A DNA stretch of 64,000 nucleotides from the IMG/VR virus record IMGVR_UViG_3300021399_000012, positions 1 through 64,000 of that record; one strand, given 5' to 3'. The notes beneath the pieces were generated by a model. The model had not been told where the DNA came from, ran no database searches, and was given only the letters and a program-made list of their open reading frames with translations. Positions 1 to 64,000 of the stretch are shown here, one piece after another; positions within the stretch are counted from its first letter, which is position 1; every line of letters begins with the position of its first letter. Source of the DNA: a virus (taxonomy: Duplodnaviria; Caudoviricetes). The position numbers and the translations under genes were made by a program.

Positions 1-70
1 TGAGAGAATCGCAGAACTTGAGAAAATTATAAAGGAGAATAATGTCTAGATTTTCTAGGCATTACCCTTT

Positions 71-97
71 TTCGCATTATATTCAGCTTTTTATATG
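71..97 (+). promoter_or_regulatory. phage promoter motif TTCGCA-N15-TATATG
   Basis: Exact consensus, upstream of RBS. Confidence 0.75.
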
Positions 98-124
98 GAA
101 AACCATATAAGGAGGTAAATAAAT

Positions 125-430
125 ATGGCAGAACTGGAAAGAATTATAAATATCGAATGTAAGGATGACGATGGTAAATTGGACGAGTTCGTAAACGATT
201 TAATAGAGGAAATGTGCTTCTATTATAGATACGACAGAATCGAAGTTACGATATCAGAAGATATGGGATTGATGAATTTAAAGACTTCATATAAAGGATT
301 TAAATTCGGAGAGAATATCTATGATTTGCGTGACTACGTAAATAATCTGAATGGATTTATAGAGAAGATCATGGACAAAATCGATACGGACTATTGCAAT
401 GCCATCATGAATAAATACAAGATTCGATAA
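125..430 (+). CDS. hypothetical protein in promoter-ORF-terminator cassette
   Basis: ORF with GGAGG RBS, preceded by phage promoter motif (71-97) and followed by UUCG hairpin terminator. Confidence 0.8.
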   Translation: MAELERIINIECKDDDGKLDEFVNDLIEEMCFYYRYDRIEVTISEDMGLMNLKTSYKGFKFGENIYDLRDYVNNLNGFIEKIMDKIDTDYCNAIMNKYKIR

Positions 431-434
431 TTTT

Positions 435-455
435 GGGGCTTCGGCCCCTCTTTTC
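435..455 (+). terminator. intrinsic terminator
   Basis: GGGGC-TTCG-GCCCC plus T-rich tail. Confidence 0.85.
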
Positions 456-457
456 TT

Positions 458-484
458 TTCGCATTATATTCAGGTTCGTATATG
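458..484 (+). promoter_or_regulatory. phage promoter motif
   Basis: TTCGCA-N15-TATATG directly after terminator. Confidence 0.75.
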
Positions 485-514
485 AGAAACTATTTCATAT
501 AGGAGGTAATTATT

Positions 515-718
515 ATGAAAAAGGAAAGAAGTAAAATAACAAGTAAATTTGTAAAAGAAATAAAGGAAGCTGAAACAATTATTGTTGATGGTATGGGATA
601 TTATAACGCAGGTTATTATTGTAACGGTTGTAATGGAGCATGTCCTTATTGCGTAGTTGACGTGGAAGGTAAGCGTGCTTGTTACAAAGAAGAATTTGAC
701 AGATGCGAGATTAGGTAA
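515..718 (+). CDS. small Cys-rich hypothetical protein
   Basis: GGAGG RBS; CNGCNGACPYC motif; own promoter and terminator. Confidence 0.8.
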   Translation: MKKERSKITSKFVKEIKEAETIIVDGMGYYNAGYYCNGCNGACPYCVVDVEGKRACYKEEFDRCEIR

Positions 719-728
719 AATCAACAAT

Positions 729-758
729 AGGAGGTTTTTACAGCCTCCTCTTTCTTTT
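729..758 (+). terminator. intrinsic terminator
   Basis: AGGAGG(T/C) stem plus T-rich tail. Confidence 0.75.
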
Positions 759-783
759 CGCATTATATTCAGGTTCGTATATG
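757..783 (+). promoter_or_regulatory. phage promoter motif
   Basis: Identical to 458-484 copy. Confidence 0.75.
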
Positions 784-820
784 AGAAACTAATTGTTTAG
801 AAACAGAAAGGAGACTTATT

Positions 821-985
821 ATGATAACATTAAGTATTTTATTGATTATAGCATTAGCAATTATATTGGTAATCGCCGTGTTTGGCGGTTTCGGTATTAT
901 ATTGTTCGGTGATATAATCATTGCAATGGCAGTACTTGGAATGTTGATTAAGGGATTAGTCGACAAAGCAAAAGACAAGAAGTAA
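821..985 (+). CDS. 54-aa membrane protein (not in ORF track)
   Basis: Translated by hand: MITLSILLIIALAIILVIAVFGGFGIILFGDIII...KDKK; AAGGAG RBS; promoter at 757-783. Confidence 0.75.
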   Translation: MITLSILLIIALAIILVIAVFGGFGIILFGDIIIAMAVLGMLIKGLVDKAKDKK

Positions 986-991
986 CTCAGG

Positions 992-1020
992 AGACCTTAG
1001 CAAGTCTATAAACTGCTAAA
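992..1020 (+). repeat. 29-bp dispersed element AGACCTTAGCAAGTCTATAAACTGCTAAA (copy 1)
   Basis: Just after stop codon, followed by T-run. Confidence 0.9.
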
Positions 1021-1024
1021 CCTT

Positions 1025-1051
1025 TTCGCAATTTTTTCTGGTTTATATATG
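1025..1051 (+). promoter_or_regulatory. phage promoter motif
   Basis: TTCGCA-N15-TATATG. Confidence 0.75.
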
Positions 1052-1083
1052 AACGGAATAATAAAACGAAGGAGGTAATTATT

Positions 1084-1161
1084 ATGTTAAGTATGGTATT
1101 TTTATGTATGATTATTATTGGAGCAGTAGGTTTATTCGCAACCGGTAATAAGAAAGATTAA
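1084..1161 (+). CDS. 25-aa membrane peptide (not in ORF track)
   Basis: MLSMVFLCMIIIGAVGLFATGNKKD; GGAGGT RBS; own promoter (1025-1051) and terminator (1172-1198). Confidence 0.65.
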   Translation: MLSMVFLCMIIIGAVGLFATGNKKD

Positions 1162-1171
1162 AGAAGTACCA

Positions 1172-1207
1172 AAGGGCTTGATAGATATTCAAGTCCTTCG
1201 TCTTTTT
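1172..1207 (+). terminator. intrinsic terminator
   Basis: AAGGGCTTGA/TCAAGTCCTT stem plus T-run. Confidence 0.7.
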
Positions 1208-1232
1208 CGCATTATATTCAGATACGTATATG
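1206..1232 (+). promoter_or_regulatory. phage promoter motif
   Basis: TTCGCA-N15-TATATG. Confidence 0.75.
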
Positions 1233-1267
1233 AGAAACACTATTTATATTAAAGGAGGGTTTATGTT

Positions 1268-1552
1268 ATGGGTAAACTTTTAAAGATCATTGTAGGTGTT
1301 ATTGTTACAGTATTTGTAATCAACATGGGTTGCGGCATTAAGCGATCTGTTGATGAGTATACTTATGATTTCGGTTATGGAACCGGAACTAGTCTACACT
1401 TCAGCAGCATCGGAATGCACGACGACGAAGCGTGTTTGATCATGAAGCTGAATTTTGACATTGACGACTATGCATTGGATTGCGGCAAAGTTTATATCCC
1501 AATGTTTGAGCATATTGGCTCTAACAATATAGGATATGTGTTAGAAAAGTAA
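1268..1552 (+). CDS. hypothetical protein with N-terminal TM/signal segment
   Basis: Hydrophobic N-terminus; RBS; cassette context. Confidence 0.75.
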   Translation: MGKLLKIIVGVIVTVFVINMGCGIKRSVDEYTYDFGYGTGTSLHFSSIGMHDDEACLIMKLNFDIDDYALDCGKVYIPMFEHIGSNNIGYVLEK

Positions 1553-1558
1553 TTTTCA

Positions 1559-1587
1559 AGACCTTAGCAAGTCTATAAACTACTAAA
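1559..1587 (+). repeat. 29-bp dispersed element (copy 2, TACTAAA variant)
   Basis: One substitution. Confidence 0.9.
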
Positions 1588-1624
1588 GCTTTTTGTAAAA
1601 TTATATTTATGGAGGTAAAAGAAT

Positions 1625-1777
1625 ATGTTTAAGACAACTAAAGGAATGAAAATCGCAGGGTATGTATTTATGGGATTGATTGGCGCATTAGGATCTATTT
1701 TGTGTCATGCAGCATCTGATGAGGAACTTAGTGCAGCTATTCATAAAAAGGTTAAAGAAAACCAGGCAAATAAGTAA
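1625..1777 (+). CDS. 50-aa hypothetical membrane protein (not in ORF track)
   Basis: MFKTTKGMKIAGYVFMGLIGALGSILCHAAS...; GGAGGT RBS. Confidence 0.65.
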   Translation: MFKTTKGMKIAGYVFMGLIGALGSILCHAASDEELSAAIHKKVKENQANK

Positions 1778-1799
1778 TTATATTTAAGGAGGTAGCATT

Positions 1800-2072
1800 A
1801 TGGAAGATGCAAAAATTGTAACAGAGGCAATTGCTAAGGTTGGTCAGTTAGAGCTTGGCTTTAACTCTTTGGCGGATTTGACACTCAAGAATGCCACTAG
1901 AACAGCTAAGCTTTCAAGAAAACTATCAGGCCGTACGCTCGTAGTGGCTGTTGGTATGTGTGTAATTGCAGGATTCGGGGCTTTCGCTATTGACGAGCAT
2001 GCTCGTAGACTTGAAAGACTTGAGGCATTAGCTGGTATATCTGGCAACAGTAATAAGGAGGAATCTAAATAA
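1800..2072 (+). CDS. hypothetical membrane protein
   Basis: GGAGGT RBS; TM segment LVVAVGMCVIAGFGAFAI. Confidence 0.75.
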   Translation: MEDAKIVTEAIAKVGQLELGFNSLADLTLKNATRTAKLSRKLSGRTLVVAVGMCVIAGFGAFAIDEHARRLERLEALAGISGNSNKEESK

Positions 2073-2857
2073 TGGGCTTAGACATGAGAAAAGTAACAAA
2101 AATGTTCAACACAGCCAAGGCATTTGCTAACTTATATCAGGATGACATTATGATTGGTTTTGGTATTGCAGGTTATATTTCGGCAATATCCGATGCTTTC
2201 AAAGCAGGACCTAAGATTGAGAGGGCTCTTGATAGAGGAGATAAAGCTGCGTATGATGATGGTAGAGAATACACTACTCAGGAAAAGATCATGGACACAT
2301 GGAAATACTGGACTCCAGTTGTTCTTAAAGGTACCGCTTCTACAGCATTAGTATTAAAAGGACATTCTATCACAGCAAAAAGAAATGCTGGTTTAGCATT
2401 AGCATGTTCAGCTGCACAGAATGCGCTTATCGACTACAAGGACACTGTTAAAGAAGTTCTTCCTGAAAAGAAGAAGAAAGATATTGATGAGAAATATCTT
2501 AAGAAGCGTATGTCCAGCATTGGAGCTGTATCTAGCGACAACCTGCATCACGAGCCTGGCGATGTTAAAATGTTTGACGAGGCAAGTGGTAGATTCTTCA
2601 TGTCAACAGTAAATAAGGTTAATGCAGCTTGGATTAAACTGAAGGACCGTGTCCAGGATGAAATGTACGTATCTGTAAATGACTTTTATTCAGAACTGGA
2701 TAATCCAGATTTGAAACCTTGTACATTAGGTGAGTCTAGAGGATGGTCTGTCGATAATTATATGGACGGCGACATGGAAGTTTACACATCAGGCGCAATT
2801 GTTGATGATTTAGGTCAACCTTGCATCTGTGTAGTATTTGATCATTTTGATATATAA
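2072..2857 (+). CDS. conserved phage protein with N-terminal membrane anchor (DUF6353-like, paralog of 4122..5129)
   Basis: Shares architecture with 4122..5129 (IxxGxGI TM, KR-NAxL); family name from memory, needs HMM check. Confidence 0.6.
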   Translation: MGLDMRKVTKMFNTAKAFANLYQDDIMIGFGIAGYISAISDAFKAGPKIERALDRGDKAAYDDGREYTTQEKIMDTWKYWTPVVLKGTASTALVLKGHSITAKRNAGLALACSAAQNALIDYKDTVKEVLPEKKKKDIDEKYLKKRMSSIGAVSSDNLHHEPGDVKMFDEASGRFFMSTVNKVNAAWIKLKDRVQDEMYVSVNDFYSELDNPDLKPCTLGESRGWSVDNYMDGDMEVYTSGAIVDDLGQPCICVVFDHFDI

Positions 2858-2862
2858 AGGAG

Positions 2863-2889
2863 TTCGCAAGAATTTCCATTATATATATG
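2863..2889 (+). promoter_or_regulatory. phage promoter motif
   Basis: TTCGCA-N15-TATATG. Confidence 0.7.
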
Positions 2890-2930
2890 AGCAGAAAGCT
2901 CGATATTCAAGAAAACGGAGGAATAGAATC

Positions 2931-3173
2931 ATGGAAAATGAAATCATGGAGACAACAGAAACAACTGAAATTGTAGAGTCTGGAAAGAAGTCAGGCAAGA
3001 CAACAGCGATTGTTATTGGACTTTCAGCAGTGGCAGGTGCAGCAGTATATAAGCTGGCTAGCTGGGGCTGGGGAAAGATTACAGAAGCAGTTCACAAGCA
3101 GGACGAAGCTAAGGCTCGCAAGGCACAGGCTGAATCTGAAGAGGAGCCAGATGAGGTTTCCGAGGAAGAGTAA
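2931..3173 (+). CDS. hypothetical membrane-anchored acidic protein
   Basis: Start moved to ATG 2931 after GGAGG RBS and promoter at 2863-2889. Confidence 0.75.
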   Translation: MENEIMETTETTEIVESGKKSGKTTAIVIGLSAVAGAAVYKLASWGWGKITEAVHKQDEAKARKAQAESEEEPDEVSEEE

Positions 3174-3270
3174 TCTTCTGTACAACTGAATATTGTGAAA
3201 GACGAGCGTTCGGAGTAATATCCGGCGCTCAAAGTCTTTTGCTTTTGTTATTATATTTAAGGAGGATAAG

Positions 3271-3882
3271 ATGGCAAACGACAAGAACATCATTCCTGGA
3301 AATAGTTTGAAATCCAGAGAAGCTGCTGAGAAGCCAAAGACAACAAAGGTTATTAAGGGCAAGGCAGAATTGAAAAAGAAATCTGCTGGTAGACAGCTTC
3401 TTAATAGTTTCATTTCAGAAGATGCCGGGAATGTTAAAGATTATATTATAGGCGACGTTATTGTCCCAGCTGTAAAAGACGTTATTCAGGACATTGTTAC
3501 TAATTCAATTAGTATGCTTTTATTTGGAGATACTAGAGGTGGAAACAAAAGAAACAATCCATCAGGCTCTTATGTATCTTACAACAACAGATATTTCGGA
3601 GGATCGAAGCCAAGAGCGGCTGCTTCATCATCTAACAATTTTAATATAGATGATATATTCTTTGAGACTCGAATGGATGCCGAAGAAGCACTCGATAATT
3701 TGGTTGAGATGATTGACCGTTATGGAAGTGTTACTGTTCTGGAATTATATGATTCAGTTGGATTACAGTGTCCGCCATATACATCTGATAAGTATGGATG
3801 GACAAGACTTGGTAATGCTGCTGTAAGAAGAACTAGAGATGGTTATATTCTAGAATTACCTAGACCAAAGTATCTTGATTAA
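3271..3882 (+). CDS. conserved hypothetical phage protein
   Basis: Long ORF with strong RBS. Confidence 0.8.
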   Translation: MANDKNIIPGNSLKSREAAEKPKTTKVIKGKAELKKKSAGRQLLNSFISEDAGNVKDYIIGDVIVPAVKDVIQDIVTNSISMLLFGDTRGGNKRNNPSGSYVSYNNRYFGGSKPRAAASSSNNFNIDDIFFETRMDAEEALDNLVEMIDRYGSVTVLELYDSVGLQCPPYTSDKYGWTRLGNAAVRRTRDGYILELPRPKYLD

Positions 3883-3889
3883 TTAGGAG

Positions 3890-4108
3890 GTGGTCCTCGT
3901 GAATGATAATTATACTATAGAATACATGAGAAAGAAAATATCAAAGGTATACCCTGGTATGAAATGGGTTAACAAATGTCAAGCGATGCACCCAGATCAA
4001 GTGTATGCAATATATCATAAATTCAAAGAAGAGGGCCGCTTCGACAAAAAGAAGAATAAACAAAAAGAAGAATATTATCAGTATAATATATTTGATTACA
4101 TAAAATAG
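3890..4108 (+). CDS. hypothetical protein
   Basis: ORF in operon; start may be GTG 3899. Confidence 0.65.
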   Translation: MVLVNDNYTIEYMRKKISKVYPGMKWVNKCQAMHPDQVYAIYHKFKEEGRFDKKKNKQKEEYYQYNIFDYIK

Positions 4109-4121
4109 GAGGAATTATATT

Positions 4122-5129
4122 ATGGATATCATGACAGTTTTAAAAACTGCTCAGAAAGCCACTAAATTCGGAGTTACAAAATATGCTTCAGAAATTCTTT
4201 TAGGGGCTGGTATTGGACTTGGACTCTGTGGAACAGTAGAGGCTTGCAAGTCAACATTAAAGCTTGAGGAGACTTTGACACCTCAGAAGAATAAAATTGA
4301 ATATATTAAGGGTTGCAGAGATGGAGTTATTGAGACTCCTGAGAAGTACAAGAACTATACAATTGCAGACTTTAAGAAGGATTTGACAAAGGCTTATTTG
4401 GAGACAGGCTATAAGGTTTGTAGATTATATTCTAAGCCTATCATTCTTGGAACTATTTCTATTGGTTCATTGCTGGGTTCTCATAAGATCCTTAATAAGA
4501 GAAACGCTATGCTGCTTACAGCTTATGTAACTTTGGATGAGACATTCACAGGTTATCGTTCTAGAGTGGTTGATGAGTATGGTGAAGCTGTTGATACTCA
4601 CCTATATTATAACACAGAGATTGACGAAGTAGAAGTTACTGAGGTTGATGAGAAGGGTAAGGAAAAGAAAGTTAAGAAGAAGGTTCAGTATGTAGACGAG
4701 AAGACAGCAAAGAAGAATCCTTATTCATTCTTATTTGACTGCGGTTCTGTATGCTGGAAGAATGACGCTGTTAGTAATCTTACATTCTTAAAGGCTCAGG
4801 AGAATTACGCCACACAGAAGCTGATTGCACACAAGAGACTGTTCTTATCAGAAGTATTGGATGCTCTTGGAATTGATGTTCAGGATGAAGAGACTCTCGA
4901 ATTCGCGCACAACTACGGTTGGACATACGGCGAAGGAGATAACTTTGTAGACTTCGGATTACGTAAGTACGAGGATCTTGACATGCCTGTATATTCTCAG
5001 GATAATGCTTATTGGCTTGACTTCAACTGCGATGGTTACATGTTTAAGAGACTGAGTCATCCTGAAGATGAGATCACTTGCAAAGTCGATATGCGAGACA
5101 TGTTCGACGGACAGCCAGTAGACTGCTAA
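4122..5129 (+). CDS. conserved phage protein with N-terminal membrane anchor (DUF6353-like)
   Basis: EILLGAGIGLG TM segment; paralog of 2072..2857. Confidence 0.6.
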   Translation: MDIMTVLKTAQKATKFGVTKYASEILLGAGIGLGLCGTVEACKSTLKLEETLTPQKNKIEYIKGCRDGVIETPEKYKNYTIADFKKDLTKAYLETGYKVCRLYSKPIILGTISIGSLLGSHKILNKRNAMLLTAYVTLDETFTGYRSRVVDEYGEAVDTHLYYNTEIDEVEVTEVDEKGKEKKVKKKVQYVDEKTAKKNPYSFLFDCGSVCWKNDAVSNLTFLKAQENYATQKLIAHKRLFLSEVLDALGIDVQDEETLEFAHNYGWTYGEGDNFVDFGLRKYEDLDMPVYSQDNAYWLDFNCDGYMFKRLSHPEDEITCKVDMRDMFDGQPVDC

Positions 5130-5145
5130 GTGGAGGTTATTTGAA

Positions 5146-5778
5146 ATGAATATTATTAAGTATATTTTAACATTTGGTGCTGGAGCCGCTTTAGGCTCTG
5201 GTGTCACTTATTATATTGTGTCTAAGAAGAAAGACAAAGAGTGCCAGGAAGACATTGATTCTATGAAGGCCGAGTATAGCAAAAGAATCGAAGCTGCTGA
5301 GAAGAAAACAGAAGAGATTCCATCAGAAGATGAGATGGCTGAAATGGAAGCACCAGATGATTCTGACATTCCTACTTTTCATCCAGATGTAGAGTTAGAT
5401 GATTCGGAGATTCCGGAGAGTGCTATTAGAACTGGTGTAAACTATGCTTCTAAATATATGACAGCCTCTAAGGACGTTCCTGAGAATGTAGTTCGTAGAA
5501 ACATTGTGCCTATCAGTATTGATGAGTATGATGAAGACGACGCATTTACAAAGCAGGAACTTATATTCTATGATGAAGATTCTATATTAGCCGATTCTTC
5601 AAGCGATGAAGTCCGCAGCTTAGATGATATCGGCGGTGTACCTATGTTAGATCATATCGGAGATGATGCTCAGGATATGTTATTCGTAAGAGACTTGGAT
5701 ACTGCTGTTGATTACTCTATTTCTATTATGCATACTTCCTACAACCGCATAATGGGATATATGGAGGAAGATGAGTAG
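5146..5778 (+). CDS. membrane-anchored acidic hypothetical protein
   Basis: N-terminal FGAGAALGSGVTY TM, acidic C-terminus. Confidence 0.75.
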   Translation: MNIIKYILTFGAGAALGSGVTYYIVSKKKDKECQEDIDSMKAEYSKRIEAAEKKTEEIPSEDEMAEMEAPDDSDIPTFHPDVELDDSEIPESAIRTGVNYASKYMTASKDVPENVVRRNIVPISIDEYDEDDAFTKQELIFYDEDSILADSSSDEVRSLDDIGGVPMLDHIGDDAQDMLFVRDLDTAVDYSISIMHTSYNRIMGYMEEDE

Positions 5779-6307
5779 AGAGTCTTACTTCGAATGGTTG
5801 ATATCTTTTGTTGATGACGGGCAAAATATACGAACGCACAAAAAGTTATTGAGTGAGCTGTTTGATACTGAATTTTATTGGACAGTTCCACTCGATAAAA
5901 ATCGTGCAAATGACGGACTTGGACTTCGAAGTCAATATGTAGATAGTTTGCCAAAGAGAATCCGTGAGCGTGAAATAAATGAACTTGATGGTGCTTGTTC
6001 TGTATTAGAAATGATGGTGGCATTGTCAAGTAGAATGGAACATACTATTATGTTTGACACTGCTTATGGAGATAGAACAGCGATATGGTTCTGGATGATG
6101 ATAGAGAATTTACAACTTTTATCATTTGTAGACAATCGATATGACCATGTCGAAGTTGGGGGAAGACTTGTAAAATTTCTGCAGAGATCATATAGTTCAG
6201 ATGGTCGTGGTGGTTTGTTCTGGATACCAGATACAAAACATGATATGCGTAAACCTGAAATATGGTATCAAATGAACTGGTGGGTCGATTACTTACTAGA
6301 TCAATAA
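5771..6307 (+). CDS. conserved hypothetical protein upstream of replicase
   Basis: Overlapping start/stop with previous gene; long ORF. Confidence 0.75.
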   Translation: MSRESYFEWLISFVDDGQNIRTHKKLLSELFDTEFYWTVPLDKNRANDGLGLRSQYVDSLPKRIREREINELDGACSVLEMMVALSSRMEHTIMFDTAYGDRTAIWFWMMIENLQLLSFVDNRYDHVEVGGRLVKFLQRSYSSDGRGGLFWIPDTKHDMRKPEIWYQMNWWVDYLLDQ

Positions 6308-6340
6308 TGATTAAAATATTTTGGAAGGAGAGTACATCAA

Positions 6341-9300
6341 ATGTTGGACTTCTTTGTTATATCTCAGAAATCTACTAAACGTGGGTTCGTTGAGATATAT
6401 CCTAAGTTCATTGTTCGTACCTCCAAAGATTTAATGATTCGAGGTGGTGATTTCTACGCCATATGGGACGAGTCAAACAAACAGTGGAGTACGGATGAAG
6501 AACGTGCGTTACAACTTATAGACGAAGCTCTGGACGACTATGTTAATGAACATGCAGGAACTATAACTGATAATATCAGTGTATTGCACATGTGGGATGC
6601 AGAAACTGGTATGATAGATAGATGGCATAAGTATTGCCAAAAACAGATGCGAGATAAATATCAAGCATTGGATGAGAATTTGGTGTTTTCGAATACTGAG
6701 CTGTCTAAAGAATTATATTCTTCTAAACGATTACCTTATGCGTTGGAAGATGGTGATATAAGTGCTTGGAACGAGTTGCTCGATGTATTATATTCCAAAG
6801 AAGAGAAGAAGAAACTTGAGTGGAGTATAGGCTCTGTTGTTTCTGGTGAAAGTAAGAATCTTCAAAAGTTTGTAGTATTATATGGTAGTGCCGGAACAGG
6901 TAAATCTACTGTATTAAATATTATGCAGAAGCTGTTTCAGGGTTACTATTCTGTATTTGATGCTAAGTCATTGGGAAGTGCTAATAATGCTTTCGCGTTA
7001 GAGGCTTTCAAGACAAACCCATTGGTAGCAATCCAACATGATGGTGACTTGAGTAAAATTGAAGATAATACTAGACTGAATAGTTTGGTATCTCACGAGT
7101 TAATGACAGTAAATGAGAAATTCAGACCCACGTATACAAATCGATTTAATTCATTCTTATTCATGGGTACTAATAAACCAGTAAAGATTACAGATGCTAA
7201 GTCTGGTATCTTGAGACGTCTTATAGATGTTTCTCCAACTGGAAATAAAGTACCAGCTAGAAAGTATAAAGAATTGATGAAGAAGATTGATTTCGAACTG
7301 GGTGCTATAGCGAAGCACTGCATGGATGTATATGTTAATGACCCAGGTGCGTATGATGCTTACGTGCCAACAAACATGATGGATGAATCCAATGATTTCT
7401 ATAACTTTATCATTGATAACTATGATATATTTAGACGTCAGGATTCAGTAACATTAAAGCAAGCTTGGGAATTATATCAGGAATGGTGTACGGATTCGAA
7501 TATACCATACCCATATACAAAACGTGTGTTCAAGAGTGAACTTAAAAACTATTTTGAGAACTTTGATGAAAGGAGGAAGGACGGTCTTAGAAATGTATAT
7601 TCTGGATTTACGTACGATAAGTTTACGTATAAGGCAAAAAACAAAGACGATGAAGCAGAACCTATTAAGCCGTGGCTTGCGTTTGCTGAGATACCATCGG
7701 CGTTTGATGCTGCTTGTGCGGATTTGCCTGCGCAATATGCGACTGCGAATGAAATACCAGAAGGAAAATGGGCTGATGTAACTACGACATTAAAAGATAT
7801 AGACACATCAAAGTTACATTATGTAAAAGTCCCATTGAATCATATCGTAATTGATTTCGATATTCCAGACGAAAATGGAAATAAATCTTTCGAAAAGAAT
7901 TTTGAAGCTGCTTGCCAGTGGCCGGAAACATATGCAGAACTTAGTAAATCGGGTTCCGGTATACATTTACATTATATTTATAATGGAGATCCTTTACTAT
8001 TATCGAGAGTATATGGTGATCATATAGAAATAAAAGTCTATAATGGTAAATCATCCTTGCGAAGGAAGCTTACGAAATGTAATAATCTTCCAATAGCTAG
8101 TATTTCATCAGGGTTACCTCTAAAAGAAGAAAAACCAAAAAAGAGGATTGATAAGATGATAAATATGGATGATGCTGCTTGGCAGAAGAAGATACTTATA
8201 CCAAGTATTGATAAGTGCCTAAAGAAAGAACATCACCATGCTACAAAACCAGAAGTAGATTTCATAAAGAAAATTTTGGACGATGCTTATGATTCAGGAA
8301 GGTTTTATGATGTTACACCATTAAGACCAGCTATATTAACATTTGCAGCTAGGAGCTCTCATCAGAGTGACTACTGTATAAAACTTGTTAATTCTATGAA
8401 GTTTAAGTCCGAAAGTATTAGTGAAGTATCGGATGCTGTATACGGAGAAAAGCCTATAGCGTTTTACGACGTTGAGGTTTTCCCGAATCTATTCCTTATA
8501 AACTGGAAACTGGCTGGTGATAACCCGGTTGTTAGGATGATAAATCCAACTCCAGCAGACGTAGAGGCACTCATACAGAATTATAGGCTTATCGGATACA
8601 ACTGTAGACGATATGATAATCATATTCTATGGGCTAGAATGATGGGTTATACAAATGAACAATTGTATAATTTGTCACAGCGTATAGTAAATGGTAGTAA
8701 GAACGCCATGTTTGGCGAAGCTTATAATTTATCATATACTGACGTTTACGATTTCTGTTCAACAAAGCAATCTTTGAAGAAATGGGAAATCGAATTGGGT
8801 ATAACACACCACGAGCTGGGTCTTCCATGGGATCAACCAGTTGCTGAAGAGTTATGGCCAAAAGTTGCGGAATATTGTGACGATGACGTTATTGCTACAG
8901 AAGCTGTATTCAATGCTAGAAAGGCTGACTTTATAGCTAGAGAAATATTGGCAGATGTGGCTGGTATGACTGTGAATTCGTCAACTAACTCATTAACTAC
9001 TAGAATTATATTCGGTAAGGATTTACAGCCTCAATCGGAATTTAATTATAGATTCATGGGCGAGGATGTTCCGGATGACGAATTATATACTATAAAGTAT
9101 GAGAAAGATAAACTAGTTCGTTCTGATAAAGTATCAAACAGTGATTATATTCTTTTCAGAAAGAGCGACAACAAGCCAGTGTTCAGAGGTTATACTTTTG
9201 ATCATGGTAGGTCATTATATCGTGGATTCGAAGTAGGCGAGGGCGGATTCGTATGGGCTGAACCAGGTATGTACGGACGTGCTATAACATTTGACGTTGC

Positions 9301-10375
9301 ATCAATGCATCCGTCTAGTGTAATTGCCGAAGAGTTATTTGGATCTAAGTACACAAAGAGATTCAAAGAGATATTAGATACTCGTATAGCTATTAAGCAT
9401 AAAGATTTCGATAAGGCTAAGAAATTGCTCGGTGGTGTATTGTCGAAATACCTTGATAATCCTGATGACGCAAAAGCATTGGCTCAGGCTTTGAAGATTG
9501 CTATTAATTCAGTATATGGATTAACATCAGCTAAGTTTGAGAATCCTTTCAGGGATCCAAGAAATATCGATAATATCGTTGCAAAGCGTGGTGCTTTATT
9601 CATGATTAATCTTAAAGAAGCTGTAGAAGCTGCTGGCGGAAAGGTTATACATATCAAGACTGACTCTATAAAGATATTAGACCCAACTGAAGAGATTGCA
9701 AATCTTGTATATTCTATGGGTAAAGAATATGGGTATAATTTCGAAATAGAGCATATATTTGAAAAGATCTGCCTTGTTAATAATGCAGTATATGTTGCTA
9801 AATTGGCAGAGGACGATCCAGAAGATCCTGGACAATGGACAGCTACTGGAACACAATTCGCAGTTCCATATGTATTCAAGACATTATTTACGCACGAACC
9901 AATTATATTTGAGGATATGTGTGAGACAAAGTCTGTACAAACTGACATATACCTAGATAATACATTCGGTCACGAGGAGATGCTCGCTGACATAGAAGTA
10001 CTTAAGAAACAGCGTGATAAGAAGAAGGCTGGAGAATATGTATTATCGGAATTAGAGCGTGACGAGTTAGATAACAAGATATCAGAACTTGAGAGTGTCG
10101 CTCATACCTATACATTCGTAGGTAAGGTTGGACAGTTTACACCAGTATCTGATGATAAACTCGGATGCGATCTTGTTAGATCATGTACGGACGCTAAAGG
10201 TCGTAAAAAGTATGCTGCAGTTACAGGTTCCAAGGGTTATAAATGGTTGGAATCAGCAAACGTTAAAGCATTAGGACTCGAAGATAAAATTGATAGAAGC
10301 TACTACACTAAGTTGGTAGATGATGCGGTTAAAGCTATGAGTGAATATGGTAACGTAGACTGGTTCTTAGACTAA
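6341..10375 (+). CDS. SF3 helicase - primase (AEP-like) - family B DNA polymerase fusion
   Basis: Walker A GSAGTGKST; VIDFD and SKSGSGIHLHY primase-like motifs; exonuclease motifs FYDVE, YNCRRYD, YCDDD; PolB motifs FDVASMHPS, KIAINSVYG, IKTDS. Confidence 0.85.
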   Translation: MLDFFVISQKSTKRGFVEIYPKFIVRTSKDLMIRGGDFYAIWDESNKQWSTDEERALQLIDEALDDYVNEHAGTITDNISVLHMWDAETGMIDRWHKYCQKQMRDKYQALDENLVFSNTELSKELYSSKRLPYALEDGDISAWNELLDVLYSKEEKKKLEWSIGSVVSGESKNLQKFVVLYGSAGTGKSTVLNIMQKLFQGYYSVFDAKSLGSANNAFALEAFKTNPLVAIQHDGDLSKIEDNTRLNSLVSHELMTVNEKFRPTYTNRFNSFLFMGTNKPVKITDAKSGILRRLIDVSPTGNKVPARKYKELMKKIDFELGAIAKHCMDVYVNDPGAYDAYVPTNMMDESNDFYNFIIDNYDIFRRQDSVTLKQAWELYQEWCTDSNIPYPYTKRVFKSELKNYFENFDERRKDGLRNVYSGFTYDKFTYKAKNKDDEAEPIKPWLAFAEIPSAFDAACADLPAQYATANEIPEGKWADVTTTLKDIDTSKLHYVKVPLNHIVIDFDIPDENGNKSFEKNFEAACQWPETYAELSKSGSGIHLHYIYNGDPLLLSRVYGDHIEIKVYNGKSSLRRKLTKCNNLPIASISSGLPLKEEKPKKRIDKMINMDDAAWQKKILIPSIDKCLKKEHHHATKPEVDFIKKILDDAYDSGRFYDVTPLRPAILTFAARSSHQSDYCIKLVNSMKFKSESISEVSDAVYGEKPIAFYDVEVFPNLFLINWKLAGDNPVVRMINPTPADVEALIQNYRLIGYNCRRYDNHILWARMMGYTNEQLYNLSQRIVNGSKNAMFGEAYNLSYTDVYDFCSTKQSLKKWEIELGITHHELGLPWDQPVAEELWPKVAEYCDDDVIATEAVFNARKADFIAREILADVAGMTVNSSTNSLTTRIIFGKDLQPQSEFNYRFMGEDVPDDELYTIKYEKDKLVRSDKVSNSDYILFRKSDNKPVFRGYTFDHGRSLYRGFEVGEGGFVWAEPGMYGRAITFDVASMHPSSVIAEELFGSKYTKRFKEILDTRIAIKHKDFDKAKKLLGGVLSKYLDNPDDAKALAQALKIAINSVYGLTSAKFENPFRDPRNIDNIVAKRGALFMINLKEAVEAAGGKVIHIKTDSIKILDPTEEIANLVYSMGKEYGYNFEIEHIFEKICLVNNAVYVAKLAEDDPEDPGQWTATGTQFAVPYVFKTLFTHEPIIFEDMCETKSVQTDIYLDNTFGHEEMLADIEVLKKQRDKKKAGEYVLSELERDELDNKISELESVAHTYTFVGKVGQFTPVSDDKLGCDLVRSCTDAKGRKKYAAVTGSKGYKWLESANVKALGLEDKIDRSYYTKLVDDAVKAMSEYGNVDWFLD

Positions 10376-10404
10376 AAAAATTATATTAAGAAGGAGAATA
10401 GACA

Positions 10405-10881
10405 ATGAAAGAACGTATGGACGATTTAGTTATTGAAAACGCTAGACTTATATTTAAGAATTTTGCTGGTAAGGGTGACAGATACAATCCGGAAGGTAGT
10501 AGAAACTTCTGTGTTGTAATCGATGATCCTGAATTGGCAGAGCAGCTTAATGCTGATGGTTGGAACATTAAGTGGACTAAACCTCGTGATGAAGATGATG
10601 AGCCTATGGCATATCTTCCAGTAAAGGTGCAGTTTGGTCAGTTCCCTCCAACAGTATACCTCATTAGTGGACACACAAAGACTCTTCTTGATGAGGACAG
10701 TATTAATACTTTGGATTATGCGGACATTAAGAATGCAGACCTCATCATTAATCCATATCAGTGGACTATGAATGGTGCAGTTGGTGTTAAGGCATATTTG
10801 AAGACTGCTTACATCACAATCGAAGAGGATAGATTTGCTCATAAGTATGACTTCAGTGAAGATGAAGTTCCATTCAACTAA
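10405..10881 (+). CDS. ssb: single-stranded DNA-binding protein
   Basis: Directly after replicase; acidic C-terminal tail ending EDEVPFN. Confidence 0.75.
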   Translation: MKERMDDLVIENARLIFKNFAGKGDRYNPEGSRNFCVVIDDPELAEQLNADGWNIKWTKPRDEDDEPMAYLPVKVQFGQFPPTVYLISGHTKTLLDEDSINTLDYADIKNADLIINPYQWTMNGAVGVKAYLKTAYITIEEDRFAHKYDFSEDEVPFN

Positions 10882-11043
10882 TTATTCTTAATTAGGACTT
10901 AGGGCTCATTATATTTGATGGGCCCTACTAGTTCTTAAAGTAATAGGGGAAGTTAAAAATTGAATATGGACAGAAACTTACGAGTACAAAATGTGAGGAT
11001 ATTGCATTTTATAACTTGAGGATATATTATATATCCGGAAAGG

Positions 11044-11667
11044 ATGAAAATGAAAAAACGACTAACCCAATCACTAGTGCTTATTGTGGCATTAGCAGGA
11101 CTAATCACTCAGGTATCTATAACAAAAAATGTACAAAGAAAGGAACTAATAGAAAAAACAAAGAATTTACCATATTCTTATGAAGATATCATGGTACCAC
11201 GAAATATCAAAGAAATGTTAACAGTGACGGAACAAGATGTACAAATCGTTGCGGCACAAATGGAACCAGAGATACCTAATCCAGAACTACTAGATACTTA
11301 TATTTCTAGAGGATGGTCAGAAGAACATTTCTGGACAGATGTAGATATGATAGCAAAAATGACTATGGCTGAGGCAGAAGGAGAATCTGATCTTGGCAAA
11401 CGTTATGTCATTGATGTTATTTTAAATCGTGTGGATAGCCACAAGTGGCCTAATGATATCTGCAGCGTATTGTATGAATGCGGGCAATTTACAAGTATGG
11501 ATAATGGCCGTTATGACAATGCATATGTCGACGACCATATTAAGAATTTAGTTGTTGAGGAATTATATTCTAGAACAAACTATGAGGTAATGTATTTCAA
11601 AACGGATGGTTACTTCTTATCCCATTTGGATGTGGAACAAATCGGTAATCATTTCTTTTCGAAATAA
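11044..11667 (+). CDS. SleB/Hydrolase_2-like cell wall hydrolase with N-terminal signal/TM
   Basis: AEAEGE..GK..V..VILNRV, GQF and IGNHFF motifs. Confidence 0.8.
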   Translation: MKMKKRLTQSLVLIVALAGLITQVSITKNVQRKELIEKTKNLPYSYEDIMVPRNIKEMLTVTEQDVQIVAAQMEPEIPNPELLDTYISRGWSEEHFWTDVDMIAKMTMAEAEGESDLGKRYVIDVILNRVDSHKWPNDICSVLYECGQFTSMDNGRYDNAYVDDHIKNLVVEELYSRTNYEVMYFKTDGYFLSHLDVEQIGNHFFSK

Positions 11668-11687
11668 CAAGGAAGGAGTGACTCTGC

Positions 11688-11885
11688 ATGGAAAAACTTA
11701 TATTTAGTTGTGAGTTTCCAGCAGATTCCTCTGAAGCTGAGAGACTTACAGATTGGTTAATCACAAATCGTGTTAGAAGAGTAGTTACATCATCTAGTTT
11801 CAAGAAGGGTGTTATATTCACATCATACTTTATAGAATGCACAAATAAAATGCAACTTAAAAGATTATTAGACCTTTTCGCATAA
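11688..11885 (+). CDS. hypothetical protein
   Basis: GGAAGGAG RBS. Confidence 0.65.
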   Translation: MEKLIFSCEFPADSSEAERLTDWLITNRVRRVVTSSSFKKGVIFTSYFIECTNKMQLKRLLDLFA

Positions 11886-11903
11886 TTTACAGTCCAGATT
11901 ATA
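11877..11903 (+). promoter_or_regulatory. phage promoter motif (variant)
   Basis: TTCGCA-N15-ATTATA(GG). Confidence 0.5.
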
Positions 11904-11938
11904 GGAAACAATAATTAATATTATTGGAGGGCGACATT

Positions 11939-12046
11939 ATGGAAAAGGAAGAAACCAGATGGGAACAAATTACTACAGTTGATAATAACGGTTTAGTGAT
12001 TTGTATCGAGTGGGTTCCTGTAAAGGTCCCGGTAGAGAAAAATTAA
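11939..12046 (+). CDS. 35-aa hypothetical protein (not in ORF track)
   Basis: MEKEETRWEQITTVDNNGLVICIEWVPVKVPVEKN; GGAGG RBS; followed by 29-bp element. Confidence 0.55.
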   Translation: MEKEETRWEQITTVDNNGLVICIEWVPVKVPVEKN

Positions 12047-12056
12047 ATATTGTTAA

Positions 12057-12085
12057 AGACCTTAGCAAGTCTATAAACTGCTAAA
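12057..12085 (+). repeat. 29-bp dispersed element (copy 3)
   Basis: Exact copy. Confidence 0.9.
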
Positions 12086-12090
12086 TTCTT

Positions 12091-12117
12091 TTCGTATTAT
12101 ATTCAACCATGTATATA
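12091..12117 (+). promoter_or_regulatory. phage promoter motif abutting RBS
   Basis: TTCGTA-N15-TATATA followed immediately by GGAGGTG. Confidence 0.7.
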
Positions 12118-12131
12118 GGAGGTGAAGTAAT

Positions 12132-12266
12132 ATGGTAAAGGCAAGAGAAAATCTAAAAGCAAAAATTAGAGCGATGTATAACGCAGGATATAGTACTGGC
12201 GAAATAGCCAAGGAATTAAATATTGCAGAATACAAAGTTGTAAGGATGCTTGGGATATCATATTAA
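12132..12266 (+). CDS. 44-aa stand-alone HTH protein (not in ORF track)
   Basis: MVKARENLKAKIRAMYNAGYSTGEIAKELNIAEYKVVRMLGISY; GGAGGTG RBS, own promoter and terminator. Confidence 0.75.
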   Translation: MVKARENLKAKIRAMYNAGYSTGEIAKELNIAEYKVVRMLGISY

Positions 12267-12267
12267 T

Positions 12268-12304
12268 AACTAGCTGGGCGGTTATTACAACCGTCTAGTT
12301 TTTT
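12268..12304 (+). terminator. intrinsic terminator
   Basis: AACTAG..GGCGGTT/AACCGTCTAGTT plus T-run. Confidence 0.7.
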
Positions 12305-12324
12305 CTTGGAGGTGGTTTACAAAT

Positions 12325-13518
12325 ATGGCCTTCGAATTATATCCGCATCAAGAAGCGGCGTTGAGAAAAATGAAAAACGGTTGCATTCTTAATGGCGGAG
12401 TTGGTAGTGGTAAGTCAATAACCGCAATAGCTTATTATTTTTTCAAGAACGGTGGAATCTATGAACATCATCACATGATGCCAATGGTTAAAAAGCAGTT
12501 TCTTGTAATCATAACGACTGCTAGAAAAAGAGATACCTTCGAATGGAATAAGGAGTTGTCACTTTTCGATCTATATGTCGAGAACGGAGACGCTGTTATA
12601 GATTCGTGGAATAACATAAAGAAGTATTCTGATATGAAAGATGCATTCTTTATATTTGACGAGCAACGAGCTTCTGGATCAGGAGCTTGGGTAAAGGCAT
12701 TCCTAAAGATCGCGAAATCTAATGAGTGGATACTGTTGTCAGCGACTCCTGGTGATTCATGGGTTGAATACGCTCCAGTTTTTGTGGCGAATGGTTTCTA
12801 TAAAAACATAACCGAGTTTAAAAGAGAGCATGTTGTTATGAGTCATTACGGAGGATATCCAAAAATTGACAGGTATATAAATACTGTTCGATTGAATAAA
12901 CTCAGGAGATCTATATTGGTTGATATGGATTTCAAGCGTAAGACTAATAGAGTGCACATAAACGTTTGGGTTCCTTGGGATAATGTAGCTTATAAAAGAG
13001 CTATAAAAACCAGGTTTAATGAGGAAACCGGTGAACCATTTAAGAACGCATCTGCATTATGTTATTATTTAAGAATGATTCTAAATAGTAATCCAGATCG
13101 CTTAGTCTTTACGTACGATATTCTTAAAGAAAAGAAGAAGGCTATTATATTCTACAATTTTGACTACGAGCTGTATATGCTTGAACAAATGCTAGATGAG
13201 TACTCTATACCATATGGAGAATGGAATGGACATCAACACAATCCGATTCCAGATACTGACACATGGGCGTATTTAGTTCAGTACAATGCTGGCTCAGAAG
13301 GCTGGAATTGTACAAGATGCGATACAGTTATATTCTACAGTCAAAATTATTCATACAAGATGACAGAACAAGCTTGCGGTAGAATAGACAGACTTAACAC
13401 ACCGTATAATAATTTATATTATTATCATTTGAAGTCTAAGGCCGGAATAGACTTGGCAATAGCTAAAGCATTGAAAGATAAAAAGAATTTTAATGAGTCA
13501 GCTTGGACTTCGCAATAA
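12325..13518 (+). CDS. superfamily 2 (SNF2/DEAD-like) helicase
   Basis: GGVGSGKS Walker A, FIFDEQ Walker B, LLSATP motif III, QACGRIDR motif VI. Confidence 0.85.
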   Translation: MAFELYPHQEAALRKMKNGCILNGGVGSGKSITAIAYYFFKNGGIYEHHHMMPMVKKQFLVIITTARKRDTFEWNKELSLFDLYVENGDAVIDSWNNIKKYSDMKDAFFIFDEQRASGSGAWVKAFLKIAKSNEWILLSATPGDSWVEYAPVFVANGFYKNITEFKREHVVMSHYGGYPKIDRYINTVRLNKLRRSILVDMDFKRKTNRVHINVWVPWDNVAYKRAIKTRFNEETGEPFKNASALCYYLRMILNSNPDRLVFTYDILKEKKKAIIFYNFDYELYMLEQMLDEYSIPYGEWNGHQHNPIPDTDTWAYLVQYNAGSEGWNCTRCDTVIFYSQNYSYKMTEQACGRIDRLNTPYNNLYYYHLKSKAGIDLAIAKALKDKKNFNESAWTSQ

Positions 13519-13535
13519 TTTCAACCTCTTATATG
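13509..13535 (+). promoter_or_regulatory. phage promoter motif
   Basis: TTCGCA-N15-TATATG; no ORF downstream. Confidence 0.7.
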
Positions 13536-13567
13536 AGAGGAAAATAAAAAATTATTTGAACTTTTAA

Positions 13568-13615
13568 AGGTCTAGGGACTAGCTTATATTAGCAGTTTCT
13601 GGGCTTTTTGTTTTT
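13568..13615 (+). terminator. G-U rich terminator hairpin
   Basis: 13+3 bp stem with five G-U pairs, followed by T-runs. Confidence 0.55.
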
Positions 13616-13754
13616 ACGGCTTTAATAGTGATTTATTTGACTAGTAGAATAAAAGACTCTTACTCCCCCATTTTAAATAATTTATCGAATCCAATAATCA
13701 AATAAATATTTTCACATCGCTATCAAATAAGTCACTATTAAAGCCGTAAAAACA
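13609..13754. repeat. 32-bp inverted repeat with 82-nt loop
   Basis: 13609-13640 vs 13723-13754, single mismatch (U-G on + strand). Confidence 0.95.
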
Positions 13755-13755
13755 T

Positions 13756-13922
13756 TATATCTTTGGTATTAATAAGGGGTAGCTTAGTTTATTCAAATTT
13801 CCTTTCTGTATTTTTATATTTAGTTTGACGTGTACTTGGTTTATTATTTGTGTTTTACCTCTTTTTGTGATAGTTATTATTTTTGCATATGTCGGCTACC
13901 CTTTATTAATACCAAAGATATA
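13756..13922. repeat. 28-bp inverted repeat with 111-nt loop
   Basis: 13756-13783 vs 13895-13922, single mismatch (G-U on + strand). Confidence 0.95.
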
Positions 13923-13981
13923 TTTAATTATATTTTTTTTATCACATATAACGATTGGTAAGTTTTTAGGAGGAATGAATT

Positions 13982-14437
13982 ATGTACAAACTATTCAAAA
14001 AATTTATGGAGAAGCTTTTTAGTTATGTGGAAACTGAAAAGAAAGAAGACACAGTACCAGAGGTAAATGAGCCTGAAAAGGAAGAGGATACAGTATCAGA
14101 AGCAGACGTGAATGCATGTGATGTTCATTATCTGTTCTTCGCTAGCTTTGATGAGATGGAAGATATTGAAGAGAAGATCGATAACGTAGTTAATGATCCT
14201 TCAGGCATGGTCCCTAATGCGCATGTTACATTGGCTCTCGACGAGGTAGATAATATACCTTACGAACCTGACTTGTATGACATTGTGTATGTGTCAGATA
14301 AGTTTACAGATCGAGAAGCTATATTCGCTCTCTTCACCAATGCTCAGAAGAAGTACAAGTCTTTAAATGGCATCTTGAATCGTTTGAAGGCCGAACCAAA
14401 GCATGAGGGTAAGAAGTATAAGAAATACACAGTTTAA
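13982..14437 (+). CDS. hypothetical acidic protein
   Basis: AGGAGG RBS; long ORF. Confidence 0.75.
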   Translation: MYKLFKKFMEKLFSYVETEKKEDTVPEVNEPEKEEDTVSEADVNACDVHYLFFASFDEMEDIEEKIDNVVNDPSGMVPNAHVTLALDEVDNIPYEPDLYDIVYVSDKFTDREAIFALFTNAQKKYKSLNGILNRLKAEPKHEGKKYKKYTV

Positions 14438-14449
14438 GAGGTACATGTC

Positions 14450-14692
14450 ATGATATACATTATAGCTATTATAGCATTGATTATTGGTATTATATTTGGA
14501 ATCTTTATCGGTGTCAGGATGAAAGTATCCGAAGTACCTAATGTTGGTACCTTATGCGTCGATATGGATTCTGCTGGTTTTTTCTGGGTTGAATTTTCAG
14601 ATAGATCGACTTTTGAATCTATGAAAAATAAATACCTTAATAAGCAGGTTCGTATGAAGGTGAAACCTGTGCATTATGAAAAGACGCAATAA
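14450..14692 (+). CDS. hypothetical membrane protein
   Basis: N-terminal TM helix. Confidence 0.7.
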   Translation: MIYIIAIIALIIGIIFGIFIGVRMKVSEVPNVGTLCVDMDSAGFFWVEFSDRSTFESMKNKYLNKQVRMKVKPVHYEKTQ

Positions 14693-14709
14693 TTTCCGTT
14701 TCTTATATG
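14683..14709 (+). promoter_or_regulatory. phage promoter motif
   Basis: GACGCA-N15-TATATG. Confidence 0.65.
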
Positions 14710-14747
14710 GGTAATTGGTGCCCGTTTAACATTAAGGAGGTATAGAA

Positions 14748-15167
14748 ATGGCAAAGGAAATTTCAGAAATGACATTAGACGAATTGTTAGACTACAATCT
14801 GTCAAAAGAACTTAAAGATTTTGACGGTAAGAACAAGGAGCAAACTCAGGCAGTTGAGATGCTTCTAAAGCAGTCAACGGACAGAGACCGACTGGAATTT
14901 GAAATTACTAAGCATGAGGACGACTTAAGTGAACGTAAAGCTCAGAGAAAATTCGAATCGAAGGAGAATGAGCTTCAGCGTGAGCATGAGAAATACTTAG
15001 CGAAGCAAGATCAGAAGAAAGAAGGTATTAAGACCGCTGGCGTTGTATTAGGAGGATTGATATCTGCAGGGGCAGCTATTGGACTTGCCAACAGCGTCAT
15101 GAAGTTCGAAGAAGACGGTGGTTGTATAACAACTAAGTCTTGGGGATTTCTAAATAGACTTAAGTAA
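14748..15167 (+). CDS. coiled-coil protein with C-terminal membrane segment
   Basis: Promoter 14683-14709, AAGGAGG RBS, terminator after. Confidence 0.75.
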   Translation: MAKEISEMTLDELLDYNLSKELKDFDGKNKEQTQAVEMLLKQSTDRDRLEFEITKHEDDLSERKAQRKFESKENELQREHEKYLAKQDQKKEGIKTAGVVLGGLISAGAAIGLANSVMKFEEDGGCITTKSWGFLNRLK

Positions 15168-15192
15168 AGTATCTATTATATTAAACAAAACC

Positions 15193-15225
15193 AAGCTATG
15201 GGATTCAGGTCCTATAGCTTTTTTT
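15193..15225 (+). terminator. intrinsic terminator
   Basis: AAGCTATGGGA/TCCTATAGCTT plus T-run. Confidence 0.75.
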
Positions 15226-15241
15226 AGAAGGAGAAACAACA

Positions 15242-15505
15242 ATGAGTGAAAACGAAAACGTTAAGAATACAGAAGAAACAACTGATGATAAGAAGACATT
15301 CGGAGAGATTTTGGACACACTGAATCAGGACCAGCGAATGGCATTATATTCTATGCTTGGCGCTCTGGCTTCTAACAAAGATGCATTAGCAACTTTTGAT
15401 GAATATCAGATTGCTTTTCTTGGACAGATTATTCAGATCGAGATCGCAAAGCTGCACGTTGCAAAAGTTTCAAGCGATACAGAAACTGACAAGAATGCAG
15501 AATAG
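15242..15505 (+). CDS. hypothetical protein resembling capsid scaffold repeat
   Basis: TFGEILDTLNQDQRMALYSMLG resembles TVEDVFNTLNETQKNVVYALIG in 43512..45413. Confidence 0.65.
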   Translation: MSENENVKNTEETTDDKKTFGEILDTLNQDQRMALYSMLGALASNKDALATFDEYQIAFLGQIIQIEIAKLHVAKVSSDTETDKNAE

Positions 15506-15532
15506 TTCGCAAGGTTTTCAACCATCTATATG
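15506..15532 (+). promoter_or_regulatory. phage promoter motif
   Basis: TTCGCA-N15-TATATG. Confidence 0.7.
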
Positions 15533-15552
15533 GAATATTAATAAACATATAA

Positions 15553-15765
15553 ATGGAGGAAAACATTATGGGAACAAGTATTATTAGTATTGTTATAGGT
15601 GCAATTATGATTGGATTTTGCATTCTTGAATTTTACGCGCTAAGTAAAATGGATCTTAGCAAGTGTTATTCAGGAGCTGTAAGAGCCGCATATGGTATAC
15701 TTACAACAATAGGTATATTTGGAACTGTACTTGTACAATCCGGTATTTATGGATTGTTGTATTAG
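15553..15765 (+). CDS. two-TM hypothetical membrane protein
   Basis: Cassette context; start may be ATG 15568 after GGAGG. Confidence 0.7.
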   Translation: MEENIMGTSIISIVIGAIMIGFCILEFYALSKMDLSKCYSGAVRAAYGILTTIGIFGTVLVQSGIYGLLY

Positions 15766-15770
15766 TATCA

Positions 15771-15799
15771 AGACCTTAGCAAGTCTTTAAACTGCTAAA
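15771..15799 (+). repeat. 29-bp dispersed element (copy 4, GTCTTT variant)
   Basis: One substitution. Confidence 0.9.
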
Positions 15800-15804
15800 A
15801 CTTT

Positions 15805-15831
15805 TTCGCAATATTTACAGTTTCATATATG
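15805..15831 (+). promoter_or_regulatory. phage promoter motif
   Basis: TTCGCA-N15-TATATG. Confidence 0.7.
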
Positions 15832-15873
15832 GAAAAATCAGCATTTTGCAATGATGGTAAATTCATTACTACA

Positions 15874-15902
15874 AGACCTTAGCAAGTCTTTAAACTGCTA
15901 AA
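15874..15902 (+). repeat. 29-bp dispersed element (copy 5, GTCTTT variant)
   Basis: One substitution; no RBS-led ORF upstream. Confidence 0.9.
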
Positions 15903-15942
15903 ACTTTTTTAGGTAATTATATTATAAGGGAGGTAACTTAAT

Positions 15943-16626
15943 ATGATTAAAATCAACGGAAAGACATTGTCAACATTAACTTGCATTGGTGGTGCTGTAT
16001 CGCTTGGAGGATTGATCACATACTTATGTGTGGATTCCGCTAAGAAAAGCAAGGCTGCTAAAGAGGAAAGAGAAAAGAAGTATCAGTATGAAAGAAAGGG
16101 TATCCTGGCGACGCTGGATGCTAATCCTATTCCAGAAGATATCGATATCTCCAACGCTACATTTGCTAATAAGGCATTTACAGGCGAGGAAAAGGCAGCA
16201 GCTAGAAAGGTTATCAAATATTATATTGATATCGCTGAGTGCGCAGAGAAGTCTATCAGGAATTCAAAGGACACAATTGAAATCCAGAATAGATTACTCG
16301 ACAAGTACCTTGACAATGTAAACCAGGCTAAAAACATTATATCTGATTTCACAAATCCTAATTTCTCAGCTGACATCATTAAGAGTGTGCTCGTGTACCA
16401 GTCATCTGTTCTTGCAGACATTGCAAAGGCAGCGGAGGAAGCACAAGCCCGTAAGGACGAGATGGATCGTCTTGATAGAGAGTATCAGATGGAGAAGTTA
16501 AGACTTGATAGAGAGGCAGCAGCTGAACAGCAGAAGCTCGAAGCATTAGCAGTTGCAGCTAAGGCAATGAGCTCCAACGTAAATGTACAGGTTGGAGATG
16601 CTAATGTAACTAAGGAGGAATCTTAA
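15943..16626 (+). CDS. membrane-anchored coiled-coil hypothetical protein
   Basis: N-terminal hydrophobic segment; GGAGGT RBS. Confidence 0.75.
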   Translation: MIKINGKTLSTLTCIGGAVSLGGLITYLCVDSAKKSKAAKEEREKKYQYERKGILATLDANPIPEDIDISNATFANKAFTGEEKAAARKVIKYYIDIAECAEKSIRNSKDTIEIQNRLLDKYLDNVNQAKNIISDFTNPNFSADIIKSVLVYQSSVLADIAKAAEEAQARKDEMDRLDREYQMEKLRLDREAAAEQQKLEALAVAAKAMSSNVNVQVGDANVTKEES

Positions 16627-16779
16627 TGAAGAACAAATTAACTTTACAAGATTTCTGTGTTCAGGTGCTTGGCATGTCTGTTCGTAGTTTCTCTCATATG
16701 AATAAGAGACAGAAGGTGGAGGCCATAAAGCAATACAACAATTATATTAATAAAAAGAACTAGGAGGAATTGCTGATTT

Positions 16780-16983
16780 ATGGCATATATTAATCTTTCG
16801 GCAGTTAGAGCTTCCGACTATAAGCACGGACCCGCTATTAAAACTAATGGCAAAACTAGCGAAGAATGCTATGCTGAATATATGGAAGCAAGGAAGAATA
16901 ACACATTAGACACTCTCGATGTCGAGGTTCGAGAAATGGCTAAAGCTTATGCTAGAAAGCATGGCAAAGTTATTCTAAAATAA
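16780..16983 (+). CDS. hypothetical protein
   Basis: RBS upstream; terminator downstream. Confidence 0.65.
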   Translation: MAYINLSAVRASDYKHGPAIKTNGKTSEECYAEYMEARKNNTLDTLDVEVREMAKAYARKHGKVILK

Positions 16984-16984
16984 T

Positions 16985-17020
16985 GAGATTGGTCTGACAA
17001 TTGTCAGGCCTTCTCGTTTT
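16985..17020 (+). terminator. intrinsic terminator
   Basis: GGTCTGACA/TGTCAGGCC stem plus T-run. Confidence 0.7.
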
Positions 17021-17219
17021 TACCACATATAACGATTGGTAAGTTTTTATATAGGAGGTGTTTTATGTCTTATATAGTATACAAAGTAAATGATGACGGT
17101 GAAGCGTCAGATCCGCTAGGTGTGGTTGATGATAGAGACATAGCATTTCAAATCTATTGGCGGATGTTTAATGAAGGAACTGTACTACTAATACCTAATG
17201 AATAGAAAGGCTGAAAATA

Positions 17220-17462
17220 ATGGGCTATTTTATTGTATTACTTATTATATTTGGGGTGTTGCTTATTGCTGGAATAAAGACCAGACTAGAGCTGCTAAGG
17301 CAAATAAAAATAATAAATAAAAAAATTGATAATAATAGAATTAAATATTGTAAACTGTTAAACGAGGTCCATGAGCTGGATACAAAGATTTCAATCATGG
17401 AGCTTGGGGATGATATCAATTTTATGACAGATATTATGGAGGACGAAAATGATAACAACTAA
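17220..17462 (+). CDS. hypothetical membrane protein
   Basis: N-terminal TM. Confidence 0.65.
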   Translation: MGYFIVLLIIFGVLLIAGIKTRLELLRQIKIINKKIDNNRIKYCKLLNEVHELDTKISIMELGDDINFMTDIMEDENDNN

Positions 17463-17724
17463 AATTATATTTTTACTTTTTGGTGCTGCTCTTGTATTCG
17501 TAATTGGTTATTGGTTTGGAGCAAAGCGAGCATATAAAAAATGTACGGACATTATAAACCAAATGACTGAAGACATTAAGCTTACAGTTGGTGGTGAAGA
17601 GGCGCTGCGATCTTTTGTTGATGAGCATGAAATAACCAATGACTCCAAGCCAGAAGCTGATATAATCGATATACACGAGTGGAGAAGGAGACGATATGGA
17701 ATTAATGGTAAAGATGAGAGATAG
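17449..17724 (+). CDS. hypothetical membrane protein
   Basis: N-terminal TM, overlapping previous gene. Confidence 0.65.
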   Translation: MITTKIIFLLFGAALVFVIGYWFGAKRAYKKCTDIINQMTEDIKLTVGGEEALRSFVDEHEITNDSKPEADIIDIHEWRRRRYGINGKDER

Positions 17725-17864
17725 ATGCCTGTCGAGTGTCAAGGACTGGGCTCATAATCACGCCATAGATAAGGAATCCATAATAACTGGTGAGGTTGAA
17801 GATGATGAGTATATTTCATTAAAGGAACTAAACTCATTTCTTGCTAGGATGGGTGGTGATTTAA

Positions 17865-18323
17865 ATGAACGCTGAGGCATGGGTTGATGGTAGTTTCAAT
17901 GCTAAGTCAGGCACTTATGGTTCTGGCATTATATTAGTAATGGATGACGGTCATACAGTAGAGCAAATTGAATCTGGTGATAGTGAGATGTACAAATCCA
18001 GTCGTAATGTTACTGGAGAAGTATTTGCTGCTTTATCGGCAGTTGATATCGCTAGACGATACAAAGTAAAACACTTGACAATCCATTACGATTATGCTGG
18101 AATAGAAAAGTGGGCCACAGGCGAATGGAAAGCAAATAACGAGCTTACACAAATGTATAGTGGTATAATGCATCAATTATATTCCGTTAAATATGTCGAC
18201 TTTGACAAGGTTAAGGCTCACTCTGGAATATTGATGAATGAATGGGCTGACGAATTAGCCAAAATGGCATGCGGATTGAAGGAGAAAAATCATGATGAAC
18301 AACAAAATAAATCAAAAATTTAA
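17865..18323 (+). CDS. rnhA: ribonuclease HI
   Basis: WVDGS, GEV, IHYDY, KVKAHSG..MNEWADELAK catalytic motifs. Confidence 0.85.
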   Translation: MNAEAWVDGSFNAKSGTYGSGIILVMDDGHTVEQIESGDSEMYKSSRNVTGEVFAALSAVDIARRYKVKHLTIHYDYAGIEKWATGEWKANNELTQMYSGIMHQLYSVKYVDFDKVKAHSGILMNEWADELAKMACGLKEKNHDEQQNKSKI

Positions 18324-18489
18324 TTGTAATAAATGTACACACTCTGGTGTATGCATGTATAAAGATAATGTTCCTATTGTGGATGTGAATATTGGTAATG
18401 CAGATGATATTCCGGAGAAGTCTCCATTTATTATTACTATGAACTGTGACCAATTTATTCCACGCGGAGTAGATTTCAATATTAGATAG
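18292..18489 (+). CDS. small Cys-containing hypothetical protein
   Basis: CxxCxHxxxC motif; operon context. Confidence 0.6.
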   Translation: MMNNKINQKFNCNKCTHSGVCMYKDNVPIVDVNIGNADDIPEKSPFIITMNCDQFIPRGVDFNIR

Positions 18490-18503
18490 GGAGGATTGAT
18501 AAG

Positions 18504-18899
18504 ATGATAAAACTGGGTAATATAAATATAGATGATATGAATAGAATACAACTTGTAGCCATACGCGTTAATAGCGAAGACGATGGTATATTTACGTTCA
18601 GTTTGAAATATCGTGTTGCTTACAAAGATGGTAAGATAGAAGAAATCGAATTCCCGAGAGTTACAAATCCTTTTTATACGCATTACATTGCAATTCATCA
18701 GGAGCCATGGGATGATAAACACATCGAAACTCTGTCTCAATGCACATTAAAAATGGCTGATGATAAGGAAAAAGGCATCAAATATTGTATAGCACAGAAG
18801 ATCATAAAAGAGGCTGATCCTGTAGAAATGACTATGGATGAGATTGAGGCCGCTCTTGGTAAGCGTGTTAAAATAGTTAATAAAGGAGACAAGAAATGA
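18504..18899 (+). CDS. hypothetical protein
   Basis: GGAGGA RBS; C-terminal MTMDEIEAALGKRVKIV. Confidence 0.7.
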   Translation: MIKLGNINIDDMNRIQLVAIRVNSEDDGIFTFSLKYRVAYKDGKIEEIEFPRVTNPFYTHYIAIHQEPWDDKHIETLSQCTLKMADDKEKGIKYCIAQKIIKEADPVEMTMDEIEAALGKRVKIVNKGDKK

Positions 18900-19171
18900 A
18901 TAAAACATATAAAGACTTATCTAAAGAAACTATTGAGATGCTAGAACAGAACCACTACAATGTGACATACTGCTCGATAAACAATACAGAGCACTATGCT
19001 CATTGTGTCCTTACATACTACGATGATCCAACAGTGCAGATCGATATTATGTTAAAAGGTGTTGGTGACTCTGCAATCATGGCGTCTAGCGACGGTAGAC
19101 CATTCGTATTCACTACTGAGGAAATAGAAGCAGTAATACGAGTAGTTAAAGAATTGTCAGGTGATATGTAA
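18896..19171 (+). CDS. hypothetical protein
   Basis: ATGA overlap with previous gene. Confidence 0.65.
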   Translation: MNKTYKDLSKETIEMLEQNHYNVTYCSINNTEHYAHCVLTYYDDPTVQIDIMLKGVGDSAIMASSDGRPFVFTTEEIEAVIRVVKELSGDM

Positions 19172-19395
19172 TGGTATTAAAGCTGACTGGTAAAAAGAAA
19201 AGAATATTAAAGAGAATAGAACTGTTAAGAGCTGGTAAGATTGATAGCTTAACAGAATCTGATAGATTATATTTTAAAAAGAATTTCACAGATGCTGAGA
19301 AAATTGCAGTATACTCTAAAATATTCACCGTGGTTCCGGAAGAAGAAATAACAGACTGTACGGACGGAATTGTATTTTATGAGGAGGATAAGTGA
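19171..19395 (+). CDS. hypothetical protein
   Basis: TAATG overlap with previous gene. Confidence 0.65.
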   Translation: MVLKLTGKKKRILKRIELLRAGKIDSLTESDRLYFKKNFTDAEKIAVYSKIFTVVPEEEITDCTDGIVFYEEDK

Positions 19396-19721
19396 TGGAT
19401 AGTAGTAATCTTAAAGAGGTATATTTCGATGAATATTGCCCGAAGTGTAAGAACAAAGATCTAAAAGAAAATCAGGATCCTTGTCATGACTGTCTTCAGA
19501 ATCCAGGTAATATTGATAGTCATAAGCCAGTGCATTATCAGGAAAAGGTGTAGCCTATGAGTGTGGATGTCTGTAAGAACGGAAAACCAGATGGTAAACA
19601 TTATATTTGTACATTGTCAGGAAATGAATGTCCATTCTGGTTTAAAGAAAATTTAATAGATAAAGAAACAGGTGCATATAAAGGTATAAATATATGCATC
19701 GATTTCAAACCTTATTCAAAT

Positions 19722-19748
19722 CACGCATAATTTTCACTTCTTTCTATA
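19722..19748 (+). promoter_or_regulatory. phage promoter motif (variant)
   Basis: CACGCA-N15-TCTATA. Confidence 0.5.
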
Positions 19749-19754
19749 GAAAGG

Positions 19755-19991
19755 ATGGTGAATAACATGGAAAGTAAGGATTTAGTTATTACAGGACTTG
19801 ATTGGCAAACAATTTATGACGTATCAACAATGCTGGTACAATGTGACCAAGTAGCGTGGGAAGCGGTGAAAGGTCTGGATGTATCGGATGAAACGAAGCA
19901 TGAATTGGAAAAGAAAATCAATGGCATTTTAACTTTTAACAAACAGTTAATAAACTATCTTAAGGAAAACAAACCGAGTGAGGAGTCTTAA
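19755..19991 (+). CDS. hypothetical protein
   Basis: Downstream of promoter variant 19722-19748. Confidence 0.65.
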   Translation: MVNNMESKDLVITGLDWQTIYDVSTMLVQCDQVAWEAVKGLDVSDETKHELEKKINGILTFNKQLINYLKENKPSEES

Positions 19992-20011
19992 CAGGCTCCA
20001 AACTCTTTTCC

Positions 20012-20125
20012 CTGGCTGTGGTGTAATGGTAACAGGCTACTTGGGCGCCCATGTTGGATTATTAGGTATACATAATAATCTAACACTTGAGAGTAGAAAT
20101 TCAGGTTCGATTCCTGGCGGCCAGA
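20012..20125 (+). ncRNA. tRNA-like RNA with 50-nt expanded anticodon loop (pseudo-tRNA)
   Basis: Acceptor CTGGCTG/CGGCCAG+A, D arm GTGT-AATGGTA-ACAG, anticodon stem CTACT/AGTAG, T arm TCAGG-TTCGATT-CCTGG at canonical spacing; loop carries a 13-bp hairpin. Confidence 0.7.
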
Positions 20126-20128
20126 CTA

Positions 20129-20155
20129 TTCGCATTATTTTCTAGTGCTAATATG
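20129..20155 (+). promoter_or_regulatory. phage promoter motif
   Basis: TTCGCA-N15-AATATG. Confidence 0.65.
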
Positions 20156-20185
20156 AAAAATTATTTAAAAACGGAGGGATTAAGT

Positions 20186-20353
20186 ATGAACAAGAAAGAA
20201 AAGAGTATTACTGTTAGAAGAGAAAAAGATGGAACAATAAAAACAGAATTCGTTAATTGTACAGTATACGATGACGAGATGATGGATCTTTTACTCGAAG
20301 CAGCTAAGATGTATCTTGTTGTGGAACGTGAGAACTCGAAAAAGAAGAAATAA
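20186..20353 (+). CDS. hypothetical protein
   Basis: Start moved to ATG 20186 after GGAGG; promoter 20129-20155; 29-bp element after stop. Confidence 0.7.
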   Translation: MNKKEKSITVRREKDGTIKTEFVNCTVYDDEMMDLLLEAAKMYLVVERENSKKKK

Positions 20354-20359
20354 TTTTAA

Positions 20360-20388
20360 AGACCTTAGCAAGTCTATAAACTGCTAAA
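20360..20388 (+). repeat. 29-bp dispersed element (copy 6)
   Basis: Exact copy. Confidence 0.9.
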
Positions 20389-20409
20389 ACTTTTTATAAA
20401 GGAGGAAAA

Positions 20410-21108
20410 TTGAATATGGAAAACATTATTAAATTTTGTGAATCATGGAATATCCCATTTGAGGACAATGGCAGAAAGGTGTACGGTGAAAGGACTATTA
20501 CAGTAAATGAAAAGTTAATCATAACAAAATGTAATTTCACTTGCCGATATGGTGTTAAATTAAAAGGGGAATATGATGATTTGAACAAATATGGACAAAT
20601 CTATGGTGTTATAAGATTAATAAAAGATTATAATTCAGAATACTTTGATGCTTATAAAAACAGGAGATGTTATATACCATATTATACTGGATATTATGAG
20701 GATTTAGGTGCTCATCAATGCCAAACTTGTATTGATATGCGTAAAGAACGGATTGAAAAGGGCATATCTGAATGTGGTTCATATAGTTTGTTTGATGAGA
20801 ATGGATTATATTCAGGTTGGTATTGTGACTATGAATATGAAGAACCAGATAAGGACACATTTAAAAAATGCTATGAAGATAGTTGTATTGGATGGGACTC
20901 TTCAGACGGATTTGAAATGAAATTAACTACTGACGATAGTCACGGTGTGGTAGCATGTTTATATTATCCAGAAACAAAAGTCATAAAAAGTAGATACAAC
21001 AGTTGGAAAGACATCGCTGAAATGTATTACGATAATGAAATAACTGAGCATGAAAAACAAATTGAAGAACTTAAGAAAGGGTTATCTGAATTACTTAAGG
21101 AGGAGTAA
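20410..21108 (+). CDS. hypothetical protein (Cys/Tyr-rich)
   Basis: Long ORF with GGAGG RBS. Confidence 0.7.
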   Translation: MNMENIIKFCESWNIPFEDNGRKVYGERTITVNEKLIITKCNFTCRYGVKLKGEYDDLNKYGQIYGVIRLIKDYNSEYFDAYKNRRCYIPYYTGYYEDLGAHQCQTCIDMRKERIEKGISECGSYSLFDENGLYSGWYCDYEYEEPDKDTFKKCYEDSCIGWDSSDGFEMKLTTDDSHGVVACLYYPETKVIKSRYNSWKDIAEMYYDNEITEHEKQIEELKKGLSELLKEE

Positions 21109-21109
21109 T

Positions 21110-21289
21110 ATGAAAGATAAACTGGTTAACATCCGATTCACAGAAGCTGAAAGAAAGATGCTAACAGAACTGACAACTGAATATGGAATCACGAAGACCG
21201 AGGCAATACGTCTTGGTCTTCAATTATATTTCGATAATTACGCAAATTGTAAAGTTAAGAAAACAGGAAAGAAGGTATGGAAAGAATGA
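21110..21289 (+). CDS. ribbon-helix-helix (CopG/MetJ-like) DNA-binding protein
   Basis: KLVNIRFTEAERKMLTELTTEYGITKTEAIRLGL pattern; start moved to ATG 21110. Confidence 0.65.
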   Translation: MKDKLVNIRFTEAERKMLTELTTEYGITKTEAIRLGLQLYFDNYANCKVKKTGKKVWKE

Positions 21290-21567
21290 TGAGTTATATT
21301 TTATGTGGATTAGCTATTTATGGCTTTATTGGATTGTTTATAGTTATACTCGGCTGTTTATCTGGAGAAATGCAAAAAATAGCACATGAGACATGTAACG
21401 GATATGTGTCAGAAACGAGTTTTATGATAGCGATGGCTCTTGTAGCTATTGTAATATGGCCAACTATGTTATCATCAGGTAAGAAATCAGGGATTAGATA
21501 TTCTGATGAAGAATTAAAAGAGATTGAAGACGCAATATCTGATTCGAAGGAGGAAGAGAAGCAATAA
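21277..21567 (+). CDS. two-TM membrane protein
   Basis: Two hydrophobic segments. Confidence 0.65.
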   Translation: MERMMSYILCGLAIYGFIGLFIVILGCLSGEMQKIAHETCNGYVSETSFMIAMALVAIVIWPTMLSSGKKSGIRYSDEELKEIEDAISDSKEEEKQ

Positions 21568-22100
21568 TGCTAAATGAAAGAAATGAGAAAACTAAAAGAG
21601 TTATTCATCTCATGGTTACTACATTATGTAAACGAAATTGTGAGTATTGTTGTAACAAGCAGTATGACTTAAATTCAATTCCATATGTAACCGATGAGGA
21701 ACTCAAAGAAGCCGCGGTTCTATGCATTACTGGTGGAGAACCTTTTGCATTTACAGATCCAACGGAAATAGCAGGGTATTATAAAAAGAAATATCCAAAT
21801 ATTAAAACTGTATATGCGTATAGTAATGCGGCAGAATTATATTCATTCATAGCTAGGAGTCCACATGCATACTATAGTGAGATCGACGGGTACACTATTT
21901 CGATAAAAAATATTACTGATCTTTTAAGAGTATATGCTCTTCAAGATGACGCTGGATCTGTATTTAAGGGCAAGAGTAATATTGTATACTATTTCGACGA
22001 GGATCTTAATCCTGGTGATTTGGATGATTTTAAGATTATTAAAAGAGACTGGCAGGAAGAATTCAAGCCAGCTGACGACAGTATATTTAGAAGAGTGTAA
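21567..22100 (+). CDS. minimal radical SAM protein (activase-like)
   Basis: CKRNCEYC (CxxxCxxC) and ITGGEP motifs. Confidence 0.8.
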   Translation: MLNERNEKTKRVIHLMVTTLCKRNCEYCCNKQYDLNSIPYVTDEELKEAAVLCITGGEPFAFTDPTEIAGYYKKKYPNIKTVYAYSNAAELYSFIARSPHAYYSEIDGYTISIKNITDLLRVYALQDDAGSVFKGKSNIVYYFDEDLNPGDLDDFKIIKRDWQEEFKPADDSIFRRV

Positions 22101-22115
22101 TGGAGGAAAACACAA

Positions 22116-22343
22116 ATGATATATCGTGAAGGAGATTATGATGAATATTTTAAAAAATATGATGTAAAGCCAGAAATATTATCTGATGGCGACAAGTTTA
22201 ACGCGTTCTTCGGAGTAGATTATGCGGTGCTGACAGATGAACACATAAAAGCATTGCAGGAAGGTAAAGTATTATATTTAGACATTAACTGTGGAGAATA
22301 CTGTTGTTTGATAAAGAAAGAGGAGGTAAACACAAATGAATAA
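22116..22343 (+). CDS. hypothetical protein
   Basis: GGAGG RBS. Confidence 0.65.
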   Translation: MIYREGDYDEYFKKYDVKPEILSDGDKFNAFFGVDYAVLTDEHIKALQEGKVLYLDINCGEYCCLIKKEEVNTNE

Positions 22344-22617
22344 AGATTATATTACTGATGACATTATTAAGGATATTGCACGCAGCTTAGCGACCGATAC
22401 ACCACTTACTGATTATCAAAAAGAATGCATTGTGTATGCACTATATAAGGTGCGAGATGTTAGACAGGTTCCTTATTATGAAGTTGTATATCATGACGAG
22501 TACGATAGAACTGAACACAGAATTATGGAACCAGTATCTGTGACACTTAGAGATGGTGGTCGTGTTAAAATTCGTGAAGATCATTTCGAGTTGAATTTTA
22601 ATAGAATGTTGCCTTAA
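22336..22617 (+). CDS. hypothetical protein
   Basis: GGAGGT RBS. Confidence 0.65.
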   Translation: MNKDYITDDIIKDIARSLATDTPLTDYQKECIVYALYKVRDVRQVPYYEVVYHDEYDRTEHRIMEPVSVTLRDGGRVKIREDHFELNFNRMLP

Positions 22618-22626
22618 AGGAGGGGA

Positions 22627-22944
22627 ATGATGCAGAATCCTAATAAATATTTAGTAGAGCAGCTGAAGAAAGATCCAGATGCTGAGATATTAAAACTGTT
22701 AGAAGAAGAAAAACTGTTAGAAGAAGACGTAGTAAATCATCCATCACATTATGAATCCGGCAAATTCGAATGTATAGATGTTATGGAGGAAGCTCTTGGC
22801 GTTGATAATGTTAAGGGCTTTTGTTTATGTAACGCATTTAAGTATATTTATCGTCATCGCAGGAAGAATGGCGATGAAGATATTAAGAAAGCTCAATGGT
22901 ATATAAATAAGTATTTGGAGCTAGCGGAAGGAACAGAAGAATGA
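22627..22944 (+). CDS. DUF3310-like protein
   Basis: VNHPSHY..GKFECID..GFCLCNAFKY..R..KNG.EDIKKAQWY signature (family name from memory). Confidence 0.75.
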   Translation: MMQNPNKYLVEQLKKDPDAEILKLLEEEKLLEEDVVNHPSHYESGKFECIDVMEEALGVDNVKGFCLCNAFKYIYRHRRKNGDEDIKKAQWYINKYLELAEGTEE

Positions 22945-23339
22945 TCGGGGAAACTTATATATTAAACATTAACGCCGGCTATAATCATAGGCAGAAGAAG
23001 TATATTTATGGCGGGAGGATAACAGAGGAAAGCGGGAAACTGGTATATAGTTTTACAGGTAAGGATGATGACTGGAGATACAGTTATGAGCAGACATTAA
23101 GCGGTGAGATATTCTCTATAATCGCTGCATTATATATTACTCGAAGACTTGGTAAATGTGAAAAGCTGCAATTGGTAGGCACTCCATTCTACATCATGAA
23201 CTTTTTCAAAGACCCGACTTCTCTGTCTAGGACCGGTATCCCTATCTGGGAGCATCTGTATCATATTATATACCGAAAGAAAGTATGTAAGGACATAGAA
23301 GTCGACGATATATGTGATGCAGTAACATTTTATTTTTAA
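22941..23339 (+). CDS. degenerate RNase H-fold protein (paralog of 17865..18323)
   Basis: SGEIFSIIAAL vs TGEVFAALSAV; first catalytic Asp replaced (INAGYN vs VDGSFN). Confidence 0.45.
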   Translation: MIGETYILNINAGYNHRQKKYIYGGRITEESGKLVYSFTGKDDDWRYSYEQTLSGEIFSIIAALYITRRLGKCEKLQLVGTPFYIMNFFKDPTSLSRTGIPIWEHLYHIIYRKKVCKDIEVDDICDAVTFYF

Positions 23340-23350
23340 GGAGGAGTAAG

Positions 23351-26300
23351 ATGAATCAATGGGCTACAACAGTTGATAGATTCTTGGAGTTTTTCGACGA
23401 TATTGAAAAAATCAACTATCAAAAGAAAATCATAGTATTCGACGAGAACTATAACAATGATGAACTAAATAAGATATACGACTTGCTTAAAAACAAGTGG
23501 AAAGTCAACAAGTTAGATCGTTTAGATCACTTTGATAGTTACGAGAAGTATACTTATGAATACAAATACAATTACGATTTAATAGAAAGAAAAATTATAT
23601 TAGTTGAGAATTGTGACCTGGATGTCATAACCGATGCTTATGAATTGTTTGAATATATAAGAGAAGGTTATGAGTTATGGCATGTTGTTTCACAGTTTAC
23701 TCAGTATATATGGGATAAGGAGGAGTAAATGGATAACACTGAATTCTTATTACAGGAAATCGAAGGGTTAGAGAAGTCATTGAAAGAAGCTAATGATAAA
23801 ATCGAAGCTTTAGAGAAGGCCGAATCGATTATTAACGATAGCGAATTGATCATTGCTCCATTCTCTGTTCCAGCGCCAATTATTCCAGATCATATAAAAA
23901 ACGCAATGACAGATATTTATAAGTGGATGAAAACAGAATCGTATGGCGCAATACAAACGGATTATACAGACAACGGAATTTTAAAAATGTTTATACATTT
24001 AGAGAATGTAGAACCTGTTAAGATTAATTTATCGGAGGTATTGAAAGATGATTAACGGTTATTATATTGATCTAATTGACTTGTCTGGTCTTTTAGATAA
24101 TCAGCAGAAAATAGACGTGTCTTATGATGACGGTGCTAAGGGTTATATCGGCACCTTACATGGTTGTCCAATCGCTTTAGGAAGGGTTCCAGTTAGCCAA
24201 CTAGAGGCAGCAGATGATACTTTAAAGATTACATTAACAAAGGGGTGATTGAGGATGGAATTTGTAGAAGTAATGAAACATAAACAAAGAATGTGTGATC
24301 ATTATTATCGGAAGAGCTTATGTCATAAATGCCCTTTGAGTTCTATCAATAGCAATAATGGGAAAGGTTTTCTAGGTTGTGCCGAATTTTGTACTAAATA
24401 TCCAAAAGAAGCTCAGACAATCATTATGAACTGGACAAAAGAGCATCCATTTAAAACCAACAGAGAGGTAGCAGAAGAGGTTCTTACAGAGAAATTCGGG
24501 GATATATTTGACGTATCTCAGTTGGGCTGCAGTTTCCTAAAGGAACCATGTGGGGCCATAACATGTACAGAATGTGATATTCATGATTTTTGGGATCAGG
24601 AGTATAAGGAGGTACCTAAAGATGCGAATGGAAATTGATATAGATGAATATGATTATGAAAAGGTAAAAGAACTTGTATCAGATGGAGTGTTTGATTACG
24701 AAGGAACTACTGCACATCTATATAAAAGTGTTGCAAATGGTAAGGTAGAAGATTTACCTAACACAGATGCGATAGGTAAAGAAGAATATGTGAAGAAATC
24801 AGACATTGTTGATATGTACGAGAATGATTTCCCGAACTTAGATGATGGTGTGCACTGGAGTAGGAGCGATATTATTAATAATCTAGATGATGTTCCTAGT
24901 TATTTTATGACGCCGGTAGAGTGCACAGAAGTAAGACCTATTACTCATAGTCATTGGGTTCATCATAAGGGAGAATATCATGAATATGTAAGTTGCGCCA
25001 AATGCGGTGAACTTGCTAAATGTGCCGAAATGGCTGATTGTGTATTGTGGAAATATAGCACATATTGCTCTGATTGCGGAAGTATTATGGATGGAGAAAT
25101 CGAGGAGGTAGAAGAATGAATATTTTTTGGAATATTGCATATTTCGTGTTGGCGGCATTATTTGTTGTAACATTTGCTTACCTTGGAGTGTTTCTTCATA
25201 AGGCGACAACAGAAGATTTGCCTGATCAAGGAGGTAGAAAAGTGAATAATGAAGATCAAACTGTTTCTGAGTTTTATAATAAGTTGCCTGAGGAAAAGAA
25301 AGAAACTATAACAGCTTTTGTTAAAGCAGCAATTAGTAAACAGGACAAAATTGATTCACGGTATATAGAATGCTTTAAGACAAAATTTACCGATGAAGAA
25401 AAAGATATCACATATTATTTAGTTGGTTCTGCTATCGAGAAAGAATGGAGCGAGGTGAAAGATAATGAAGAAAGACAAAATTAAAGATATTTTCATTTGG
25501 GTACGCGGGATTTCACTTTGCATAGCTGCAGTATGTGTTATATTTGGATTTTGTGTTCCGAATGTATTAGCAAAGGAATCTAAAAAGAATACAGTGAGAA
25601 TAACTGAATATGACAATAAAATCATAGGTGACGATGCTGGCGGTATAATCGATTTCACAGACCCAGAGACCGGAGTGTGCTACTTTATTTATAAGGATGG
25701 ATATCATGGAATGGGTCAGGGTGGAATGACCGTGCGATACAATGCAGATGGCAGCATTATGGTTAGAGATGTTACTGTGATTGATAAAATAGAAGAGAAA
25801 GGAACTGGAGGTAAGTAAATGAAGAAGAAAGTAATTAGTTTAGGTATTATTTTAACATTATGTGTTATGGTGCTCACAGGCTGCTCTGAGAAGACTAGAG
25901 CTAGAAACTTTGGTGGTAACGCTTCAATTGATTTAGAGCCAGGAGAAAAGCTTGAAGAGGTTACATGGAAAGACAGTAATCTCTGGATTCTCACAAGACC
26001 GATGAAAGACGGTGAGACTGCCGAGACATATAAATTCTCTGAGGATAGTGAATTCGGTGTCCTCGAGGGAACTGTTACTATTATAGAGCATGAAGGAGAG
26101 TAGATATGGATAAAGAACTTTATGTAATATCTTCTTTAGGTGGCGATTGGCAGAAGGCTGTTAAAATGACGAAAGAGGAAGCAAGAGCCATTGATTGGTT
26201 TATTGGACAAACTGATGTGGATTATTATATTCAGAACGCAAAAGAGATAGTGGAGGAAATAGAATAATGATTAACTGGAATAAAGTTTTTACTAGTATAA

Positions 26301-29300
26301 TAGCGTTTATTATCGTTATGGTTATCAGTTTCTTAGTTACAGCTGGGTTAATCAAAGTACTTAGTTTATGCTTTGGTTTTGTATTTAGCTGGAAGCTGGC
26401 TTTAGGTATATGGGTGCTATTTATTCTAATAAAATGGCTACTTCCATCAAGTAAAAACTAAATAAGATTATATTTAAGAAAAGAGGTAAAAATATTATGG
26501 AAAATTTAGAAAGATTCAAGGGTATGACAGTTGTTGCTAAGGATAGAGTTGGTAATGCACCATTTGGAGATGTTACATTAACTTACAATCCAAAGAGAAC
26601 AGAGGTGTACATCGCTATTGATCGTGTTGCGTGCACAATTGCGTTCAAGCACATTGAGGATCTTCGTATTCTTCCAATTCTTGATTATAAGAATAAGAGA
26701 TTATATCTGGTTCCTGATGAGCGTGGGTATGTTATGCGTGGTACCAAGACTAGCAAAAACAGCAGACTTAACTTTGCATCAACTCCATTGTTCACAGAGT
26801 TCAAGAAGCACAAGCTGTCTAGTAGTATTTCTGATTTAATATTTGATTCTAAGCTGAATGCTTATTATATTGAATTAAATTAGGAGGTACCACCATGTCT
26901 AAAACAAAAATATGTGATATATGTGGAGAACCAATGCACTACTATCCACGATATCAAATACGTCAGACTGCTTTAGGGTTTTTATCACAGGAAGAATACC
27001 TGAGTGACGTAAAAGATGTTTGCAATCCATGTTATAACAAGTTCATTAGATTTGTAGAAAAGGAGAGAAATAAAAATGAGTAGATATATTATAGCTATAC
27101 CAAAAGATCCAAGATTCGATAAGTATAAATATATAGCTGAAAGTGTTGCAGGACCACGTTTTACCGATTGTGTTTTTGAAGCTATATGGTATGGATCTAG
27201 AGTTGCTGCTGAAATAGCAAAAGACAATTTATCAAGAGAGTATCATGCTATCGTTTTATCTCTTGAGAATACTATTGCGCAGATAGATAGAGAAAACGAT
27301 TATAAGCCTTTCTATATCCTCCGCGATACATCAGATAATAGGATGGTGCGCAAAATAGCGACGCCGATGAGCATACCATTATTCACAGATGGTTTGAAGA
27401 ATACTCTGAAGTTTGAGACTGTTGATGAGGCGATGGACGCTATAGATAATATAAATAGACACACGAATAATACTTATGAGTTCATTGTCGAGATGCATCA
27501 TTTTGATGAGTTCTATAAGGAGCGGTATGAGCATTCTGAGGAACCACAGTTTTTTATACATGGTGGTCGTGGAGGTGGAAAGACTTGGCTTGACGAGAAC
27601 CCTAATATCGCTATACCAAATACTGTCACTATGCACTACACCGGACACAGTTCTATTAATTCTATTATATCAGCAAAGGAGATGTACAATATGTTTGGAT
27701 CAACTTATCATTTACCAGAGATTAAGAAAGTTATATTCAGCAATTCAGTCACTATTGTATTATGGAAGGATGGCACTAAGACCATCGTAAGATGCCAGGA
27801 TGGCGAGACATTCGATCCTGAGAAGGGTCTGGGAATGGCGTTTATGAAGAAGGCATTCGGTAACAAGGGTAACTATTTTGACAAGGTGAGAAACCTGCTT
27901 AATAATGCTACCTATCAGAACGAGGAGGATCAGGCAGACCAGCAGGATCGTAAAGGCTGTAAGGACGATGTTCCTTTCGCTAAGAAGACAAAGAACGGTA
28001 CTTACAAGTGCCCTCATTGTTCTAGATTCGTGCCTTCTAAAAGAATTGAGGGTAAGAAGGGTCCTTTCACATGCGATAAATGCGGTAAGAAATTTAATAT
28101 CAACTGGGAAGGAGAATTAGATTATGAGTTTTAAGGCGATACTTGTTGTGATCATTGTTTTATCATTGGGCGTACTCTTTTGGCTTATTGCATTAACTGC
28201 AACTACGATTTCTACAGATCAAGCTAAAATGATTGCTGATTCTTGTGCAAATGAACTTGAGTGGAAACTGCATGGTGAGATACACAAATTGAGTTATGAT
28301 CAGCAATTATATCGTGAAGAACTCGACGAATTGAAGTCTGCTCTTAATGAACAGGGTATCGCTACTGGTTATACAACTGAGAAGAAATTATATTATAAGG
28401 ATAAGAAAGATGAACGAACCAACATGTGAGAAATGCACGCATTATGATACTTATCCTGGAATCTGTGGGTGGACAGAAAGAATCTGTGACATCCACGGAA
28501 ACCTGGATTTTAAAGACATATCAGCGTGTGAAGATTTCGAAGATATGAATGAGAGAGTAACCGAAATTCTACACAAATACAATACATCAAAGAGGACACT
28601 ATGAACTGGAAAAGAAACTTATTAACAATAATTGAATTAATTATATTTGCAGGCATTTGTTATGGTGTTCATTTATATACACATTATCTGGGAGGACATC
28701 TATGAGAGAATACACATCTATAGAAGAACTAAAGTCATGGCTAAAAAAGAGAAAGAGCTTAAAGAGTCTAATACCTTATGAAGACATCATAACATATTTA
28801 GACTCTAAGCCTCCTCTCAGAATAAGAGATGATGATGCCAAGAAACTATTAGTAAAGTACAGACCGGCAGAACCAAGAAAAGACTACACATACACCATAA
28901 ACGAAATAACATTCGACACGTATGAGGAGTTTGCTGATTGGTTGAACTGGGCAAACGATGAAGACTCAATAGGTTACATTATTATATTAAGTATAACGGA
29001 GGTGCCGAAAGATGGAGGATCTACGCAATAAATTAGATGAAGTCACTGCCACAATAGCAAATAATTACAAATTGAGCGAAGCGTATACATCAGAGATTAT
29101 ACAAAATAGTCTGGACGCAATAACAAACAAGGAGGAAAAGAAAGATGAATAAACCAACATTTGAAAGTTTAATGGATATGAATGCTAAGGAGTTATCAGA
29201 TCTCAAACGTAAGACCTGGGATGCTGTGGATATTATGAGAAATTATAAGACAATGACCGGTGGATCTACAAAGCCATCATTAATTGCTTTCGACTATGTA

Positions 29301-29809
29301 AACATCATTAAGTCAGGAATTGGTGCTTTCAGTTGTATCGGGGCAGCAACTATCGGTTTCTTAGCCGTTAAGTATTACACAGATAAGAAGTACAAGGAGA
29401 ACGAAAAGGTTGATGATAGGAGATGATCGAGTCGTTGGTATGATTTCATTACTAGTACTGATGGCATGCTACTTTATATTTAAGAAGGAGGACTGATCAT
29501 ATGGAAAACGAAAAAACATTAATGAGACATACAGCAGAAGTGGACGTTCCAGTACAGGTTACTGTAGACAATATCCAGGAGAAAGTAAAAGAAATAATTG
29601 GCTGCGATGATCCTGTAGGTCATTATATCCAATATACTCAGAAATATGCAAATGCAAATATAGATGATAAGTATACCGGAACAATAGTTGCTGAATATGA
29701 GCATCTATATGTTATGGAAGCTCAATTGCCTGAGAATAGAGTATTATCTATTTGTATTAACAAGGCTGACATAGCATGCGGAAAGGCTATAGTTAAGGTG
29801 TTAGATTAA
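23351..29809 (+). other. run of about 20 co-oriented small hypothetical ORFs (e.g. 23351..23728, 23729..24055, 24048..24248, 24249..24638, ~24620..25119, 25116..25484, 25465..25818, 25819..26103, 26267..26461, 26497..26883, 26895..27083, 27076..28134, 28124..28429, 29145..29426, 29501..29809)
   Basis: Tightly packed ORFs with RBS and overlapping start/stop codons; several TM, lipoprotein-like or CxxC-containing; no recognisable function. Confidence 0.7.
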
Positions 29810-29985
29810 ATGACAGCTATTTTATATGTATTTTTAATATGTGTCATGTTATTAGCATTTGTTCCTATTGGAATATTTGTAGGCTTTGTTATTAAGACTT
29901 TCTGGTATTATATTTGGAAACTTGCGATTTTTGCTGTATTATTAGCTGGGGTAATATATCTATTTAATATGTTAGGAGTGCTTAT

Positions 29986-30174
29986 ATGAATAAATTGAAA
30001 GATATTTTAGAAGATCGATGTATGACTCAGCGTAAACTCAGTGACAAAACTGGTATATCTGAGATCACTATTTCACGCTATGTTAACGGTAAAAGGACAC
30101 CTAATGTGCGTGAAGCTATGTTAATTGCACGGGCTTTAAATGTGTCAGTAGACACTATTTGGCCTGCAGAATAG
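29986..30174 (+). CDS. XRE/Cro-family HTH transcriptional regulator
   Basis: MTQRKLSDKTGISEITISRYVNGKRTP..AMLIARAL signature. Confidence 0.85.
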   Translation: MNKLKDILEDRCMTQRKLSDKTGISEITISRYVNGKRTPNVREAMLIARALNVSVDTIWPAE

Positions 30175-30182
30175 GTAAATTA

Positions 30183-30216
30183 TGGTCTCCTGGCTGGTGC
30201 TGGGAGACTATTTTTT
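30183..30216 (+). terminator. intrinsic terminator ending middle-gene operon
   Basis: GGTCTCCTGGC/GCTGGGAGACT stem plus T-run. Confidence 0.75.
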
Positions 30217-30246
30217 ATCGTTTTTTCTTCAATTTCTATTATTTTT

Positions 30247-30469
30247 TTTCTGACACTTTTCTGACACTTTTGTATTTTTTGTCATTTTTCTGACACTTTT
30301 CTGAAAAATCTGACAGAAATGGGAGTAATTTTAGGGTGTACGGACGGTAAAAAATGACAAATTTCTGACACTTTTTGCCATTTCTGACACTTTTCTGACA
30401 CTTTTTTTTCAAAAATGACAAAGCGGAAAGCCTTGCTGGGAGCGGGTTTCAGCGATTTTCTGACACTTT
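30247..30469. repeat. iteron-like array, 7 x TTTCTGACACTTT (putative replication origin)
   Basis: Copies at 30247, 30258, 30287, 30362, 30381, 30392, 30457; extra TGACA/TGTCA cores; adjacent A/T tract; gene-free. Confidence 0.7.
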
Positions 30470-30581
30470 GTCACTTTTTTCTTTAATTTACTCACGAAAA
30501 AAAAAATTAATAATATATAGTAATTTGCCAGAAAAAGTGACAAAATGACAAAACTTGTCCGGGAAGGCCCAAAACTTGCCA

Positions 30582-30608
30582 TTCGTTATATTTTCAGCGA
30601 CATATATG
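30582..30608 (+). promoter_or_regulatory. phage promoter motif (variant)
   Basis: TTCGTT-N15-TATATG. Confidence 0.55.
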
Positions 30609-30637
30609 GAAAATATGTCTGTAAGGAGGTAAACAGT

Positions 30638-30949
30638 ATGAAAGTATTTATTATTTATATGATTATCGGTATGGTGATCATAGTGGCACAGGAAATAATA
30701 ATTGATAGTGTGTTATATGGTATAAGGAATTTCAAGACTGTATTTCGGTATACACGTAATGTATTCAAAACAGAAATGTGGAAACTGAATACTATTGAAA
30801 AAGTTATAACATATATAGTACTAGCATTATGGTTTCTAGTATGGCCTACTATGATAATATGGATCATTATCCGAGATATCAGGATAATAAAGAGCGGAAA
30901 TTTAATTACATTGGAACAGATACTTTCCGAAGAACAGGATGAGTCTTAA
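30638..30949 (+). CDS. two-TM membrane protein
   Basis: Start moved to ATG 30638 after AAGGAGGT; promoter 30582-30608. Confidence 0.7.
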   Translation: MKVFIIYMIIGMVIIVAQEIIIDSVLYGIRNFKTVFRYTRNVFKTEMWKLNTIEKVITYIVLALWFLVWPTMIIWIIIRDIRIIKSGNLITLEQILSEEQDES

Positions 30950-30967
30950 TTGACTCTCCTTTTCTTT

Positions 30968-30994
30968 TTCGCATTATCTTCAGGTGGATATATA
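30968..30994 (+). promoter_or_regulatory. phage promoter motif abutting RBS
   Basis: TTCGCA-N15-TATATA followed immediately by GGAGGTG. Confidence 0.7.
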
Positions 30995-31008
30995 GGAGGT
31001 GAAGTATT

Positions 31009-31212
31009 ATGAACAAAATAACAAAGATACTCACAAGTCTGGATATGATGAAAGATGATCACATGAGAAAGAAAGAACAGAGAAGAAGAGAATACATGGA
31101 AGCTATGGAGAGCATAGCAAAAGGAAAAGTAGAACTTCCAGATCTGTTTGATAAGAAGTTAACTCATGAGATTAACAAAATCAATGAGGCGTGTGAGCGA
31201 AATAAAAAGTAA
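31009..31212 (+). CDS. hypothetical protein
   Basis: Cassette with promoter 30968-30994 and downstream hairpin. Confidence 0.7.
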   Translation: MNKITKILTSLDMMKDDHMRKKEQRRREYMEAMESIAKGKVELPDLFDKKLTHEINKINEACERNKK

Positions 31213-31291
31213 ATATTAAACCAAGTATAGATCGTGATAATTTCATGGTCTATATTTTTTTTTTGTCATTTTTCGACTTGCCAATCGTTAC

Positions 31292-31318
31292 AACGCGAAA
31301 ATTTCAACCCCTAATATG
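31292..31318 (+). promoter_or_regulatory. phage promoter motif upstream of nuclease-RNAP operon (variant)
   Basis: AACGCG-N15-AATATG. Confidence 0.5.
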
Positions 31319-31403
31319 AGAGGAGAATAAAAATAGTCCGTTATTTTATAGACTATTATATTCAGCCTCTTAATTTTTTGTTTACTGGGGGAACAATGCT
31401 GAT

Positions 31404-31724
31404 ATGAAAAACGAAAATAAATTTCAATCAGAGCTAATCGAAGAACTAAAATCTTTATTTCCTGGATGCATTGTCCTGAAAAACGATCCTAATTATATTC
31501 AAGGTATACCAGATCTATTAGTGTTATACAAAAAGAAATGGGCTGCCTTAGAATGTAAGAAAACAAAAAATGCAAAGCATAGACCTAATCAAGATTATTA
31601 TGTTGATAAAATGTCTAAGATGTCATATGCAAATTTTGTTTATCCAGAAAATAAGGAGGTAGTGTTAAGTGATCTGGAAAAATCATTCAAACCTAACAGG
31701 AAGACACGCAAAACTAAGTCCTAG
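31404..31724 (+). CDS. VRR-NUC domain nuclease / Holliday junction resolvase-like
   Basis: ENKFQ..LI..L, GIPDLLVL, LECK motifs. Confidence 0.75.
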   Translation: MKNENKFQSELIEELKSLFPGCIVLKNDPNYIQGIPDLLVLYKKKWAALECKKTKNAKHRPNQDYYVDKMSKMSYANFVYPENKEVVLSDLEKSFKPNRKTRKTKS

Positions 31725-32304
31725 TCAATCAGCTAGATGGGCTACAAAAGATTTGGATAATGACGCCGTCTTTAAGATGATCAATTCTGGTTATTCTCAA
31801 GAGATCGGAACGTTACTGCATGAATACGCAGAACAATGTATCCGCTTTTCTTTAAAGATGACTAAGTATTCAAAGAGAGATGTTTTGAAGCATCTATTAA
31901 TTAACAGGATTCCCAGAAACGTTGCTAACGAATATGTAGAAAGATGTTTTGATAATCTTTTACTATATGTTAATGATGCTATTGGTTTCAGAATGGATCC
32001 TGAAGTAATATTATGGTATTCCGATTATATTTTTGGAACAGCAGATGCCATAATGTTCAGAGATAACAAATTACAAATCCATGATTTAAAAACTGGAATA
32101 ACTCCAGCACACATGGAACAATTATTAACATATGCAGCTCTATTCTGCTTAGAGTATAAAATTAAACCTGCAGACATTGATATAGAGTTGAGAATATATC
32201 AGTTAGAGGAGGTTATAGTCCATAAACCGGAAACAGATGAGATCGTTCCGATTATAGACAAAATAGTCACATACAACAAGTGGCTGACTAAAGACTTAGA
32301 TTAA
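31669..32304 (+). CDS. PD-(D/E)XK exonuclease (DUF2800/Cas4-like phage nuclease)
   Basis: HAKLSPS, GTLLH, FGTADAI..IHDLKTG, QLLTYA motifs. Confidence 0.75.
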   Translation: MIWKNHSNLTGRHAKLSPSQSARWATKDLDNDAVFKMINSGYSQEIGTLLHEYAEQCIRFSLKMTKYSKRDVLKHLLINRIPRNVANEYVERCFDNLLLYVNDAIGFRMDPEVILWYSDYIFGTADAIMFRDNKLQIHDLKTGITPAHMEQLLTYAALFCLEYKIKPADIDIELRIYQLEEVIVHKPETDEIVPIIDKIVTYNKWLTKDLD

Positions 32305-32324
32305 CAATTTGGAGGAACTAGATC

Positions 32325-35300
32325 ATGGAAGAATTCTTTGATGATGATTTTGAAGAAGATTCAGAAGAATCGTTAATGCATTATGGCACTAAACGACATT
32401 CGGGAAGATACAAGTATGGATCTGGTGAGAATCCATATCAGCACGAAGCGTGGTTTGTGTGGAATTACAACACTATAAAAAAGAATAATTTTGGTATTAG
32501 CGATGATGATATCAGAAAAGCCATGGGATACACCGGCAATGGTGGAAAGGCTAAATTTAATAGAGAAAAAGAAAGAGCATTTGACAATATAAAGGATATT
32601 GCAGATGTTATCATGCAGAAAGAAGGTTATACTAGAGATTCAGAAGTTGCGAGAGCACTTGGTATGAGTTCAGGAGACCTTCGAGCATTAAAAGGTATAG
32701 CGAAAGCTAAACAAAATGAGGACCTTATGAGACGTAACTTACAGCTCGTAGAGCATGGTTACAGTTCTAGAAATAAAAGAGCGGAAATGCTCGGTATTCC
32801 AGAATCCACTTTAAGAAATATGGAAAAAGATGGATATATGGAAAGAAATTCTAAAGCATACAATGTTGCTGAAGAAATGAAGAAGTACATCAAAGATGAT
32901 AAATCTTATTATGATGTCGGAAAAGGTATTAATTATTCATTGAACGTTTCTGAACACACGATGCAAGAAGCCCTTACAATTCTGAAGAATCAAGGTTACG
33001 GTGTTCATAACATACAGGTTCCTCAGGCCACAAATCCTGATCAGAAGACTACGGTTTCCGTATTAGGTCCTCAAGGGGCTTCTTGGGCTGATACGATGAA
33101 GAATCAGAATAATATCAGCACTTTTGATATGTATTTTAATGATGATGGAAAAACTAGAAGAGGCATCTATGAGCCAAAATCTATAGATTCATCTAGAATT
33201 AAGATACATTATGGTGATGAGCAGTTCCAGGGTACTTTAGGTACTGATATGGATGGTGTTATACAGCTTCGTAGAGGAGTTGGAGACATATCATTAGGAA
33301 AAGCGTCATACGCTCAGGTTCGTATCATGGTTGATGGTACGCATTACTTAAAAGGTATGGCTATCTATTCTGATAATATGCCTGCTGGAAAAGACATCAT
33401 CTTTAATACTAATAAGCCTAGTGGAACACCAGCTTCTAAAGTATTCAAAAGCTTAAAGACAGTCGACATCAAAGATGCGAATGGTAATGTTATCAAAACA
33501 GAAATTGATAAAGATAATCCTTTTGGAGCAAATATTAAAGCTGGTGGACAGAACTTCTATAAAAATAAAAATGGTGAATATGTCCAGACATCTATTGATA
33601 ATTTTGAGAAAGCAACAGCATCTAATATTAAGAAAAGTATAGATGGTGAAAGATACTCATTATCTGCTGCGAATATTATCAAAGAAGAAGGAGATTGGAA
33701 TCATTATCAAAAGAAGTTGGCTTCTCAGTTCTTATCTAAGCAGCCTATGGAACTCATTAACAAACAGCTGAATTTAACATATGCTGACAAGAATGCTGAA
33801 TTTGAAGAAATTAAGAGTTTAACAAACCCTACTATCAAAAGAAAACTTCTTGCAGACTTCGCTGAATCATGTGATAAAGCAGCTGTTGATTTAAAAGTAG
33901 CAGCTTTACCAGGACAAACAGCTAAAGTAATATTGCCTGTTACTGATCTTAAAGAAGGTGAATGCTATTGTCCTACTTATAAAGATGGTACTTATTTGGC
34001 ATTGGTTAGATATCCACATGCTGGAACTTTCGAAATTCCTATTGTTAAAGTTAATAATAAGAACAAGCAAGGTCAATCTATAGTTGGTCCAAATGCGCAG
34101 GATGCTATCGGAATATCTGCAAAAGATGCAGAACAGCTTTCAGGAGCTGATTTTGATGGCGATACTGTAGTTTGTCTACCTACAACTAGAAAGCCTACAG
34201 CTAATGGTATCTATATTGCTAGTAGAAAGCCATTTGAATCTTTAAAGAACTTCTCTACAAATGAGTATGCTATCTCTGATGAAAGATTCAAAGCTACTGG
34301 AGAGTACATTTTAGGAAAGAATCCTTTAAAGACAGATACTGAGAAAGTAGCTAATCTTAAGAACAAGATAGCAAACGGTTATAAGCCTACTGAAGCCGAC
34401 TTTATAGAAGTTGGTAAAGAAAAGCTTGTTATGACTGAAGATGCTAAGCAAAAGCAAATGGGTGTTGTATCTAACCTTATTACAGATATGACGTTAAAAG
34501 GTGCATCTCCAGATGAATTAGCAAGAGCTACAAAGGCTTCAATGGTCGTAATCGATGCTGTAAAGCATGAACTTGATTACAAGCAAGCATATGAAGATTG
34601 CCGAATTCCTGAGTTAAAGAAGATCTATCAGAAAGAGTACAATGAAGAAACTGGTGAAACAACTGGTGGTGCTTCTACATTGATATCACGTTCTAAGTCA
34701 GAAGTGAGAATCAAAGAAAGAAAAGAAGGCTCTACTGATTACATTGATCCTAAAACAGGAGAAAAAGGAAAGGCTCGTATGTATTACGATCCGAATACCG
34801 GTAAGCGTATCTATACTGAGACTGGTAGAACCTATACCGATAAGAATGGTAACGAGGTGGAGGCTCTTCAGAAAGTAACCCGTATGGCCTATGCGGACGA
34901 TGCCATGGACCTGGTATCCCAAATGGGTACTCAACAGGAAAAGGCATATGCAAGATATGCAAATGCACTTAAAGAGATGGCTAGAGAAAGTAGAAAAGAA
35001 CTCTACAAGACCGACCGTGCCGTATACGATAAGGATGCTAAAGAAAAGTATGCCATCCAGGTAGAAAGACTACAGTCTAAGCTAGAATTAGCAGTTGCTA
35101 ACTCCCCTAGAGAAAGACAGGCCCAGATAGATGCTAATAAGACTATCAAGGAGGCCATTCAGAGAGATCCTTCTCTTAAAGATGACAAAGAGCATAATGC
35201 TAGACTTAGACAACAAGCCATAGCGGCATCCCGGGATAAGTATGGGGCCAAAGGTAAAGATACTAGAATTAAGATAGAAGATGATGAATGGGAAGCTATA

Positions 35301-35525
35301 CAGGCTGGAGCTATATCGGATAGTAAATTAGAGGAGATACTGAAGTATTGCGATCTAGATGTTCTTAGAGAACGTGCAATGCCAAAGACTCAAAAGACAT
35401 TATCCAATGCTCAGGCAGCTAGAATTAAAGCTATGAAGAACTCAGGCTTTACAATAGCTGAAATAGCTGAACAAATGTCGTTGTCAACATCAACAGTGTC
35501 AAAGTACATTAAAGAAGCTGCTTAA
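32325..35525 (+). CDS. single-subunit two-barrel DNA-dependent RNA polymerase (YonO-like) with fused HTH domains
   Basis: GADFDGD (DFDGD at 34149-34163), RYPHAG and QVR...LKG conserved positions; N-terminal HTHs and C-terminal sigma4-like HTH. Confidence 0.8.
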   Translation: MEEFFDDDFEEDSEESLMHYGTKRHSGRYKYGSGENPYQHEAWFVWNYNTIKKNNFGISDDDIRKAMGYTGNGGKAKFNREKERAFDNIKDIADVIMQKEGYTRDSEVARALGMSSGDLRALKGIAKAKQNEDLMRRNLQLVEHGYSSRNKRAEMLGIPESTLRNMEKDGYMERNSKAYNVAEEMKKYIKDDKSYYDVGKGINYSLNVSEHTMQEALTILKNQGYGVHNIQVPQATNPDQKTTVSVLGPQGASWADTMKNQNNISTFDMYFNDDGKTRRGIYEPKSIDSSRIKIHYGDEQFQGTLGTDMDGVIQLRRGVGDISLGKASYAQVRIMVDGTHYLKGMAIYSDNMPAGKDIIFNTNKPSGTPASKVFKSLKTVDIKDANGNVIKTEIDKDNPFGANIKAGGQNFYKNKNGEYVQTSIDNFEKATASNIKKSIDGERYSLSAANIIKEEGDWNHYQKKLASQFLSKQPMELINKQLNLTYADKNAEFEEIKSLTNPTIKRKLLADFAESCDKAAVDLKVAALPGQTAKVILPVTDLKEGECYCPTYKDGTYLALVRYPHAGTFEIPIVKVNNKNKQGQSIVGPNAQDAIGISAKDAEQLSGADFDGDTVVCLPTTRKPTANGIYIASRKPFESLKNFSTNEYAISDERFKATGEYILGKNPLKTDTEKVANLKNKIANGYKPTEADFIEVGKEKLVMTEDAKQKQMGVVSNLITDMTLKGASPDELARATKASMVVIDAVKHELDYKQAYEDCRIPELKKIYQKEYNEETGETTGGASTLISRSKSEVRIKERKEGSTDYIDPKTGEKGKARMYYDPNTGKRIYTETGRTYTDKNGNEVEALQKVTRMAYADDAMDLVSQMGTQQEKAYARYANALKEMARESRKELYKTDRAVYDKDAKEKYAIQVERLQSKLELAVANSPRERQAQIDANKTIKEAIQRDPSLKDDKEHNARLRQQAIAASRDKYGAKGKDTRIKIEDDEWEAIQAGAISDSKLEEILKYCDLDVLRERAMPKTQKTLSNAQAARIKAMKNSGFTIAEIAEQMSLSTSTVSKYIKEAA

Positions 35526-35553
35526 TTAAAGTTTGAGAAAGGAGAAAAATTAA

Positions 35554-35796
35554 ATGGCTAAAGCTTATATGTTAACAACAGTTGATAATCCATTCAATCC
35601 TTTTGAAGACTTTGAGAAATGGTATCAGTTTGATGAGGAAAAAGGTTATCATTCATGTCAAAGATTGGCAAGATTCACAAACAATTCAGATTTCATGTCT
35701 GATGCTGAGCAAAGAGAAGATCAATCACAAGCAATTGATAAAATTATTGCTTTAGACTTTACAAATTTGTATAAAAAAGTTTCTAAAGATCTTTGA
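35554..35796 (+). CDS. conserved small protein following RNAP
   Basis: MLTTVDNPFNPF..F.KWYQFD..KGY; strong RBS. Confidence 0.7.
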   Translation: MAKAYMLTTVDNPFNPFEDFEKWYQFDEEKGYHSCQRLARFTNNSDFMSDAEQREDQSQAIDKIIALDFTNLYKKVSKDL

Positions 35797-35930
35797 TTGA
35801 CTCATTGAATGAATCATTTCTAAATTAAAAAGAAGATTGTTGTGTGATTTAATATTTATTTTGGATTCTTCTTTCTGTTTTCATTCTTTTGGTTGGCACA
35901 CTGAGGCTAATCGGATATAAAAAGAATGGA

Positions 35931-36000
35931 CAGGGGGAGGGGTCCGCTAAATATACACCCCCTCCTATATCGCGGCGGTCTTAAAAAATTCTCCGGAGGG
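35931..36000. other. candidate cos/packaging site
   Basis: GC-rich island (G-run/C-run, CGCGGCGGTC) in AT-rich gap between RNAP operon and terS-HNH-terL. Confidence 0.35.
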
Positions 36001-36013
36001 ATATTTTTAAAAC

Positions 36014-36123
36014 TTATATCGGTATTAGTACTGGGCATTTAAGCGTGAACGCGTGGAAAAATCCCCCAGCTAAAAAGTACACCATAAGTAATGCTTAAGT
36101 GCTCAGTACTGATACTGATATAA
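36014..36123. repeat. 31-bp inverted repeat with 48-nt loop upstream of terminase small subunit
   Basis: 36014-36044 vs 36093-36123, four mismatches, all G-U on + strand. Confidence 0.95.
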
Positions 36124-36154
36124 ATTATATATCAGGTAAAAGGAGTGAAAACTA

Positions 36155-46890: not shown

Positions 46891-47343
46891 ATGTTAACTA
46901 AGACATTTACATTTACAGATTTGGATGGCAACGAGAGAGTTGAGGAGCATTGCTTTCATTTAACAAAGGCTAAACTTTTTGAGATGGAACTTTCTGCAAA
47001 GGGTGGTCTCGACAAGTATATTAGTAGAATCGTTATGGAGCAGGATACTCCTAAGTTGGTAGACCTGTTTAAGGACTTAATTAAGATGTCATATGGAAAG
47101 AAGTCTGAAGATGGTAGAAGATTCATTCAGAGCGATGAGATCTTTAATGAGTTTGCCCAGACAGAGGCTTACTCTCAGTTGTTTATGGAATTAGCAACTA
47201 ACGCTGATGCAGCTTCTGCATTCGTTAATGGTATTGTACCACCAGACATTGCTCAGGCAGCAGGAAATATTCAGATTGATCCTAAGACTGCTAAAGTAAT
47301 TAATTCAGGAGATGTTTCAGCTATGGCTCCAGCATCAGTATAA
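46891..47343 (+). CDS. tail assembly chaperone
   Basis: Follows major tail gene; SYGKKSEDGRRFI pattern. Confidence 0.65.
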   Translation: MLTKTFTFTDLDGNERVEEHCFHLTKAKLFEMELSAKGGLDKYISRIVMEQDTPKLVDLFKDLIKMSYGKKSEDGRRFIQSDEIFNEFAQTEAYSQLFMELATNADAASAFVNGIVPPDIAQAAGNIQIDPKTAKVINSGDVSAMAPASV

Positions 47344-47357
47344 AATAAGGAGTTGAT

Positions 47358-47909
47358 ATGCTTACAGTTAATGTAAAAGGACGTGAATTGTTTGACGAAG
47401 CTAACATGTCATTTTCAGTTACGAAAGACTGTGAGCTTCACTTAGAACATTCATTAATATCGATATCTAAATGGGAGAGCAAATGGCATAAACCGTTCTT
47501 ATCAAATAAAGATCAAGTGACAACTACCGAGTTGTTAGATTACATAAAGTGTATGACTCTTGATAAAAATGTTGATCCAAAGGTTTATATTGCTCTCGCC
47601 AATGATGTCGATGCTATTAAATCTATAAATGATTACATACAAGATCCAATGACAGCAACTTGGTTTTCCGATAAGAAAAAAGGACGAGATTCAGAAGTGA
47701 TCACATCTGAGTTGGTGTACTATTGGATGACTGCATACAATATTCCATTCGAGTGTGAAAAATGGCATATAAACAGATTGATAACATTGATCAGAGTATG
47801 CAGTGAAAAGAATAACCCAGATAAAAAGAAAATGGGTATAAATGAAACAATGAGTCAAAATCGAGCATTAAATGAAGCTCGAAAGAAAGCATTACATACG
47901 AGAGGTTAA
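47358..47909 (+). CDS. probable second tail assembly protein
   Basis: Between chaperone and tape measure; own AAGGAG RBS. Confidence 0.55.
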   Translation: MLTVNVKGRELFDEANMSFSVTKDCELHLEHSLISISKWESKWHKPFLSNKDQVTTTELLDYIKCMTLDKNVDPKVYIALANDVDAIKSINDYIQDPMTATWFSDKKKGRDSEVITSELVYYWMTAYNIPFECEKWHINRLITLIRVCSEKNNPDKKKMGINETMSQNRALNEARKKALHTRG

Positions 47910-47913
47910 GATT

Positions 47914-48186
47914 ATGGGAAATAAAGAAAATACAAATAATCAGACTGAGGAACAGGTTAATGACGTTGTAGCTGAAACAGAAACAAGTAAAGCTTCTGAG
48001 CCTGCAAAGGAATCACCAAAGAATGATGACAAGAAAATTCAAAATAGGGAAGAAGTAGATGATTCAGTTTACAGCAAAGTTGCGCTTCAGGTTAAGTCTG
48101 GACAGTTTGGAACTGGCGAAACATTGAAGAATGCGATCATCGCTAAGGGTTTGGACTACAATAAGGTCATGAAGATGGCTAAGTAA
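47914..48186 (+). CDS. small protein with CW_7 (Cpl-7)-like cell-wall-binding repeat
   Basis: VALQVKSGQFGTGETLKNAIIAKGLDYNKV matches recalled CW_7 pattern V..V..G.(Y/W)G.GE.....L...G.DY..V. Confidence 0.55.
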   Translation: MGNKENTNNQTEEQVNDVVAETETSKASEPAKESPKNDDKKIQNREEVDDSVYSKVALQVKSGQFGTGETLKNAIIAKGLDYNKVMKMAK

Positions 48187-48211
48187 TTATATTTAATCGG
48201 AGTAACGATGA

Positions 48212-48589
48212 ATGATTTCATTTAAAGCAGAGGGGGATTGGTCAAAAACTGACAGTTTTTTAGAGAAAGCCCTAGAAGTTGTTCATCTAGGCAATCTCGA
48301 TAAATATGGAAAAATGGGTGTCGAAGCTTTGGAAAAAGCGACGCCTGTTTATACTGGTTTAGCTTCTAGTTCATGGTATTATGAAATCGAAAGACATGGT
48401 GACACTGTAGAGCTTATATGGTGTAACTCAGATATAGAAAATGGAAAAAATGTAATCGACTTACTAGTTAACGGACATTCTACAAAACGAGGTACATTTG
48501 TTCAAGGAAATGATTTTATAACGCCTGCACTAGAACCAGTATTCAATGAAATAATTGAAGGCGTTGGAAAGGAGGTTAAGAGCTTATGA
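48212..48589 (+). CDS. minor tail/tail completion protein
   Basis: ATP..TG..SSSW.Y pattern; precedes tape measure. Confidence 0.55.
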   Translation: MISFKAEGDWSKTDSFLEKALEVVHLGNLDKYGKMGVEALEKATPVYTGLASSSWYYEIERHGDTVELIWCNSDIENGKNVIDLLVNGHSTKRGTFVQGNDFITPALEPVFNEIIEGVGKEVKSL

Positions 48590-51500
48590 GTGATTCAGTT
48601 GATGAGAAGGTTGTTCGAATAAAATTCGACAATGAAAAATTCGAGCAAAAAGTAAAAAACACAATGCAGTCTCTGAAGAACTTAAAAGAGTCTCTTAACT
48701 TCGAAGGCGCTGCAAAAGGACTTGAGAATTTTGAAAGAGTTGCTAATTCTTTTAAATTATCTCATATAGAAGATAGCTTAAATGTTATCGAAAAGCGATT
48801 CTCTACTTTGGGAATTATCGGGGCGTCGGTCATTAATAATTTGACGACGTCTGCTATGGGAGCTTTGTCTAATGCTGGAAATGCCATAGAAAACATGATA
48901 TCCGGTGGAGGTCTAAACAGAGCTCAGAATATTGAAAAAGCAAAGTTCCAGTTGAATGGTCTTGGAATAGCATGGGAAACAGTATCTGATGATATTGATT
49001 TCGCTGTTAATAAGACTGCTTATGGACTGGATGCAGCAGCTTTGGCCGCTTCTACTTTGGCCGCATCTGGCGTTGCTATTGGCGATTCTTTCAAAACGAT
49101 AACCGATCCAAGAGATGGCGTTGAGAAGCAAATAAGCCATATGGCTGTTTCTTTGAAAGCTATTTCTGGTGTTGCTGCACAGACTCAGAGTGAATATTCT
49201 GATATAGCCAACATATTCTCAACTGTAGCTGGTCAAGGTCAACTGATGACAATGCAGTTACGTCAGCTTGAAATGCGTGGTATGAATGCTGCTTCTATTA
49301 TTGCAGAACATATGGGCATGTCTGAAGCTGAAGTCAGAGAGGGACTTTCAAAAGGTCTTGTTGACTATGAGACATTCGCTGAGGCAATGTATGATAAGTT
49401 TGCAGACCATGCTTCTGACGCTAACAATACACTTAATGGTGTACTTGCTAATATCAGAGCCGCATTTGCAAAAATTGGTCAGTCATTCTATACTCCTCTT
49501 ATTGAAAACGAAGGACCATTAGTAAAGTTCTTGGATAAAATAAGAGGATATGTAAATGAATTAAAGAAAGACATAGAACCTAAAGATGGTGAACCGACAT
49601 TAATCGGATCTTTGGTTAGTATGTCTAAAGATTTTATAGCTATAGCAGATGACCTATTCAGTAAATTAGATCATTCAACTTTAGGATCATGGCTTAATAG
49701 TTTACACGAACCAATCGACAGACTTCATGAAAAAGTCATGGATATGTATGACTCAATATGGGGTGTCGAGAAGAAAACCAAAGTAACAGCGACTGAATGG
49801 TCTAACATATCTAAATTGTTAGGAGCTGATTCAGATAAACTTAGAGACTCATTTATTCAAATGGCTAGAGATAACGGAATAGCCATTGATGAGATGATAG
49901 CCAGTACTGGCTCATTTGAAAATTCTTTGAATAACGGTTGGTTATCAGTTGATGCATTTGAGCAAAAAATAAATGAGCTTAAAAGTGGAGTTTCTGATAC
50001 TGCAACATCTCAGGAAGATCTCAACAAGGTTCTCGAAGAATATAGTGCCGTCGTACATGATGTATGGATGGGCAAGTATGGCGATGACGACGTACGAAGA
50101 AAAAATCTTACAGATTTAGGATATGAAGCATCGGTAATTCAGGAACTTGTTAATAAGGGCCAGGATTATCAACTAACTCTTGATGATATTGCATCAGTTA
50201 CTGCGAATTTATCTGGAGAGAATGCTGTTACTTCAGAGTCACTAGATGGATTATCAAAAGCGTTAAACGATAATTCGGAAGCTATCGATAAAAATCTTAG
50301 AAAATCGAAAACTGAATTGAGTGTCGCTGAGAAATTTCAGAAAACATTCGATAATATAGTAGCTACAGCAGATTGGGTAAGAGCAGCTATCTCTGCCGCA
50401 TGGTTCGTCATGTTCGGTGGTGAAAAAGATAGCAAAAATATATTAGATAGCATTGCAACTACACTATATAACATATCTGATGTTATTAAAAATGATATCA
50501 AAAGTAATATCGGCGATCTAACAAATACTTTTAAAGGTTTGTTTGCAGCTGTAGATATTATCAGGATCGTATTTGTCGACATTATAAATCTTGTAAGAAT
50601 GACATTTGCCAAAGTTACTGGCGATGCTAACATGTCAATACTTGATTTAACCGGTGGCATAGGAGAACTTATTGTTCAGTTCCACGATTGGCTTGAGTCG
50701 TCACCATTTATTGCTGATGCTATCGATAAAATATCGAGTGCTATCGCATTTGTCATTACAAAAATAAATGATTTACTCGGACTCACTCCTAAGATAAAAG
50801 ATAGTACTAATAAAGTTAGTATATTTAGTAAGGCTTGGGAGAAGCTGAAAACGGTAGTTACGGTTGTTGCTGGTGGACTGGCCGCAATCGTCATGTCTTT
50901 AGTTTTAGCAGTTAAAGATCTTATAGAAGCATTCAGAGAAATGGACGGCTTCTCATTCGATAACGTTACAAAAGCCTTTGATAATTTCAAGAAAAAGTTA
51001 ACTTCCGATATCAATGGTAAAATAAACGTCGAATTTGGTCTAGCTGATAAATTAGACGAGCTCAATGGCAGAATGCATGAGAAATACTTTGCTATTACTC
51101 AGGGAGCTGGCGAATTCAAGAATCGAATCACAGATATATTTGCTAATATATTTGGAAGTTTCGATTTGGATTCTATCATGGATGGCGCCGGAACATTGGT
51201 TACAGTATGGTCATTCACAAGAATGGTTAAAGCTCTTAAATCAATAAATCCAGTAGAGACATTCAACAACGTTCTTGGAGCAGTAGCAAAAACTGTAACA
51301 GAATATGGTCGAATGTTAAAGTCTAAGGAAGTAATGTTTATCGCAATCGGTGTTGGTATATTATGTGCTTCTTTGGCTTTGCTGATTCATACTATAAAAG
51401 ATGTACCATTGTCAGATTTGGCAACGGCCGTCGGCATTATTGCTGGATTAGCCATAACTTTAACAGCATGCTTTATAGCTCTGCAAAAACTTAGCGATTC

Positions 51501-54500
51501 ATCAGCTATGTTTACAGCAAGCAAAGGCAAAGGTGTTACTGGAAGTATTAGTGGTATTGGCTTAACTATGTTCGGTCTTGCTGCTAGTTTATTAATGATA
51601 GCATTGGCTATAAAGCAACTTAAAGACGTTGGTTTTGGCGATGCTATTAAATACATGATAGTTATATTAACCGCTGCTGCAGGAATGCTTGTAATGGTTA
51701 AACTATTGGGTGTTGAATCTGCTGCTACTATACCTAGTCTTGGAACTATACTTGGTTTCGCGGCTGGATTATATGTTACCGTGCTAGTGCTTAAGAAACT
51801 GGGCGAAATGGATTGGGAAACTGTAAAAGATGGACTAATCCGAATGATTCCTATATTTGCAGCACTCGAAGCGATAATATGGTCAATTAATAAAGGCAGC
51901 ATAAACGGCAAGACGACAAATCAAGCTGCTAGTGCATTCAAGGGCATTGCATTGATGTTCTTAGCTATAACAGCATCTATTTATATTCTAGGACGCATGG
52001 ACAACGAGGTATTACAGAAAGGTCTTGGAATAGTAACAATCTTATTGTTAATGATCGCTGGTTTAGGCGCGGTTCTTAATCTTACATCTAAGGAATTAGA
52101 ACCAGGAAAGATTGCACAAAGCAAAGATGTCTATACAGGAATAAGCAAGTTGTTAATCAGTATTGCTGGTACTGTATTCTTATTGGGTAATATGAATCCA
52201 ACTAGAATGTGGCAAGGTGTAGGCGCTATAGGTATAATATTAGCTTTCTTAGCTGCTTTAGGCGCATTTGCTAACTTCAAGTTGAAAGGTACTGCTTTAA
52301 CAGTATCTATGGTTAAGACTATGACTAGTCTTATAGTATCGATAGCAGTATCATTAGTACTAGTATCCAACTTATGCAGAGATCCAGCTAGACTGTGGTC
52401 TGCAGTAGCCGCTATTGGAATTATATTGTTCGCATTGGCTGCATTATCAGGAGGATTAGCTAAGGTTAATCTGAAAGGATTTGCGAAAGCTAATGTTCTT
52501 AAAAATGCTATTATAGCTATAGGCATGCTAGTTGTCGTAGCTGGTGCTTTATGGGCATTATCCACATTTACTAATCCGGAAAATCTTATAGCTAGTTGCA
52601 TTGCTATTGGTGTTGTGTTTGCCGAGGTTATTGCAGCTTTACTTGTACTATCTGGTATATCAAGCATAGCACCACAAGCCGGAATGGGCGTTGCATTATC
52701 ACTACTTTTATTAGGCGGAGTCGCTTTAATATTAGGAGCACTGGTACATTTTACAAGCGTTGACGAATGTAAGACAATCGTTGAGATGCTAGCTGCTCTT
52801 TTCGCATCTTTAATAGTCACACTAGTTGTGCTAACTGGTGTTGGAGCAGTGGGAGAACTAGCTATAGCCGGAATTGCACTAATGGATATCCTACTCCTTG
52901 ATATAATCGGCATGCTAGCACTTATAGGAGCTATAGCAAACGATTCAAAAGCAGTTGATAAAGGACTAGAAGTTCTTCAAAAAGTTGCAGATGGTATTGG
53001 AAAAGCGATAAGTATGTTCTTAGAATCAGCCGCATCTTCTCTTCCAGCTATAGGTGATTATATTAGCCAATTTATATCTAATATCGAACCAGCCATAAGT
53101 CAACTTTCAGAAATGAAAGATGCGAATGTGGGTTCAGCATTGAGTGGAATAGCTGACATCATAGGCACATTGATGACATTCAAAATAGGGGATCTTCCAA
53201 CAGAAGAAGAACTTAAGTCTCTGGCAGAACGACTTGGACAAGTATCATATATGATTATACTCATGTATGCAATGTTCAAGAATGCTGGTTTTACTACCTT
53301 CGGTCTTGCTAAAAAGATGTTTAAGAATGTTGCAGAAGCAATGGGATCGCTCAATGAGATGATTTCACAAATAACTGGCAACGGTGATGGCGATGTATGG
53401 AAACGCGGCGCTAGAGATATATTAAACTATTCAAAAGAAGATATGACTACTTTGGCTGAACGATTAGGACAGCTAGGTTATATGCTAATTTTGATATATA
53501 ACGAGTTCTCTAATGCCGGATTTAAGAACTTTGGACTGGCAAAAACCTTATTCCCTAATATAGCTGATGCTATGAAAGGATTGAACACACTAGTGGCTCA
53601 ACTAACAGGCAATGGTGATGGCAACATGTTCAAAGAAGGTGTTGCTGCTCTTAGGCAATACACCGAAGAAGACTTATCATTGGTTGCTGAACGTTTGGGT
53701 CAGTTAGGTTATATGTTGATTGTAATATATAACGAGTTTTCTAATGCAGGCTTCAAGAACTTCGGATTAGCAAAAACCTTATTTAAAAACATAGCCACAG
53801 CAATGAAGGACTTAGGCGAATTTGTATCTGAGGTAACTGGAGGGGTATTTAAAAAAGGTCTAGCAGATCTTGCGAGCATTGATGCAATAACACTGGCTGA
53901 TGCTGCAACTAAATTAGGAGCATTAGGCTTCATGCTGATAGTATTTTACAGAATGTTCAATGCTGCTGGTTTTGTAGATTTTGGAATGGCCCAGAAGTTA
54001 TTCCCGAATGTATCAGCTGCAATGGATGGTCTTGCTGATATGTCAGCTCATGCACAGATGGTTCCTTGGGAGTCATTGGCGGCTATGCCTATTGAAGTAT
54101 TCCAGAAAGCTGGAACTAATATGGCTGCTTTAGGTCTTATATTAGTTGCATATTGGAATATATTTGGTGAAGCTGGATTCAAGACATTTAGCGAAGCTAA
54201 GAAGATGTTTGCTAATACCGCAGACGCATTTGATAGCTATGTAGTACTATGTCAAAAACTTCTAGATAATTCTAGTGTTCTTGCTGGTGTTGCTGATACT
54301 ATAAAGACTGAGTCGATCGCAGCTGTCGGAAATACATTAACGACATATGCACAAACTATGGTTGATGTAGGTCTTATAGCCAAAGACATTGATAATGGCG
54401 CGTTTGATTATTTAGCTGGTGCAACTGACAAATGGACTAAGCTATTTGACAATCTTCCAGATGAGGGTGCTCGTAAATCATTACTCGACGTGGCAGACAC

Positions 54501-55467
54501 AATAAAAGAGTACTCTACAAGGGTCGCTAAGATAGATTTCGATAGCTCTAATACTGCTATGCTTGAAAGTTTTGCAGGAGCGCTTGATGCTGTTTCTGAT
54601 AAAATTAAGAAAGCTGCAGATAAAGCTAATGAAACAATGAAGTCATTTGCTAATGGCTTGGTTAGCATATTTAAAGAGAATACCAGCAAACCTTTTAAGG
54701 AAGCTACTGATGCATTCTTGAGTCAGATTGCAGGTACAATATCAAAAAATAAGACCATAACGTCAAATTTGACATCGTTATCAACACGAATGGTTTCTTC
54801 GTTTAACCAAAACGGAAAATTGTCAAATCAGGCTAATAGTTCTGGTAGATATTTTGCAGACGGAATCGCTCAGGGTGTTGAAAACAATTCACATAGAGCT
54901 GTAAACGCTGCTAGAAATCTAGGTATTGACATGAAGAAAGCGTATAACAAAGCAGTTAAGATCAAGTCACCATCTAGAGAAATGCGTAAGTCTGGTGGAT
55001 TCTTTGTAGAAGGTATCATTAAGGGTGTATATGATAAATATTCAGAAGCGCTTGATGCTGTTAGAGATCTCGGTAGAGATTCAATTAACATCTTTACAAA
55101 CGCAATGGCTGCTATAAGTAACATATTACCTGAAGATATAGAATTAACACCTACAATAACTCCAGTAGTGGATATGAGCAACGTCAGAGCATCTGCTGGA
55201 CTTATCAAAGATACTTTCGGAACTGTAGGATTCGGTTTAGACCAGTATGCTATGGATAATATCGATAGTATAAACATTGGAGTTTCCGCACTTCAAAATA
55301 AGGGAAATTCAGAAGTTGTTAATGCAATTGACAAACTTAGAAGCGAGATTTCTAATCTCAATAGTAATACATACAACGTTGATGGTATCACATACGACGA
55401 CGGATCTAATATATCAGACGCAGTACAGACTTTGGTTAGTGCTGCTAGAGTGGAAAGGAGGGCTTAA
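48586..55467 (+). CDS. tape measure protein
   Basis: 2293 aa, Ala/Leu-rich, central hydrophobic region, internal repeats. Confidence 0.9.
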   Translation: MSDSVDEKVVRIKFDNEKFEQKVKNTMQSLKNLKESLNFEGAAKGLENFERVANSFKLSHIEDSLNVIEKRFSTLGIIGASVINNLTTSAMGALSNAGNAIENMISGGGLNRAQNIEKAKFQLNGLGIAWETVSDDIDFAVNKTAYGLDAAALAASTLAASGVAIGDSFKTITDPRDGVEKQISHMAVSLKAISGVAAQTQSEYSDIANIFSTVAGQGQLMTMQLRQLEMRGMNAASIIAEHMGMSEAEVREGLSKGLVDYETFAEAMYDKFADHASDANNTLNGVLANIRAAFAKIGQSFYTPLIENEGPLVKFLDKIRGYVNELKKDIEPKDGEPTLIGSLVSMSKDFIAIADDLFSKLDHSTLGSWLNSLHEPIDRLHEKVMDMYDSIWGVEKKTKVTATEWSNISKLLGADSDKLRDSFIQMARDNGIAIDEMIASTGSFENSLNNGWLSVDAFEQKINELKSGVSDTATSQEDLNKVLEEYSAVVHDVWMGKYGDDDVRRKNLTDLGYEASVIQELVNKGQDYQLTLDDIASVTANLSGENAVTSESLDGLSKALNDNSEAIDKNLRKSKTELSVAEKFQKTFDNIVATADWVRAAISAAWFVMFGGEKDSKNILDSIATTLYNISDVIKNDIKSNIGDLTNTFKGLFAAVDIIRIVFVDIINLVRMTFAKVTGDANMSILDLTGGIGELIVQFHDWLESSPFIADAIDKISSAIAFVITKINDLLGLTPKIKDSTNKVSIFSKAWEKLKTVVTVVAGGLAAIVMSLVLAVKDLIEAFREMDGFSFDNVTKAFDNFKKKLTSDINGKINVEFGLADKLDELNGRMHEKYFAITQGAGEFKNRITDIFANIFGSFDLDSIMDGAGTLVTVWSFTRMVKALKSINPVETFNNVLGAVAKTVTEYGRMLKSKEVMFIAIGVGILCASLALLIHTIKDVPLSDLATAVGIIAGLAITLTACFIALQKLSDSSAMFTASKGKGVTGSISGIGLTMFGLAASLLMIALAIKQLKDVGFGDAIKYMIVILTAAAGMLVMVKLLGVESAATIPSLGTILGFAAGLYVTVLVLKKLGEMDWETVKDGLIRMIPIFAALEAIIWSINKGSINGKTTNQAASAFKGIALMFLAITASIYILGRMDNEVLQKGLGIVTILLLMIAGLGAVLNLTSKELEPGKIAQSKDVYTGISKLLISIAGTVFLLGNMNPTRMWQGVGAIGIILAFLAALGAFANFKLKGTALTVSMVKTMTSLIVSIAVSLVLVSNLCRDPARLWSAVAAIGIILFALAALSGGLAKVNLKGFAKANVLKNAIIAIGMLVVVAGALWALSTFTNPENLIASCIAIGVVFAEVIAALLVLSGISSIAPQAGMGVALSLLLLGGVALILGALVHFTSVDECKTIVEMLAALFASLIVTLVVLTGVGAVGELAIAGIALMDILLLDIIGMLALIGAIANDSKAVDKGLEVLQKVADGIGKAISMFLESAASSLPAIGDYISQFISNIEPAISQLSEMKDANVGSALSGIADIIGTLMTFKIGDLPTEEELKSLAERLGQVSYMIILMYAMFKNAGFTTFGLAKKMFKNVAEAMGSLNEMISQITGNGDGDVWKRGARDILNYSKEDMTTLAERLGQLGYMLILIYNEFSNAGFKNFGLAKTLFPNIADAMKGLNTLVAQLTGNGDGNMFKEGVAALRQYTEEDLSLVAERLGQLGYMLIVIYNEFSNAGFKNFGLAKTLFKNIATAMKDLGEFVSEVTGGVFKKGLADLASIDAITLADAATKLGALGFMLIVFYRMFNAAGFVDFGMAQKLFPNVSAAMDGLADMSAHAQMVPWESLAAMPIEVFQKAGTNMAALGLILVAYWNIFGEAGFKTFSEAKKMFANTADAFDSYVVLCQKLLDNSSVLAGVADTIKTESIAAVGNTLTTYAQTMVDVGLIAKDIDNGAFDYLAGATDKWTKLFDNLPDEGARKSLLDVADTIKEYSTRVAKIDFDSSNTAMLESFAGALDAVSDKIKKAADKANETMKSFANGLVSIFKENTSKPFKEATDAFLSQIAGTISKNKTITSNLTSLSTRMVSSFNQNGKLSNQANSSGRYFADGIAQGVENNSHRAVNAARNLGIDMKKAYNKAVKIKSPSREMRKSGGFFVEGIIKGVYDKYSEALDAVRDLGRDSINIFTNAMAAISNILPEDIELTPTITPVVDMSNVRASAGLIKDTFGTVGFGLDQYAMDNIDSINIGVSALQNKGNSEVVNAIDKLRSEISNLNSNTYNVDGITYDDGSNISDAVQTLVSAARVERRA

Positions 55468-55470
55468 AGC

Positions 55471-57978
55471 ATGAGTGTTGGAGTTGAAGGACTCTCAATA
55501 TACTATGATGGTGAATCTAGAGATGGCACATATTTGTGTGGTTTCTGGTTACCATCGTCGTGGAGAAATCAATTCTCGCCGCAGTATCAGAACTTGGAAA
55601 AGTTTACTGTCAAATGGGAATATTTCCAATTTCCGACTGGTTGGCATCATGGAGCTATAAATACTGTAGATCGTGATGCACCACATGCAGGAGAAATTTT
55701 CTACTATGAAAATGCTTACAAACCTCCTAAATCCGCTCTTACTATTAGGTGTTTTGTATTACCAGAATGTAAGGTAGACGCTAAAGTAAACTGTAATTAT
55801 GTATATGGAACATTTGCAAGTCCAACATGGCCGGACTGGGTTGGTAGTCGAGAAGTTTCTATAGTAGAGACAAATCAGCCTGCCAAACCGTCAGTTCCGA
55901 CTGTTACACTTAGAAGAGATGGAGTTACAGCTGATATCAAAGTCAATGGGTATCAGCCAGATACTCCAATATACAATCAGTATGCAGCAGCTCTAGAATT
56001 CCAAATAATGAATTTGGCAAGGCCTAATAATCCATATTCAATTTATGGCTATTCGATAAAGAAACAGACTGATTACTTGGAGCCATTAGATATGGCTGCA
56101 GTTGCTACATTAGCTCAAAATACGAAGTATAAAGTTCGTTCCAGATCGTGGATTGTGAATTCATCAAATCCTAATGTGAGATACAATTGTAGTGACTGGA
56201 CTGAATGGACTGATCAAATACTCACCAGGCCGTCCTCTCCTACCATGGTATATGCGGAGGCAAAATCAGAAACTGCAATATTGGTTTCTTTAGTACCTAT
56301 AGGACAAAAAGATTCTTCTCAACCTCCAGCTGATCTTAGTATTATATTTGAGTATACCAAAGAGAAGGATTACTTTGAGAATAATGCTCAAGGTGTAAGC
56401 TCTGTCACAGTAAAGAACAAATGGTATACTGAATTGACTGGATTGGAGACTGGTAATAAATGGTACATAAGAGCTAAGTATACTAATAGTGGCGGCGAAT
56501 CTGGATATTCTCCAATCATAACCGCTATCACAGGAAAGATACCGTCTGAGCCAACAACATGGTCGCTGACAACTACTGCACATGCAGGAGAAGATTTAGC
56601 ATTATATTGGACTCATAATTCAGAAGATGCATCAACGCAATCCATGGCTCAGGTATCCATGACTGTAAATGGCCAAACAAACATAGTTACTGTACAAACG
56701 CCGGAAAGAAAAGAAGACAAGGTATACAATTATATTATACCAGCCGGAACATATCAGGAAGGTGCTACAGTTAAATGGAAAGTTAGAACCAGAGGTGTTT
56801 TGGTTACTGGCGGAACTGGAAACGATGGATACTCAGATTGGTCTATAGAGCGTACTATAAATATATATGCTCAGCCTACTTCTAGATTATATTTGGAAAA
56901 TGGAGATGTAGTTCAGTCGTATCCGTTGAATTTTGCCGCAGAGATAACACCACGAACTCAACAGCCTATAGGCTATTCGCTGACAATAACAGCTAATGAA
57001 GACTATACAATAGTTGGTAATGATGGCGCTGATCAAATAATATCTAAGGGAACAACAGTTTACAATAGATATGAAAATATCAACCATATAACAGTTGCTG
57101 ATCCTGGCTATTTGTTGAGAGTTCCATTATATCCTGCTGATTTGCGATTGGGTAATAACGCATCTTATACAGCTAACATTGAAGTGTCTATGAATGTTGG
57201 TCTTGTTGCTTCTAGTAGCATGACGTTTACAACAAACATACCATCTTCAGAAGTCGTACCGCAAAGTAGAATGTCATATGATCCATCTACTTATTCAGTT
57301 AGACTCATACCATATGCTACAAATGCTGCCGGTGATCAATTAGCTGAAAACCGTGTACTGTCTGTATATCGTATGGAATACAATGGCGAATTTACGCTCA
57401 TACAAGATGGTGTTGAGAATAATGCTTCTACTGTGGTTACAGATATGCATCCATCGCTAAGCAGAGCTAAGTATAGAATAGTTGCTGTTGACACAGAAAC
57501 AGGTGATGTGGATTTTGGAGATATGGCTCCTTATCCTATAGATGAATCATCTATAATAATCCAGTGGAATGGAAAGGTTCAAACTATTGATGCTGAAGGT
57601 ATGGAAAACCTTACTCAAGACTCAATAGCGCAGCCGATATTCTCTGGAATAACACTTAAATTACCATATAATATTAACATACAGGAATCGAATACAAAAG
57701 ATGTATCATTCGTACAGTACATTGGACGTAAGAGACCTGTTAGTTATTATGGAACACAACTTGGAGAGAAATCAACATGGGGTTGTTCTATAAGTAAGAA
57801 AGACGAAGAGACTTTACAAAAATTAAGAGAACTTGCAATATGGACTGATAACGTCTATGTTAGAGAACCATCTGGAATGGGTTATAACGCTTCAGTTGAG
57901 GTTTCATTTAGTAAATCTTATAACGAAACAACCATCCCAGTAACAATTAACATTACAAGAGTTGAAGGAGGACCGTAA
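55471..57978 (+). CDS. minor tail protein with fibronectin type III-like domains
   Basis: PxxP..V starts, YxVRxR/YIRAK..N..GES.YS FN3-like patterns. Confidence 0.65.
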   Translation: MSVGVEGLSIYYDGESRDGTYLCGFWLPSSWRNQFSPQYQNLEKFTVKWEYFQFPTGWHHGAINTVDRDAPHAGEIFYYENAYKPPKSALTIRCFVLPECKVDAKVNCNYVYGTFASPTWPDWVGSREVSIVETNQPAKPSVPTVTLRRDGVTADIKVNGYQPDTPIYNQYAAALEFQIMNLARPNNPYSIYGYSIKKQTDYLEPLDMAAVATLAQNTKYKVRSRSWIVNSSNPNVRYNCSDWTEWTDQILTRPSSPTMVYAEAKSETAILVSLVPIGQKDSSQPPADLSIIFEYTKEKDYFENNAQGVSSVTVKNKWYTELTGLETGNKWYIRAKYTNSGGESGYSPIITAITGKIPSEPTTWSLTTTAHAGEDLALYWTHNSEDASTQSMAQVSMTVNGQTNIVTVQTPERKEDKVYNYIIPAGTYQEGATVKWKVRTRGVLVTGGTGNDGYSDWSIERTINIYAQPTSRLYLENGDVVQSYPLNFAAEITPRTQQPIGYSLTITANEDYTIVGNDGADQIISKGTTVYNRYENINHITVADPGYLLRVPLYPADLRLGNNASYTANIEVSMNVGLVASSSMTFTTNIPSSEVVPQSRMSYDPSTYSVRLIPYATNAAGDQLAENRVLSVYRMEYNGEFTLIQDGVENNASTVVTDMHPSLSRAKYRIVAVDTETGDVDFGDMAPYPIDESSIIIQWNGKVQTIDAEGMENLTQDSIAQPIFSGITLKLPYNINIQESNTKDVSFVQYIGRKRPVSYYGTQLGEKSTWGCSISKKDEETLQKLRELAIWTDNVYVREPSGMGYNASVEVSFSKSYNETTIPVTINITRVEGGP

Positions 57979-57982
57979 AATT

Positions 57983-59071
57983 ATGAGCGTGGATTGGCTG
58001 GCGTCAATGACGCATACTTACGAATTCTATATAGTAGATCCTGTCACATGGGGCGATAAGATGCGAATTGACACAGTCACTGCATGCTCTATAAGATACG
58101 ACGACTCTGTAGAAACTCTGGCAACTGCATCATTTACACTAACCGAAGAGATCGGAGAAGTGTATGTAAGAGTATATATGGTTGTCATTCAAAATGGGGT
58201 AAAAATGAGAATTCCATTAGGTACATTTCTAGCCACATCACCGAATGTTTCATTTGATGGTAAGGTGAAAAGTGTATCTATAGAATCATATTCCCCACTA
58301 CTTGAATTAAAAGAGAAGTATACTCCTATTGGATATACGGCTCCAAAGAATCAAGAAATATTACCGCTCTTAGCGACACTATGCGAAGAAAATATGCGTA
58401 GTCCGGTTTTAAAACCATCATTTAAGAGTGATAAATTTCAAGATGATTTTATAGCAGGCGGTGATGAGACGTGGCTTAGTTTTATAACAGCTGCGTTAAA
58501 AGCCGCTAACTATAAATTTGAATTTGACGAAAACTTTAGGGTAATGTTCGCTCCTGTTCAGGACGTAAGATCATTACAACCTAAATGGATATATAACGAT
58601 GATAATAGTTCAATCTTGCAACCGCAAATAACTATTTCTAGAGATCTATATGGAATACCAAATGTGGTAGAAGTTGTGTATTCGAGATCTGGAAATGCCA
58701 ATTCTGTTATGCGTTCGGTCGTTAAAAATGATGACCCTTCGAACCCGCTATCTGTTCAAGCTAGAGGCAGAGAAATAGTATACAGAGAAACATCACCGAA
58801 CATAATCGGTATACCTACTCAAGAGTATCTGGATGATTATGCCGAGAAGTTACTTAGAAAGAAATCGTCTTTGGAATGTTCTTTAAGTTATACTCACGGC
58901 TATTGTCCAGTTAGAGTTGGTGATGCGGTGTTGTTGAACTACAATAGACTTGGCTTGTTGAATGTAAAAGCCAAAGTAACATCACAAACATTGACTTGTG
59001 ATTCTGGTGCACAGGTAAGTGAGACCGCAGTCTTCACAACTGAACTCTGGAATCCATTTACTTCAAAATAG
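57983..59071 (+). CDS. minor tail / baseplate hub-like protein
   Basis: Position; YDDSVETLATASF, PNVVEVVYS, CPVRVGD patterns. Confidence 0.6.
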   Translation: MSVDWLASMTHTYEFYIVDPVTWGDKMRIDTVTACSIRYDDSVETLATASFTLTEEIGEVYVRVYMVVIQNGVKMRIPLGTFLATSPNVSFDGKVKSVSIESYSPLLELKEKYTPIGYTAPKNQEILPLLATLCEENMRSPVLKPSFKSDKFQDDFIAGGDETWLSFITAALKAANYKFEFDENFRVMFAPVQDVRSLQPKWIYNDDNSSILQPQITISRDLYGIPNVVEVVYSRSGNANSVMRSVVKNDDPSNPLSVQARGREIVYRETSPNIIGIPTQEYLDDYAEKLLRKKSSLECSLSYTHGYCPVRVGDAVLLNYNRLGLLNVKAKVTSQTLTCDSGAQVSETAVFTTELWNPFTSK

Positions 59072-59099
59072 GGTAAAGATATTAAGAAAGGGATAACTA

Positions 59100-60545
59100 A
59101 TGTTTTATGTATTAAGTCCTGATGTTGGATTAAGATATTTTACAGATATTGGATATTGTTATATTAGAAAGCATGCTGGAAGAACAAGACCAAGAGGCCT
59201 TACTGAAGAAGAATATGAGCTATTAAGTACTGTTTGCGACGGCAGACATCTGATAACTGAAGATCAGGAAAGAATCCTGCATAAGTTCGAATTCGACAAT
59301 GTTATCACAGCATATGATGATATCTTGCCCGTCTTACAGTATAAATGGCAAAACATAAAAACAAATAATAGATATGTTTCCGAAATGGAAGTATCTATAA
59401 CTCAGAGATGTAATTACAATTGTATGTACTGTTTTACTACTGCAGATGCAGCGCCATTAACAGATTCATTTACACTTGATGAATTTGACGACTTAGTTGG
59501 TCAGGCTTTAGACTGTGGATTCAATAGTTTTGCTTTTACTGGTGGAGAACCTATGGTTCATAAGAACTTTAGAGAAATGATCCAGGCTGTTTACTCTAGA
59601 GGAATGACTGTTTCCGAGATAATGACAAACGGCAGTCTGATAACTGACGAATTTATAGATTGGCTTAAAAATATGTACTACTTACCTAGATTCTGTATTT
59701 CATTTGACGGAATAAATGGTAAGCATGACATGATTCGTCAGACACACTCTGAGAATATTGTACTTGATAACATCAGAAAACTGTTGAAAAAAGGTTTTAA
59801 GGTTAAAGTTACATATAACCTTAGTAAATTTAATCTGGATGAACTTAGAGAAACTACTAAGATTTTAGAAGAAATGGGTGTTGACGAGTTCCGAATTGCT
59901 AGAACAATGCCAGCACCAAAATGGCACAGTTTTGCTCCGGGAACAGAAATAGATCATGAAGAGTGGATTAAGATTGGACTGGAATATTGTGACTGGTATA
60001 TGAAAGAAAACATCCAAATGGATCTGGATTTCTGGAACTTAGCAGCTATAATTCCCGGCGATAGAACACTTGGACTTAGTAATATTAGAGGCTGTCATTG
60101 TAATCGAGATACTGATAAAGATCAGCCTTTGTGTCCACTGACTGTTGAGAGAATATGCGTTATGGGAAATGGTGGTATGACACCTTGTCAGCAGGTAAGT
60201 GGTATTCTCAAATATGAAGGTATTGATCTTGGAAATGTTAAAGAGACACCACTTAGTGAATTGCTAGTAAATAGTGAATTCTCAAAAGTTATATATTCTA
60301 CAGTTGAAAGTAGAAAAGATCATCTAGAAGAATGCAAGAATTGTAAATATTGGGAATGGTGTCTTGGTGGATGTCCTATTATATGTTGGAACTGGAGACA
60401 CGATAAAGGAGATAAATTCCCATATTATCTAGATGAGACGAAATGCGCGTTCTTTAAGAATGGGTATTATGAAAAGTTTAAAGAGATAGCTGATAATAAC
60501 AATTATATTTTACATGGAGGTGATCTCTATGCAACTATCGGATGA
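59100..60545 (+). CDS. radical SAM/SPASM domain protein
   Basis: CNYNCMYC, FTGGEP, SFDG motifs; SPASM Cys pattern C...G...PC...CKNCKYWEWCLGGC. Confidence 0.9.
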   Translation: MFYVLSPDVGLRYFTDIGYCYIRKHAGRTRPRGLTEEEYELLSTVCDGRHLITEDQERILHKFEFDNVITAYDDILPVLQYKWQNIKTNNRYVSEMEVSITQRCNYNCMYCFTTADAAPLTDSFTLDEFDDLVGQALDCGFNSFAFTGGEPMVHKNFREMIQAVYSRGMTVSEIMTNGSLITDEFIDWLKNMYYLPRFCISFDGINGKHDMIRQTHSENIVLDNIRKLLKKGFKVKVTYNLSKFNLDELRETTKILEEMGVDEFRIARTMPAPKWHSFAPGTEIDHEEWIKIGLEYCDWYMKENIQMDLDFWNLAAIIPGDRTLGLSNIRGCHCNRDTDKDQPLCPLTVERICVMGNGGMTPCQQVSGILKYEGIDLGNVKETPLSELLVNSEFSKVIYSTVESRKDHLEECKNCKYWEWCLGGCPIICWNWRHDKGDKFPYYLDETKCAFFKNGYYEKFKEIADNNNYILHGGDLYATIG

Positions 60546-63500
60546 AATAATCAATGCGTTTGTTAAGACTTTGCCTAATGGCGAAAAAGACAATAGTAAT
60601 GGTTATGAATTATATTATGGAACAGTTAAGGTTTCTAATGGTAAAACTAGTGTTATATTAGATGGATCGCCTGTTGAGACACCATTGAATTATTTAACAA
60701 TGGGTGCTGAAAATGGTGATAGAGTTACTTGTATTATAAAAGATCATTCTTTGATAGTTACAGGTAATTTAACTCATCCATCTGAGGGAATGACTACTAA
60801 GTACATCGAGACTATGACTGTTTTAGCGCAGGAAGCAGCTATAGGAAAACTTATAGCTACTGAGGGTGACTTTACAGAGCTTACAGCTGATTCAGCTTTT
60901 GTAAAAAGGTTAATGTCTGATCAAGTAGGTGCGTCTATTTTAACAGCAGATGAAGCATTCGTTGGCTCGCTGCAGACACAAATAGTAACAGCAGATAAGA
61001 TTAAAGCTATGCAGGCTGAAATCGGTTACGTTGATGCAGAGACTCTAGAGGCTAATTATATTGATGCAGAGACGATAAAAGCTAACTATGTCGATACCAA
61101 GACATTACATGCTAATTATATTGATGCTGAGACATTAAAAGCTAACTATGTTGATACAGAGACATTAAAAGCTAATTATGTTAATATAAAGACATTAGAG
61201 GCTAATTATATTGATGCTAATACAATAAAAGCTAATTATGTCGATACAAAGACGTTAAAGTCTGATTATATTGATGCTAAGACGATAGCAGCTAACTATG
61301 TTGATACAGAGACACTAGAGGCTAATTATATTGACGCTAAGACAATAGCAGCTAACTATGTTGATACAGAGACGTTAGAGGCTGATTATATCGATGCAGA
61401 GACGATAAAGGCTAATTATATGGATGCGGCGACAATAAAAGCCGGCTATTTACAAGCTGACATGGCAAATTTAAAAATAGTAGAAGCTACAAAAGCATCT
61501 ATCGCTACTTTATTAGCTAATATAGCGTTGGTCAAAAATGCAACAATTAGTCAAGGGCATATAACTGGAGCATTGGACTCTGTTACATTAAATGCTAATT
61601 ATATTACAGCTGGTAGTTTGAGTGTTGATAGATTATATATCAACGGATCTGATGGAAAACCAAGACTTGTTAAATTTGACTCAAGTGGAAAACCAGTAGC
61701 TACTACTATTGACGCATCTATTTTAACTGATAGAACGGTTACCGCTGATAAGATCGTAGCTAACAGTATTACGGCTAACGAGATAAGCACTGACTTTATT
61801 ACAGCGTTTAGAGCGGATATTATGCAGACAGTAACTGAGCATCTAGAAGCAATTGATGCTGAGATTCAGAATCTTATATCTGGTGATACTACTATAACAT
61901 CGTTGACAGTAAAGTCGAATGCATCAATCGGTGGTAAATTAACAGTAACTGGGTCTACGATTCTTAAAGGATCTGTAACCATGAATTCAACTTTAAACGT
62001 TGACGGAGCCCTTACAGCAAAGTCTCTCAAATTGGCAACTCCGTTACCAGAAACATCTGGCGGTACTGGGGTTAATAACTTTAATAATCTGTTTAAAATA
62101 TTTAGAGATCGCGACTATAGGTTGAACTATACTCGTACCAATCTAATAAATCCAACCGCACAGACACAGACAAAAAATGGTGTTACACTCACTAATAATG
62201 GGGATGGCACTTATACAGTTAATGGTACAGCTAGTGAGTGGACTTTTTTTAACTTAAATTATGTTAACTCTAGTACATTGACCATACCCGTAGGAACATA
62301 TAAGTTGACAGGAACACCAACTCCCAATGGCCAAAAAGTCCGAACTCAAGTAGTGACACCGGATAAAGTAATCGGTACTAATCAAAATGACTACGATGGA
62401 ACTATATTTACAGTCCAACAAGGTACTGCCGCCACCTGGGTTAGGATTGCCATCGACAAAGGTTATACAGCTAACAACCTCTTGTTCAAGCCAATGATAA
62501 CAACAGACCTTAATGCAACATATGGTGATTTTGTACAGTATTCCGGACCTGGTGAATTAAATGAGAATGTAGCGGAGATTTATAAGGTTTCTGATAGAGT
62601 TTCAGATGAAACTCATACCAATCTAATAAATCCAACTGCACAGACACAGACGGTCAATGGTGTTAAATTCACTAATAATGGAGATGGCACTTATACTGTT
62701 AATGGTACGGCTAGTGCAGAAGCGCTTATCGTACAACCTAAATATTTAGACTTAACGCCACTTCGTAACAAAGACATAAAAATTGTGGGGTGCCCTTCAG
62801 GTGGAGGAGCAAGTAAGTATCAATTTAATATTAATATTTATGATGGCTCAGGCACAAACATTGGTTCTACGGTAGATTTCGGAGAAGGAAAAACACGCCA
62901 TGTACCAAGTAATGCCCATAAATGTAATATCGTAATGGTTGTCCGAAACGGTTATACAGCCAATAACCTCCTCTTCAAACCAATGATAACAACAGACCTA
63001 AACGCAACATATGACGATTTTGTACAGTATTCAGGAGATGGCGAGTTAAATGAGAATGTACAGAAGATATATCGTAAACAGAGATATGTGTTTATAACGA
63101 CCAACGAAATATCTGCCACATACAACCCTATGACGATTGCGGAAGAAATGTTAGCAAAAAGAGGTAACGAAGTTGGTCCAGAACTAATGTATGTGGGTGT
63201 AAGTGATACACGTGGTTATGAACAATATGCTCCTGCTTCATATACTACATATGAAATTCGTAGAAGTACCGATACTGTAACAATAAATACTATAAGTTAT
63301 AGCAATAACTTTTATTATACTAACGGTAGGTCAGCTGCTGGTAATTGGAAAAGTTGGAAAATAATGAGACCGACTGATGCTAAGCTAGATTCATCGTCTG
63401 AAAATCCAATAGCTAACAAGGCAGTTACAAACGAGTTTAGTAATATTACTAAAAGAACAGATTTCAAACAGGGACTATTAGATCTTGTATATCCGGTAGG

Positions 63501-64000
63501 TAGTATATACACATCTACAAAAAATGTTTCACCTGCAACTTTCTTAGGAGGAACTTGGACTAGAATAAAGGACACATTCCTATTAGCAGCTGGCGATACA
63601 TATGCGGCGGGTACAACCGGAGGTTCTAGTACTCATACATTAACAGTTGACGAAATCCCATCGCATGCACATGGATTAAATAATCATGTTCATAGTATGA
63701 ATGGGCATACACATGGTATACCAGCATTAAGTGGAACGGCACATAGTGAAGGTGGACATACTCACGGAACGTCTGGTAAATATAGATTAGGCGGTGTCGA
63801 TGTTGGTAACATGGGTGTTGGCGCTGGTAATAGTTACACACTATCTAATCCATTCTTATCAAGTATTGGCGGTGGTGCACATACCCATTCAGTAACCACA
63901 GACGCAGGTACAACAGATGGGAATTCGACAGCATTTACTGGAGGGCCTATAAGCGGAGACACAACGAATACTGGTGGAGGAAAAGCCCATAGTATTATGC
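60529..64000 (+). CDS. tail fibre / receptor-binding protein (3' truncated by window; absent from ORF track)
   Basis: ATG 60529 after GGAGG; frame reads as coding wherever translated, to the window end; 10-aa repeats, duplicated ~155-aa domain, YPVGSIY..GTW motif and multiple HxH motifs. Confidence 0.85.
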   Translation, partial: MQLSDEIINAFVKTLPNGEKDNSNGYELYYGTVKVSNGKTSVILDGSPVETPLNYLTMGAENGDRVTCIIKDHSLIVTGNLTHPSEGMTTKYIETMTVLAQEAAIGKLIATEGDFTELTADSAFVKRLMSDQVGASILTADEAFVGSLQTQIVTADKIKAMQAEIGYVDAETLEANYIDAETIKANYVDTKTLHANYIDAETLKANYVDTETLKANYVNIKTLEANYIDANTIKANYVDTKTLKSDYIDAKTIAANYVDTETLEANYIDAKTIAANYVDTETLEADYIDAETIKANYMDAATIKAGYLQADMANLKIVEATKASIATLLANIALVKNATISQGHITGALDSVTLNANYITAGSLSVDRLYINGSDGKPRLVKFDSSGKPVATTIDASILTDRTVTADKIVANSITANEISTDFITAFRADIMQTVTEHLEAIDAEIQNLISGDTTITSLTVKSNASIGGKLTVTGSTILKGSVTMNSTLNVDGALTAKSLKLATPLPETSGGTGVNNFNNLFKIFRDRDYRLNYTRTNLINPTAQTQTKNGVTLTNNGDGTYTVNGTASEWTFFNLNYVNSSTLTIPVGTYKLTGTPTPNGQKVRTQVVTPDKVIGTNQNDYDGTIFTVQQGTAATWVRIAIDKGYTANNLLFKPMITTDLNATYGDFVQYSGPGELNENVAEIYKVSDRVSDETHTNLINPTAQTQTVNGVKFTNNGDGTYTVNGTASAEALIVQPKYLDLTPLRNKDIKIVGCPSGGGASKYQFNINIYDGSGTNIGSTVDFGEGKTRHVPSNAHKCNIVMVVRNGYTANNLLFKPMITTDLNATYDDFVQYSGDGELNENVQKIYRKQRYVFITTNEISATYNPMTIAEEMLAKRGNEVGPELMYVGVSDTRGYEQYAPASYTTYEIRRSTDTVTINTISYSNNFYYTNGRSAAGNWKSWKIMRPTDAKLDSSSENPIANKAVTNEFSNITKRTDFKQGLLDLVYPVGSIYTSTKNVSPATFLGGTWTRIKDTFLLAAGDTYAAGTTGGSSTHTLTVDEIPSHAHGLNNHVHSMNGHTHGIPALSGTAHSEGGHTHGTSGKYRLGGVDVGNMGVGAGNSYTLSNPFLSSIGGGAHTHSVTTDAGTTDGNSTAFTGGPISGDTTNTGGGKAHSIM
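61024..61443 (+). repeat. 14 tandem 30-bp coding repeats (consensus NY[IV]D[AT][EK]T[LI][KE]A)
   Basis: Read directly, e.g. GCTAATTATATTGATGC / GCTAACTATGTTGATAC. Confidence 0.9.
62131..63075 (+). repeat. two tandem copies of a ~155-aa domain in the tail fibre (480-bp offset)
   Basis: TNLINPTAQTQT.NGV..TNNGDGTYTVNGTAS and GYTANNLLFKPMITTDLNATY.DFVQYSG.GELNENV at 62131 and 62611. Confidence 0.9.

Follow-up and report, generated by a model that had tools for sequence, protein, structure and literature searches.

Which enzyme reads the repeated sequence motif that precedes many genes of this gut phage? The window, the whole stretch of DNA analysed here, comprises bases 1-64000 of a phage genome of 72,052 bp. 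An exact search for TTCGCA-N15-TATATR in the window identified 10 matches, all on the + strand (shuffled sequences predict 0.06), and 15 matches are present in the whole 72,052-bp genome. A weight matrix derived from the exact copies was then used to scan both strands of the genome, yielding 24 unique motif copies with scores of 13-49 bits; the top score in 20 shuffled genomes was 7.8. No copy was identified on the - strand in this whole-genome scan. Fifteen of the copies lie in the window, where a degenerate copy at 31292-31318 brings the number to 16 (Table 1), and nine more occur outside it, at 69.6-71.7 kb. A sequence-only reading of the window had counted 17 co-oriented copies. The co-orientation holds, as all copies are on the + strand, but only 16 were found and the seventeenth could not be identified; the end coordinate given in that reading, 31318, is the end of the degenerate copy.

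Architecture and placement of the motif

The spacer is 15 bp in all 18 strict copies, as the sequence-only reading had proposed, and spacers of 14, 16, 17 or 18 bp do not occur among them. Spacers of 13 bp (n = 3) and 11 bp (n = 1) look like alternative readings of TATATATA runs, an inference from the sequences made without a site-by-site check. Read 5' to 3', the motif has a T-run, then TTCGCA at positions 1-6, a middle TTCAG whose C at position 14 is invariant, five variable bases, TATAT (22-26) and a purine at position 27. Conserved positions are CGCR (3-6), C14, T26 and the purine, which is G in 19 and A in 5 of the 24 copies and never T. Judged from this pattern of conservation, the motif is a nearly continuous element of about 27-28 bp with a conserved middle part. 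The earlier label "bipartite" captures the two boxes but is too simple for a nearly continuous 28-bp element in which C14 is conserved between them.

All motif copies are intergenic: 21 of 25 lie outside every + strand ORF of at least 50 aa, and the other four overlap merely upstream extensions of mechanically called ORFs. Most copies have a hairpin and T-run or a repeated 30-nt element on the 5' side and a Shine-Dalgarno sequence and start codon on the 3' side, in agreement with the earlier description of copies placed upstream of ribosome-binding sites and usually after terminators. The reported adjacency of GGAGGTG to TATATA at 12091 and 30968 was confirmed. GGAGGTG also adjoins the box in three copies beyond the window (70120, 70391 and 71669) and GGAGG does so in the copy at 69796, giving six copies in which the Shine-Dalgarno sequence abuts the box. 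Thirteen copies are clustered among tiny genes in 4 kb of sequence (at 69.6-72 kb and at 0-1.2 kb). The weight-matrix scan identified none at 31.4-69.5 kb, the region of the polymerase and particle genes, in line with the earlier statement that no copy was seen in the structural region. A 67-aa ORF and then a terminator (31223-31257) lie 3' of the copy at 30968. Counterparts of the degenerate copy precede the same operon in relatives. Scans of the window for tRNA genes and Rfam families returned no matches.

Table 1. Motif copies and polymerase operon genes located in the window.
Feature	Position	Strand	Remarks
Motif copy, exact	71..97	+	45 bits; in 127-bp terminal repeat, again at genome position 71996
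Motif copy, exact	458..484	+	49 bits; hairpin and T-run immediately 5'
Motif copy, exact	757..783	+	Hairpin and T-run immediately 5'
Motif copy, exact	1025..1051	+	30-nt pseudoknot-like repeat 5'
Motif copy, exact	1206..1232	+	
Motif copy, exact	2863..2889	+	At end of first DUF6353 gene
Weaker motif copy, ATTATA box	11877..11903	+	17 bits
Motif copy, TTCGTA...TATATA	12091..12117	+	GGAGGTG right after box
Motif copy, exact	13509..13535	+	Overlaps helicase gene stop codon
Weak motif copy, GACGCA	14683..14709	+	First box identical in FP_oengus
Motif copy, exact	15506..15532	+	
Motif copy, exact	15805..15831	+	Pseudoknot-like repeat 5'
Motif copy, AATATG box	20129..20155	+	tRNA-like sequence immediately 5'
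Weaker motif copy, TTCGTT	30582..30608	+	
Motif copy, exact	30968..30994	+	GGAGGTG right after TATATA
Degenerate copy, AACGCG-N15-AATATG	31292..31318	+	About 1 kb upstream of polymerase gene
Endonuclease and exonuclease genes	31404..32304	+	phrog_93, phrog_3953; synteny; open the polymerase operon
Predicted 1066-aa single-chain two-barrel RNA polymerase	32325..35525	+	phrog_4291, E 2e-297

Host promoters and sigma factors

Promoters read by sigmaA have a 16-18 bp spacer, and transcription starts 6-9 nt downstream of the -10 hexamer. The spacer of the motif, invariably 15 bp, does not meet the first of these rules. Nor are the second A and last T of a -10 hexamer in place, since the frame 22-27 ends in G or A and the second base of the frame 21-26 is T; across more than 60 copies in Firmicute phages, neither box frame retains both the key A and the final T. 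Where GGAGG adjoins the box (six copies), a start 6-9 nt downstream would delete the ribosome-binding site, and the same constraint on the start applies in Lactococcus phage 1706, in which the Shine-Dalgarno sequence is very near the box. The spacer, the purine at position 27 in 24 of 24 copies and the six abutting Shine-Dalgarno sequences all support the proposal of the sequence-only reading that these are not sigmaA promoters.

Canonical sigmaA promoters were also considered as a separate set of start sites, and were rejected: sigmaA-like sequences are not enriched in the genome (61 vs 62.8 expected, and 21 vs 21.3), and most lie within genes. A six-frame search of the genome did not identify sigma70 region 2, and the only sigma-4-like helix-turn-helix (HTH) encoded is the C-terminus of the phage polymerase, so a phage sigma factor was rejected as the reader.

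In the complete chromosome of F. prausnitzii, 12 of 18 motif matches fall in the 26 kb upstream of a prophage polymerase gene, and the other six equal the count obtained with a reversed-pattern control (6). The same confinement to the prophage was found in four more bacterial genomes, and thus the motif does not mark a host regulon. Direct reading of the motif by host polymerase with sigmaA or an alternative sigma, without any phage factor, is already disfavoured, and we consider it very improbable. It would account for the promoter locations of the copies and for the resemblance of the two blocks to sigmaA hexamers (TTCGCA and TATATG each match TTGACA and TATAAT, respectively, at 4/6 positions, and the second block in actinophages is TATAAT). 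It does not account for the fixed spacer, the purine in place of the final T, the conserved middle element, the ribosome-binding site abutting the box, the identical frame in phages that infect hosts of two phyla, or the background level of the motif outside the prophage in five host genomes.

The copies could instead have no promoter function, and serve as binding sites for a phage regulator or as an RNA-level signal acting with the preceding terminators in processing or anti-termination. Terminators or the 30-nt repeat lie directly 5' of copies, and in Streptomyces phage Rima an inverted repeat flanks them, both of which are compatible with such roles. However, the densely terminated early genes would then be left promoterless, as sigmaA-like sites are not enriched, and the strict co-orientation with genes, the fixed distance to the ribosome-binding site and the T/purine step at 26/27 are features of promoters. 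We regard this explanation as improbable.

Conservation in related phages

The frame CGCR-N7-C-N7-WWWRT-R is strongly strand-biased in nine of ten polymerase-bearing phages tested, the hosts of which are Arthrobacter, Gordonia, Curtobacterium, Streptomyces, Rhodococcus, Lactococcus and Faecalibacterium (Actinobacteria and Firmicutes). Strand ratios included 25:3, 13:1 and 12:0, against 0-2 for controls. With positions 25-27 left unconstrained, T26 and R27 still prevail, on the coding strand only. The frame was found in metagenomic relatives too, and a blind scan of 2.9 million viral contigs in IMG/VR identified multi-copy arrays in relatives only. The co-occurrence of motif and RNA polymerase gene, suggested earlier as a check, was found in nine of the ten phages, and every multi-copy IMG/VR match is a relative. 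Because the polymerase belongs to the core genes of the lineage, a relative without it is not available as a control; one was sought and none was found (RNA polymerase 250 records vs DNA polymerase 253). Three contigs with the motif and without the polymerase (G005, G008 and G011) were rejected as counter-examples because they are linear fragments, which begin one gene past the polymerase and stop before it. The inferred involvement of a phage-encoded enzyme or factor gains support from the conservation of the frame across two phyla, its confinement to prophages and the lack of any sigma domain besides the polymerase C-terminus.

The box varies among lineages. It is TATAAT, the canonical -10 hexamer, in actinophages, and TATAAT or TATAGT across actinophages and phage 1706; between clades it is shifted by one base relative to a fixed upstream anchor. 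The strict CGC-anchored pattern gives only two sites in 1706, where a k-mer search gave 10, often with CACA as the first box, and it has no match in Lactococcus phage P078. No covariation beyond chance was detected between polymerase residues and A or G at motif position 6. Residues 227 and 476 separate the A and G groups, but this was attributed to chance, as relabelled controls yield 0-7 such columns. The phage collection contains no close DNA relatives of this genome.

The polymerase family comprises no fewer than 7,832 protein clusters, 250 isolated phages and 316 sites in bacterial reference genomes, and many relatives are prophages. The family core is made up of replication and structural blocks together with the polymerase that bears the HTH domains (10.1101/842583). 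In every lineage, the polymerase gene is preceded by the motif promoter class. Hundreds of relatives, with hosts in two bacterial phyla, share this design.

The phage polymerase

The operon begins with the endonuclease and exonuclease genes and ends with the polymerase gene. The DxDGD catalytic loop of two-barrel polymerases is present in the encoded protein (DFDGD); SGADFDGDT is invariant in seven orthologues, and D609, D611, G612 and D613 do not vary across 26 sequences. The best Foldseek matches of the polymerase model are QDE-1 (E 5e-6) and RDR2, together with gp64 and gp62 of the P23-45 type (E 3e-3). The mean pLDDT of the model is 71.7 and TM-scores are low due to the several domains in the protein; a sequence search of the PDB gave no match. 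Judged by these residues and the predicted fold, the protein is a YonO/QDE-1-like two-barrel RNA polymerase, although RNA synthesis itself is inferred. HTH domains are found at both the N-terminus and the C-terminus, the latter sigma-4-like with a score below the Pfam cut-off. Ruprich-Robert and Thuriaux placed the 1706 protein among five YonO-like families, and the promoter of YonO and any cofactors were left undetermined in the study of that enzyme (PMC5467207).

The homologue in phage 1706, ORF75, was annotated by its depositors as a "structural protein", and a note for ReqiPoco6 says likewise. The ORF75 label provides a lead for a polymerase in the virion, and no more than that, as it is one depositor annotation. 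A Leu-x-His N-terminal leader at residue 17 is shared by the polymerase and three head-region ORFs, and counts towards the same lead.

A proposed transcription programme and its main alternative

One long motif stands in 24 co-oriented copies upstream of phage genes, as expected of a promoter class specific to a phage polymerase, of the kind seen in T7, P23-45, AR9 or phiKZ. We propose, with a probability of about 0.62, that the motif copies are promoters of the phage polymerase, with transcription starting at position 27 and the enzyme probably delivered by the virion; start site, reader and delivery are all inferred. One lineage-specific promoter class would drive the early and replication genes. 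If position 27 is the start, TTCGCA would span -26 to -21, with the A+T-rich box occupying -5 to -1. The reader would be the 1066-aa two-barrel RNA polymerase, whose terminal HTH domains may replace the sigma-type sequence recognition of the bacterial enzyme. The first polymerase molecules would be carried in by the virion, the route used by phage N4, crAss-like phages and P23-45, and newly made polymerase would then strengthen the programme. Arrival with the virion is considered probable because the polymerase gene lies behind a weak motif copy and no host-type promoter is visible.

The main alternative is that host RNA polymerase holoenzyme reads the motif after redirection by a phage adaptor, in the manner of sigma appropriation by T4 MotA/AsiA. 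Such an adaptor would contact the CGCR box, which lies a constant distance away from the -10-like box, and a virion-delivered, HTH-bearing "polymerase" could itself be this adaptor. On this alternative as a whole, the phage polymerase would transcribe late genes only. Several observations that count against our preferred reading are accommodated here. The TATAAT or TATAGT box of actinophages and 1706 is one, and use of a -10-only promoter by host holoenzyme cannot be excluded in actinophages. YonO, the sole tested relative, transcribes late genes and not early ones, an argument by analogy. The location of the polymerase gene behind its own promoter class in all lineages fits the classical order, in which the host enzyme makes a phage polymerase that reads late genes; a second motif in the late region, ATTCAAAATRGG, could be the signal of that polymerase. 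Finally, induced prophages have no virion-delivered enzyme and thus need some host-driven polymerase expression, whereas the adaptor would make a virion enzyme unnecessary for induction. Less easily reconciled with an adaptor are the absence, over the Firmicute copies, of any box frame with the key A and final T, the movement of the box by one base against the fixed anchor, and the Shine-Dalgarno sequences that abut the box or, in 1706, almost do so. In addition, no small gene conserved in the family core (10.1101/842583) is known to encode an adaptor. We consider an adaptor unlikely, though a serious possibility, and the two readings are indistinguishable from sequence alone.

Promoter recognition by the phage polymerase could be taken further, to the idea that one polypeptide is a complete portable transcription machine: HTH domains in place of sigma, carriage in the capsid, a T26/R27 start and a 27-bp promoter code used in thousands of phages of Actinobacteria and Firmicutes. 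This broader proposal is tentative, and we put the odds somewhat against it.

Comparison with known systems

The nearest parallel is P23-45, a siphophage with two single-subunit two-barrel polymerases, gp96 (virion) and gp64 (non-virion), one of them thus virion-delivered. Each has its own conserved motif, located upstream of one temporal gene class and common to enzyme-bearing relatives (PMC10770324). The model of the phage polymerase resembles the structures 8f72 and 8f5m of the gp64 type, and gp96 more weakly. Unlike in P23-45, there is a single polymerase gene, of another family (phrog_4291), and its product lacks a tape measure fusion and carries HTH domains at both ends. Start sites were mapped and ChIP data obtained for P23-45 (PMC10770324), whereas none exist for the phrog_4291 family. 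YonO of the Bacillus prophage SPbeta is likewise a single-chain homologue of multi-subunit polymerases and contains the DxDGD loop; its gene adjoins the late genes in a siphophage genome, and it serves one late operon, with a single start and an undefined promoter (PMC5467207). The phage studied here differs in its 24 promoter-like copies in the early half, its fused HTH domains and the lead for virion packaging.

With T7-type promoters the motif shares a long, continuous and highly conserved element, an A+T-rich, TATA-like end followed by an initiating purine and purine-rich start (the start being inferred here), and copies of graded strength across the genome. T7 polymerase, however, is a right-hand single-subunit enzyme unrelated to the phage enzyme, and the element here reaches about -26 and includes a gap of variable bases. 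N4 and crAss-like phages offer a proposed likeness, a packaged and injected enzyme with its own early promoters, so that host promoters are dispensable at the start. The T7-like enzyme of N4 recognizes DNA hairpins, in contrast to the linear duplex motif here, and crAss-like gp66 forms one domain within a far larger protein than the phage protein of 100-120 kDa.

Significance

The literature searched contained no description of a promoter for this polymerase family, nor any start-site mapping, binding or purified-enzyme initiation data at the motif. How single-chain two-barrel polymerases find promoters is an open question, for which the family offers a sharply defined candidate promoter and dozens of natural promoter variants per genome. 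If the broader proposal is true, the motif would be the first promoter defined for a YonO-like enzyme, and the system would allow orthogonal expression across phyla. An enzyme that reads the motif unaided would, being compact, be a candidate for expressing genes independently of the host in Gram-positive bacteria. The rule would also improve transcript and operon annotation in a large share of gut and soil siphophages. Cultivable members of the family include Lactococcus phage 1706, Faecalibacterium phage FP_oengus and many phages of Arthrobacter, Gordonia and Streptomyces.

Genome organization

All sizeable genes of the 72,052-bp viral contig, which has a 127-bp terminal repeat and of which the window covers 1-64000, are encoded on the plus strand. 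We take the large ORFs that follow the protease-capsid gene to be tail genes. A 350-bp non-coding gap separates the polymerase operon from the first packaging genes. It contains complementary G-rich and C-rich runs (GGGGGAGGGG and CCCCCTCC), and similar text was found near the ends of the metagenomic relatives G001 and G002; the gap may serve in packaging or in late control.

Coordinates of genes and sequence features
Feature	Window	Genome
Tiny genes, two DUF6353 genes, 1344-aa primase-polymerase, helicase, many unknowns	first 31 kb		
Endonuclease, exonuclease, 1066-aa phrog_4291 protein (annotation 'RNA-dependent RNA polymerase')	31.4-35.5 kb		
HNH endonuclease, large terminase subunit, fused protease-capsid protein	36 kb onward		
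Tiny genes again		final 2.5 kb, beyond window	
Non-coding gap	35800-36150		
Second degenerate promoter-like copy	31344-31372		
tRNA-like sequence	20014-20128		
AAGACCTTAGCAAGTCTWTAAACTGCTAAA copies	990-1024, 1557-1592, 12055-12090, 15769-15804, 15872-15907, 20358-20393	70084, 70984, 71634	
ATTCAAAATRGGG motif	37735-59070, e.g. 43505, 45438, 46820, 48037, 53178, 58187, 59061	67739	
ORFs with Leu-x-His leader (N-termini)	32325 (polymerase), 36906, 39509, 40742, 41133, 42177		

Promoter-like motif

Exact matches to TTCGCA-N15-TATATR number 10 in the window (0.06 expected) and 15 in the whole genome. With a weight matrix, 24 unique copies were identified, only on the plus strand, at 13-49 bits (shuffled genomes reach at most 7.8). 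The sequence-only reading had counted 17 copies ending at 31318; we recover that end coordinate, in a degenerate sixteenth copy at 31292-31318, with 15 other copies in the window rather than 16. Nine more lie outside it, at 69.6-71.7 kb. All copies are intergenic, and the absence of the motif from the structural region is upheld, as 31.4-69.5 kb is empty of it. The spacer, described as an invariant 15 bp, has this length in each of the 18 strict copies. A few 13- and 11-bp spacers were also counted, which seem to reflect TATATATA runs read in another way. Also as described, most copies stand ahead of a ribosome-binding site; what precedes them is a hairpin plus T-run or else a 30-nt repeat. 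The Shine-Dalgarno starts directly after the box in six copies that read TATATAGGAGG, where the sequence-only reading named two. The label 'bipartite', by contrast, is too simple: the copies share the consensus tTTTTCGCAaTaTnTTCaGnTnnnTATATGaGaa, in which the C at position 14 never varies (numbering positions 1-27 along the motif).

Past the weak copy at 31292, and still ahead of the endonuclease gene, is a second degenerate copy resembling the promoter, TAGACT-ATTATATTCAG...-TAATTT. The most over-represented word of the genome is the 9-mer ATTATATTC, with 23 occurrences.

Conservation in related phages and prophages

A search of relatives for repeated words, in which the motif was not assumed, recovered this element every time, in a gap-free alignment on CGCR (positions 3-6), C14, T26 and a purine at 27. 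Comparison of the motif with the RNA polymerase gene in relatives, the check proposed in the sequence-only reading, was positive, with no polymerase-less relative available as a control: in nine of ten polymerase-bearing phages, representing seven host genera, matches to a generalised form of the motif show a strong bias to the coding strand, with 0-2 matches to reversed-pattern controls. T26 and R27 remained dominant, on the coding strand only, when positions 25-27 were left free. When 2.9 million viral contigs were scanned blindly with a strict form of the motif, 11 were returned. Four carry several strand-consistent copies and all four are relatives of this phage, three of them without the polymerase merely because the contig stops short of the gene. 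In every lineage, the endonuclease-exonuclease-polymerase operon has the last motif copy in front of it, ~1 kb from the polymerase gene.

The motif in this phage and its relatives
Phage	Positions 1-6	Positions 7-21	Positions 22-26	Position 27 onward
Phage of the window	TTCGCA	TTATATTCAGGTTCG	TATAT	GAGAAAC
G001, G002 (metagenomic relatives)	TTCGCA	N15	TTAAT	GAA
FP_oengus (Faecalibacterium)	GACGCG	AAAAAATCAGCCGCC	TTTAT	GAAAGG
Lactococcus phage 1706	TTCGCA	TGTTTTACATATACT	ATAGT	AGAAAG
Streptomyces phage Rima (59% G+C)	GTCGCA	TATTTTACACGCCCT	ATAGT	GAGACC

The polymerase was found at 316 places in bacterial reference genomes, mostly of gut Clostridia. Of the 18 pattern matches on the complete Faecalibacterium prausnitzii chromosome, 12 fall in the 26 kb immediately preceding the prophage polymerase gene and share its strand, and the other six equal the control count (6). 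The same holds for F. hattorii, F. tardum, Blautia faecis and Ruminococcus torques. Since matches elsewhere are at control level and the rest are in the prophage, the motif is not a host regulon.

In Rima (record 25890-34090), an inverted repeat of 7-11 bp, AGGGGTC(TC) ... (GA)GACCCCT, flanks the promoter copies, so that the whole promoter would lie in the loop if a hairpin formed. Another repeat, GGGGTTTGGGTTT, occurs after terminator-like hairpins. FP_oengus has an 870-bp gap (26900-27766) before the endonuclease-exonuclease-polymerase operon. Ahead of the last motif copy (27684), it contains TGGCCA inverted repeats and a site resembling a sigmaA promoter (TTGCAA-17-TACGAT). The gap could be a host-read, repressor-controlled start for the prophage's first polymerase.

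Candidate polymerase and proposed mechanism

The 1066-aa protein contains the invariant SGADFDGDT loop of two-barrel polymerases, and the best structural matches of its AlphaFold model (mean pLDDT 71.7) are QDE-1, plant RDR2 and P23-45-type phage polymerases. Helix-turn-helix (HTH) domains were identified near both ends, the C-terminal one sigma region 4-like with a score under the Pfam cut-off. Its family has been characterised computationally as a putative polymerase with HTH ends, common to Streptomyces, Arthrobacter, Gordonia, Lactococcus and Faecalibacterium phages (10.1101/842583), and is one of five YonO-like families listed earlier (PMC2919709); promoters are mentioned in neither. Sigma70 region 2 was not found in any frame of the genome, and sigmaA-like promoters are not in excess.

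We propose that the phage polymerase reads the motif as its promoter (probability about 0.62, an inference from sequence). In this model the CGCR box, at about -24, is recognised by the HTH domains, perhaps together with the middle element one helical turn downstream of it, the A+T-rich stretch from -5 to -1 would melt, and transcription would start at the purine at position 27. Such a start would retain abutting ribosome-binding sites in the transcript, and fits both the pyrimidine(-1)/purine(+1) rule of cellular-type polymerases and the conserved purine-rich start (GAGAAA, AGGAGG, GAGACC).

The main rival, a host polymerase redirected by a phage adaptor, seems to us less likely. Several points count against the phage polymerase: neither start sites nor biochemistry support it, the placement of the polymerase gene behind the motif class fits a host-first logic, the related YonO reads late genes (PMC5467207), the actinophage box is TATAAT, and induced prophages lack a virion enzyme.

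If the phage polymerase is the reader, its gene is behind its own promoter class with no host-type promoter apparent, so the first molecules would probably be brought by the virion. Two leads back this delivery: the polymerase homologue of phage 1706, ORF75, is recorded in GenBank by its authors as a structural protein, and a Leu-x-His N-terminal leader is shared by the polymerase and three head-region ORFs (at residue 17) and two further ORFs (at residues 8-9). It could act as a signal for capsid targeting or for a protease. In the polymerase and the ORFs at 36906 and 39509, the leader gives way to a conserved stretch rich in glycine and aromatic residues.

Promoters specific to a phage polymerase are a known kind (T7, N4, AR9, phiKZ, P23-45). 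For this polymerase family (phrog_4291), the papers open to our search contain no description of the promoter class.

Other repeated elements

Nine near-identical copies of AAGACCTTAGCAAGTCTWTAAACTGCTAAA, each followed by a T-run, occupy the place that hairpin terminators have at other promoters, and six immediately precede a promoter copy. An H-type pseudoknot could form from its two overlapping stems (AGAC/GTCT and TTAGCA/TGCTAA), and the repeat may terminate transcription by the phage polymerase. Immediately preceding the promoter copy at 20129 is a tRNA-like sequence, uncalled by ARAGORN and Rfam, with an acceptor and D-arm start (CTGGCTGTGGTGTAATGGTAACA), a T-arm and acceptor end (GGTTCGATTCCTGGCGGCCAG) and ~45 extra bases between.

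A second one-directional motif, ATTCAAAATRGGG (in short, ATTCAAAATRGG), is restricted to the particle-gene half, partly within genes, and may be a late start signal. It resembles the early motif in its A/T-rich run plus ATR, and FP_oengus, G001 and G002 likewise have an excess of TCAAAATG(G).

What the first reader, a model, noticed from the sequence alone, without database searches (positions are those of the whole stretch)
992..20388. Six dispersed copies of a 29-nt H-type pseudoknot standing where terminators normally stand
Seen: AGAC-C-TTAGCA-A-GTCT-ATAAAC-TGCTAA-A at 992, 1559, 12057, 15771, 15874 and 20360. AGAC/GTCT and TTAGCA/TGCTAA are interleaved stems in the S1-S2-S1'-S2' order of an H-type pseudoknot. 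The GTCTTT variant in copies 4 and 5 extends stem 1 to 5 bp. Five of the six copies lie 5-10 nt after a stop codon and all precede a T-run, replacing the ordinary hairpins used in sister cassettes. Known: type III toxin-antitoxin antitoxins (ToxI, AntiQ, CptI) are short pseudoknot RNAs, and phage phiTE escapes ToxIN with pseudo-ToxI repeats. Inference: a pseudoknot terminator specific to the phage RNAP, a 3'-end protective element, or an antitoxin mimic. A DNA operator (TTAGCA-N11-TGCTAA) or cassette recombination site is also possible.
Basis: partly seen in the sequence, partly recalled or inferred. Interest (0 to 1): 0.78.

Follow-up and report, generated by a model that had tools for sequence, protein, structure and literature searches.

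The report
Coremin-like RNA pseudoknot after phage genes
The 29-base repeat is a real RNA pseudoknot from a widespread, uncatalogued phage family that sits just after stop codons and closely resembles the plant-virus 'coremin' RNA that stops RNA-degrading enzymes and ribosomes, so it is more likely a gene-boundary roadblock than a terminator for the phage's own polymerase.

Summary
There are six near-identical copies in the window and nine in the 72-kb phage genome, all on the + strand and all intergenic. The proposed H-type pseudoknot is also confirmed. Two degenerate scans of IMG/VR found about 60 homologous elements in unrelated phage contigs, and both stems covary there. The loop residues and the hexamer UAAACU do not vary. 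Cultured carriers include Arthrobacter phage Amigo, Clostridium phage phiCT19406B, Roseophage SIO1 and Lentibacter phages ICBM1-3. Across the family the knot starts 4-9 nt (mode 5) after a stop codon. What follows it varies: a ribosome-binding site, a promoter, a hairpin terminator or a tRNA gene. A T-run follows in only about a quarter of cases.

No Rfam family matches. The element lines up in register with the coremin motif (xrRNA-C) and its Watson-Crick variant, but it has an 8-nt loop, a 6-bp stem 2 and no second hairpin.

My best reading is a directional RNA roadblock that insulates gene boundaries. In this phage it was amplified as a knot-plus-promoter module. Five other carriers lack the YonO-like polymerase, so a polymerase-specific terminator is not supported. 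The antitoxin-mimic idea has no support. The DNA-operator idea is contradicted. The function is untested. Earlier notes of this scan report the same family in other genomes.

The parts
992..1020 (+). Pseudoknot copy 1. Stem 1 is AGAC/GTCT and stem 2 is TTAGCA/TGCTAA. It lies 6 nt after the stop of ORF 821-985 and abuts the promoter-like element at 1025.
   Evidence: 47 bits with model R1
1559..1587 (+). Pseudoknot copy 2. It has TACTAA, which makes a C-A mismatch in stem 2; the strain variant L019 has TGCTAA. It lies 6 nt after the stop of ORF 1268-1552 and 37 nt before the first gene of the replication operon (1625-12046).
12057..12085 (+). Pseudoknot copy 3. It lies 10 nt after the stop of ORF 11939-12046 and abuts the promoter-like element at 12091.
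15771..15799 (+). Pseudoknot copy 4 (T variant in loop 3). It lies 5 nt after the stop of ORF 15568-15765 and abuts the promoter-like element at 15805.
15874..15902 (+). Pseudoknot copy 5. It has no upstream ORF and lies about 40 nt after the end of the promoter-like element that begins at 15805. It is 40 nt before the gene at 15943. Its downstream flank is a promoter-like element that has lost the TTCGCA part.
20360..20388 (+). Pseudoknot copy 6. It lies 6 nt after the stop of ORF 20186-20353 and 27 nt before the first gene of the operon that starts at 20416.
1025..1055 (+). One of 19 copies of the repeated promoter-like element TTCGCAWTWT...TATATR. This element directly follows 6 of the 9 knots. 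Other copies in the window start at 71, 458, 757, 1206, 12091, 15805, 20129 and 30968.
435..457 (+). Ordinary hairpin terminator (GGGGC/GCCCC plus T-run) in a sister cassette, in the position the knot holds elsewhere. Similar hairpins lie at about 730-756 and 1172-1203.

Best explanation
The repeat encodes a compact H-type RNA pseudoknot: stem 1 of 4 bp, a one-nucleotide loop 1 (C), stem 2 of 6 bp, a junction A, and loop 3 NUAAAC. It belongs to a widespread phage family that is an extended, Watson-Crick-paired relative of the coremin motif (xrRNA-C and xrRNA-WCC) of eukaryotic RNA viruses. I infer that it works as a mechanically robust, directional roadblock in the messenger RNA. It sits as close to the upstream stop codon as a terminating ribosome allows, so translation does not unwind it. 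It would then stop machines that travel 5' to 3': an RNase J-type exonuclease, and ribosomes that run past the stop codon. That would shield the downstream cistron, operon or tRNA precursor and uncouple it from the fate of the upstream one. In this phage the knot was amplified together with the early promoter-like element as a 'knot-promoter' module. The module replaces hairpin terminators at about a third of the early cassette boundaries. It also heads the three long middle operons, where the knot would become the stable 5' cap of the processed operon mRNA. The RNA fold, the family, the placement and the likeness to coremin are shown here. The roadblock activity and its direction are inferred.
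For: Fold. With stem 1 and the loops fixed, 14 of 20 IMG/VR hits had fully complementary stem-2 arms of six different kinds, against a chance rate of about 0.003 each. With stem 2 fixed, 24 of 39 hits had 4 of 4 stem-1 pairs, in more than 10 pair combinations. On a 41-sequence alignment 97% of cells pair, 9 of 10 pairs show compensatory change, and 0 of 500 shuffles reach the observed values.

Likeness to coremin. The element aligns in the same register. Both have a C-G loop-closing pair (40 of 41 here). The loop begins with an invariant C and ends with A. Two nucleotides later comes AAACU, and UAAACU is invariant here. A16-A20 are essential in BNYVV (PMC6546385, read). The stem-2 pairs fall where xrRNA-WCC pairs (PMC10321173). 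Coremin stalls Xrn1 and scanning ribosomes and stimulates frameshifting (PMC10520033; PMC10321173).

Placement. In 27 of 44 family instances a same-strand ORF ends 4-9 nt upstream, with a mode of 5. The spacers in this phage are 5-10 nt. Flanking gene families are unrelated to each other. In Amigo and in L022 the knot stands directly in front of tRNA genes.

This phage. Copies 1559, 15874 and 20360 lie 27-40 nt before the first gene of long operons, with no intact promoter-like element between knot and gene. Copies 15874 and 70086 follow a promoter-like element with no ORF between them. That arrangement makes sense for a 5' stabiliser but is futile for a terminator.
Against: Coremin needs a second hairpin directly downstream for Xrn1 resistance, and the phage family has none consistently. 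The strict YGAD/YGNNAD loop consensus is not met, because U rather than G is the second loop base. In 6 of 9 copies the knot lies upstream of the next promoter-like element, so it is present only in read-through transcripts. A weaker family member occurs in an E. coli phage, and to my knowledge that host has no RNase J, so RNase J cannot be the only target. In this phage all 9 copies are followed by a T-run, which would also fit a terminator role. My alignment A2 was filtered for pairing; the unbiased numbers are those.
Confidence: 0.45

Rival explanations
1. In this phage the pseudoknot plus the following U-tract acts as an intrinsic terminator, possibly leaky or regulated. It would replace the hairpin of ordinary terminators, and the long operons behind copies 1559, 15874 and 20360 would be expressed by read-through or antitermination.
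For: All 9 copies are followed by CTTTT(T) within 1-3 nt and stand where hairpin plus T-run terminators stand in sister cassettes. The one promoter-like copy that has neither a knot nor a hairpin upstream (20129) lacks the T-run, so the T-run goes with the structure. The layout promoter, short gene, knot, long operon resembles lambda-type attenuated operons.
Against: Across the family only 10 of 42 members have 4 or more T within 16 nt, and many are followed directly by a ribosome-binding site, a promoter, a separate hairpin terminator or a tRNA. The plain hairpin folds are weak, at -2.7 to -9 kcal/mol and not different from shuffles, against -10.7 to -13.2 for the true terminators. The U-run starts 2-4 nt after stem 2 and is short. 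The T-run in the promoter-less copies can be inherited from a knot-promoter module with a deletion. An efficient terminator at 1559 would silence the DNA polymerase operon.
Confidence: 0.2
2. The knot is a 3'-to-5' exonuclease barrier, a 3' cap that stabilises the upstream gene's mRNA after termination or processing.
For: The knot hugs the upstream stop codon rather than the downstream start. In Amigo, RNase P cleavage of the adjacent tRNA would leave the SSB mRNA ending 2 nt after the knot. It takes the place of terminator hairpins, which are known to protect 3' ends (established knowledge).
Against: In the L022 tRNA array and in copies 15874 and 70086 there is no upstream ORF to protect. The known relatives of the fold block 5'-to-3' movement (PMC6546385, PMC10520033). 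Several family members have their own terminator hairpin further downstream.
Confidence: 0.12
3. The knot is a trans-acting decoy RNA, such as a type III antitoxin mimic or a sponge for another host RNA-binding defence or housekeeping protein. Nine copies would raise the dose.
For: It is a small pseudoknot like ToxI. Sequence conservation is very high. The copy number is expanded in this phage. It occurs inside tRNA arrays, where it would be released as a small RNA. An identical 29-mer occurs in an unrelated contig of 21% GC.
Against: The copies are dispersed, not tandem. To my knowledge type III antitoxins are system-specific, whereas this sequence is conserved across phages of Actinobacteria, Firmicutes and Proteobacteria. 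No Rfam family matches. A decoy would not need a fixed distance from the stop codon.
Confidence: 0.06
4. The knot is a ligand-sensing riboswitch of the preQ1-I architectural type.
For: It has the same H-type topology, with an A-rich loop 3 (UCU-AUAAAC-U against UCU-AUAAAAAAC-U in the B. subtilis aptamer, which I recall from memory).
Against: The Rfam PreQ1 models do not match even at E up to 10 on 61 nt. Loop 2 is a single A, so there is no pocket or specifier C. Flanking genes are unrelated to each other.
Confidence: 0.03
5. The repeat is a DNA-level site: an operator (TTAGCA-N11-TGCTAA), the promoter of the phage RNAP, or a dedicated cassette recombination site.
For: The copies are perfectly conserved and lie upstream of genes. 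The strain variant L019 has an extra cassette bounded by two knot-promoter modules, so the repeats do mark mosaic joints.
Against: Both interleaved stems covary while the 'spacer' is invariant, which is the reverse of an operator, and interleaved stems cannot form in duplex DNA. All copies share one orientation. Other carriers lack the RNAP. There are no copies in the late region from 20.4 to 70 kb. The mosaic joints are explained by ordinary homologous recombination between 60-70-bp repeats.
Confidence: 0.03

Closest known systems
Coremin motif (xrRNA-C) of beny-, cucumo- and many other eukaryotic RNA viruses (Dilweg et al. 2019, PMC6546385; 2023, PMC10520033)
   Same: Both have a short 5' hairpin of 3-4 bp with a C-G loop-closing pair. 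The loop starts with C and ends with A. Two nucleotides later comes the conserved AAACU, and the loop interacts with the nucleotides right after it. Both lie in 3' UTRs or intergenic regions just after ORFs.
   Different: The phage form has an 8-nt loop that does not fit YGAD/YGNNAD (U, not G, at the second position). It has six Watson-Crick pairs instead of a non-canonical contact. It has no obligatory second hairpin. It occurs in DNA phages, whose hosts have no Xrn1. Its function is untested.
Watson-Crick coremin variant xrRNA-WCC (Dilweg et al. 2023, PMC10321173; one natural case in Sanxia picorna-like virus 5)
   Same: Stem 2 is antiparallel and Watson-Crick, between the hairpin loop and the nucleotides following AAA(C), in the same register. 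It is an H-type pseudoknot that stimulates frameshifting as well as resisting Xrn1.
   Different: xrRNA-WCC has a 4-nt loop, a 3-bp stem 2 and G as loop 1, and it still needs hp2 for Xrn1 resistance. The phage form has 6 bp, C as loop 1 and no hp2.
T2/T4 gene 32 mRNA pseudoknot (translational operator); recalled from memory
   Same: It is a phage-encoded compact H-type pseudoknot with a single-nucleotide loop 1 crossing a 6-7-bp stem 2 and a 6-7-nt loop 3.
   Different: The gene 32 knot is one copy, upstream of one specific gene, and nucleates gp32 binding. Here the flanking genes are unrelated, and the element is anchored to the upstream stop codon, not to the downstream start.
Luteovirid frameshift pseudoknots (BWYV, PLRV) and the MuLV read-through pseudoknot; recalled from memory and from PMC10321173
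   Same: They are similar in size, have an A-rich loop in the minor groove of stem 1, and show the same 5-8-nt spacing from the codon in the ribosomal A site.
   Different: There is no slippery heptamer before the copies here. In this phage all three frames hit stop codons inside the knot (my reading of the sequence), so no recoding product is possible.
Intrinsic (hairpin plus U-tract) terminators of the sister cassettes
   Same: They occupy the same position, a few nucleotides after a stop codon, followed by a T-run and directly upstream of the next promoter-like element.
   Different: The terminators keep only their structure, and their sequences differ from cassette to cassette. The knot is conserved base for base, its stems are weak as plain hairpins, and its relatives elsewhere mostly lack a T-run.

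Membership tests
Coremin motif (xrRNA-C) | 5' hairpin of 3-4 bp with a C-G loop-closing pair | tested here: met
   Stem 1 is 4 bp and covaries. The closing pair is C-G in 40 of 41 sequences and the outermost pair is the weakest. For the requirement see PMC6546385.
Coremin motif (xrRNA-C) | Loop consensus YGAD (4 nt) or YGNNAD (6 nt) | tested here: not met
   The loop is 8 nt, C-UKAGCA-A. The first base (C) and the last base (A) fit, but the second base is U, not G. 7- and 8-nt loops were tolerated in the BNYVV context (PMC10520033).
Coremin motif (xrRNA-C) | Conserved spacer with essential A16-A20 (AACUA) at a fixed distance from hairpin 1 | tested here: met
   UAAACU is invariant in all 41 aligned sequences and lies in the same register. 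The next base is G (paired) in most sequences and A in copy 1559, L021 and L025.
Coremin motif (xrRNA-C) | Second hairpin (hp2, at least 4 bp) directly after the spacer | tested here: not met
   None of the nine copies has one, and it is inconsistent across the family.
Coremin motif (xrRNA-C) | Stalls a 5'-3' exoribonuclease at its 5' edge | not testable with these tools
   This needs RNase J1 or Xrn1 digestion assays.
xrRNA-WCC (Watson-Crick coremin) | Antiparallel Watson-Crick stem 2 between the hairpin-1 loop and the spacer nucleotides that follow AAA | tested here: met
   Stem 2 is 6 bp, 98% of cells pair and 5 of 6 pairs show compensatory change. In the unbiased scan 14 of 20 hits were fully complementary.
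Intrinsic terminator | Stable GC-rich hairpin immediately followed by a U-tract | tested here: inconclusive
   A T-run of 4-6 follows 2-4 nt after stem 2 in 9 of 9 copies here but in only 10 of 42 in the family. Hairpin energy is weak. Pseudoknot energy cannot be computed with these tools.
Type III antitoxin RNA (ToxI, CptI, AntiQ) | Tandem array of repeats next to a ToxN-family toxin gene, processed by the toxin | tested here: not met
   The copies are dispersed over 20 kb and the genome ends, and the closest pair is 103 bp apart with a promoter-like element between them. No Rfam family matches. I did not search for toxin genes.
preQ1-I riboswitch | Match to the Rfam PreQ1 model, and a loop 2 carrying the ligand-pairing C | tested here: not met
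   There is no match at E up to 10 on 61 nt. Loop 2 is a single A.
CRISPR repeat or anti-repeat (solitary repeat unit) | The same sequence occurs as a spaced array in a prokaryotic genome | tested here: not met
   Neither the motif nor a two-copy array pattern matched anything in 185,579 species genomes.

The most novel reading that the evidence does not exclude
DNA bacteriophages carry true exoribonuclease- and ribosome-resistant RNAs of the coremin type. A 29-nt knot placed after stop codons would stop RNase J-type 5'-3' decay and run-on ribosomes. It would cut long phage transcripts into knot-capped, separately stable units, including tRNA precursors. This would be the same device that eukaryotic RNA viruses use against Xrn1, shared or reinvented across virus realms.
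Probability: 0.35. Interest if true: 0.85.

Novelty: new variant of a known kind. Interest (0 to 1): 0.74.

Why it matters
Exoribonuclease-resistant RNAs are so far described only in eukaryotic RNA viruses. A coremin-like knot in DNA phages of at least three bacterial phyla would extend that principle to bacteria. It would also give a 29-nt, sequence-defined part for insulating cistrons. It could explain how phages set different stabilities for genes on one long transcript. The family is absent from Rfam 15, and no paper I could search links coremin to phages. The idea is directly testable, because cultured carriers exist: Amigo, SIO1, ICBM1-3, phiCT19406B and E. coli phage flopper.

Tried and rejected
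(1) Promoter of the YonO-like RNAP (32325-35525; phrog_4291, E = 2e-297). I rejected this because both stems covary, there are no copies in the late region, and five other carriers lack the enzyme.

(2) CRISPR repeat or tracrRNA anti-repeat mimic, suggested by the ...CTAAAAC end and TAGCAAGT. Two scans of species genomes found no array.

(3) Frameshift or read-through signal. The spacing fits, but there is no slippery site and stop codons occur in all three frames inside the knot.

(4) A feature inherited within the FP_oengus-like lineage. Model R1 finds no copy in FP_oengus or in five related contigs. FP_oengus instead has five conserved-loop hairpin terminators.

(5) A cis-regulator of one gene family. 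The flanking genes do not cluster.

(6) boxA, tRNA anticodon-arm, pistol-ribozyme and integron attC likenesses. I considered these from memory and dropped them, because the shared letters lie in covarying or variable positions or the architecture differs.

(7) A tenth copy at 31578-31614 (24 bits). It lies inside an ORF and its stems do not pair, so I treat it as a false positive.

(8) Transcript evidence.

(9) A literature search by sequence words found nothing relevant.


Full report
**What the window is.** The window is the first 64 kb of a 72,052-bp IMG/VR phage genome with a 127-bp direct terminal repeat. All genes lie on the + strand. GC is about 36%, and GGAGG ribosome-binding sites are strong. 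The genome is syntenic with Faecalibacterium phage FP_oengus. Shared features are DUF6353 genes, a fused primase-DNA polymerase, a helicase, an exonuclease, a YonO/RdRP-like two-barrel RNA polymerase with a C-terminal HTH, terminase, a protease-capsid fusion and a tape measure (bioRxiv 10.1101/842583). The nearest helicase relatives are only about 60% identical.

The 29-mer occurs six times in the window with at most one mismatch, and no shuffle produced a match. The genome holds nine copies in all, every one on the + strand.
- Spacers from the upstream stop codon are 6, 6, 10, 5 and 6 nt in the window and 6 and 6 nt outside it.
- Copies 15874 and 70086 have no upstream ORF. Each lies about 40-45 nt after the end of a repeated promoter-like element.
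- That promoter-like element (TTCGCAWTWT...TATATR, 19 copies) directly follows six of the nine knots. In the other early cassettes an ordinary GC-rich hairpin plus T-run stands at that place.
- By my count, the early cassette array that spans the genome ends has five boundaries with the knot and about nine with hairpins.
- Copies 1559, 15874 and 20360 have no intact promoter-like element behind them. They lie 27-40 nt before the first genes of the long operons 1625-12046, 15943-20353 and 20416 onwards.

**The fold is real.** The nine copies are too alike to test pairing, so I looked elsewhere.
- The exact motif occurs in two metagenome contigs that are strain variants of this phage. It also occurs in an unrelated contig of 21% GC.
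- An IMG/VR scan that fixed stem 1 and the loops but left both stem-2 arms free gave 20 hits. In 14 the arms were fully complementary. The pairs were of different kinds: TGAGCA/TGCTCA, TGAGTA/TACTCA, TGAACA/TGTTCA, TCAGCA/TGCTGA, TAGATA/TGTCTA and GGTTCA/TGAACT.
- The converse scan fixed stem 2 and left stem 1 free. It gave 39 hits, of which 24 had 4 of 4 pairs and 14 had 3 of 4, again with many pair types such as ACAC/GTGT, ACTC/GAGT, AGTC/GACT, TGTC/GACA and ATTC/GAAT.
- Chance complementarity is about 0.003 for the six-base arms and 0.02 for the four-base arms.
- On a 41-sequence alignment 97% of cells pair, 9 of 10 pairs show compensatory change, no shuffle reaches the observed values, and slid registers fall to 20-40%. 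That alignment was filtered for pairing, so the two scans are the unbiased evidence.
- The invariant positions are the loop-1 C, the last base of stem 2's 5' arm, and UAAACU.

**Family-wide anatomy.**
- Among 44 non-redundant instances, a same-strand ORF ends 4-9 nt upstream in 27, with a mode of 5.
- The flanking proteins form no common family.
- What follows the knot varies: a ribosome-binding site 12-36 nt away, a sigma-70-like promoter within 10 nt, a separate hairpin terminator, or a tRNA gene. Only 10 of 42 have four or more T within 16 nt.
- In Arthrobacter phage Amigo the knot follows the SSB gene and ends 2 nt before tRNA-Gly. In contig L022 two knots sit inside a tRNA array.
- Other cultured carriers are Clostridium phage phiCT19406B, Lentibacter phages ICBM1-3, Roseophage SIO1 (after ribonucleotide reductase) and Celeribacter phage P12053L. 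E. coli phage flopper has a weaker match.
- Five carriers tested have one or two copies and no homologue of the YonO-like polymerase.
- A covariance model finds only the nine copies in this genome and none in FP_oengus-like relatives. This phage therefore acquired and amplified the element rather than inheriting it.

**What it resembles.** No Rfam 15 family matches, even at E up to 10 on a 61-nt slice. Earlier notes of this scan pointed me to the coremin motif, and I checked that against the papers.
- In BNYVV the element is a 3-4-bp hairpin with a C-G closing pair and a YGAD loop. Then comes a spacer, GUUAAACUAC, in which A16-A20 are essential, and then a second hairpin (PMC6546385).
- It stalls Xrn1 and scanning ribosomes (PMC10520033) and stimulates frameshifting. 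A Watson-Crick variant pairs loop bases 6-8 with spacer bases 20-18 (PMC10321173).
- The phage knot aligns in the same register. It has the C-G closing pair, a loop that starts with C and ends with A, two nucleotides, then AAACU. Its stem 2 starts at the positions that pair in the Watson-Crick variant and runs four pairs further.
- It differs in having an 8-nt loop, U instead of G at the second loop position, and no obligatory second hairpin.
- I found no paper that links coremin to phages.

**How it most likely works.** The fold, the orientation, the tight but variable-tailed distance from the stop codon, and the variety of downstream features fit a self-contained RNA element that belongs to the gene boundary.
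- By analogy with coremin, I infer a directional roadblock for 5'-to-3' machines. These would be RNase J-type exonucleases, which to my knowledge are present in Firmicutes, Actinobacteria and Rhodobacteraceae, and ribosomes.
- A 5-nt spacer puts the knot at the mRNA entry of a ribosome that holds the stop codon in its A site. That is as close as it can sit without being unwound.
- This reading explains the knots in front of tRNA genes. It also explains the three knots at the heads of long operons and the two ORF-less 'promoter, leader, knot' arrangements, which would yield knot-capped stable RNAs.
- It does not explain why six knots lie upstream of the next promoter-like element, unless read-through transcripts matter.
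- The T-run after every copy in this phage can be inherited. The promoter-less copies align to knot-promoter modules that carry deletions. The strain variant L019 shows that whole cassettes are gained between two such modules.
- A terminator role of knot plus U-tract in this phage remains a live rival. So does a 3' cap role.
- The antitoxin-mimic, riboswitch and DNA-site readings are weak, for the reasons given under the rival explanations.

**Verdict.** The function is unproven. The most probable function is a coremin-like roadblock or insulator (0.45). A terminator specific to the phage polymerase is not supported. The same family has been noted before in this scan in other genomes. The coremin comparison came from the notes and was then checked against the papers.

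Noticed in passing
window 43506-59072 (copies at 43506, 45439, 46821, 48038, 53179, 58188, 59062; one more at genome position 67740, outside the window): TTCAAAATRGGG occurs eight times, only in the late (structural) region and only on the + strand, both between and inside genes. FP_oengus has a similar over-represented TCAAAATGGA in 7 copies. This is a candidate late promoter of the YonO-like RNA polymerase.
   Followed up: partly
window 71-30998 (starts at 71, 458, 757, 1025, 1206, 12091, 15805, 20129, 30968) and genome 69600-71996: A promoter-like element, TTCGCAWTWT-N-TATATR, occurs in 19 copies and does not fit sigma-A spacing. In many copies TATATA runs straight into the GGAGG ribosome-binding site. 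Related elements (CGCGAAA...TTTATGGAG) occur in FP_oengus and in contig L016. The copy at 30968 precedes the exonuclease-RNAP operon.
   Followed up: partly
window 30246-30470: Seven direct repeats of TTTCTGACACTT lie in a gene-free gap upstream of the exonuclease-RNAP operon. Relatives have different iterons at the same place (L014, L018, L010, L012). This is a likely replication origin.
   Followed up: no
L013 (FP_oengus) 4860-4900, 5132-5172, 8672-8712, 18518-18558, 22851-22891: Five hairpin terminators share a conserved 11-nt loop (GGAGAAATCTG) and have covarying stems, each followed by a T-run. They are this relative's counterpart of the repeated boundary element.
   Followed up: partly
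L021 (RRZU012977586.1) 2161-2189, minus strand: An unrelated contig of 21% GC carries a knot that differs from the window's majority form only at its two variable positions. It shares no protein similarity with this phage. The knot lies at the start of a roughly 250-nt gene-free stretch that ends in a hairpin terminator, upstream of a Nudix gene.
   Followed up: partly
L019 118-473 against window 1053-991: A strain variant carries an extra small-gene cassette inserted between two knot-promoter modules, and a different gene after the third knot. The modules therefore mark mosaic joints.
   Followed up: partly
window 61046-61420: 30-bp periodic repeats (GCTAATTATATTGATGC..., AGCTAACTATGTTGATACAGAGAC) lie inside the 1170-aa tail fibre gene.
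   Followed up: no
window 32325-35525: A 1066-aa YonO/RdRP-like two-barrel RNA polymerase with a sigma-region-4-like C-terminal HTH. Homologues occur in Arthrobacter, Gordonia, Streptomyces, Lactococcus and Faecalibacterium phages. To my knowledge its promoters are unknown.
   Followed up: partly

Follow-up and report, generated by a model that had tools for sequence, protein, structure and literature searches.

Two abutting long inverted repeats at a phage module boundary, most likely hairpins of a rightward transcript

Results

Two unrelated inverted repeats in the largest non-coding gap of the genome

The locus described here belongs to an uncultivated phage that is represented by a 72,052-bp IMG/VR viral record, and the window that we analysed is the first 64 kb of this contig. 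The contig has 127-bp direct terminal repeats and a GC content of 36.5%, and its + strand holds every sizeable ORF. A 1344-aa primase-polymerase and an ssDNA-binding protein are encoded, together with the helicase whose gene is the last of the replication module, upstream of a gap of 463 nt that runs from the helicase stop (13518) to the ATG at 13982 of the first gene of a 17.7-kb accessory block (Table 1). This gap is the most AT-rich stretch of the whole 72-kb genome in windows of 200, 300 and 400 nt, with a GC content of 23-25%. Two long inverted repeats, IR1 and IR2, sit in this gap, which is also the largest non-coding one of the genome.

The phage encodes helix-turn-helix domains, one of which, a C-terminal domain resembling sigma region 4, is carried by its RNA polymerase, a 1066-aa protein of phrog_4291, a family annotated 'RNA-dependent RNA polymerase'. 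Because of this polymerase, together with the primase-polymerase, the ssDNA-binding protein and the helicase, the phage is placed in the supercluster of Lactococcus 1706, Faecalibacterium FP_oengus, Streptomyces Bing, Gordonia Crocheter and Rhodococcus ReqiPoco6, whose polymerase has previously been compared with YonO and crAss-like enzymes (bioRxiv 10.1101/842583). The supercluster is widespread and joins phages of Firmicutes and Actinobacteria; all of its members carry a YonO-like single-chain RNA polymerase, whose promoters, terminators and RNA processing are unstudied. The phage genome contains no RNase III gene, and a search for tyrosine and serine recombinases found no Phage_integrase or Resolvase domain in it.

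Table 1. Features of the gap and of the genes on either side (window coordinates).
Feature	Position	Strand	Remarks
SF2 DNA helicase gene, last of replication module	12325..13518	+	phrog_62 DNA helicase, E 1e-62; Pfam Helicase_C
Phage-specific promoter-like site TTCGCA-N15-TATATG	13509..13535	+	overlaps helicase stop, points into gap; invariant in 5 sequences
Hairpin H1 plus U5-G-U5	13566..13615	+	H1 is 13566-13608, 18 pairs including 5 G.U; resembles a terminator only as + strand RNA
IR1 left arm	13609..13640	+	1 variable column among 5 sequences
Loop 1	13641..13722	+	G-poor (5 G in 82), unstructured; 77-85 nt in relatives
Loop 1 invariant islands	13649-13673, 13687-13698, 13707-13722	+	from alignment of 5 sequences
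IR1 right arm	13723..13754	+	13729 is A in window, G in 4 relatives; pair U-A or U.G
IR2 left arm	13756..13783	+	13771 is A in window, G in 4 relatives; pair A-U or G.U
Loop 2	13784..13894	+	58% T, unstructured; 111-126 nt in relatives
Loop 2 invariant islands	13795-13807, 13821-13838, 13849-13883	+	from alignment of 5 sequences
IR2 right arm	13895..13922	+	invariant in 5 of 5 sequences
T-rich tract after IR2	13923..13942	+	contains + strand-specific word AATTATAT; from sequence
26-nt leader or promoter-like repeat CACATATAACGATTGGTAAGTTTTTA	13943..13968	+	exact second copy at 17024-17049
First gene of 17.7-kb accessory block	13982..14437	+	151 aa, no family; RBS GGAGG at 13969-13973

The coordinates and the complementarity of the arms confirm what the initial annotation had reported for the repeats. 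The arms of IR1 are 32 nt long, pair at 31 of 32 positions and enclose 82 nt; those of IR2 are 28 nt long, pair at 27 of 28 positions and enclose 111 nt; a single base, 13755, divides the two, and the stem sequences are unrelated to each other. The one internal mismatch in each repeat is T.G or G.T on the + strand, as that annotation had also said, and A.C on the - strand. IR1 and IR2 are the only near-perfect inverted repeats of at least 18 nt in the 64-kb window, where the chance expectation for repeats like these is about 1e-7 to 1e-9, and about 450 kb of related phage DNA holds only four inverted repeats of at least 18 nt. Compared with dinucleotide shuffles, 13600-13930 folds with a z score of -9.5 (+ strand) or -10.2 (- strand).

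No second copy of any arm was found in the 72-kb genome, and an exact-pattern search, by which diverged copies could be missed, returned no match to the arms in IMG/VR or in 185,579 species genomes. The gap had no blastn match among 50,697 phage records in either near or distant mode, no Rfam covariance-model match at E <= 1 was obtained for either strand of 12500-15000, and a tRNA scan of the gap region found none. In a check for target-site duplications, IR2 proved to be flanked by TATA on each side, a palindromic sequence that is indistinguishable from an extension of the arms, and none was evident around IR1.

The loops are as unstructured as had been proposed. Their folding energies, -0.4 kcal/mol for loop 1 (z +1.5) and -6.4 kcal/mol for loop 2 (z +0.7), are no better than those of shuffles, and the loops of every relative behave alike (z -0.7 to +1.5). 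The description of the gap as gene-free also holds. The only ORFs there, small ones in the loops, were considered as genes and ruled out; they are not conserved, since the indels that separate the relatives (2, 4, 7 and 17 nt) are not multiples of three and break the frame.

Transcription signals point rightward into the gap

A promoter-like motif, TTCGCA-N15-TATAT(G/A), recurs through the genome, with 19 regular-expression matches that all lie on the + strand and none on the - strand. Its copies usually stand right after a terminator and right before a ribosome-binding site, at positions such as 71, 458, 757, 1025, 1206, 12091, 13509, 15805, 30968 and 69796-71669, and none falls in the structural region. 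A position weight matrix finds about 24 sites above 13 bits genome-wide, after which scores fall to below 3 bits; in a leave-one-out matrix the copy at the helicase stop scores 26.3 bits, where noise stays below 3 bits. No further site of this class was detected by the matrix on either strand of 13400-14050, and neither a ribosome-binding site nor an ORF follows the copy at the helicase stop. This promoter-like site would therefore direct + strand transcription into the gap. Elsewhere, a cassette at 15781-15880 that comprises a promoter and an element is missing or replaced in the related contig L164 (27% identity, compared with about 92% elsewhere in the alignment) and is therefore dispensable or mobile.

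Between the promoter-like site and IR1 lies the hairpin H1 (-20.6 kcal/mol, z -5.2), all 18 pairs of which are invariant in five sequences, variation being confined to its loop. Because five of the 18 pairs are G.U and a U-run follows, H1 is meaningful only as + strand RNA. IR1 abuts it with no spacer, and a U-rich tract follows each of the three helices H1, IR1 and IR2. The stems of the repeats are AT-rich, and a consensus terminator scan calls no terminator here.

The T-rich tract after IR2 contains an 8-mer, AATTATAT, that occurs 47 times on the + strand of the genome and not once on the - strand, in several cases directly before a ribosome-binding site; six copies belong to a repeated tail-fibre motif at 61.0-61.6 kb. 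A leftward TATAAT noted earlier at 13927-13932 exists in the literal sense, as ATTATA on the + strand, but is not a credible promoter: it has no -35 element and is the complement of the + strand-specific AATTATAT. The 26-nt leader that begins 20 nt beyond the end of the IR2 right arm may represent a second class of promoter or operator. Its exact second copy near 17.0 kb is preceded by an ordinary terminator hairpin and followed by a ribosome-binding site; IR2 with its T-run stands before the leader as the terminator does at 17.0 kb, and IR2 thus holds the slot of a terminator. The core of CACATATAACGATTGGTAAGTTTTTA also has an inverted copy (15 of 17 positions) at 31278-31292 on the - strand, at the right edge of the 17.7-kb block.

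On either side of this block lies one copy of a direct repeat (about 110 nt, 75% identity; 13495-13612 and 31275-31385) that corresponds to the promoter plus leader, and IR1 starts exactly at the end of the left copy. In the right copy the promoter is degenerate and half of H1 is missing.

The arms are nearly invariant while the loops vary

The gap was recovered in four additional versions (L164, which is identical to L165, and L135, L166 and L167), all from other samples, by a metagenome scan and through homologues of the 151-aa protein encoded next to it. Samples that contain the phage comprise the JGI Ga0326511-Ga0326514 series, ENA ERZ28597724 and ERZ27291662, and SRA SRR14556736 and SRR28623929. 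Of the contigs found through an 80-aa neighbouring protein, those whose DNA could be compared all end before the gap and added no version to the alignment. Between the window and L164, 6.7% of sites differ in the helicase gene and 16% and 19% in the two loops, compared with 2 of 120 arm positions. Across the five sequences 3 of the 120 arm columns are variable, as against 24 of 90 and 61 of 143 columns in the loops. Pairwise divergence of the arms (0.8-2.5%) equals that of codon positions 1-2 of the neighbouring genes, and that of the loops (6-22%) equals that of third codon positions, the synonymous rate; the arms change at about a tenth of the rate seen in the loops and at synonymous sites. 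Judged by these rates, the arms are under strong purifying selection and the element is functional: arms as constrained as codon positions 1-2 are not decaying junk. Within the material compared, the element is confined to one shallow clade.

The loops vary in an uneven way. Indels of 2, 4, 7 and 17 nt bring the centre-to-centre spacing of the arms to 109-117 and 139-154 bp, with intermediate values present, and the 1-nt junction between IR1 and IR2 is constant in all five sequences. Patches in which nearly every column is variable lie beside the invariant islands, and the pyrimidine tracts CTTACTCCCCC (13659-13669), TTTCCTTTCT (13798-13807) and TTTTACCTCTTTT (13853-13865) all fall inside such islands. 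These islands suggest a further sequence-specific role for the loops. Each loop keeps a single orientation throughout the five assemblies, which come from five samples. In a comparison of L164, L166 and the window, L164 and L166 agree with each other against the window in loop 1 whereas the window and L166 agree against L164 in loop 2, a loop-wise mosaic that implies recombination between the two hairpins.

Pairing is retained in 99.7% of alignment cells. Five stem positions depart from Watson-Crick pairing in one or more sequences, four as wobbles on the + strand and one as a C.A that is found in L166 alone; the wobbles at 13632.13731 and 13776.13902 are fixed in all sequences, and those at 13634.13729 and 13771.13907 occur in the four relatives and are A-U in the window. 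With only five events, the + strand bias of these wobbles reaches p ~0.05. The initial annotation had called for stem covariation and loop variability to be checked in relatives: the loops do vary while the arms are conserved, but at this low divergence no compensatory double changes occur in the stems of the five sequences, and selection on pairing is for that reason inseparable from selection on sequence.

Similar-looking repeats in distant relatives

In several relatives at 43-52% helicase identity, as well as in Bing and ReqiPoco6, the gap after the helicase gene is also rich in inverted repeats, some with spacers (80/109 and 81/107 nt) close to the 82 and 111 nt found here. From their spacers and position, the repeats of L022-L028, Bing, Crocheter and ReqiPoco6 were at first taken for homologues of IR1 and IR2, an assignment that we rejected on several grounds. 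L022, L026, L027, Bing and ReqiPoco6 share the gene neighbourhood of the window, but there a single short box (ATTTGAC-like or TTAGTCA-like), repeated in forward-reverse-forward order, makes up the arms, whereas the window has two unrelated arm pairs. The mismatches in the distant arms show no strand bias (7 G.U, 6 A.C and 12 transversions), no long repeat occurs at this place in the 80 relatives nearest by helicase (54-60% identity), and the window has a box cluster of its own at 30230-30560. The distant repeats are thus probably not homologous to IR1 and IR2. Helicase relatives at 63% to 100% identity were looked for and none was found.

The cluster at 30230-30560 is iteron-like and lies in a 370-nt non-coding gap, where at least eight direct copies of TTCTGACACTTT are spaced by 11 nt and 19-29 nt and accompanied by inverted AAAATGACAAA copies. 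It is a better candidate than IR1 and IR2 for a classical origin or regulator-binding region, and it is likely the counterpart of the boxes that follow the helicase gene in the distant relatives, although synteny found no confirmation, since the gene that follows it is not the HNH gene of L026. In the distant relatives the helicase gap leads to endonuclease, exonuclease and RNA polymerase genes, from which the gap of the window is separated by 17.7 kb of small genes.

Two of the distant gaps deserve description in their own right. The post-helicase gap of ReqiPoco6 (L116, 2721-2947) holds two palindromic AACTTAATACCCTATA units 175 bp apart, and that of Bing (L031, 3696-4089) holds about nine copies of TTAGTCAYTT in both orientations. 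These repeats are candidate sites for an initiator or for the phage polymerase.

Discussion

The features collected in Table 1 most likely include, on the evidence of pairing and strand, two hairpins that fold in the rightward transcript. Loop lengths vary freely around a constant 1-nt junction, which argues for intrastrand pairing rather than helically phased bridging by protein, and the unrelatedness of the two stems and the wobble bias likewise favour pairing within the + strand; unrelated stem sequences are what two hairpins need in order to fold independently. RNA is the simplest carrier of this pairing, since all known transcription is on the + strand and the promoter points into the gap. 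We tentatively favour, over the other single explanations considered below, a model in which IR1 and IR2 form stalks in + strand RNA and serve, at the module boundary, to process or insulate transcripts, probably through cutting by host RNase III.

In this model H1, IR1 and IR2 would be three abutting helices of one non-coding transcription unit that lies where the replication module borders on the block of small accessory genes. Read-through at H1, or transcription from the helicase operon, would yield RNA that folds into dsRNA stalks of 32 and 28 bp, which host RNase III could cut, at which the polymerase could stop, or both. Either event would uncouple the upstream message from the downstream block, which would start from its own leader at 13943-13968, and cutting would in addition free two unstructured loop RNAs of about 80-125 nt. 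RNase III holds about 22 bp of dsRNA, with early transcripts of T7 and rRNA-enclosing stalks as its classic substrates (PMC6212723). The predicted + strand stems, at 32 and 28 pairs, exceed the length of about 20-22 bp of continuous dsRNA required by the enzyme.

Several observations sit less comfortably with these RNA stalks. H1 may stop most transcripts before IR1, so that the stems would be reached only by read-through. Conservation of nearly every stem base seems stronger than a 30-bp RNA helix would need, and a pure processing or insulating role leaves the invariant loop islands unexplained. Single-stranded DNA of the + strand would give the same wobble asymmetry as RNA, and the AT-richness of the gap and the adjoining replication genes suit an origin equally well.

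A transcription-primed replication origin is accordingly the main rival, and a somewhat unlikely one in our estimation. On this account a short non-coding transcript starts from the promoter at 13509, the AT-rich DNA downstream opens, and the + strand, which is the non-template strand, folds into the two hairpins and offers the loop islands to the primase-polymerase or the helicase. The gap directly follows the genes for the primase-polymerase, the ssDNA-binding protein and the helicase and is the most AT-rich window of the genome; its promoter has no ribosome-binding site or ORF after it; the loop islands are invariant; and + strand wobble suits a displaced DNA strand no less than RNA. The T7 primary origin likewise consists of promoters and an AT-rich stretch. 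There is precedent in the transcription-dependent origins of Ceduovirus c2, which are non-coding, lie between two early promoters, give rise to a non-coding transcript and are conserved within a type but unrelated between types (PMC7150918). Against an origin at this site, 13519-13981 has no iterons and no repeated short box beyond the two arm pairs, the TTCTGACACTTT cluster at 30230-30560 is much more origin-like, and cumulative GC skew rises monotonically without a turn at 13.7 kb, which is weak evidence in a genome whose genes are all co-oriented. Extrusion of cruciforms from duplex DNA is unfavourable with spacers as long as 80-125 nt, and known origins rarely use two unrelated, perfect palindromes of 30 bp.

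Explanations in terms of duplex DNA fare worse. If the arm pairs were operators that bind a regulator and loop the DNA, they would control the promoter or leader of the downstream block, the upstream part of which the IR2 right arm would cover. Such operators would account for conservation of every arm base, beyond what pairing asks for, and for the end of the IR2 right arm only 20 nt short of the repeated leader, and the phage does encode helix-turn-helix domains. The reading is very improbable all the same, as the centre-to-centre spacings, with their intermediate values, do not preserve helical phase, neither arm pair is related to the other or present elsewhere in the genome, 28-32 bp is long for operator half-sites, and the + strand wobble bias would go unexplained. 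Hardly more than a token chance is left for selfish or accidental DNA without a phage function, whether as a pair of MITE-like insertions, as invertible segments, or as palindromic remnants of the recombination behind the 17.7-kb block. Elements of 146 and 167 bp with terminal inverted repeats of 28-32 bp do resemble MITEs, IR1 does start where the direct repeat flanking the block ends, and the element is limited to one shallow clade. Single-copy junk, however, would not have arms that evolve some ten times more slowly than loops and synonymous sites. The MITE-like elements entertained at the outset are disfavoured by this constraint and by the lack of a second copy in the genome or, by exact pattern, in IMG/VR or the 185,579 species genomes. 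The invertible segments proposed alongside them are disfavoured by the single orientation of both loops in five assemblies and by the lack of a tyrosine or serine recombinase in the phage, although a host enzyme is possible.

The initial annotation had itself inferred that RNase III processes a precursor here and that the loops, as antisense or anti-Shine-Dalgarno RNAs, sequester ribosome-binding sites in phage or host messages. The two parts of this proposal fared differently. For a precursor of RNase III there are stems longer than about 22 bp, stems that behave as + strand structures and a promoter that points in, while H1 with its U-run stands between that promoter and IR1. For antisense loops, the pyrimidine tracts are indeed present, all within invariant islands, the loops are unstructured, and loop 2, with 58% U, is predicted to form duplexes with purine-rich initiation regions at a mean of -15 kcal/mol compared with -7 kcal/mol for its complement. 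Beyond base composition, however, nothing supports an anti-Shine-Dalgarno function: in duplex energies against 128 initiation regions of the phage the loops do no better than shuffled loops, shuffles being as good in 48-75% of cases for loop 1 and 5-10% for loop 2, which speaks against the claimed pairing with phage ribosome-binding regions. Complements of the islands on the phage + strand are no longer than shuffles give, and for two islands they are shorter than in 99-100% of shuffles. The 13-nt complement that had been pointed out upstream of the 26497 gene does exist, at 26479-26491, but lies within chance, since 13% of shuffles of the 35-nt island 13849-13883 have one of at least 13 nt. 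We therefore regard antisense loops as improbable.

A more speculative variant is a 'stalk-and-display' RNA precursor, in which two stalks in the style of rRNA would release or hold out two long, unstructured RNAs, one G-poor and one U-rich, whose pyrimidine islands would bind a host single-stranded-RNA factor or host Shine-Dalgarno regions and so aid the takeover of host RNA metabolism. This is a long shot, but such an RNA decoy, if real, would belong to no described family.

For phages of this supercluster, the conserved pair of 30-bp stems at a module boundary offers a testable handle on how transcripts are bounded and processed; if the main rival is true, the pair instead marks where replication starts in them. 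Should the loops be released as stable RNAs, they would constitute a new kind of phage non-coding RNA, and should they not, IR1 and IR2 would be an unusual but ordinary pair of regulatory hairpins.

Comparison with known systems

Among the closest likenesses to IR1 and IR2 are the RNase III stalks of 16S and 23S rRNA and the intercistronic hairpins of T7 early RNA, in which the flanks of a large insert likewise form a long duplex. The T7 hairpins, moreover, are intergenic in a co-directionally transcribed phage genome, as IR1 and IR2 are. The RNase III sites of T7 are nevertheless short hairpins with internal loops, unlike the near-perfect stems of 28-32 bp that surround loops of 80-125 nt in this phage. 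In contrast to the rRNA stalks, the loops here are unstructured and contain neither an Rfam match nor a tRNA.

With intrinsic (Rho-independent) terminators, including the phage's own units of a hairpin and T-run, H1, IR1 and IR2 share the U-rich tract after the helix. Canonical terminators have a short GC-rich stem and a loop of 3-8 nt, whereas the stems of the inverted repeats are AT-rich and three to four times longer and their loops, at 77-126 nt and 10-30 times longer, fall far outside that class. The Ceduovirus c2 origin, with its transcript PE1-T, resembles the gap in being non-coding and AT-rich, in lying near early or replication genes, in having two promoter-like elements at its borders, the first with no ribosome-binding site behind it, and in being conserved inside a lineage but unrelated beyond it (PMC7150918). 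The gap differs from the c2 and T7 origins in that a terminator-like hairpin precedes the repeats and a separate iteron-like cluster lies at 30.2-30.6 kb. Intergenic hairpins in a co-directionally transcribed phage are a known kind of structure; what makes this variant unusual is that two near-perfect 30-bp stems abut and enclose long, unstructured loops that contain invariant islands.

Follow-up and report, generated by a model that had tools for sequence, protein, structure and literature searches.

A predicted single-chain two-barrel RNA polymerase fused to HTH domains, and a candidate set of early promoters, in a ruminant-gut phage

The virion RNA polymerase of phage N4 (vRNAP) belongs to the T7-like class and is unrelated to the two-barrel enzymes. 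Like gp66 of the crAss-like phage phi14:2 (PDB 6VR4), a two-barrel enzyme of 2,166 residues, it is packaged in the virion and, once injected, reads early promoters. YonO of SPbeta is a phage-specific, single-chain two-barrel siphovirus RNA polymerase (RNAP) with a DxDGD loop; it transcribes late genes, its promoter is not known, and it has been reported neither with fused HTHs nor in virions (Forrest et al., 2017; PMC5467207). The siphoviruses P23-45/P74-26 also have their own two-barrel polymerases, each with its own promoter motif upstream of mapped starts, and P23-45 uses two polymerases, the virion protein gp96, which is fused to the tape measure, and the non-virion gp64/gp62 (Chaban et al., 2024; PMC10770324). 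An HTH-flanked polymerase family has been described computationally as a signature gene of the 1706/FP_oengus/actinophage supercluster, with BLASTP matches within the supercluster only (Koert et al., 2021; bioRxiv 10.1101/842583).

The phage studied here, from the ruminant gut, carries a polymerase of the latter kind in a window of 64,000 nt (IMGVR_UViG_3300021399_000012:1-64000), the whole stretch of DNA that was analysed. The protein shares 33-40% identity across 98% of the length with the supercluster polymerases of 250 isolate phages, as well as their domain order and synteny, but it is divergent (best relative outside its own species 45-53% identical) and about 100-150 aa longer. Bacillus phages are not among the named groups of its tblastn matches at E<=1e-5. 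Unlike P23-45, this phage has one free-standing polymerase gene with an N-terminal leader and fused HTHs, and packaging of the phi14:2 or N4 kind is a proposal here. The gene family is not new, as phrog_4291 is already annotated and very large (>7,800 clusters), whereas the literature searched contained neither the promoter set nor the leader analysis nor the link to virion annotation.

A sequence-only reading had picked out a 1066-aa ORF with GADFDGD, RYPHAG and QVR..LKG motifs, all of which are confirmed. The gene is organized as follows.

32325..35525, + strand: RNAP gene (1066 aa, single-chain two-barrel, fused HTHs; ORF, phrog_4291, AF2 model, fold matches)
32325..32447, + strand: disordered leader, aa 1-41, with an acidic stretch, L17-M-H19-Y-G21, then TKRHSGRYKYGSGENPYQ (pLDDT <50; conserved residues)
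32451..32849, + strand: three N-terminal HTH-like units, aa 43-175, of the type G-x-S-x-x-E-I-A-x-x-x-G-x-S-x-S-T-x-R (consensus and model helices)
33162..35009, + strand: two-barrel catalytic core, aa 280-895 (VIA-align model range)
33315..33356, + strand: QVR..LKG segment of the first (beta-like) barrel, aa 331-344 (Q331, R333, K343 and G344 invariant in 96 homologues)
34008..34025, + strand: RYPHAG motif, aa 562-567 (R562 and P564 invariant; H565 at least 90%)
34143..34163, + strand: GADFDGD metal-binding loop of the second (beta-prime-like) barrel, aa 607-613 (G607, A608, D609, D611, G612 and D613 invariant)
35280..35519, + strand: C-terminal helical/HTH domain, aa 986-1065, with the last HTH at 1025-1065 (Pfam scores)

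Residues 91-1064 align with positions 44-907 of the 909 in phrog_4291 (profile search, E=2.1e-297). The double-psi beta-barrel fold, on which the sequence-only reading had staked its assignment, is present in the AF2 model (pLDDT 86.2, pTM 0.80) and in its structural matches. QDE-1 and RDR2 (PF05183) match best over the catalytic core, with QDE-1 at E=1.5e-7 in Foldseek, ahead of P74 gp62 (5e-5), P32 gp64 RNAP (5.5e-5) and P23-45 gp96 (7.7e-3); phi14:2 gp66 is a marginal match (E=0.07). VIA-align of residues 280-895 returned ZmRDR2 (Z 14.9), QDE-1 (Z 13.8), P74 gp62 (Z 13.1) and Pol II Rpb1 (Z ~10). Sequence and fold comparison thus relate the protein to cellular polymerases. The marks of the two-barrel superfamily seen in sequence and model are the two double-psi beta-barrels, the DxDGD loop and the beta-like-barrel residues. 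D609, D611, D613, R562, P564, H565, Q331, R333, K343 and G344 are invariant or nearly so in 96 diverse homologues, and by analogy Q331, R333, K343 and G344 would be the conserved basic-residue set of the beta-like barrel.

RefSeq and PHROG label the protein 'RNA-dependent RNA polymerase', the nearest solved folds are QDE-1 and RDR2, and the gene lies in a replication/recombination module beside an exonuclease. It might therefore serve not as the phage transcriptase but as an RNA-dependent RNA polymerase, as a primer-making enzyme or, with a retained polymerase fold, as a DNA-binding regulator. However, the label is inherited from a weak Pfam RdRP similarity: PF05183 is absent from the best 25 families listed for the phage protein at E<=1 and is matched by 11 of 50 homologues (best E=5.3e-6). 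QDE-1 and RDR2 differ from the phage protein in sequence (10-16% identity) and are eukaryotic enzymes without HTHs and with another biological role; QDE-1 itself has DNA-dependent activity (PMC9508822). Furthermore, YonO and the P23-45 enzymes are DNA-dependent transcriptases, about 2,000 clusters show no variation in the catalytic residues, and the four predicted HTHs point to sequence-specific binding of double-stranded DNA. Hence, the protein is almost certainly an RNA polymerase, and a role other than transcription is very unlikely.

HTHs were expected at both ends of the protein, which holds, but the N-terminal units number three, not two (helices 43-66, 80-143 and 149-175 from the consensus and the AF2 model). 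The N-terminal part has profile matches to HTH repeat proteins in the PDB, and residues 141-172 weakly match MerR/Xre HTHs. At the C-terminus (~1025-1065), HTH_24 scores 24.1 bits, above its cut-off of 21.9, while Sigma70_r4 (22.3 versus 24.1) and Sigma70_r4_2 (22.6 versus 25.7) stay below theirs. The earlier label 'sigma4-like' thus amounts to a generic HTH match in this protein, although Sigma70_r4_2 is matched by 44 of 50 homologues at E<=1e-3. Judged from its sequence, the domain may work like a sigma-4/LuxR-type HTH, with the cut-off for Sigma-70 region 4 not reached.

Two motif classes had been assigned to separate genome regions, a partition that holds on the full 72-kb record. Ten exact copies of class I, TTCGCA-N15-TATATR, lie between 71 and 30994, every one on the + strand, where 0.1 would be expected. 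In total there are about 25 copies with the consensus TTCGCR - N6 - TWCA - N5/6 - TATATR, again all on the + strand and confined to the region from 69.6 kb via the wrap to 31.3 kb.

71..97, + strand: class-I promoter-like site (PWM 45.9)
458..484, + strand: class-I site right after a hairpin and T-run (PWM 48.0)
757..783, + strand: class-I site
1025..1051, + strand: class-I site
1206..1232, + strand: class-I site
2863..2889, + strand: class-I site, weaker
11877..11903, + strand: class-I variant, PWM only (22.3)
12091..12117, + strand: class-I site, TATATA abutting GGAGGTGA
13509..13535, + strand: class-I site
14683..14709, + strand: class-I variant, PWM only (12.6)
15506..15532, + strand: class-I site
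15805..15831, + strand: class-I site
20129..20155, + strand: class-I site (AATATG)
30582..30608, + strand: class-I variant, PWM only (24.2)
30968..30994, + strand: class-I site, TATATA abutting GGAGGTGA
31292..31318, + strand: weak class-I variant (ACGCGAAAATTTCAACCCCTAATATG) at the head of the endonuclease-exonuclease-RNAP operon (PWM 8.7; next best + score 2.8; gap 31213-31403)

The sequence-only reading had class I read by the phage enzyme's own HTH, and the geometry of these sites is not that of sigma-A promoters. With TTGACA/TATAAT 16-18 nt apart and a start 6-8 nt past the -10 box as the yardstick, class I has a constant spacer of 15 nt and ends in G or A, not T. Moreover, in six sites TATATA immediately precedes a perfect SD, GGAGGTGA, 13-15 nt ahead of the ATG. 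Transcripts starting 6-8 nt downstream would lack this SD, which excludes sigma-A geometry, and class I was rejected as a sigma-A promoter. Sigma-A-like sites on the + strand are not in excess (22 versus 23 in shuffles), and the 30 early ORFs include no sigma factor.

The second class, recovered as TCAAAATRRGG, has 9 exact copies between 40354 and 59073, each on the + strand, compared with 0.2 expected.

37734..37744, + strand: late-motif variant TCAAAATACGG, upstream of the large terminase gene
40354..40364, + strand: late motif, upstream of the connector gene
42154..42164, + strand: late motif, upstream of the portal gene
45440..45450, + strand: late motif after the capsid gene (12-mer TTCAAAATAGGG)
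46822..46832, + strand: late motif, intergenic
48039..48049, + strand: late motif within an ORF (12-mer)
53180..53190, + strand: late motif within the tape-measure gene, in a reading frame other than that of the 48039 copy (12-mer)
55293..55303, + strand: late motif within the tape-measure gene
58189..58199, + strand: late motif within an ORF
59063..59073, + strand: late motif, upstream of ORF 59100 (12-mer)

The T4 MotA/AsiA middle promoters are a model for redirection of the host polymerase. By this model, class I could be read by host polymerase with a phage activator, and the phage enzyme, made after infection, would transcribe only the late block from TCAAAATRRGG. The late motif is strand-specific, its 12-mer is kept in two reading frames, and 1706 and FP_oengus have echoes of it in their late regions. 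The RNAP gene lies directly upstream of the late operon, and YonO transcribes the late genes of SPbeta (PMC5467207). In actinophages and 1706, furthermore, the downstream box of the class-I-type sites reads TATAAT or TATAGT, which could serve as a -10 element. However, the box here and in FP_oengus is TATATG or TTTATG and lacks the -7 T, and that of FP_oengus also lacks the -11 A. The SD adjoining the box in six sites speaks against such a reader as well. The clade has no known conserved activator. No conserved element precedes the late motif, and several of its copies fall within genes. This division of labor is thus improbable.

That the phage RNAP reads the class-I promoters is, by comparison, likely. 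The CGCR / TWCA / TATA design is shared with phages of Lactococcus, Faecalibacterium, Arthrobacter and Streptomyces. Class-I-type sites number 10 in Lactococcus phage 1706 (TTCGCAtgTTTTACAtataCTATAGTAG), 13 in FP_oengus, 6 in Arthrobacter phage Mudcat and 11 in Streptomyces phage Rima. In each phage they lie on the coding strand of the early region, with a spacer of 14 nt in 1706, Mudcat and Rima compared to 15 here. Of the IMG/VR contigs chosen by the class-I pattern alone, 15 (each 45 kb or longer) were tested and 14 carry the polymerase gene, against a base rate of 250 in 50,697 phage records. One promoter architecture across relatives and the co-occurrence of motif and polymerase imply a conserved reader, although the co-occurrence could also reflect shared descent in one clade.

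The leader preceding the HTHs was claimed to share an L-x-H motif with head-region proteins, and the counts agree. L-x-H-[YHAG]-[GEM] falls within the first 45 residues of 5 of the 102 predicted window proteins, namely RNAP and four head-module proteins, with ~0.15 expected by chance (L-x-H frequency 0.0015 per residue). The leucine is exactly residue 17 in four of the five, so that RNAP has the register of three head-module proteins.

35797..36154, no strand: non-coding gap of 358 nt separating the RNAP module from the late operon (genome ends there in relatives)
36906..37727, + strand: head-module protein, DUF7211-type N-terminus YLAHHGIRGQKWG (DUF7211 E=4.8e-4)
39509..40318, + strand: head-module protein, 19-aa leader and DUF7211 (YLEHHGVDGQKWG; DUF7211 E=1.5e-5)
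40742..41113, + strand: coiled-coil head-module protein, same 19-aa leader (ALSH) as the 39509 protein
41133..42152, + strand: basic head-module protein, same 19-aa leader (ALEH) as the 39509 protein
43512..45413, + strand: prohead protease (S78)-linker-major capsid fusion; the linker repeats hydrophobic-x-H-[AS]-[DE] sites

Within the RNAP family, SLMHYGTKRHSGRY is conserved at the N-terminus, with H19, G21, S26, G27, G32 and G34 invariant or nearly so, and every tblastn alignment of RNAP begins at L17. The DUF7211 bit scores of two head proteins (19.9 and 24.7) are under the cut-off of 27. The DUF7211 HMM (PF23847) does not match the RNAP N-terminus at E<=10, and hhalign of the RNAP leader to DUF7211 gives 42% probability (P=2.6e-4), a weak result obtained on motif-anchored segments.

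In T4, internal proteins and Alt carry short N-terminal capsid-targeting sequences with the motif L/I-x-E, which are cut by gp21. Likenesses are the unrelated proteins encoded near head genes, an ADP-ribosyltransferase payload and the hydrophobic-x-charged/His form. The leaders here differ in their L-x-H-[YH]-G motif with a conserved Gly/aromatic stretch and in the protease, an S78 enzyme fused to the capsid protein. The RNAP leader may well be a targeting signal into the virion, a reading we hold at slightly less than even, while a cut after His19 is distinctly unlikely.

Encapsidation, also proposed from the sequence, has independent backing from deposited annotations. The RNAP homolog orf75 of Lactococcus phage 1706 was labelled a virion 'structural protein' in the original deposit, and ReqiPoco6 gp106 bears the label by similarity to it. 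1706 orf7, likewise labelled structural, contains two L-x-H-type motifs. The 1706 label is also attached to two small replication-module proteins, orf62 and orf71, so some of the labelled proteins might be co-purifying contaminants. The RNAP gene adjoins the late block, as expected of a late-acting enzyme like YonO, and this counts against virion delivery. To our knowledge, the characterized virion RNA polymerases (N4; P23-45) hand over to a second polymerase; here, one polymerase gene and no second one was found, and the tape measure (48586-55467) is a gene separate from RNAP. Weighing these sequence-based indications, we lean toward virion delivery in this phage.

The surroundings of the gene bear on how a first polymerase copy could arise. 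RNAP is preceded by the exonuclease (31669-32304) and followed by a small ORF and then the HNH/TerL block, a gene order shared by FP_oengus, ReqiPoco6, 1706, Mudcat and Rima. The gap at 35797..36154 is the probable cos/pac region by synteny, because the genome ends of 1706, ReqiPoco6, Mudcat and Rima fall at the equivalent position; the gene is mid-record here because the assembly is circularly permuted. In lambda, the cos-adjacent right end is the first to enter. By this analogy, the polymerase gene, at the extreme right end beside cos in 1706 and actinophages, may enter first, and an unpackaged polymerase would be made early by host polymerase from an unrecognised promoter and then read class I as middle promoters, as in a T7-like scheme. 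The promoter evidence fits this scheme and virion delivery equally well, and an abundant protein carried over could account for the 1706 virion label. However, upstream of the RNAP operon there is no convincing sigma-A promoter, and the sole promoter-like element is the class-I variant at 31292, so a first polymerase copy must come from somewhere. The first dense promoter-small gene-terminator units, typical of immediate-early regions, are all class I, and the scheme leaves the conserved disordered leader common to head-module proteins unexplained. An unpackaged early polymerase is therefore rather unlikely.

For a virion-delivered polymerase that reads the early and middle promoters, we see the chances as evenly balanced. 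The gene product would be a DNA-dependent single-chain two-barrel RNAP with promoter recognition built in as three N-terminal HTHs and one C-terminal HTH. Its flexible leader (acidic, L-x-H-Y-G, basic Gly/aromatic stretch) would send copies into the assembling particle, and the polymerase would enter the cell together with the DNA. It would initiate at about 25 class-I promoters, at or beside the final purine, and these would drive all early and middle genes including its own operon. The late block (36-68 kb) carries a different signal, TCAAAATRRGG, which might be read by this enzyme in another mode or by host polymerase with a phage factor. The earlier interpretation as a whole thus stands in part, namely in the fold, HTHs, motif partition, non-sigma-A class, backing for encapsidation and common leader.

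A wider reading, which we regard as tentative and rather doubtful, is that a large siphovirus clade relies on sigma-free early transcription by a leader-delivered HTH-polymerase acting on a three-box promoter, the leader being a version of the DUF7211 cargo tag. If true, this clade (thousands of clusters; gut, dairy and soil hosts) would need no host sigma factor early, and the DUF7211 tag would also be used to inject ADP-ribosyltransferase, deamidase and acetyltransferase effectors. In other phage contigs, the DUF7211 leader is joined to ADP-ribosyltransferase, Gln-deamidase, GNAT and HTH payloads.

The + strand ORF at 32325-35525 encodes a single-chain polymerase of 1066 residues that matches phrog_4291 ("RNA-dependent RNA polymerase") with E=2e-297. 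Homologues with 33-40% identity across 98% of the chain occur in 250 isolate phage genomes, the hosts being Arthrobacter, Gordonia, Streptomyces, Lactococcus, Curtobacterium, Microbacterium, Rhodococcus and Faecalibacterium. Its metagenomic members form more than 7,800 clusters when grouped at 90% identity; at 50% identity, 1,943 clusters reach E<=0.001. Koert et al. reported the family earlier from computational analysis, describing its DxDGD motif, HTH domains at either end and, by HHpred, a link to Pfam RdRP; the gene thus belongs to a known family. The Scarif paper lists the gene and nothing more. Two IMG/VR homologues (G010:C1:842-1936, TGA; G006:C1:25432-26190, TAA) each carry one in-frame stop inside the match, which could reflect sequencing error, a broken gene or recoding.

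Searches of PDB sequences with the polymerase alone or with a 96-member profile returned HTH repeats only and no polymerase, and hence a comparison of folds was needed. An AlphaFold2 model built on 96 homologues (mean pLDDT 86.2, pTM 0.80) has QDE-1 as its top Foldseek match (E=1.5e-7), followed by plant RDR2, Thermus-phage P74 gp62 and P32 gp64, and P23-45 gp96; further down stand crAss phi14:2 gp66 (marginal) and then cellular polymerase large subunits. VIA-align over residues 280-895 gives Z scores of 14.9 (RDR2), 13.8 (QDE-1), 13.1 (P74 gp62) and about 10 (Rpb1). With matches at Z 13-15, the two-barrel (double-psi) fold proposed by the sequence-only reading is borne out, and the motifs that it named (GADFDGD, RYPHAG, QVR..LKG) are invariant across the family. 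The chain is organized as follows.

Domain organization of the polymerase (ORF 32325-35525, + strand)
Residues 1-41: disordered N-terminus
Residues 43-175: three HTH-like units with the repeated pattern G-x-S-x-x-E-I-A-x-x-x-G-x-S-x-S-T-x-R
Residues 280-895: catalytic core
Residues 986-1065: helical domain with terminal HTH

HTH units are therefore fused at both ends as had been proposed, with three rather than two at the N-terminus. The C-terminal HTH, described earlier as sigma4-like, exceeds the Pfam HTH_24 cut-off and falls slightly under the cut-off of both sigma-70 region 4 models in the polymerase itself, while 44 of 50 homologues match Sigma70_r4_2.

The parent IMG/VR record, of which the window covers bases 1-64000, measures 72,052 bp with a terminal overlap of 127 bp, which identifies it as a complete, circularly permuted assembly. 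Every gene in the window lies on the + strand (GC 33-40%), and two motif classes partition the genome as previously suggested. Class I, the early/middle motif TTCGCA-N15-TATATR, occurs in 10 exact copies (0.1 expected); a relaxed pattern finds 19 unique sites in the full genome, and a weight matrix finds about 25 with a clear score gap (8.7, next 2.8; best on the - strand 5.0). All sites are on the + strand, from 69.6 kb across the wrap point of the record to 31.3 kb, and none lies in 31.4-69.5 kb. Most are preceded by a hairpin or other element with a T-run end.

The geometry of class I argues against sigma-A. At six sites (12091, 30968, 69796, 70120, 70391, 71669) TATATA directly abuts a perfect Shine-Dalgarno sequence (SD), GGAGGTGA, with an ATG 13-15 nt beyond it. 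If TATATA were a sigma-A -10 box, transcription would start 6-8 nt downstream and the SD would be removed; initiation must therefore occur at the last purine or next to it, as at T7-type promoters. The absence of a -7 T and a spacer held at exactly 15 nt are further evidence in this direction. Consensus sigma-70 scans found no enrichment in 30-48 kb (56 vs 66 expected), and 22 vs 23 expected on the + strand genome-wide, like shuffled sequence. A T4 MotA-style reading of class I is a minor rival. When 30 early ORFs were scanned against PHROG, neither a sigma factor nor any known transcription factor was found; about half of these ORFs have no family at all and may still include one.

A 29-nt element, AGACCTTAGCAAGTCT(A/T)TAAACTGCTAAA, stands just 5' of class I promoters (window 992, 1559, 12057, 15771, 15874 and 20360; also record 70.1-71.7 kb) in place of the hairpin terminator of other units; it could serve as a different kind of terminator or as a regulatory RNA. 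Separately, ATTATATT was considered as a true promoter core and dropped, about half of its copies lying in codons (I-I-F/L, N-Y-I) and tail-fibre repeats inflating the count (70 on the + strand and 0 on the - strand of the whole window). Copies immediately 5' of an SD are found at 1600, 1777, 3250, 10380, 15916, 26467 and 48186; a large number of the rest fall within codons. In the full genome, TATAAT is found 34 times on the + strand and 145 times on the - strand.

Every relative examined has the three-box design, and in each the copies are grouped on the coding strand where the early region begins.

Class I-type motifs in relatives
Lactococcus phage 1706: 10 copies, tttTTCGCAtgTTTTACAtataCTATAGTAGaaag
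FP_oengus: 13 copies, CGCGAAAAAtnCAGnnnnCTTTATGG
Arthrobacter phage Mudcat: 6 copies, TCGCGTAAATTACAnGGGCTATAATR
Streptomyces phage Rima (59% GC): 11 copies, tCGCAnnnTTTACAnGnCCTATARTGAGACCCC

The spacing of the CGCR, TWCA and TATA boxes is kept across hosts of two phyla with differing genomic GC, with one extra base in the present phage and FP_oengus relative to the others. This conservation shows that the putative promoter spans the clade and is strongly constrained. When 2.9 million viral contigs were scanned for nothing but CGCRNNNNTTACANNNNCTATART, more than 107 stretches came back, and 14 of the 15 matching contigs searched for the polymerase, each of at least 45 kb, encode it (base rate in isolate phages 250 of 50,697); the lone exception is a 189-kb contig with one match. 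Shared descent could by itself keep motif and gene together, and co-occurrence is therefore no proof of the reader. The conserved polymerase with its four HTH units is the obvious candidate. A literature search turned up no transcription studies of 1706-like phages. In Rima, GGGGTTTGGGTTT occurs 11 times at 8649-16291, mostly about 30-70 nt 5' of a class I-type promoter, and may be the terminator of this clade in a high-GC host.

The polymerase operon is preceded solely by a weak class I variant at 31292. If class I needs the polymerase, the first copy must come with the particle. Such delivery has published backing in a relative: the homologue orf75 of phage 1706 is a "structural protein" in the original deposit (EU081845.1), a label later changed by RefSeq, and ReqiPoco6 gp106 is annotated as "structural protein, similar to 1706_gp75 structural protein". 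Garneau et al. in 2008 reportedly used SDS-PAGE and LC-MS/MS to identify 15 virion proteins.

Family-wide, the polymerase begins with [short, often acidic]-L-x-H-Y-G-[TV]-x-R-x-S-G-R-Y-P-W-G-S-G-x-x-P-Y-Q. The L-x-H motif is indeed common to the polymerase and head-module proteins: L is at residue 17 and H at residue 19 in the polymerase and in the proteins at 39509, 40742 and 41133, and the motif is at residue 9 in a fourth (36906). Two copies are present in 1706 orf7, labelled structural and just upstream of terminase, and one in FP_oengus gp69. Pfam searches with the N-terminal 60 residues of the polymerase and of two leader proteins were uninformative. Two of the head-module leader proteins carry the DUF7211 motif (L-x-H-H-G-[IV]-x-G-x-K-W-G), to which the polymerase leader is only weakly related by profile; we found no mention of DUF7211 in the literature. 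When the N-terminal 60 residues of the 39509 protein served as query, its leader turned up on further proteins, the remainders being ADP-ribosyltransferase, papain-fold glutamine deamidase, GNAT acetyltransferase or HTH. Contigs with DUF7211 fusions to PF03496 (ADP-ribosyltransferase), PF15644 (glutamine deamidase toxin) or GNAT are phage contigs of about 60 kb; the metagenome proteins P0282, P0288, P0308, P0329 and P0324 are such fusions. A modular delivery tag would produce this pattern of varied payloads behind one leader, which recalls T4 capsid-targeting sequences. The linker of the protease-capsid fusion holds several hydrophobic-x-H-[AS]-[DE] sites. Both the function of the leader and cleavage after His are hypothesized here. 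The same linker (gene 43512-45413) contains a duplicated T/A-V-E-D-V-F-N-T-L-x-E-x-Q-K-x-V-V-Y-A-x-I-G-Q-A between acidic runs.

The late motif, TCAAAATRRGG, has 9 copies in the window (0.2 expected) and 11 exact copies plus a variant at 37734 in the full genome, all on the + strand at 37.7-67.7 kb. Many are immediately 5' of a late-gene SD. Five share the 12-mer TTCAAAATAGGG, and two of these are intragenic in different reading frames, which indicates that the constraint acts on the nucleic acid. In 1706, TCAAAATG is enriched in the late region (7 of 8 copies), and FP_oengus has the related AAATCAAAATGG. The late motif may be a promoter or an RNA-level signal, and its reader may be this polymerase in another mode or the host polymerase with a phage factor. 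Overall, the observations of the sequence-only reading are confirmed and its interpretation is supported in part, with the polymerase, its fused HTH domains, the partition into two motif classes and the non-sigma-A character of class I on firm ground.

How single-chain two-barrel polymerases recognize promoters is poorly understood: the YonO promoter is unknown (PMC5467207), and the P23-45 enzymes have motifs but are not known to have defined recognition domains (PMC10770324). The present family combines a defined, conserved promoter of about 27 bp, HTH domains on the same chain and cultured members with genetics (Lactococcus phage 1706, hundreds of SEA-PHAGES isolates), and sigma/TFB-free promoter finding by a minimal cellular-type polymerase thus becomes directly testable. 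The family could also be a source of compact orthogonal transcription tools with no relation to T7. The common leader suggests a simple tag for loading siphovirus particles with proteins, relevant to phage delivery of anti-host effectors. Since human and ruminant gut viromes are rich in this family, correcting its misleading labels ("RNA-dependent RNA polymerase", "HTH DNA-binding protein") would improve many annotations. The gene family has been described before; within the literature searched, the promoter system with its conservation across the clade appears new, and so does the link that joins the leader to DUF7211 cargo and the virion annotation.

Public DNA runs containing the record are gut metagenomes of ruminants and other animals, with no RNA run among those listed, and megablast with 10 kb matched no isolate phage genome. 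The 358-nt non-coding gap at window 35797-36154, with GC-rich inverted segments (GGGGGAGGGG ... CCCCCTCC), is probably a cos/pac site because the physical genome ends of 1706, ReqiPoco6, Mudcat and Rima lie at the equivalent position. At 30247-30469, TTTCTGACACTTT occurs seven times within a 250-nt non-coding stretch; these iteron-like copies could mark a replication origin or a regulator array. A primase-polymerase fusion of 1344 aa (phrog_4210), encoded at 6341-10375, has conserved counterparts in FP_oengus, 1706, Mudcat and Rima. At 61051-61600, GCTAATTATATTGA recurs at 60-, 90- and 120-nt spacing within the ORF at 60514 (+); these are coding repeats of a tail fibre.
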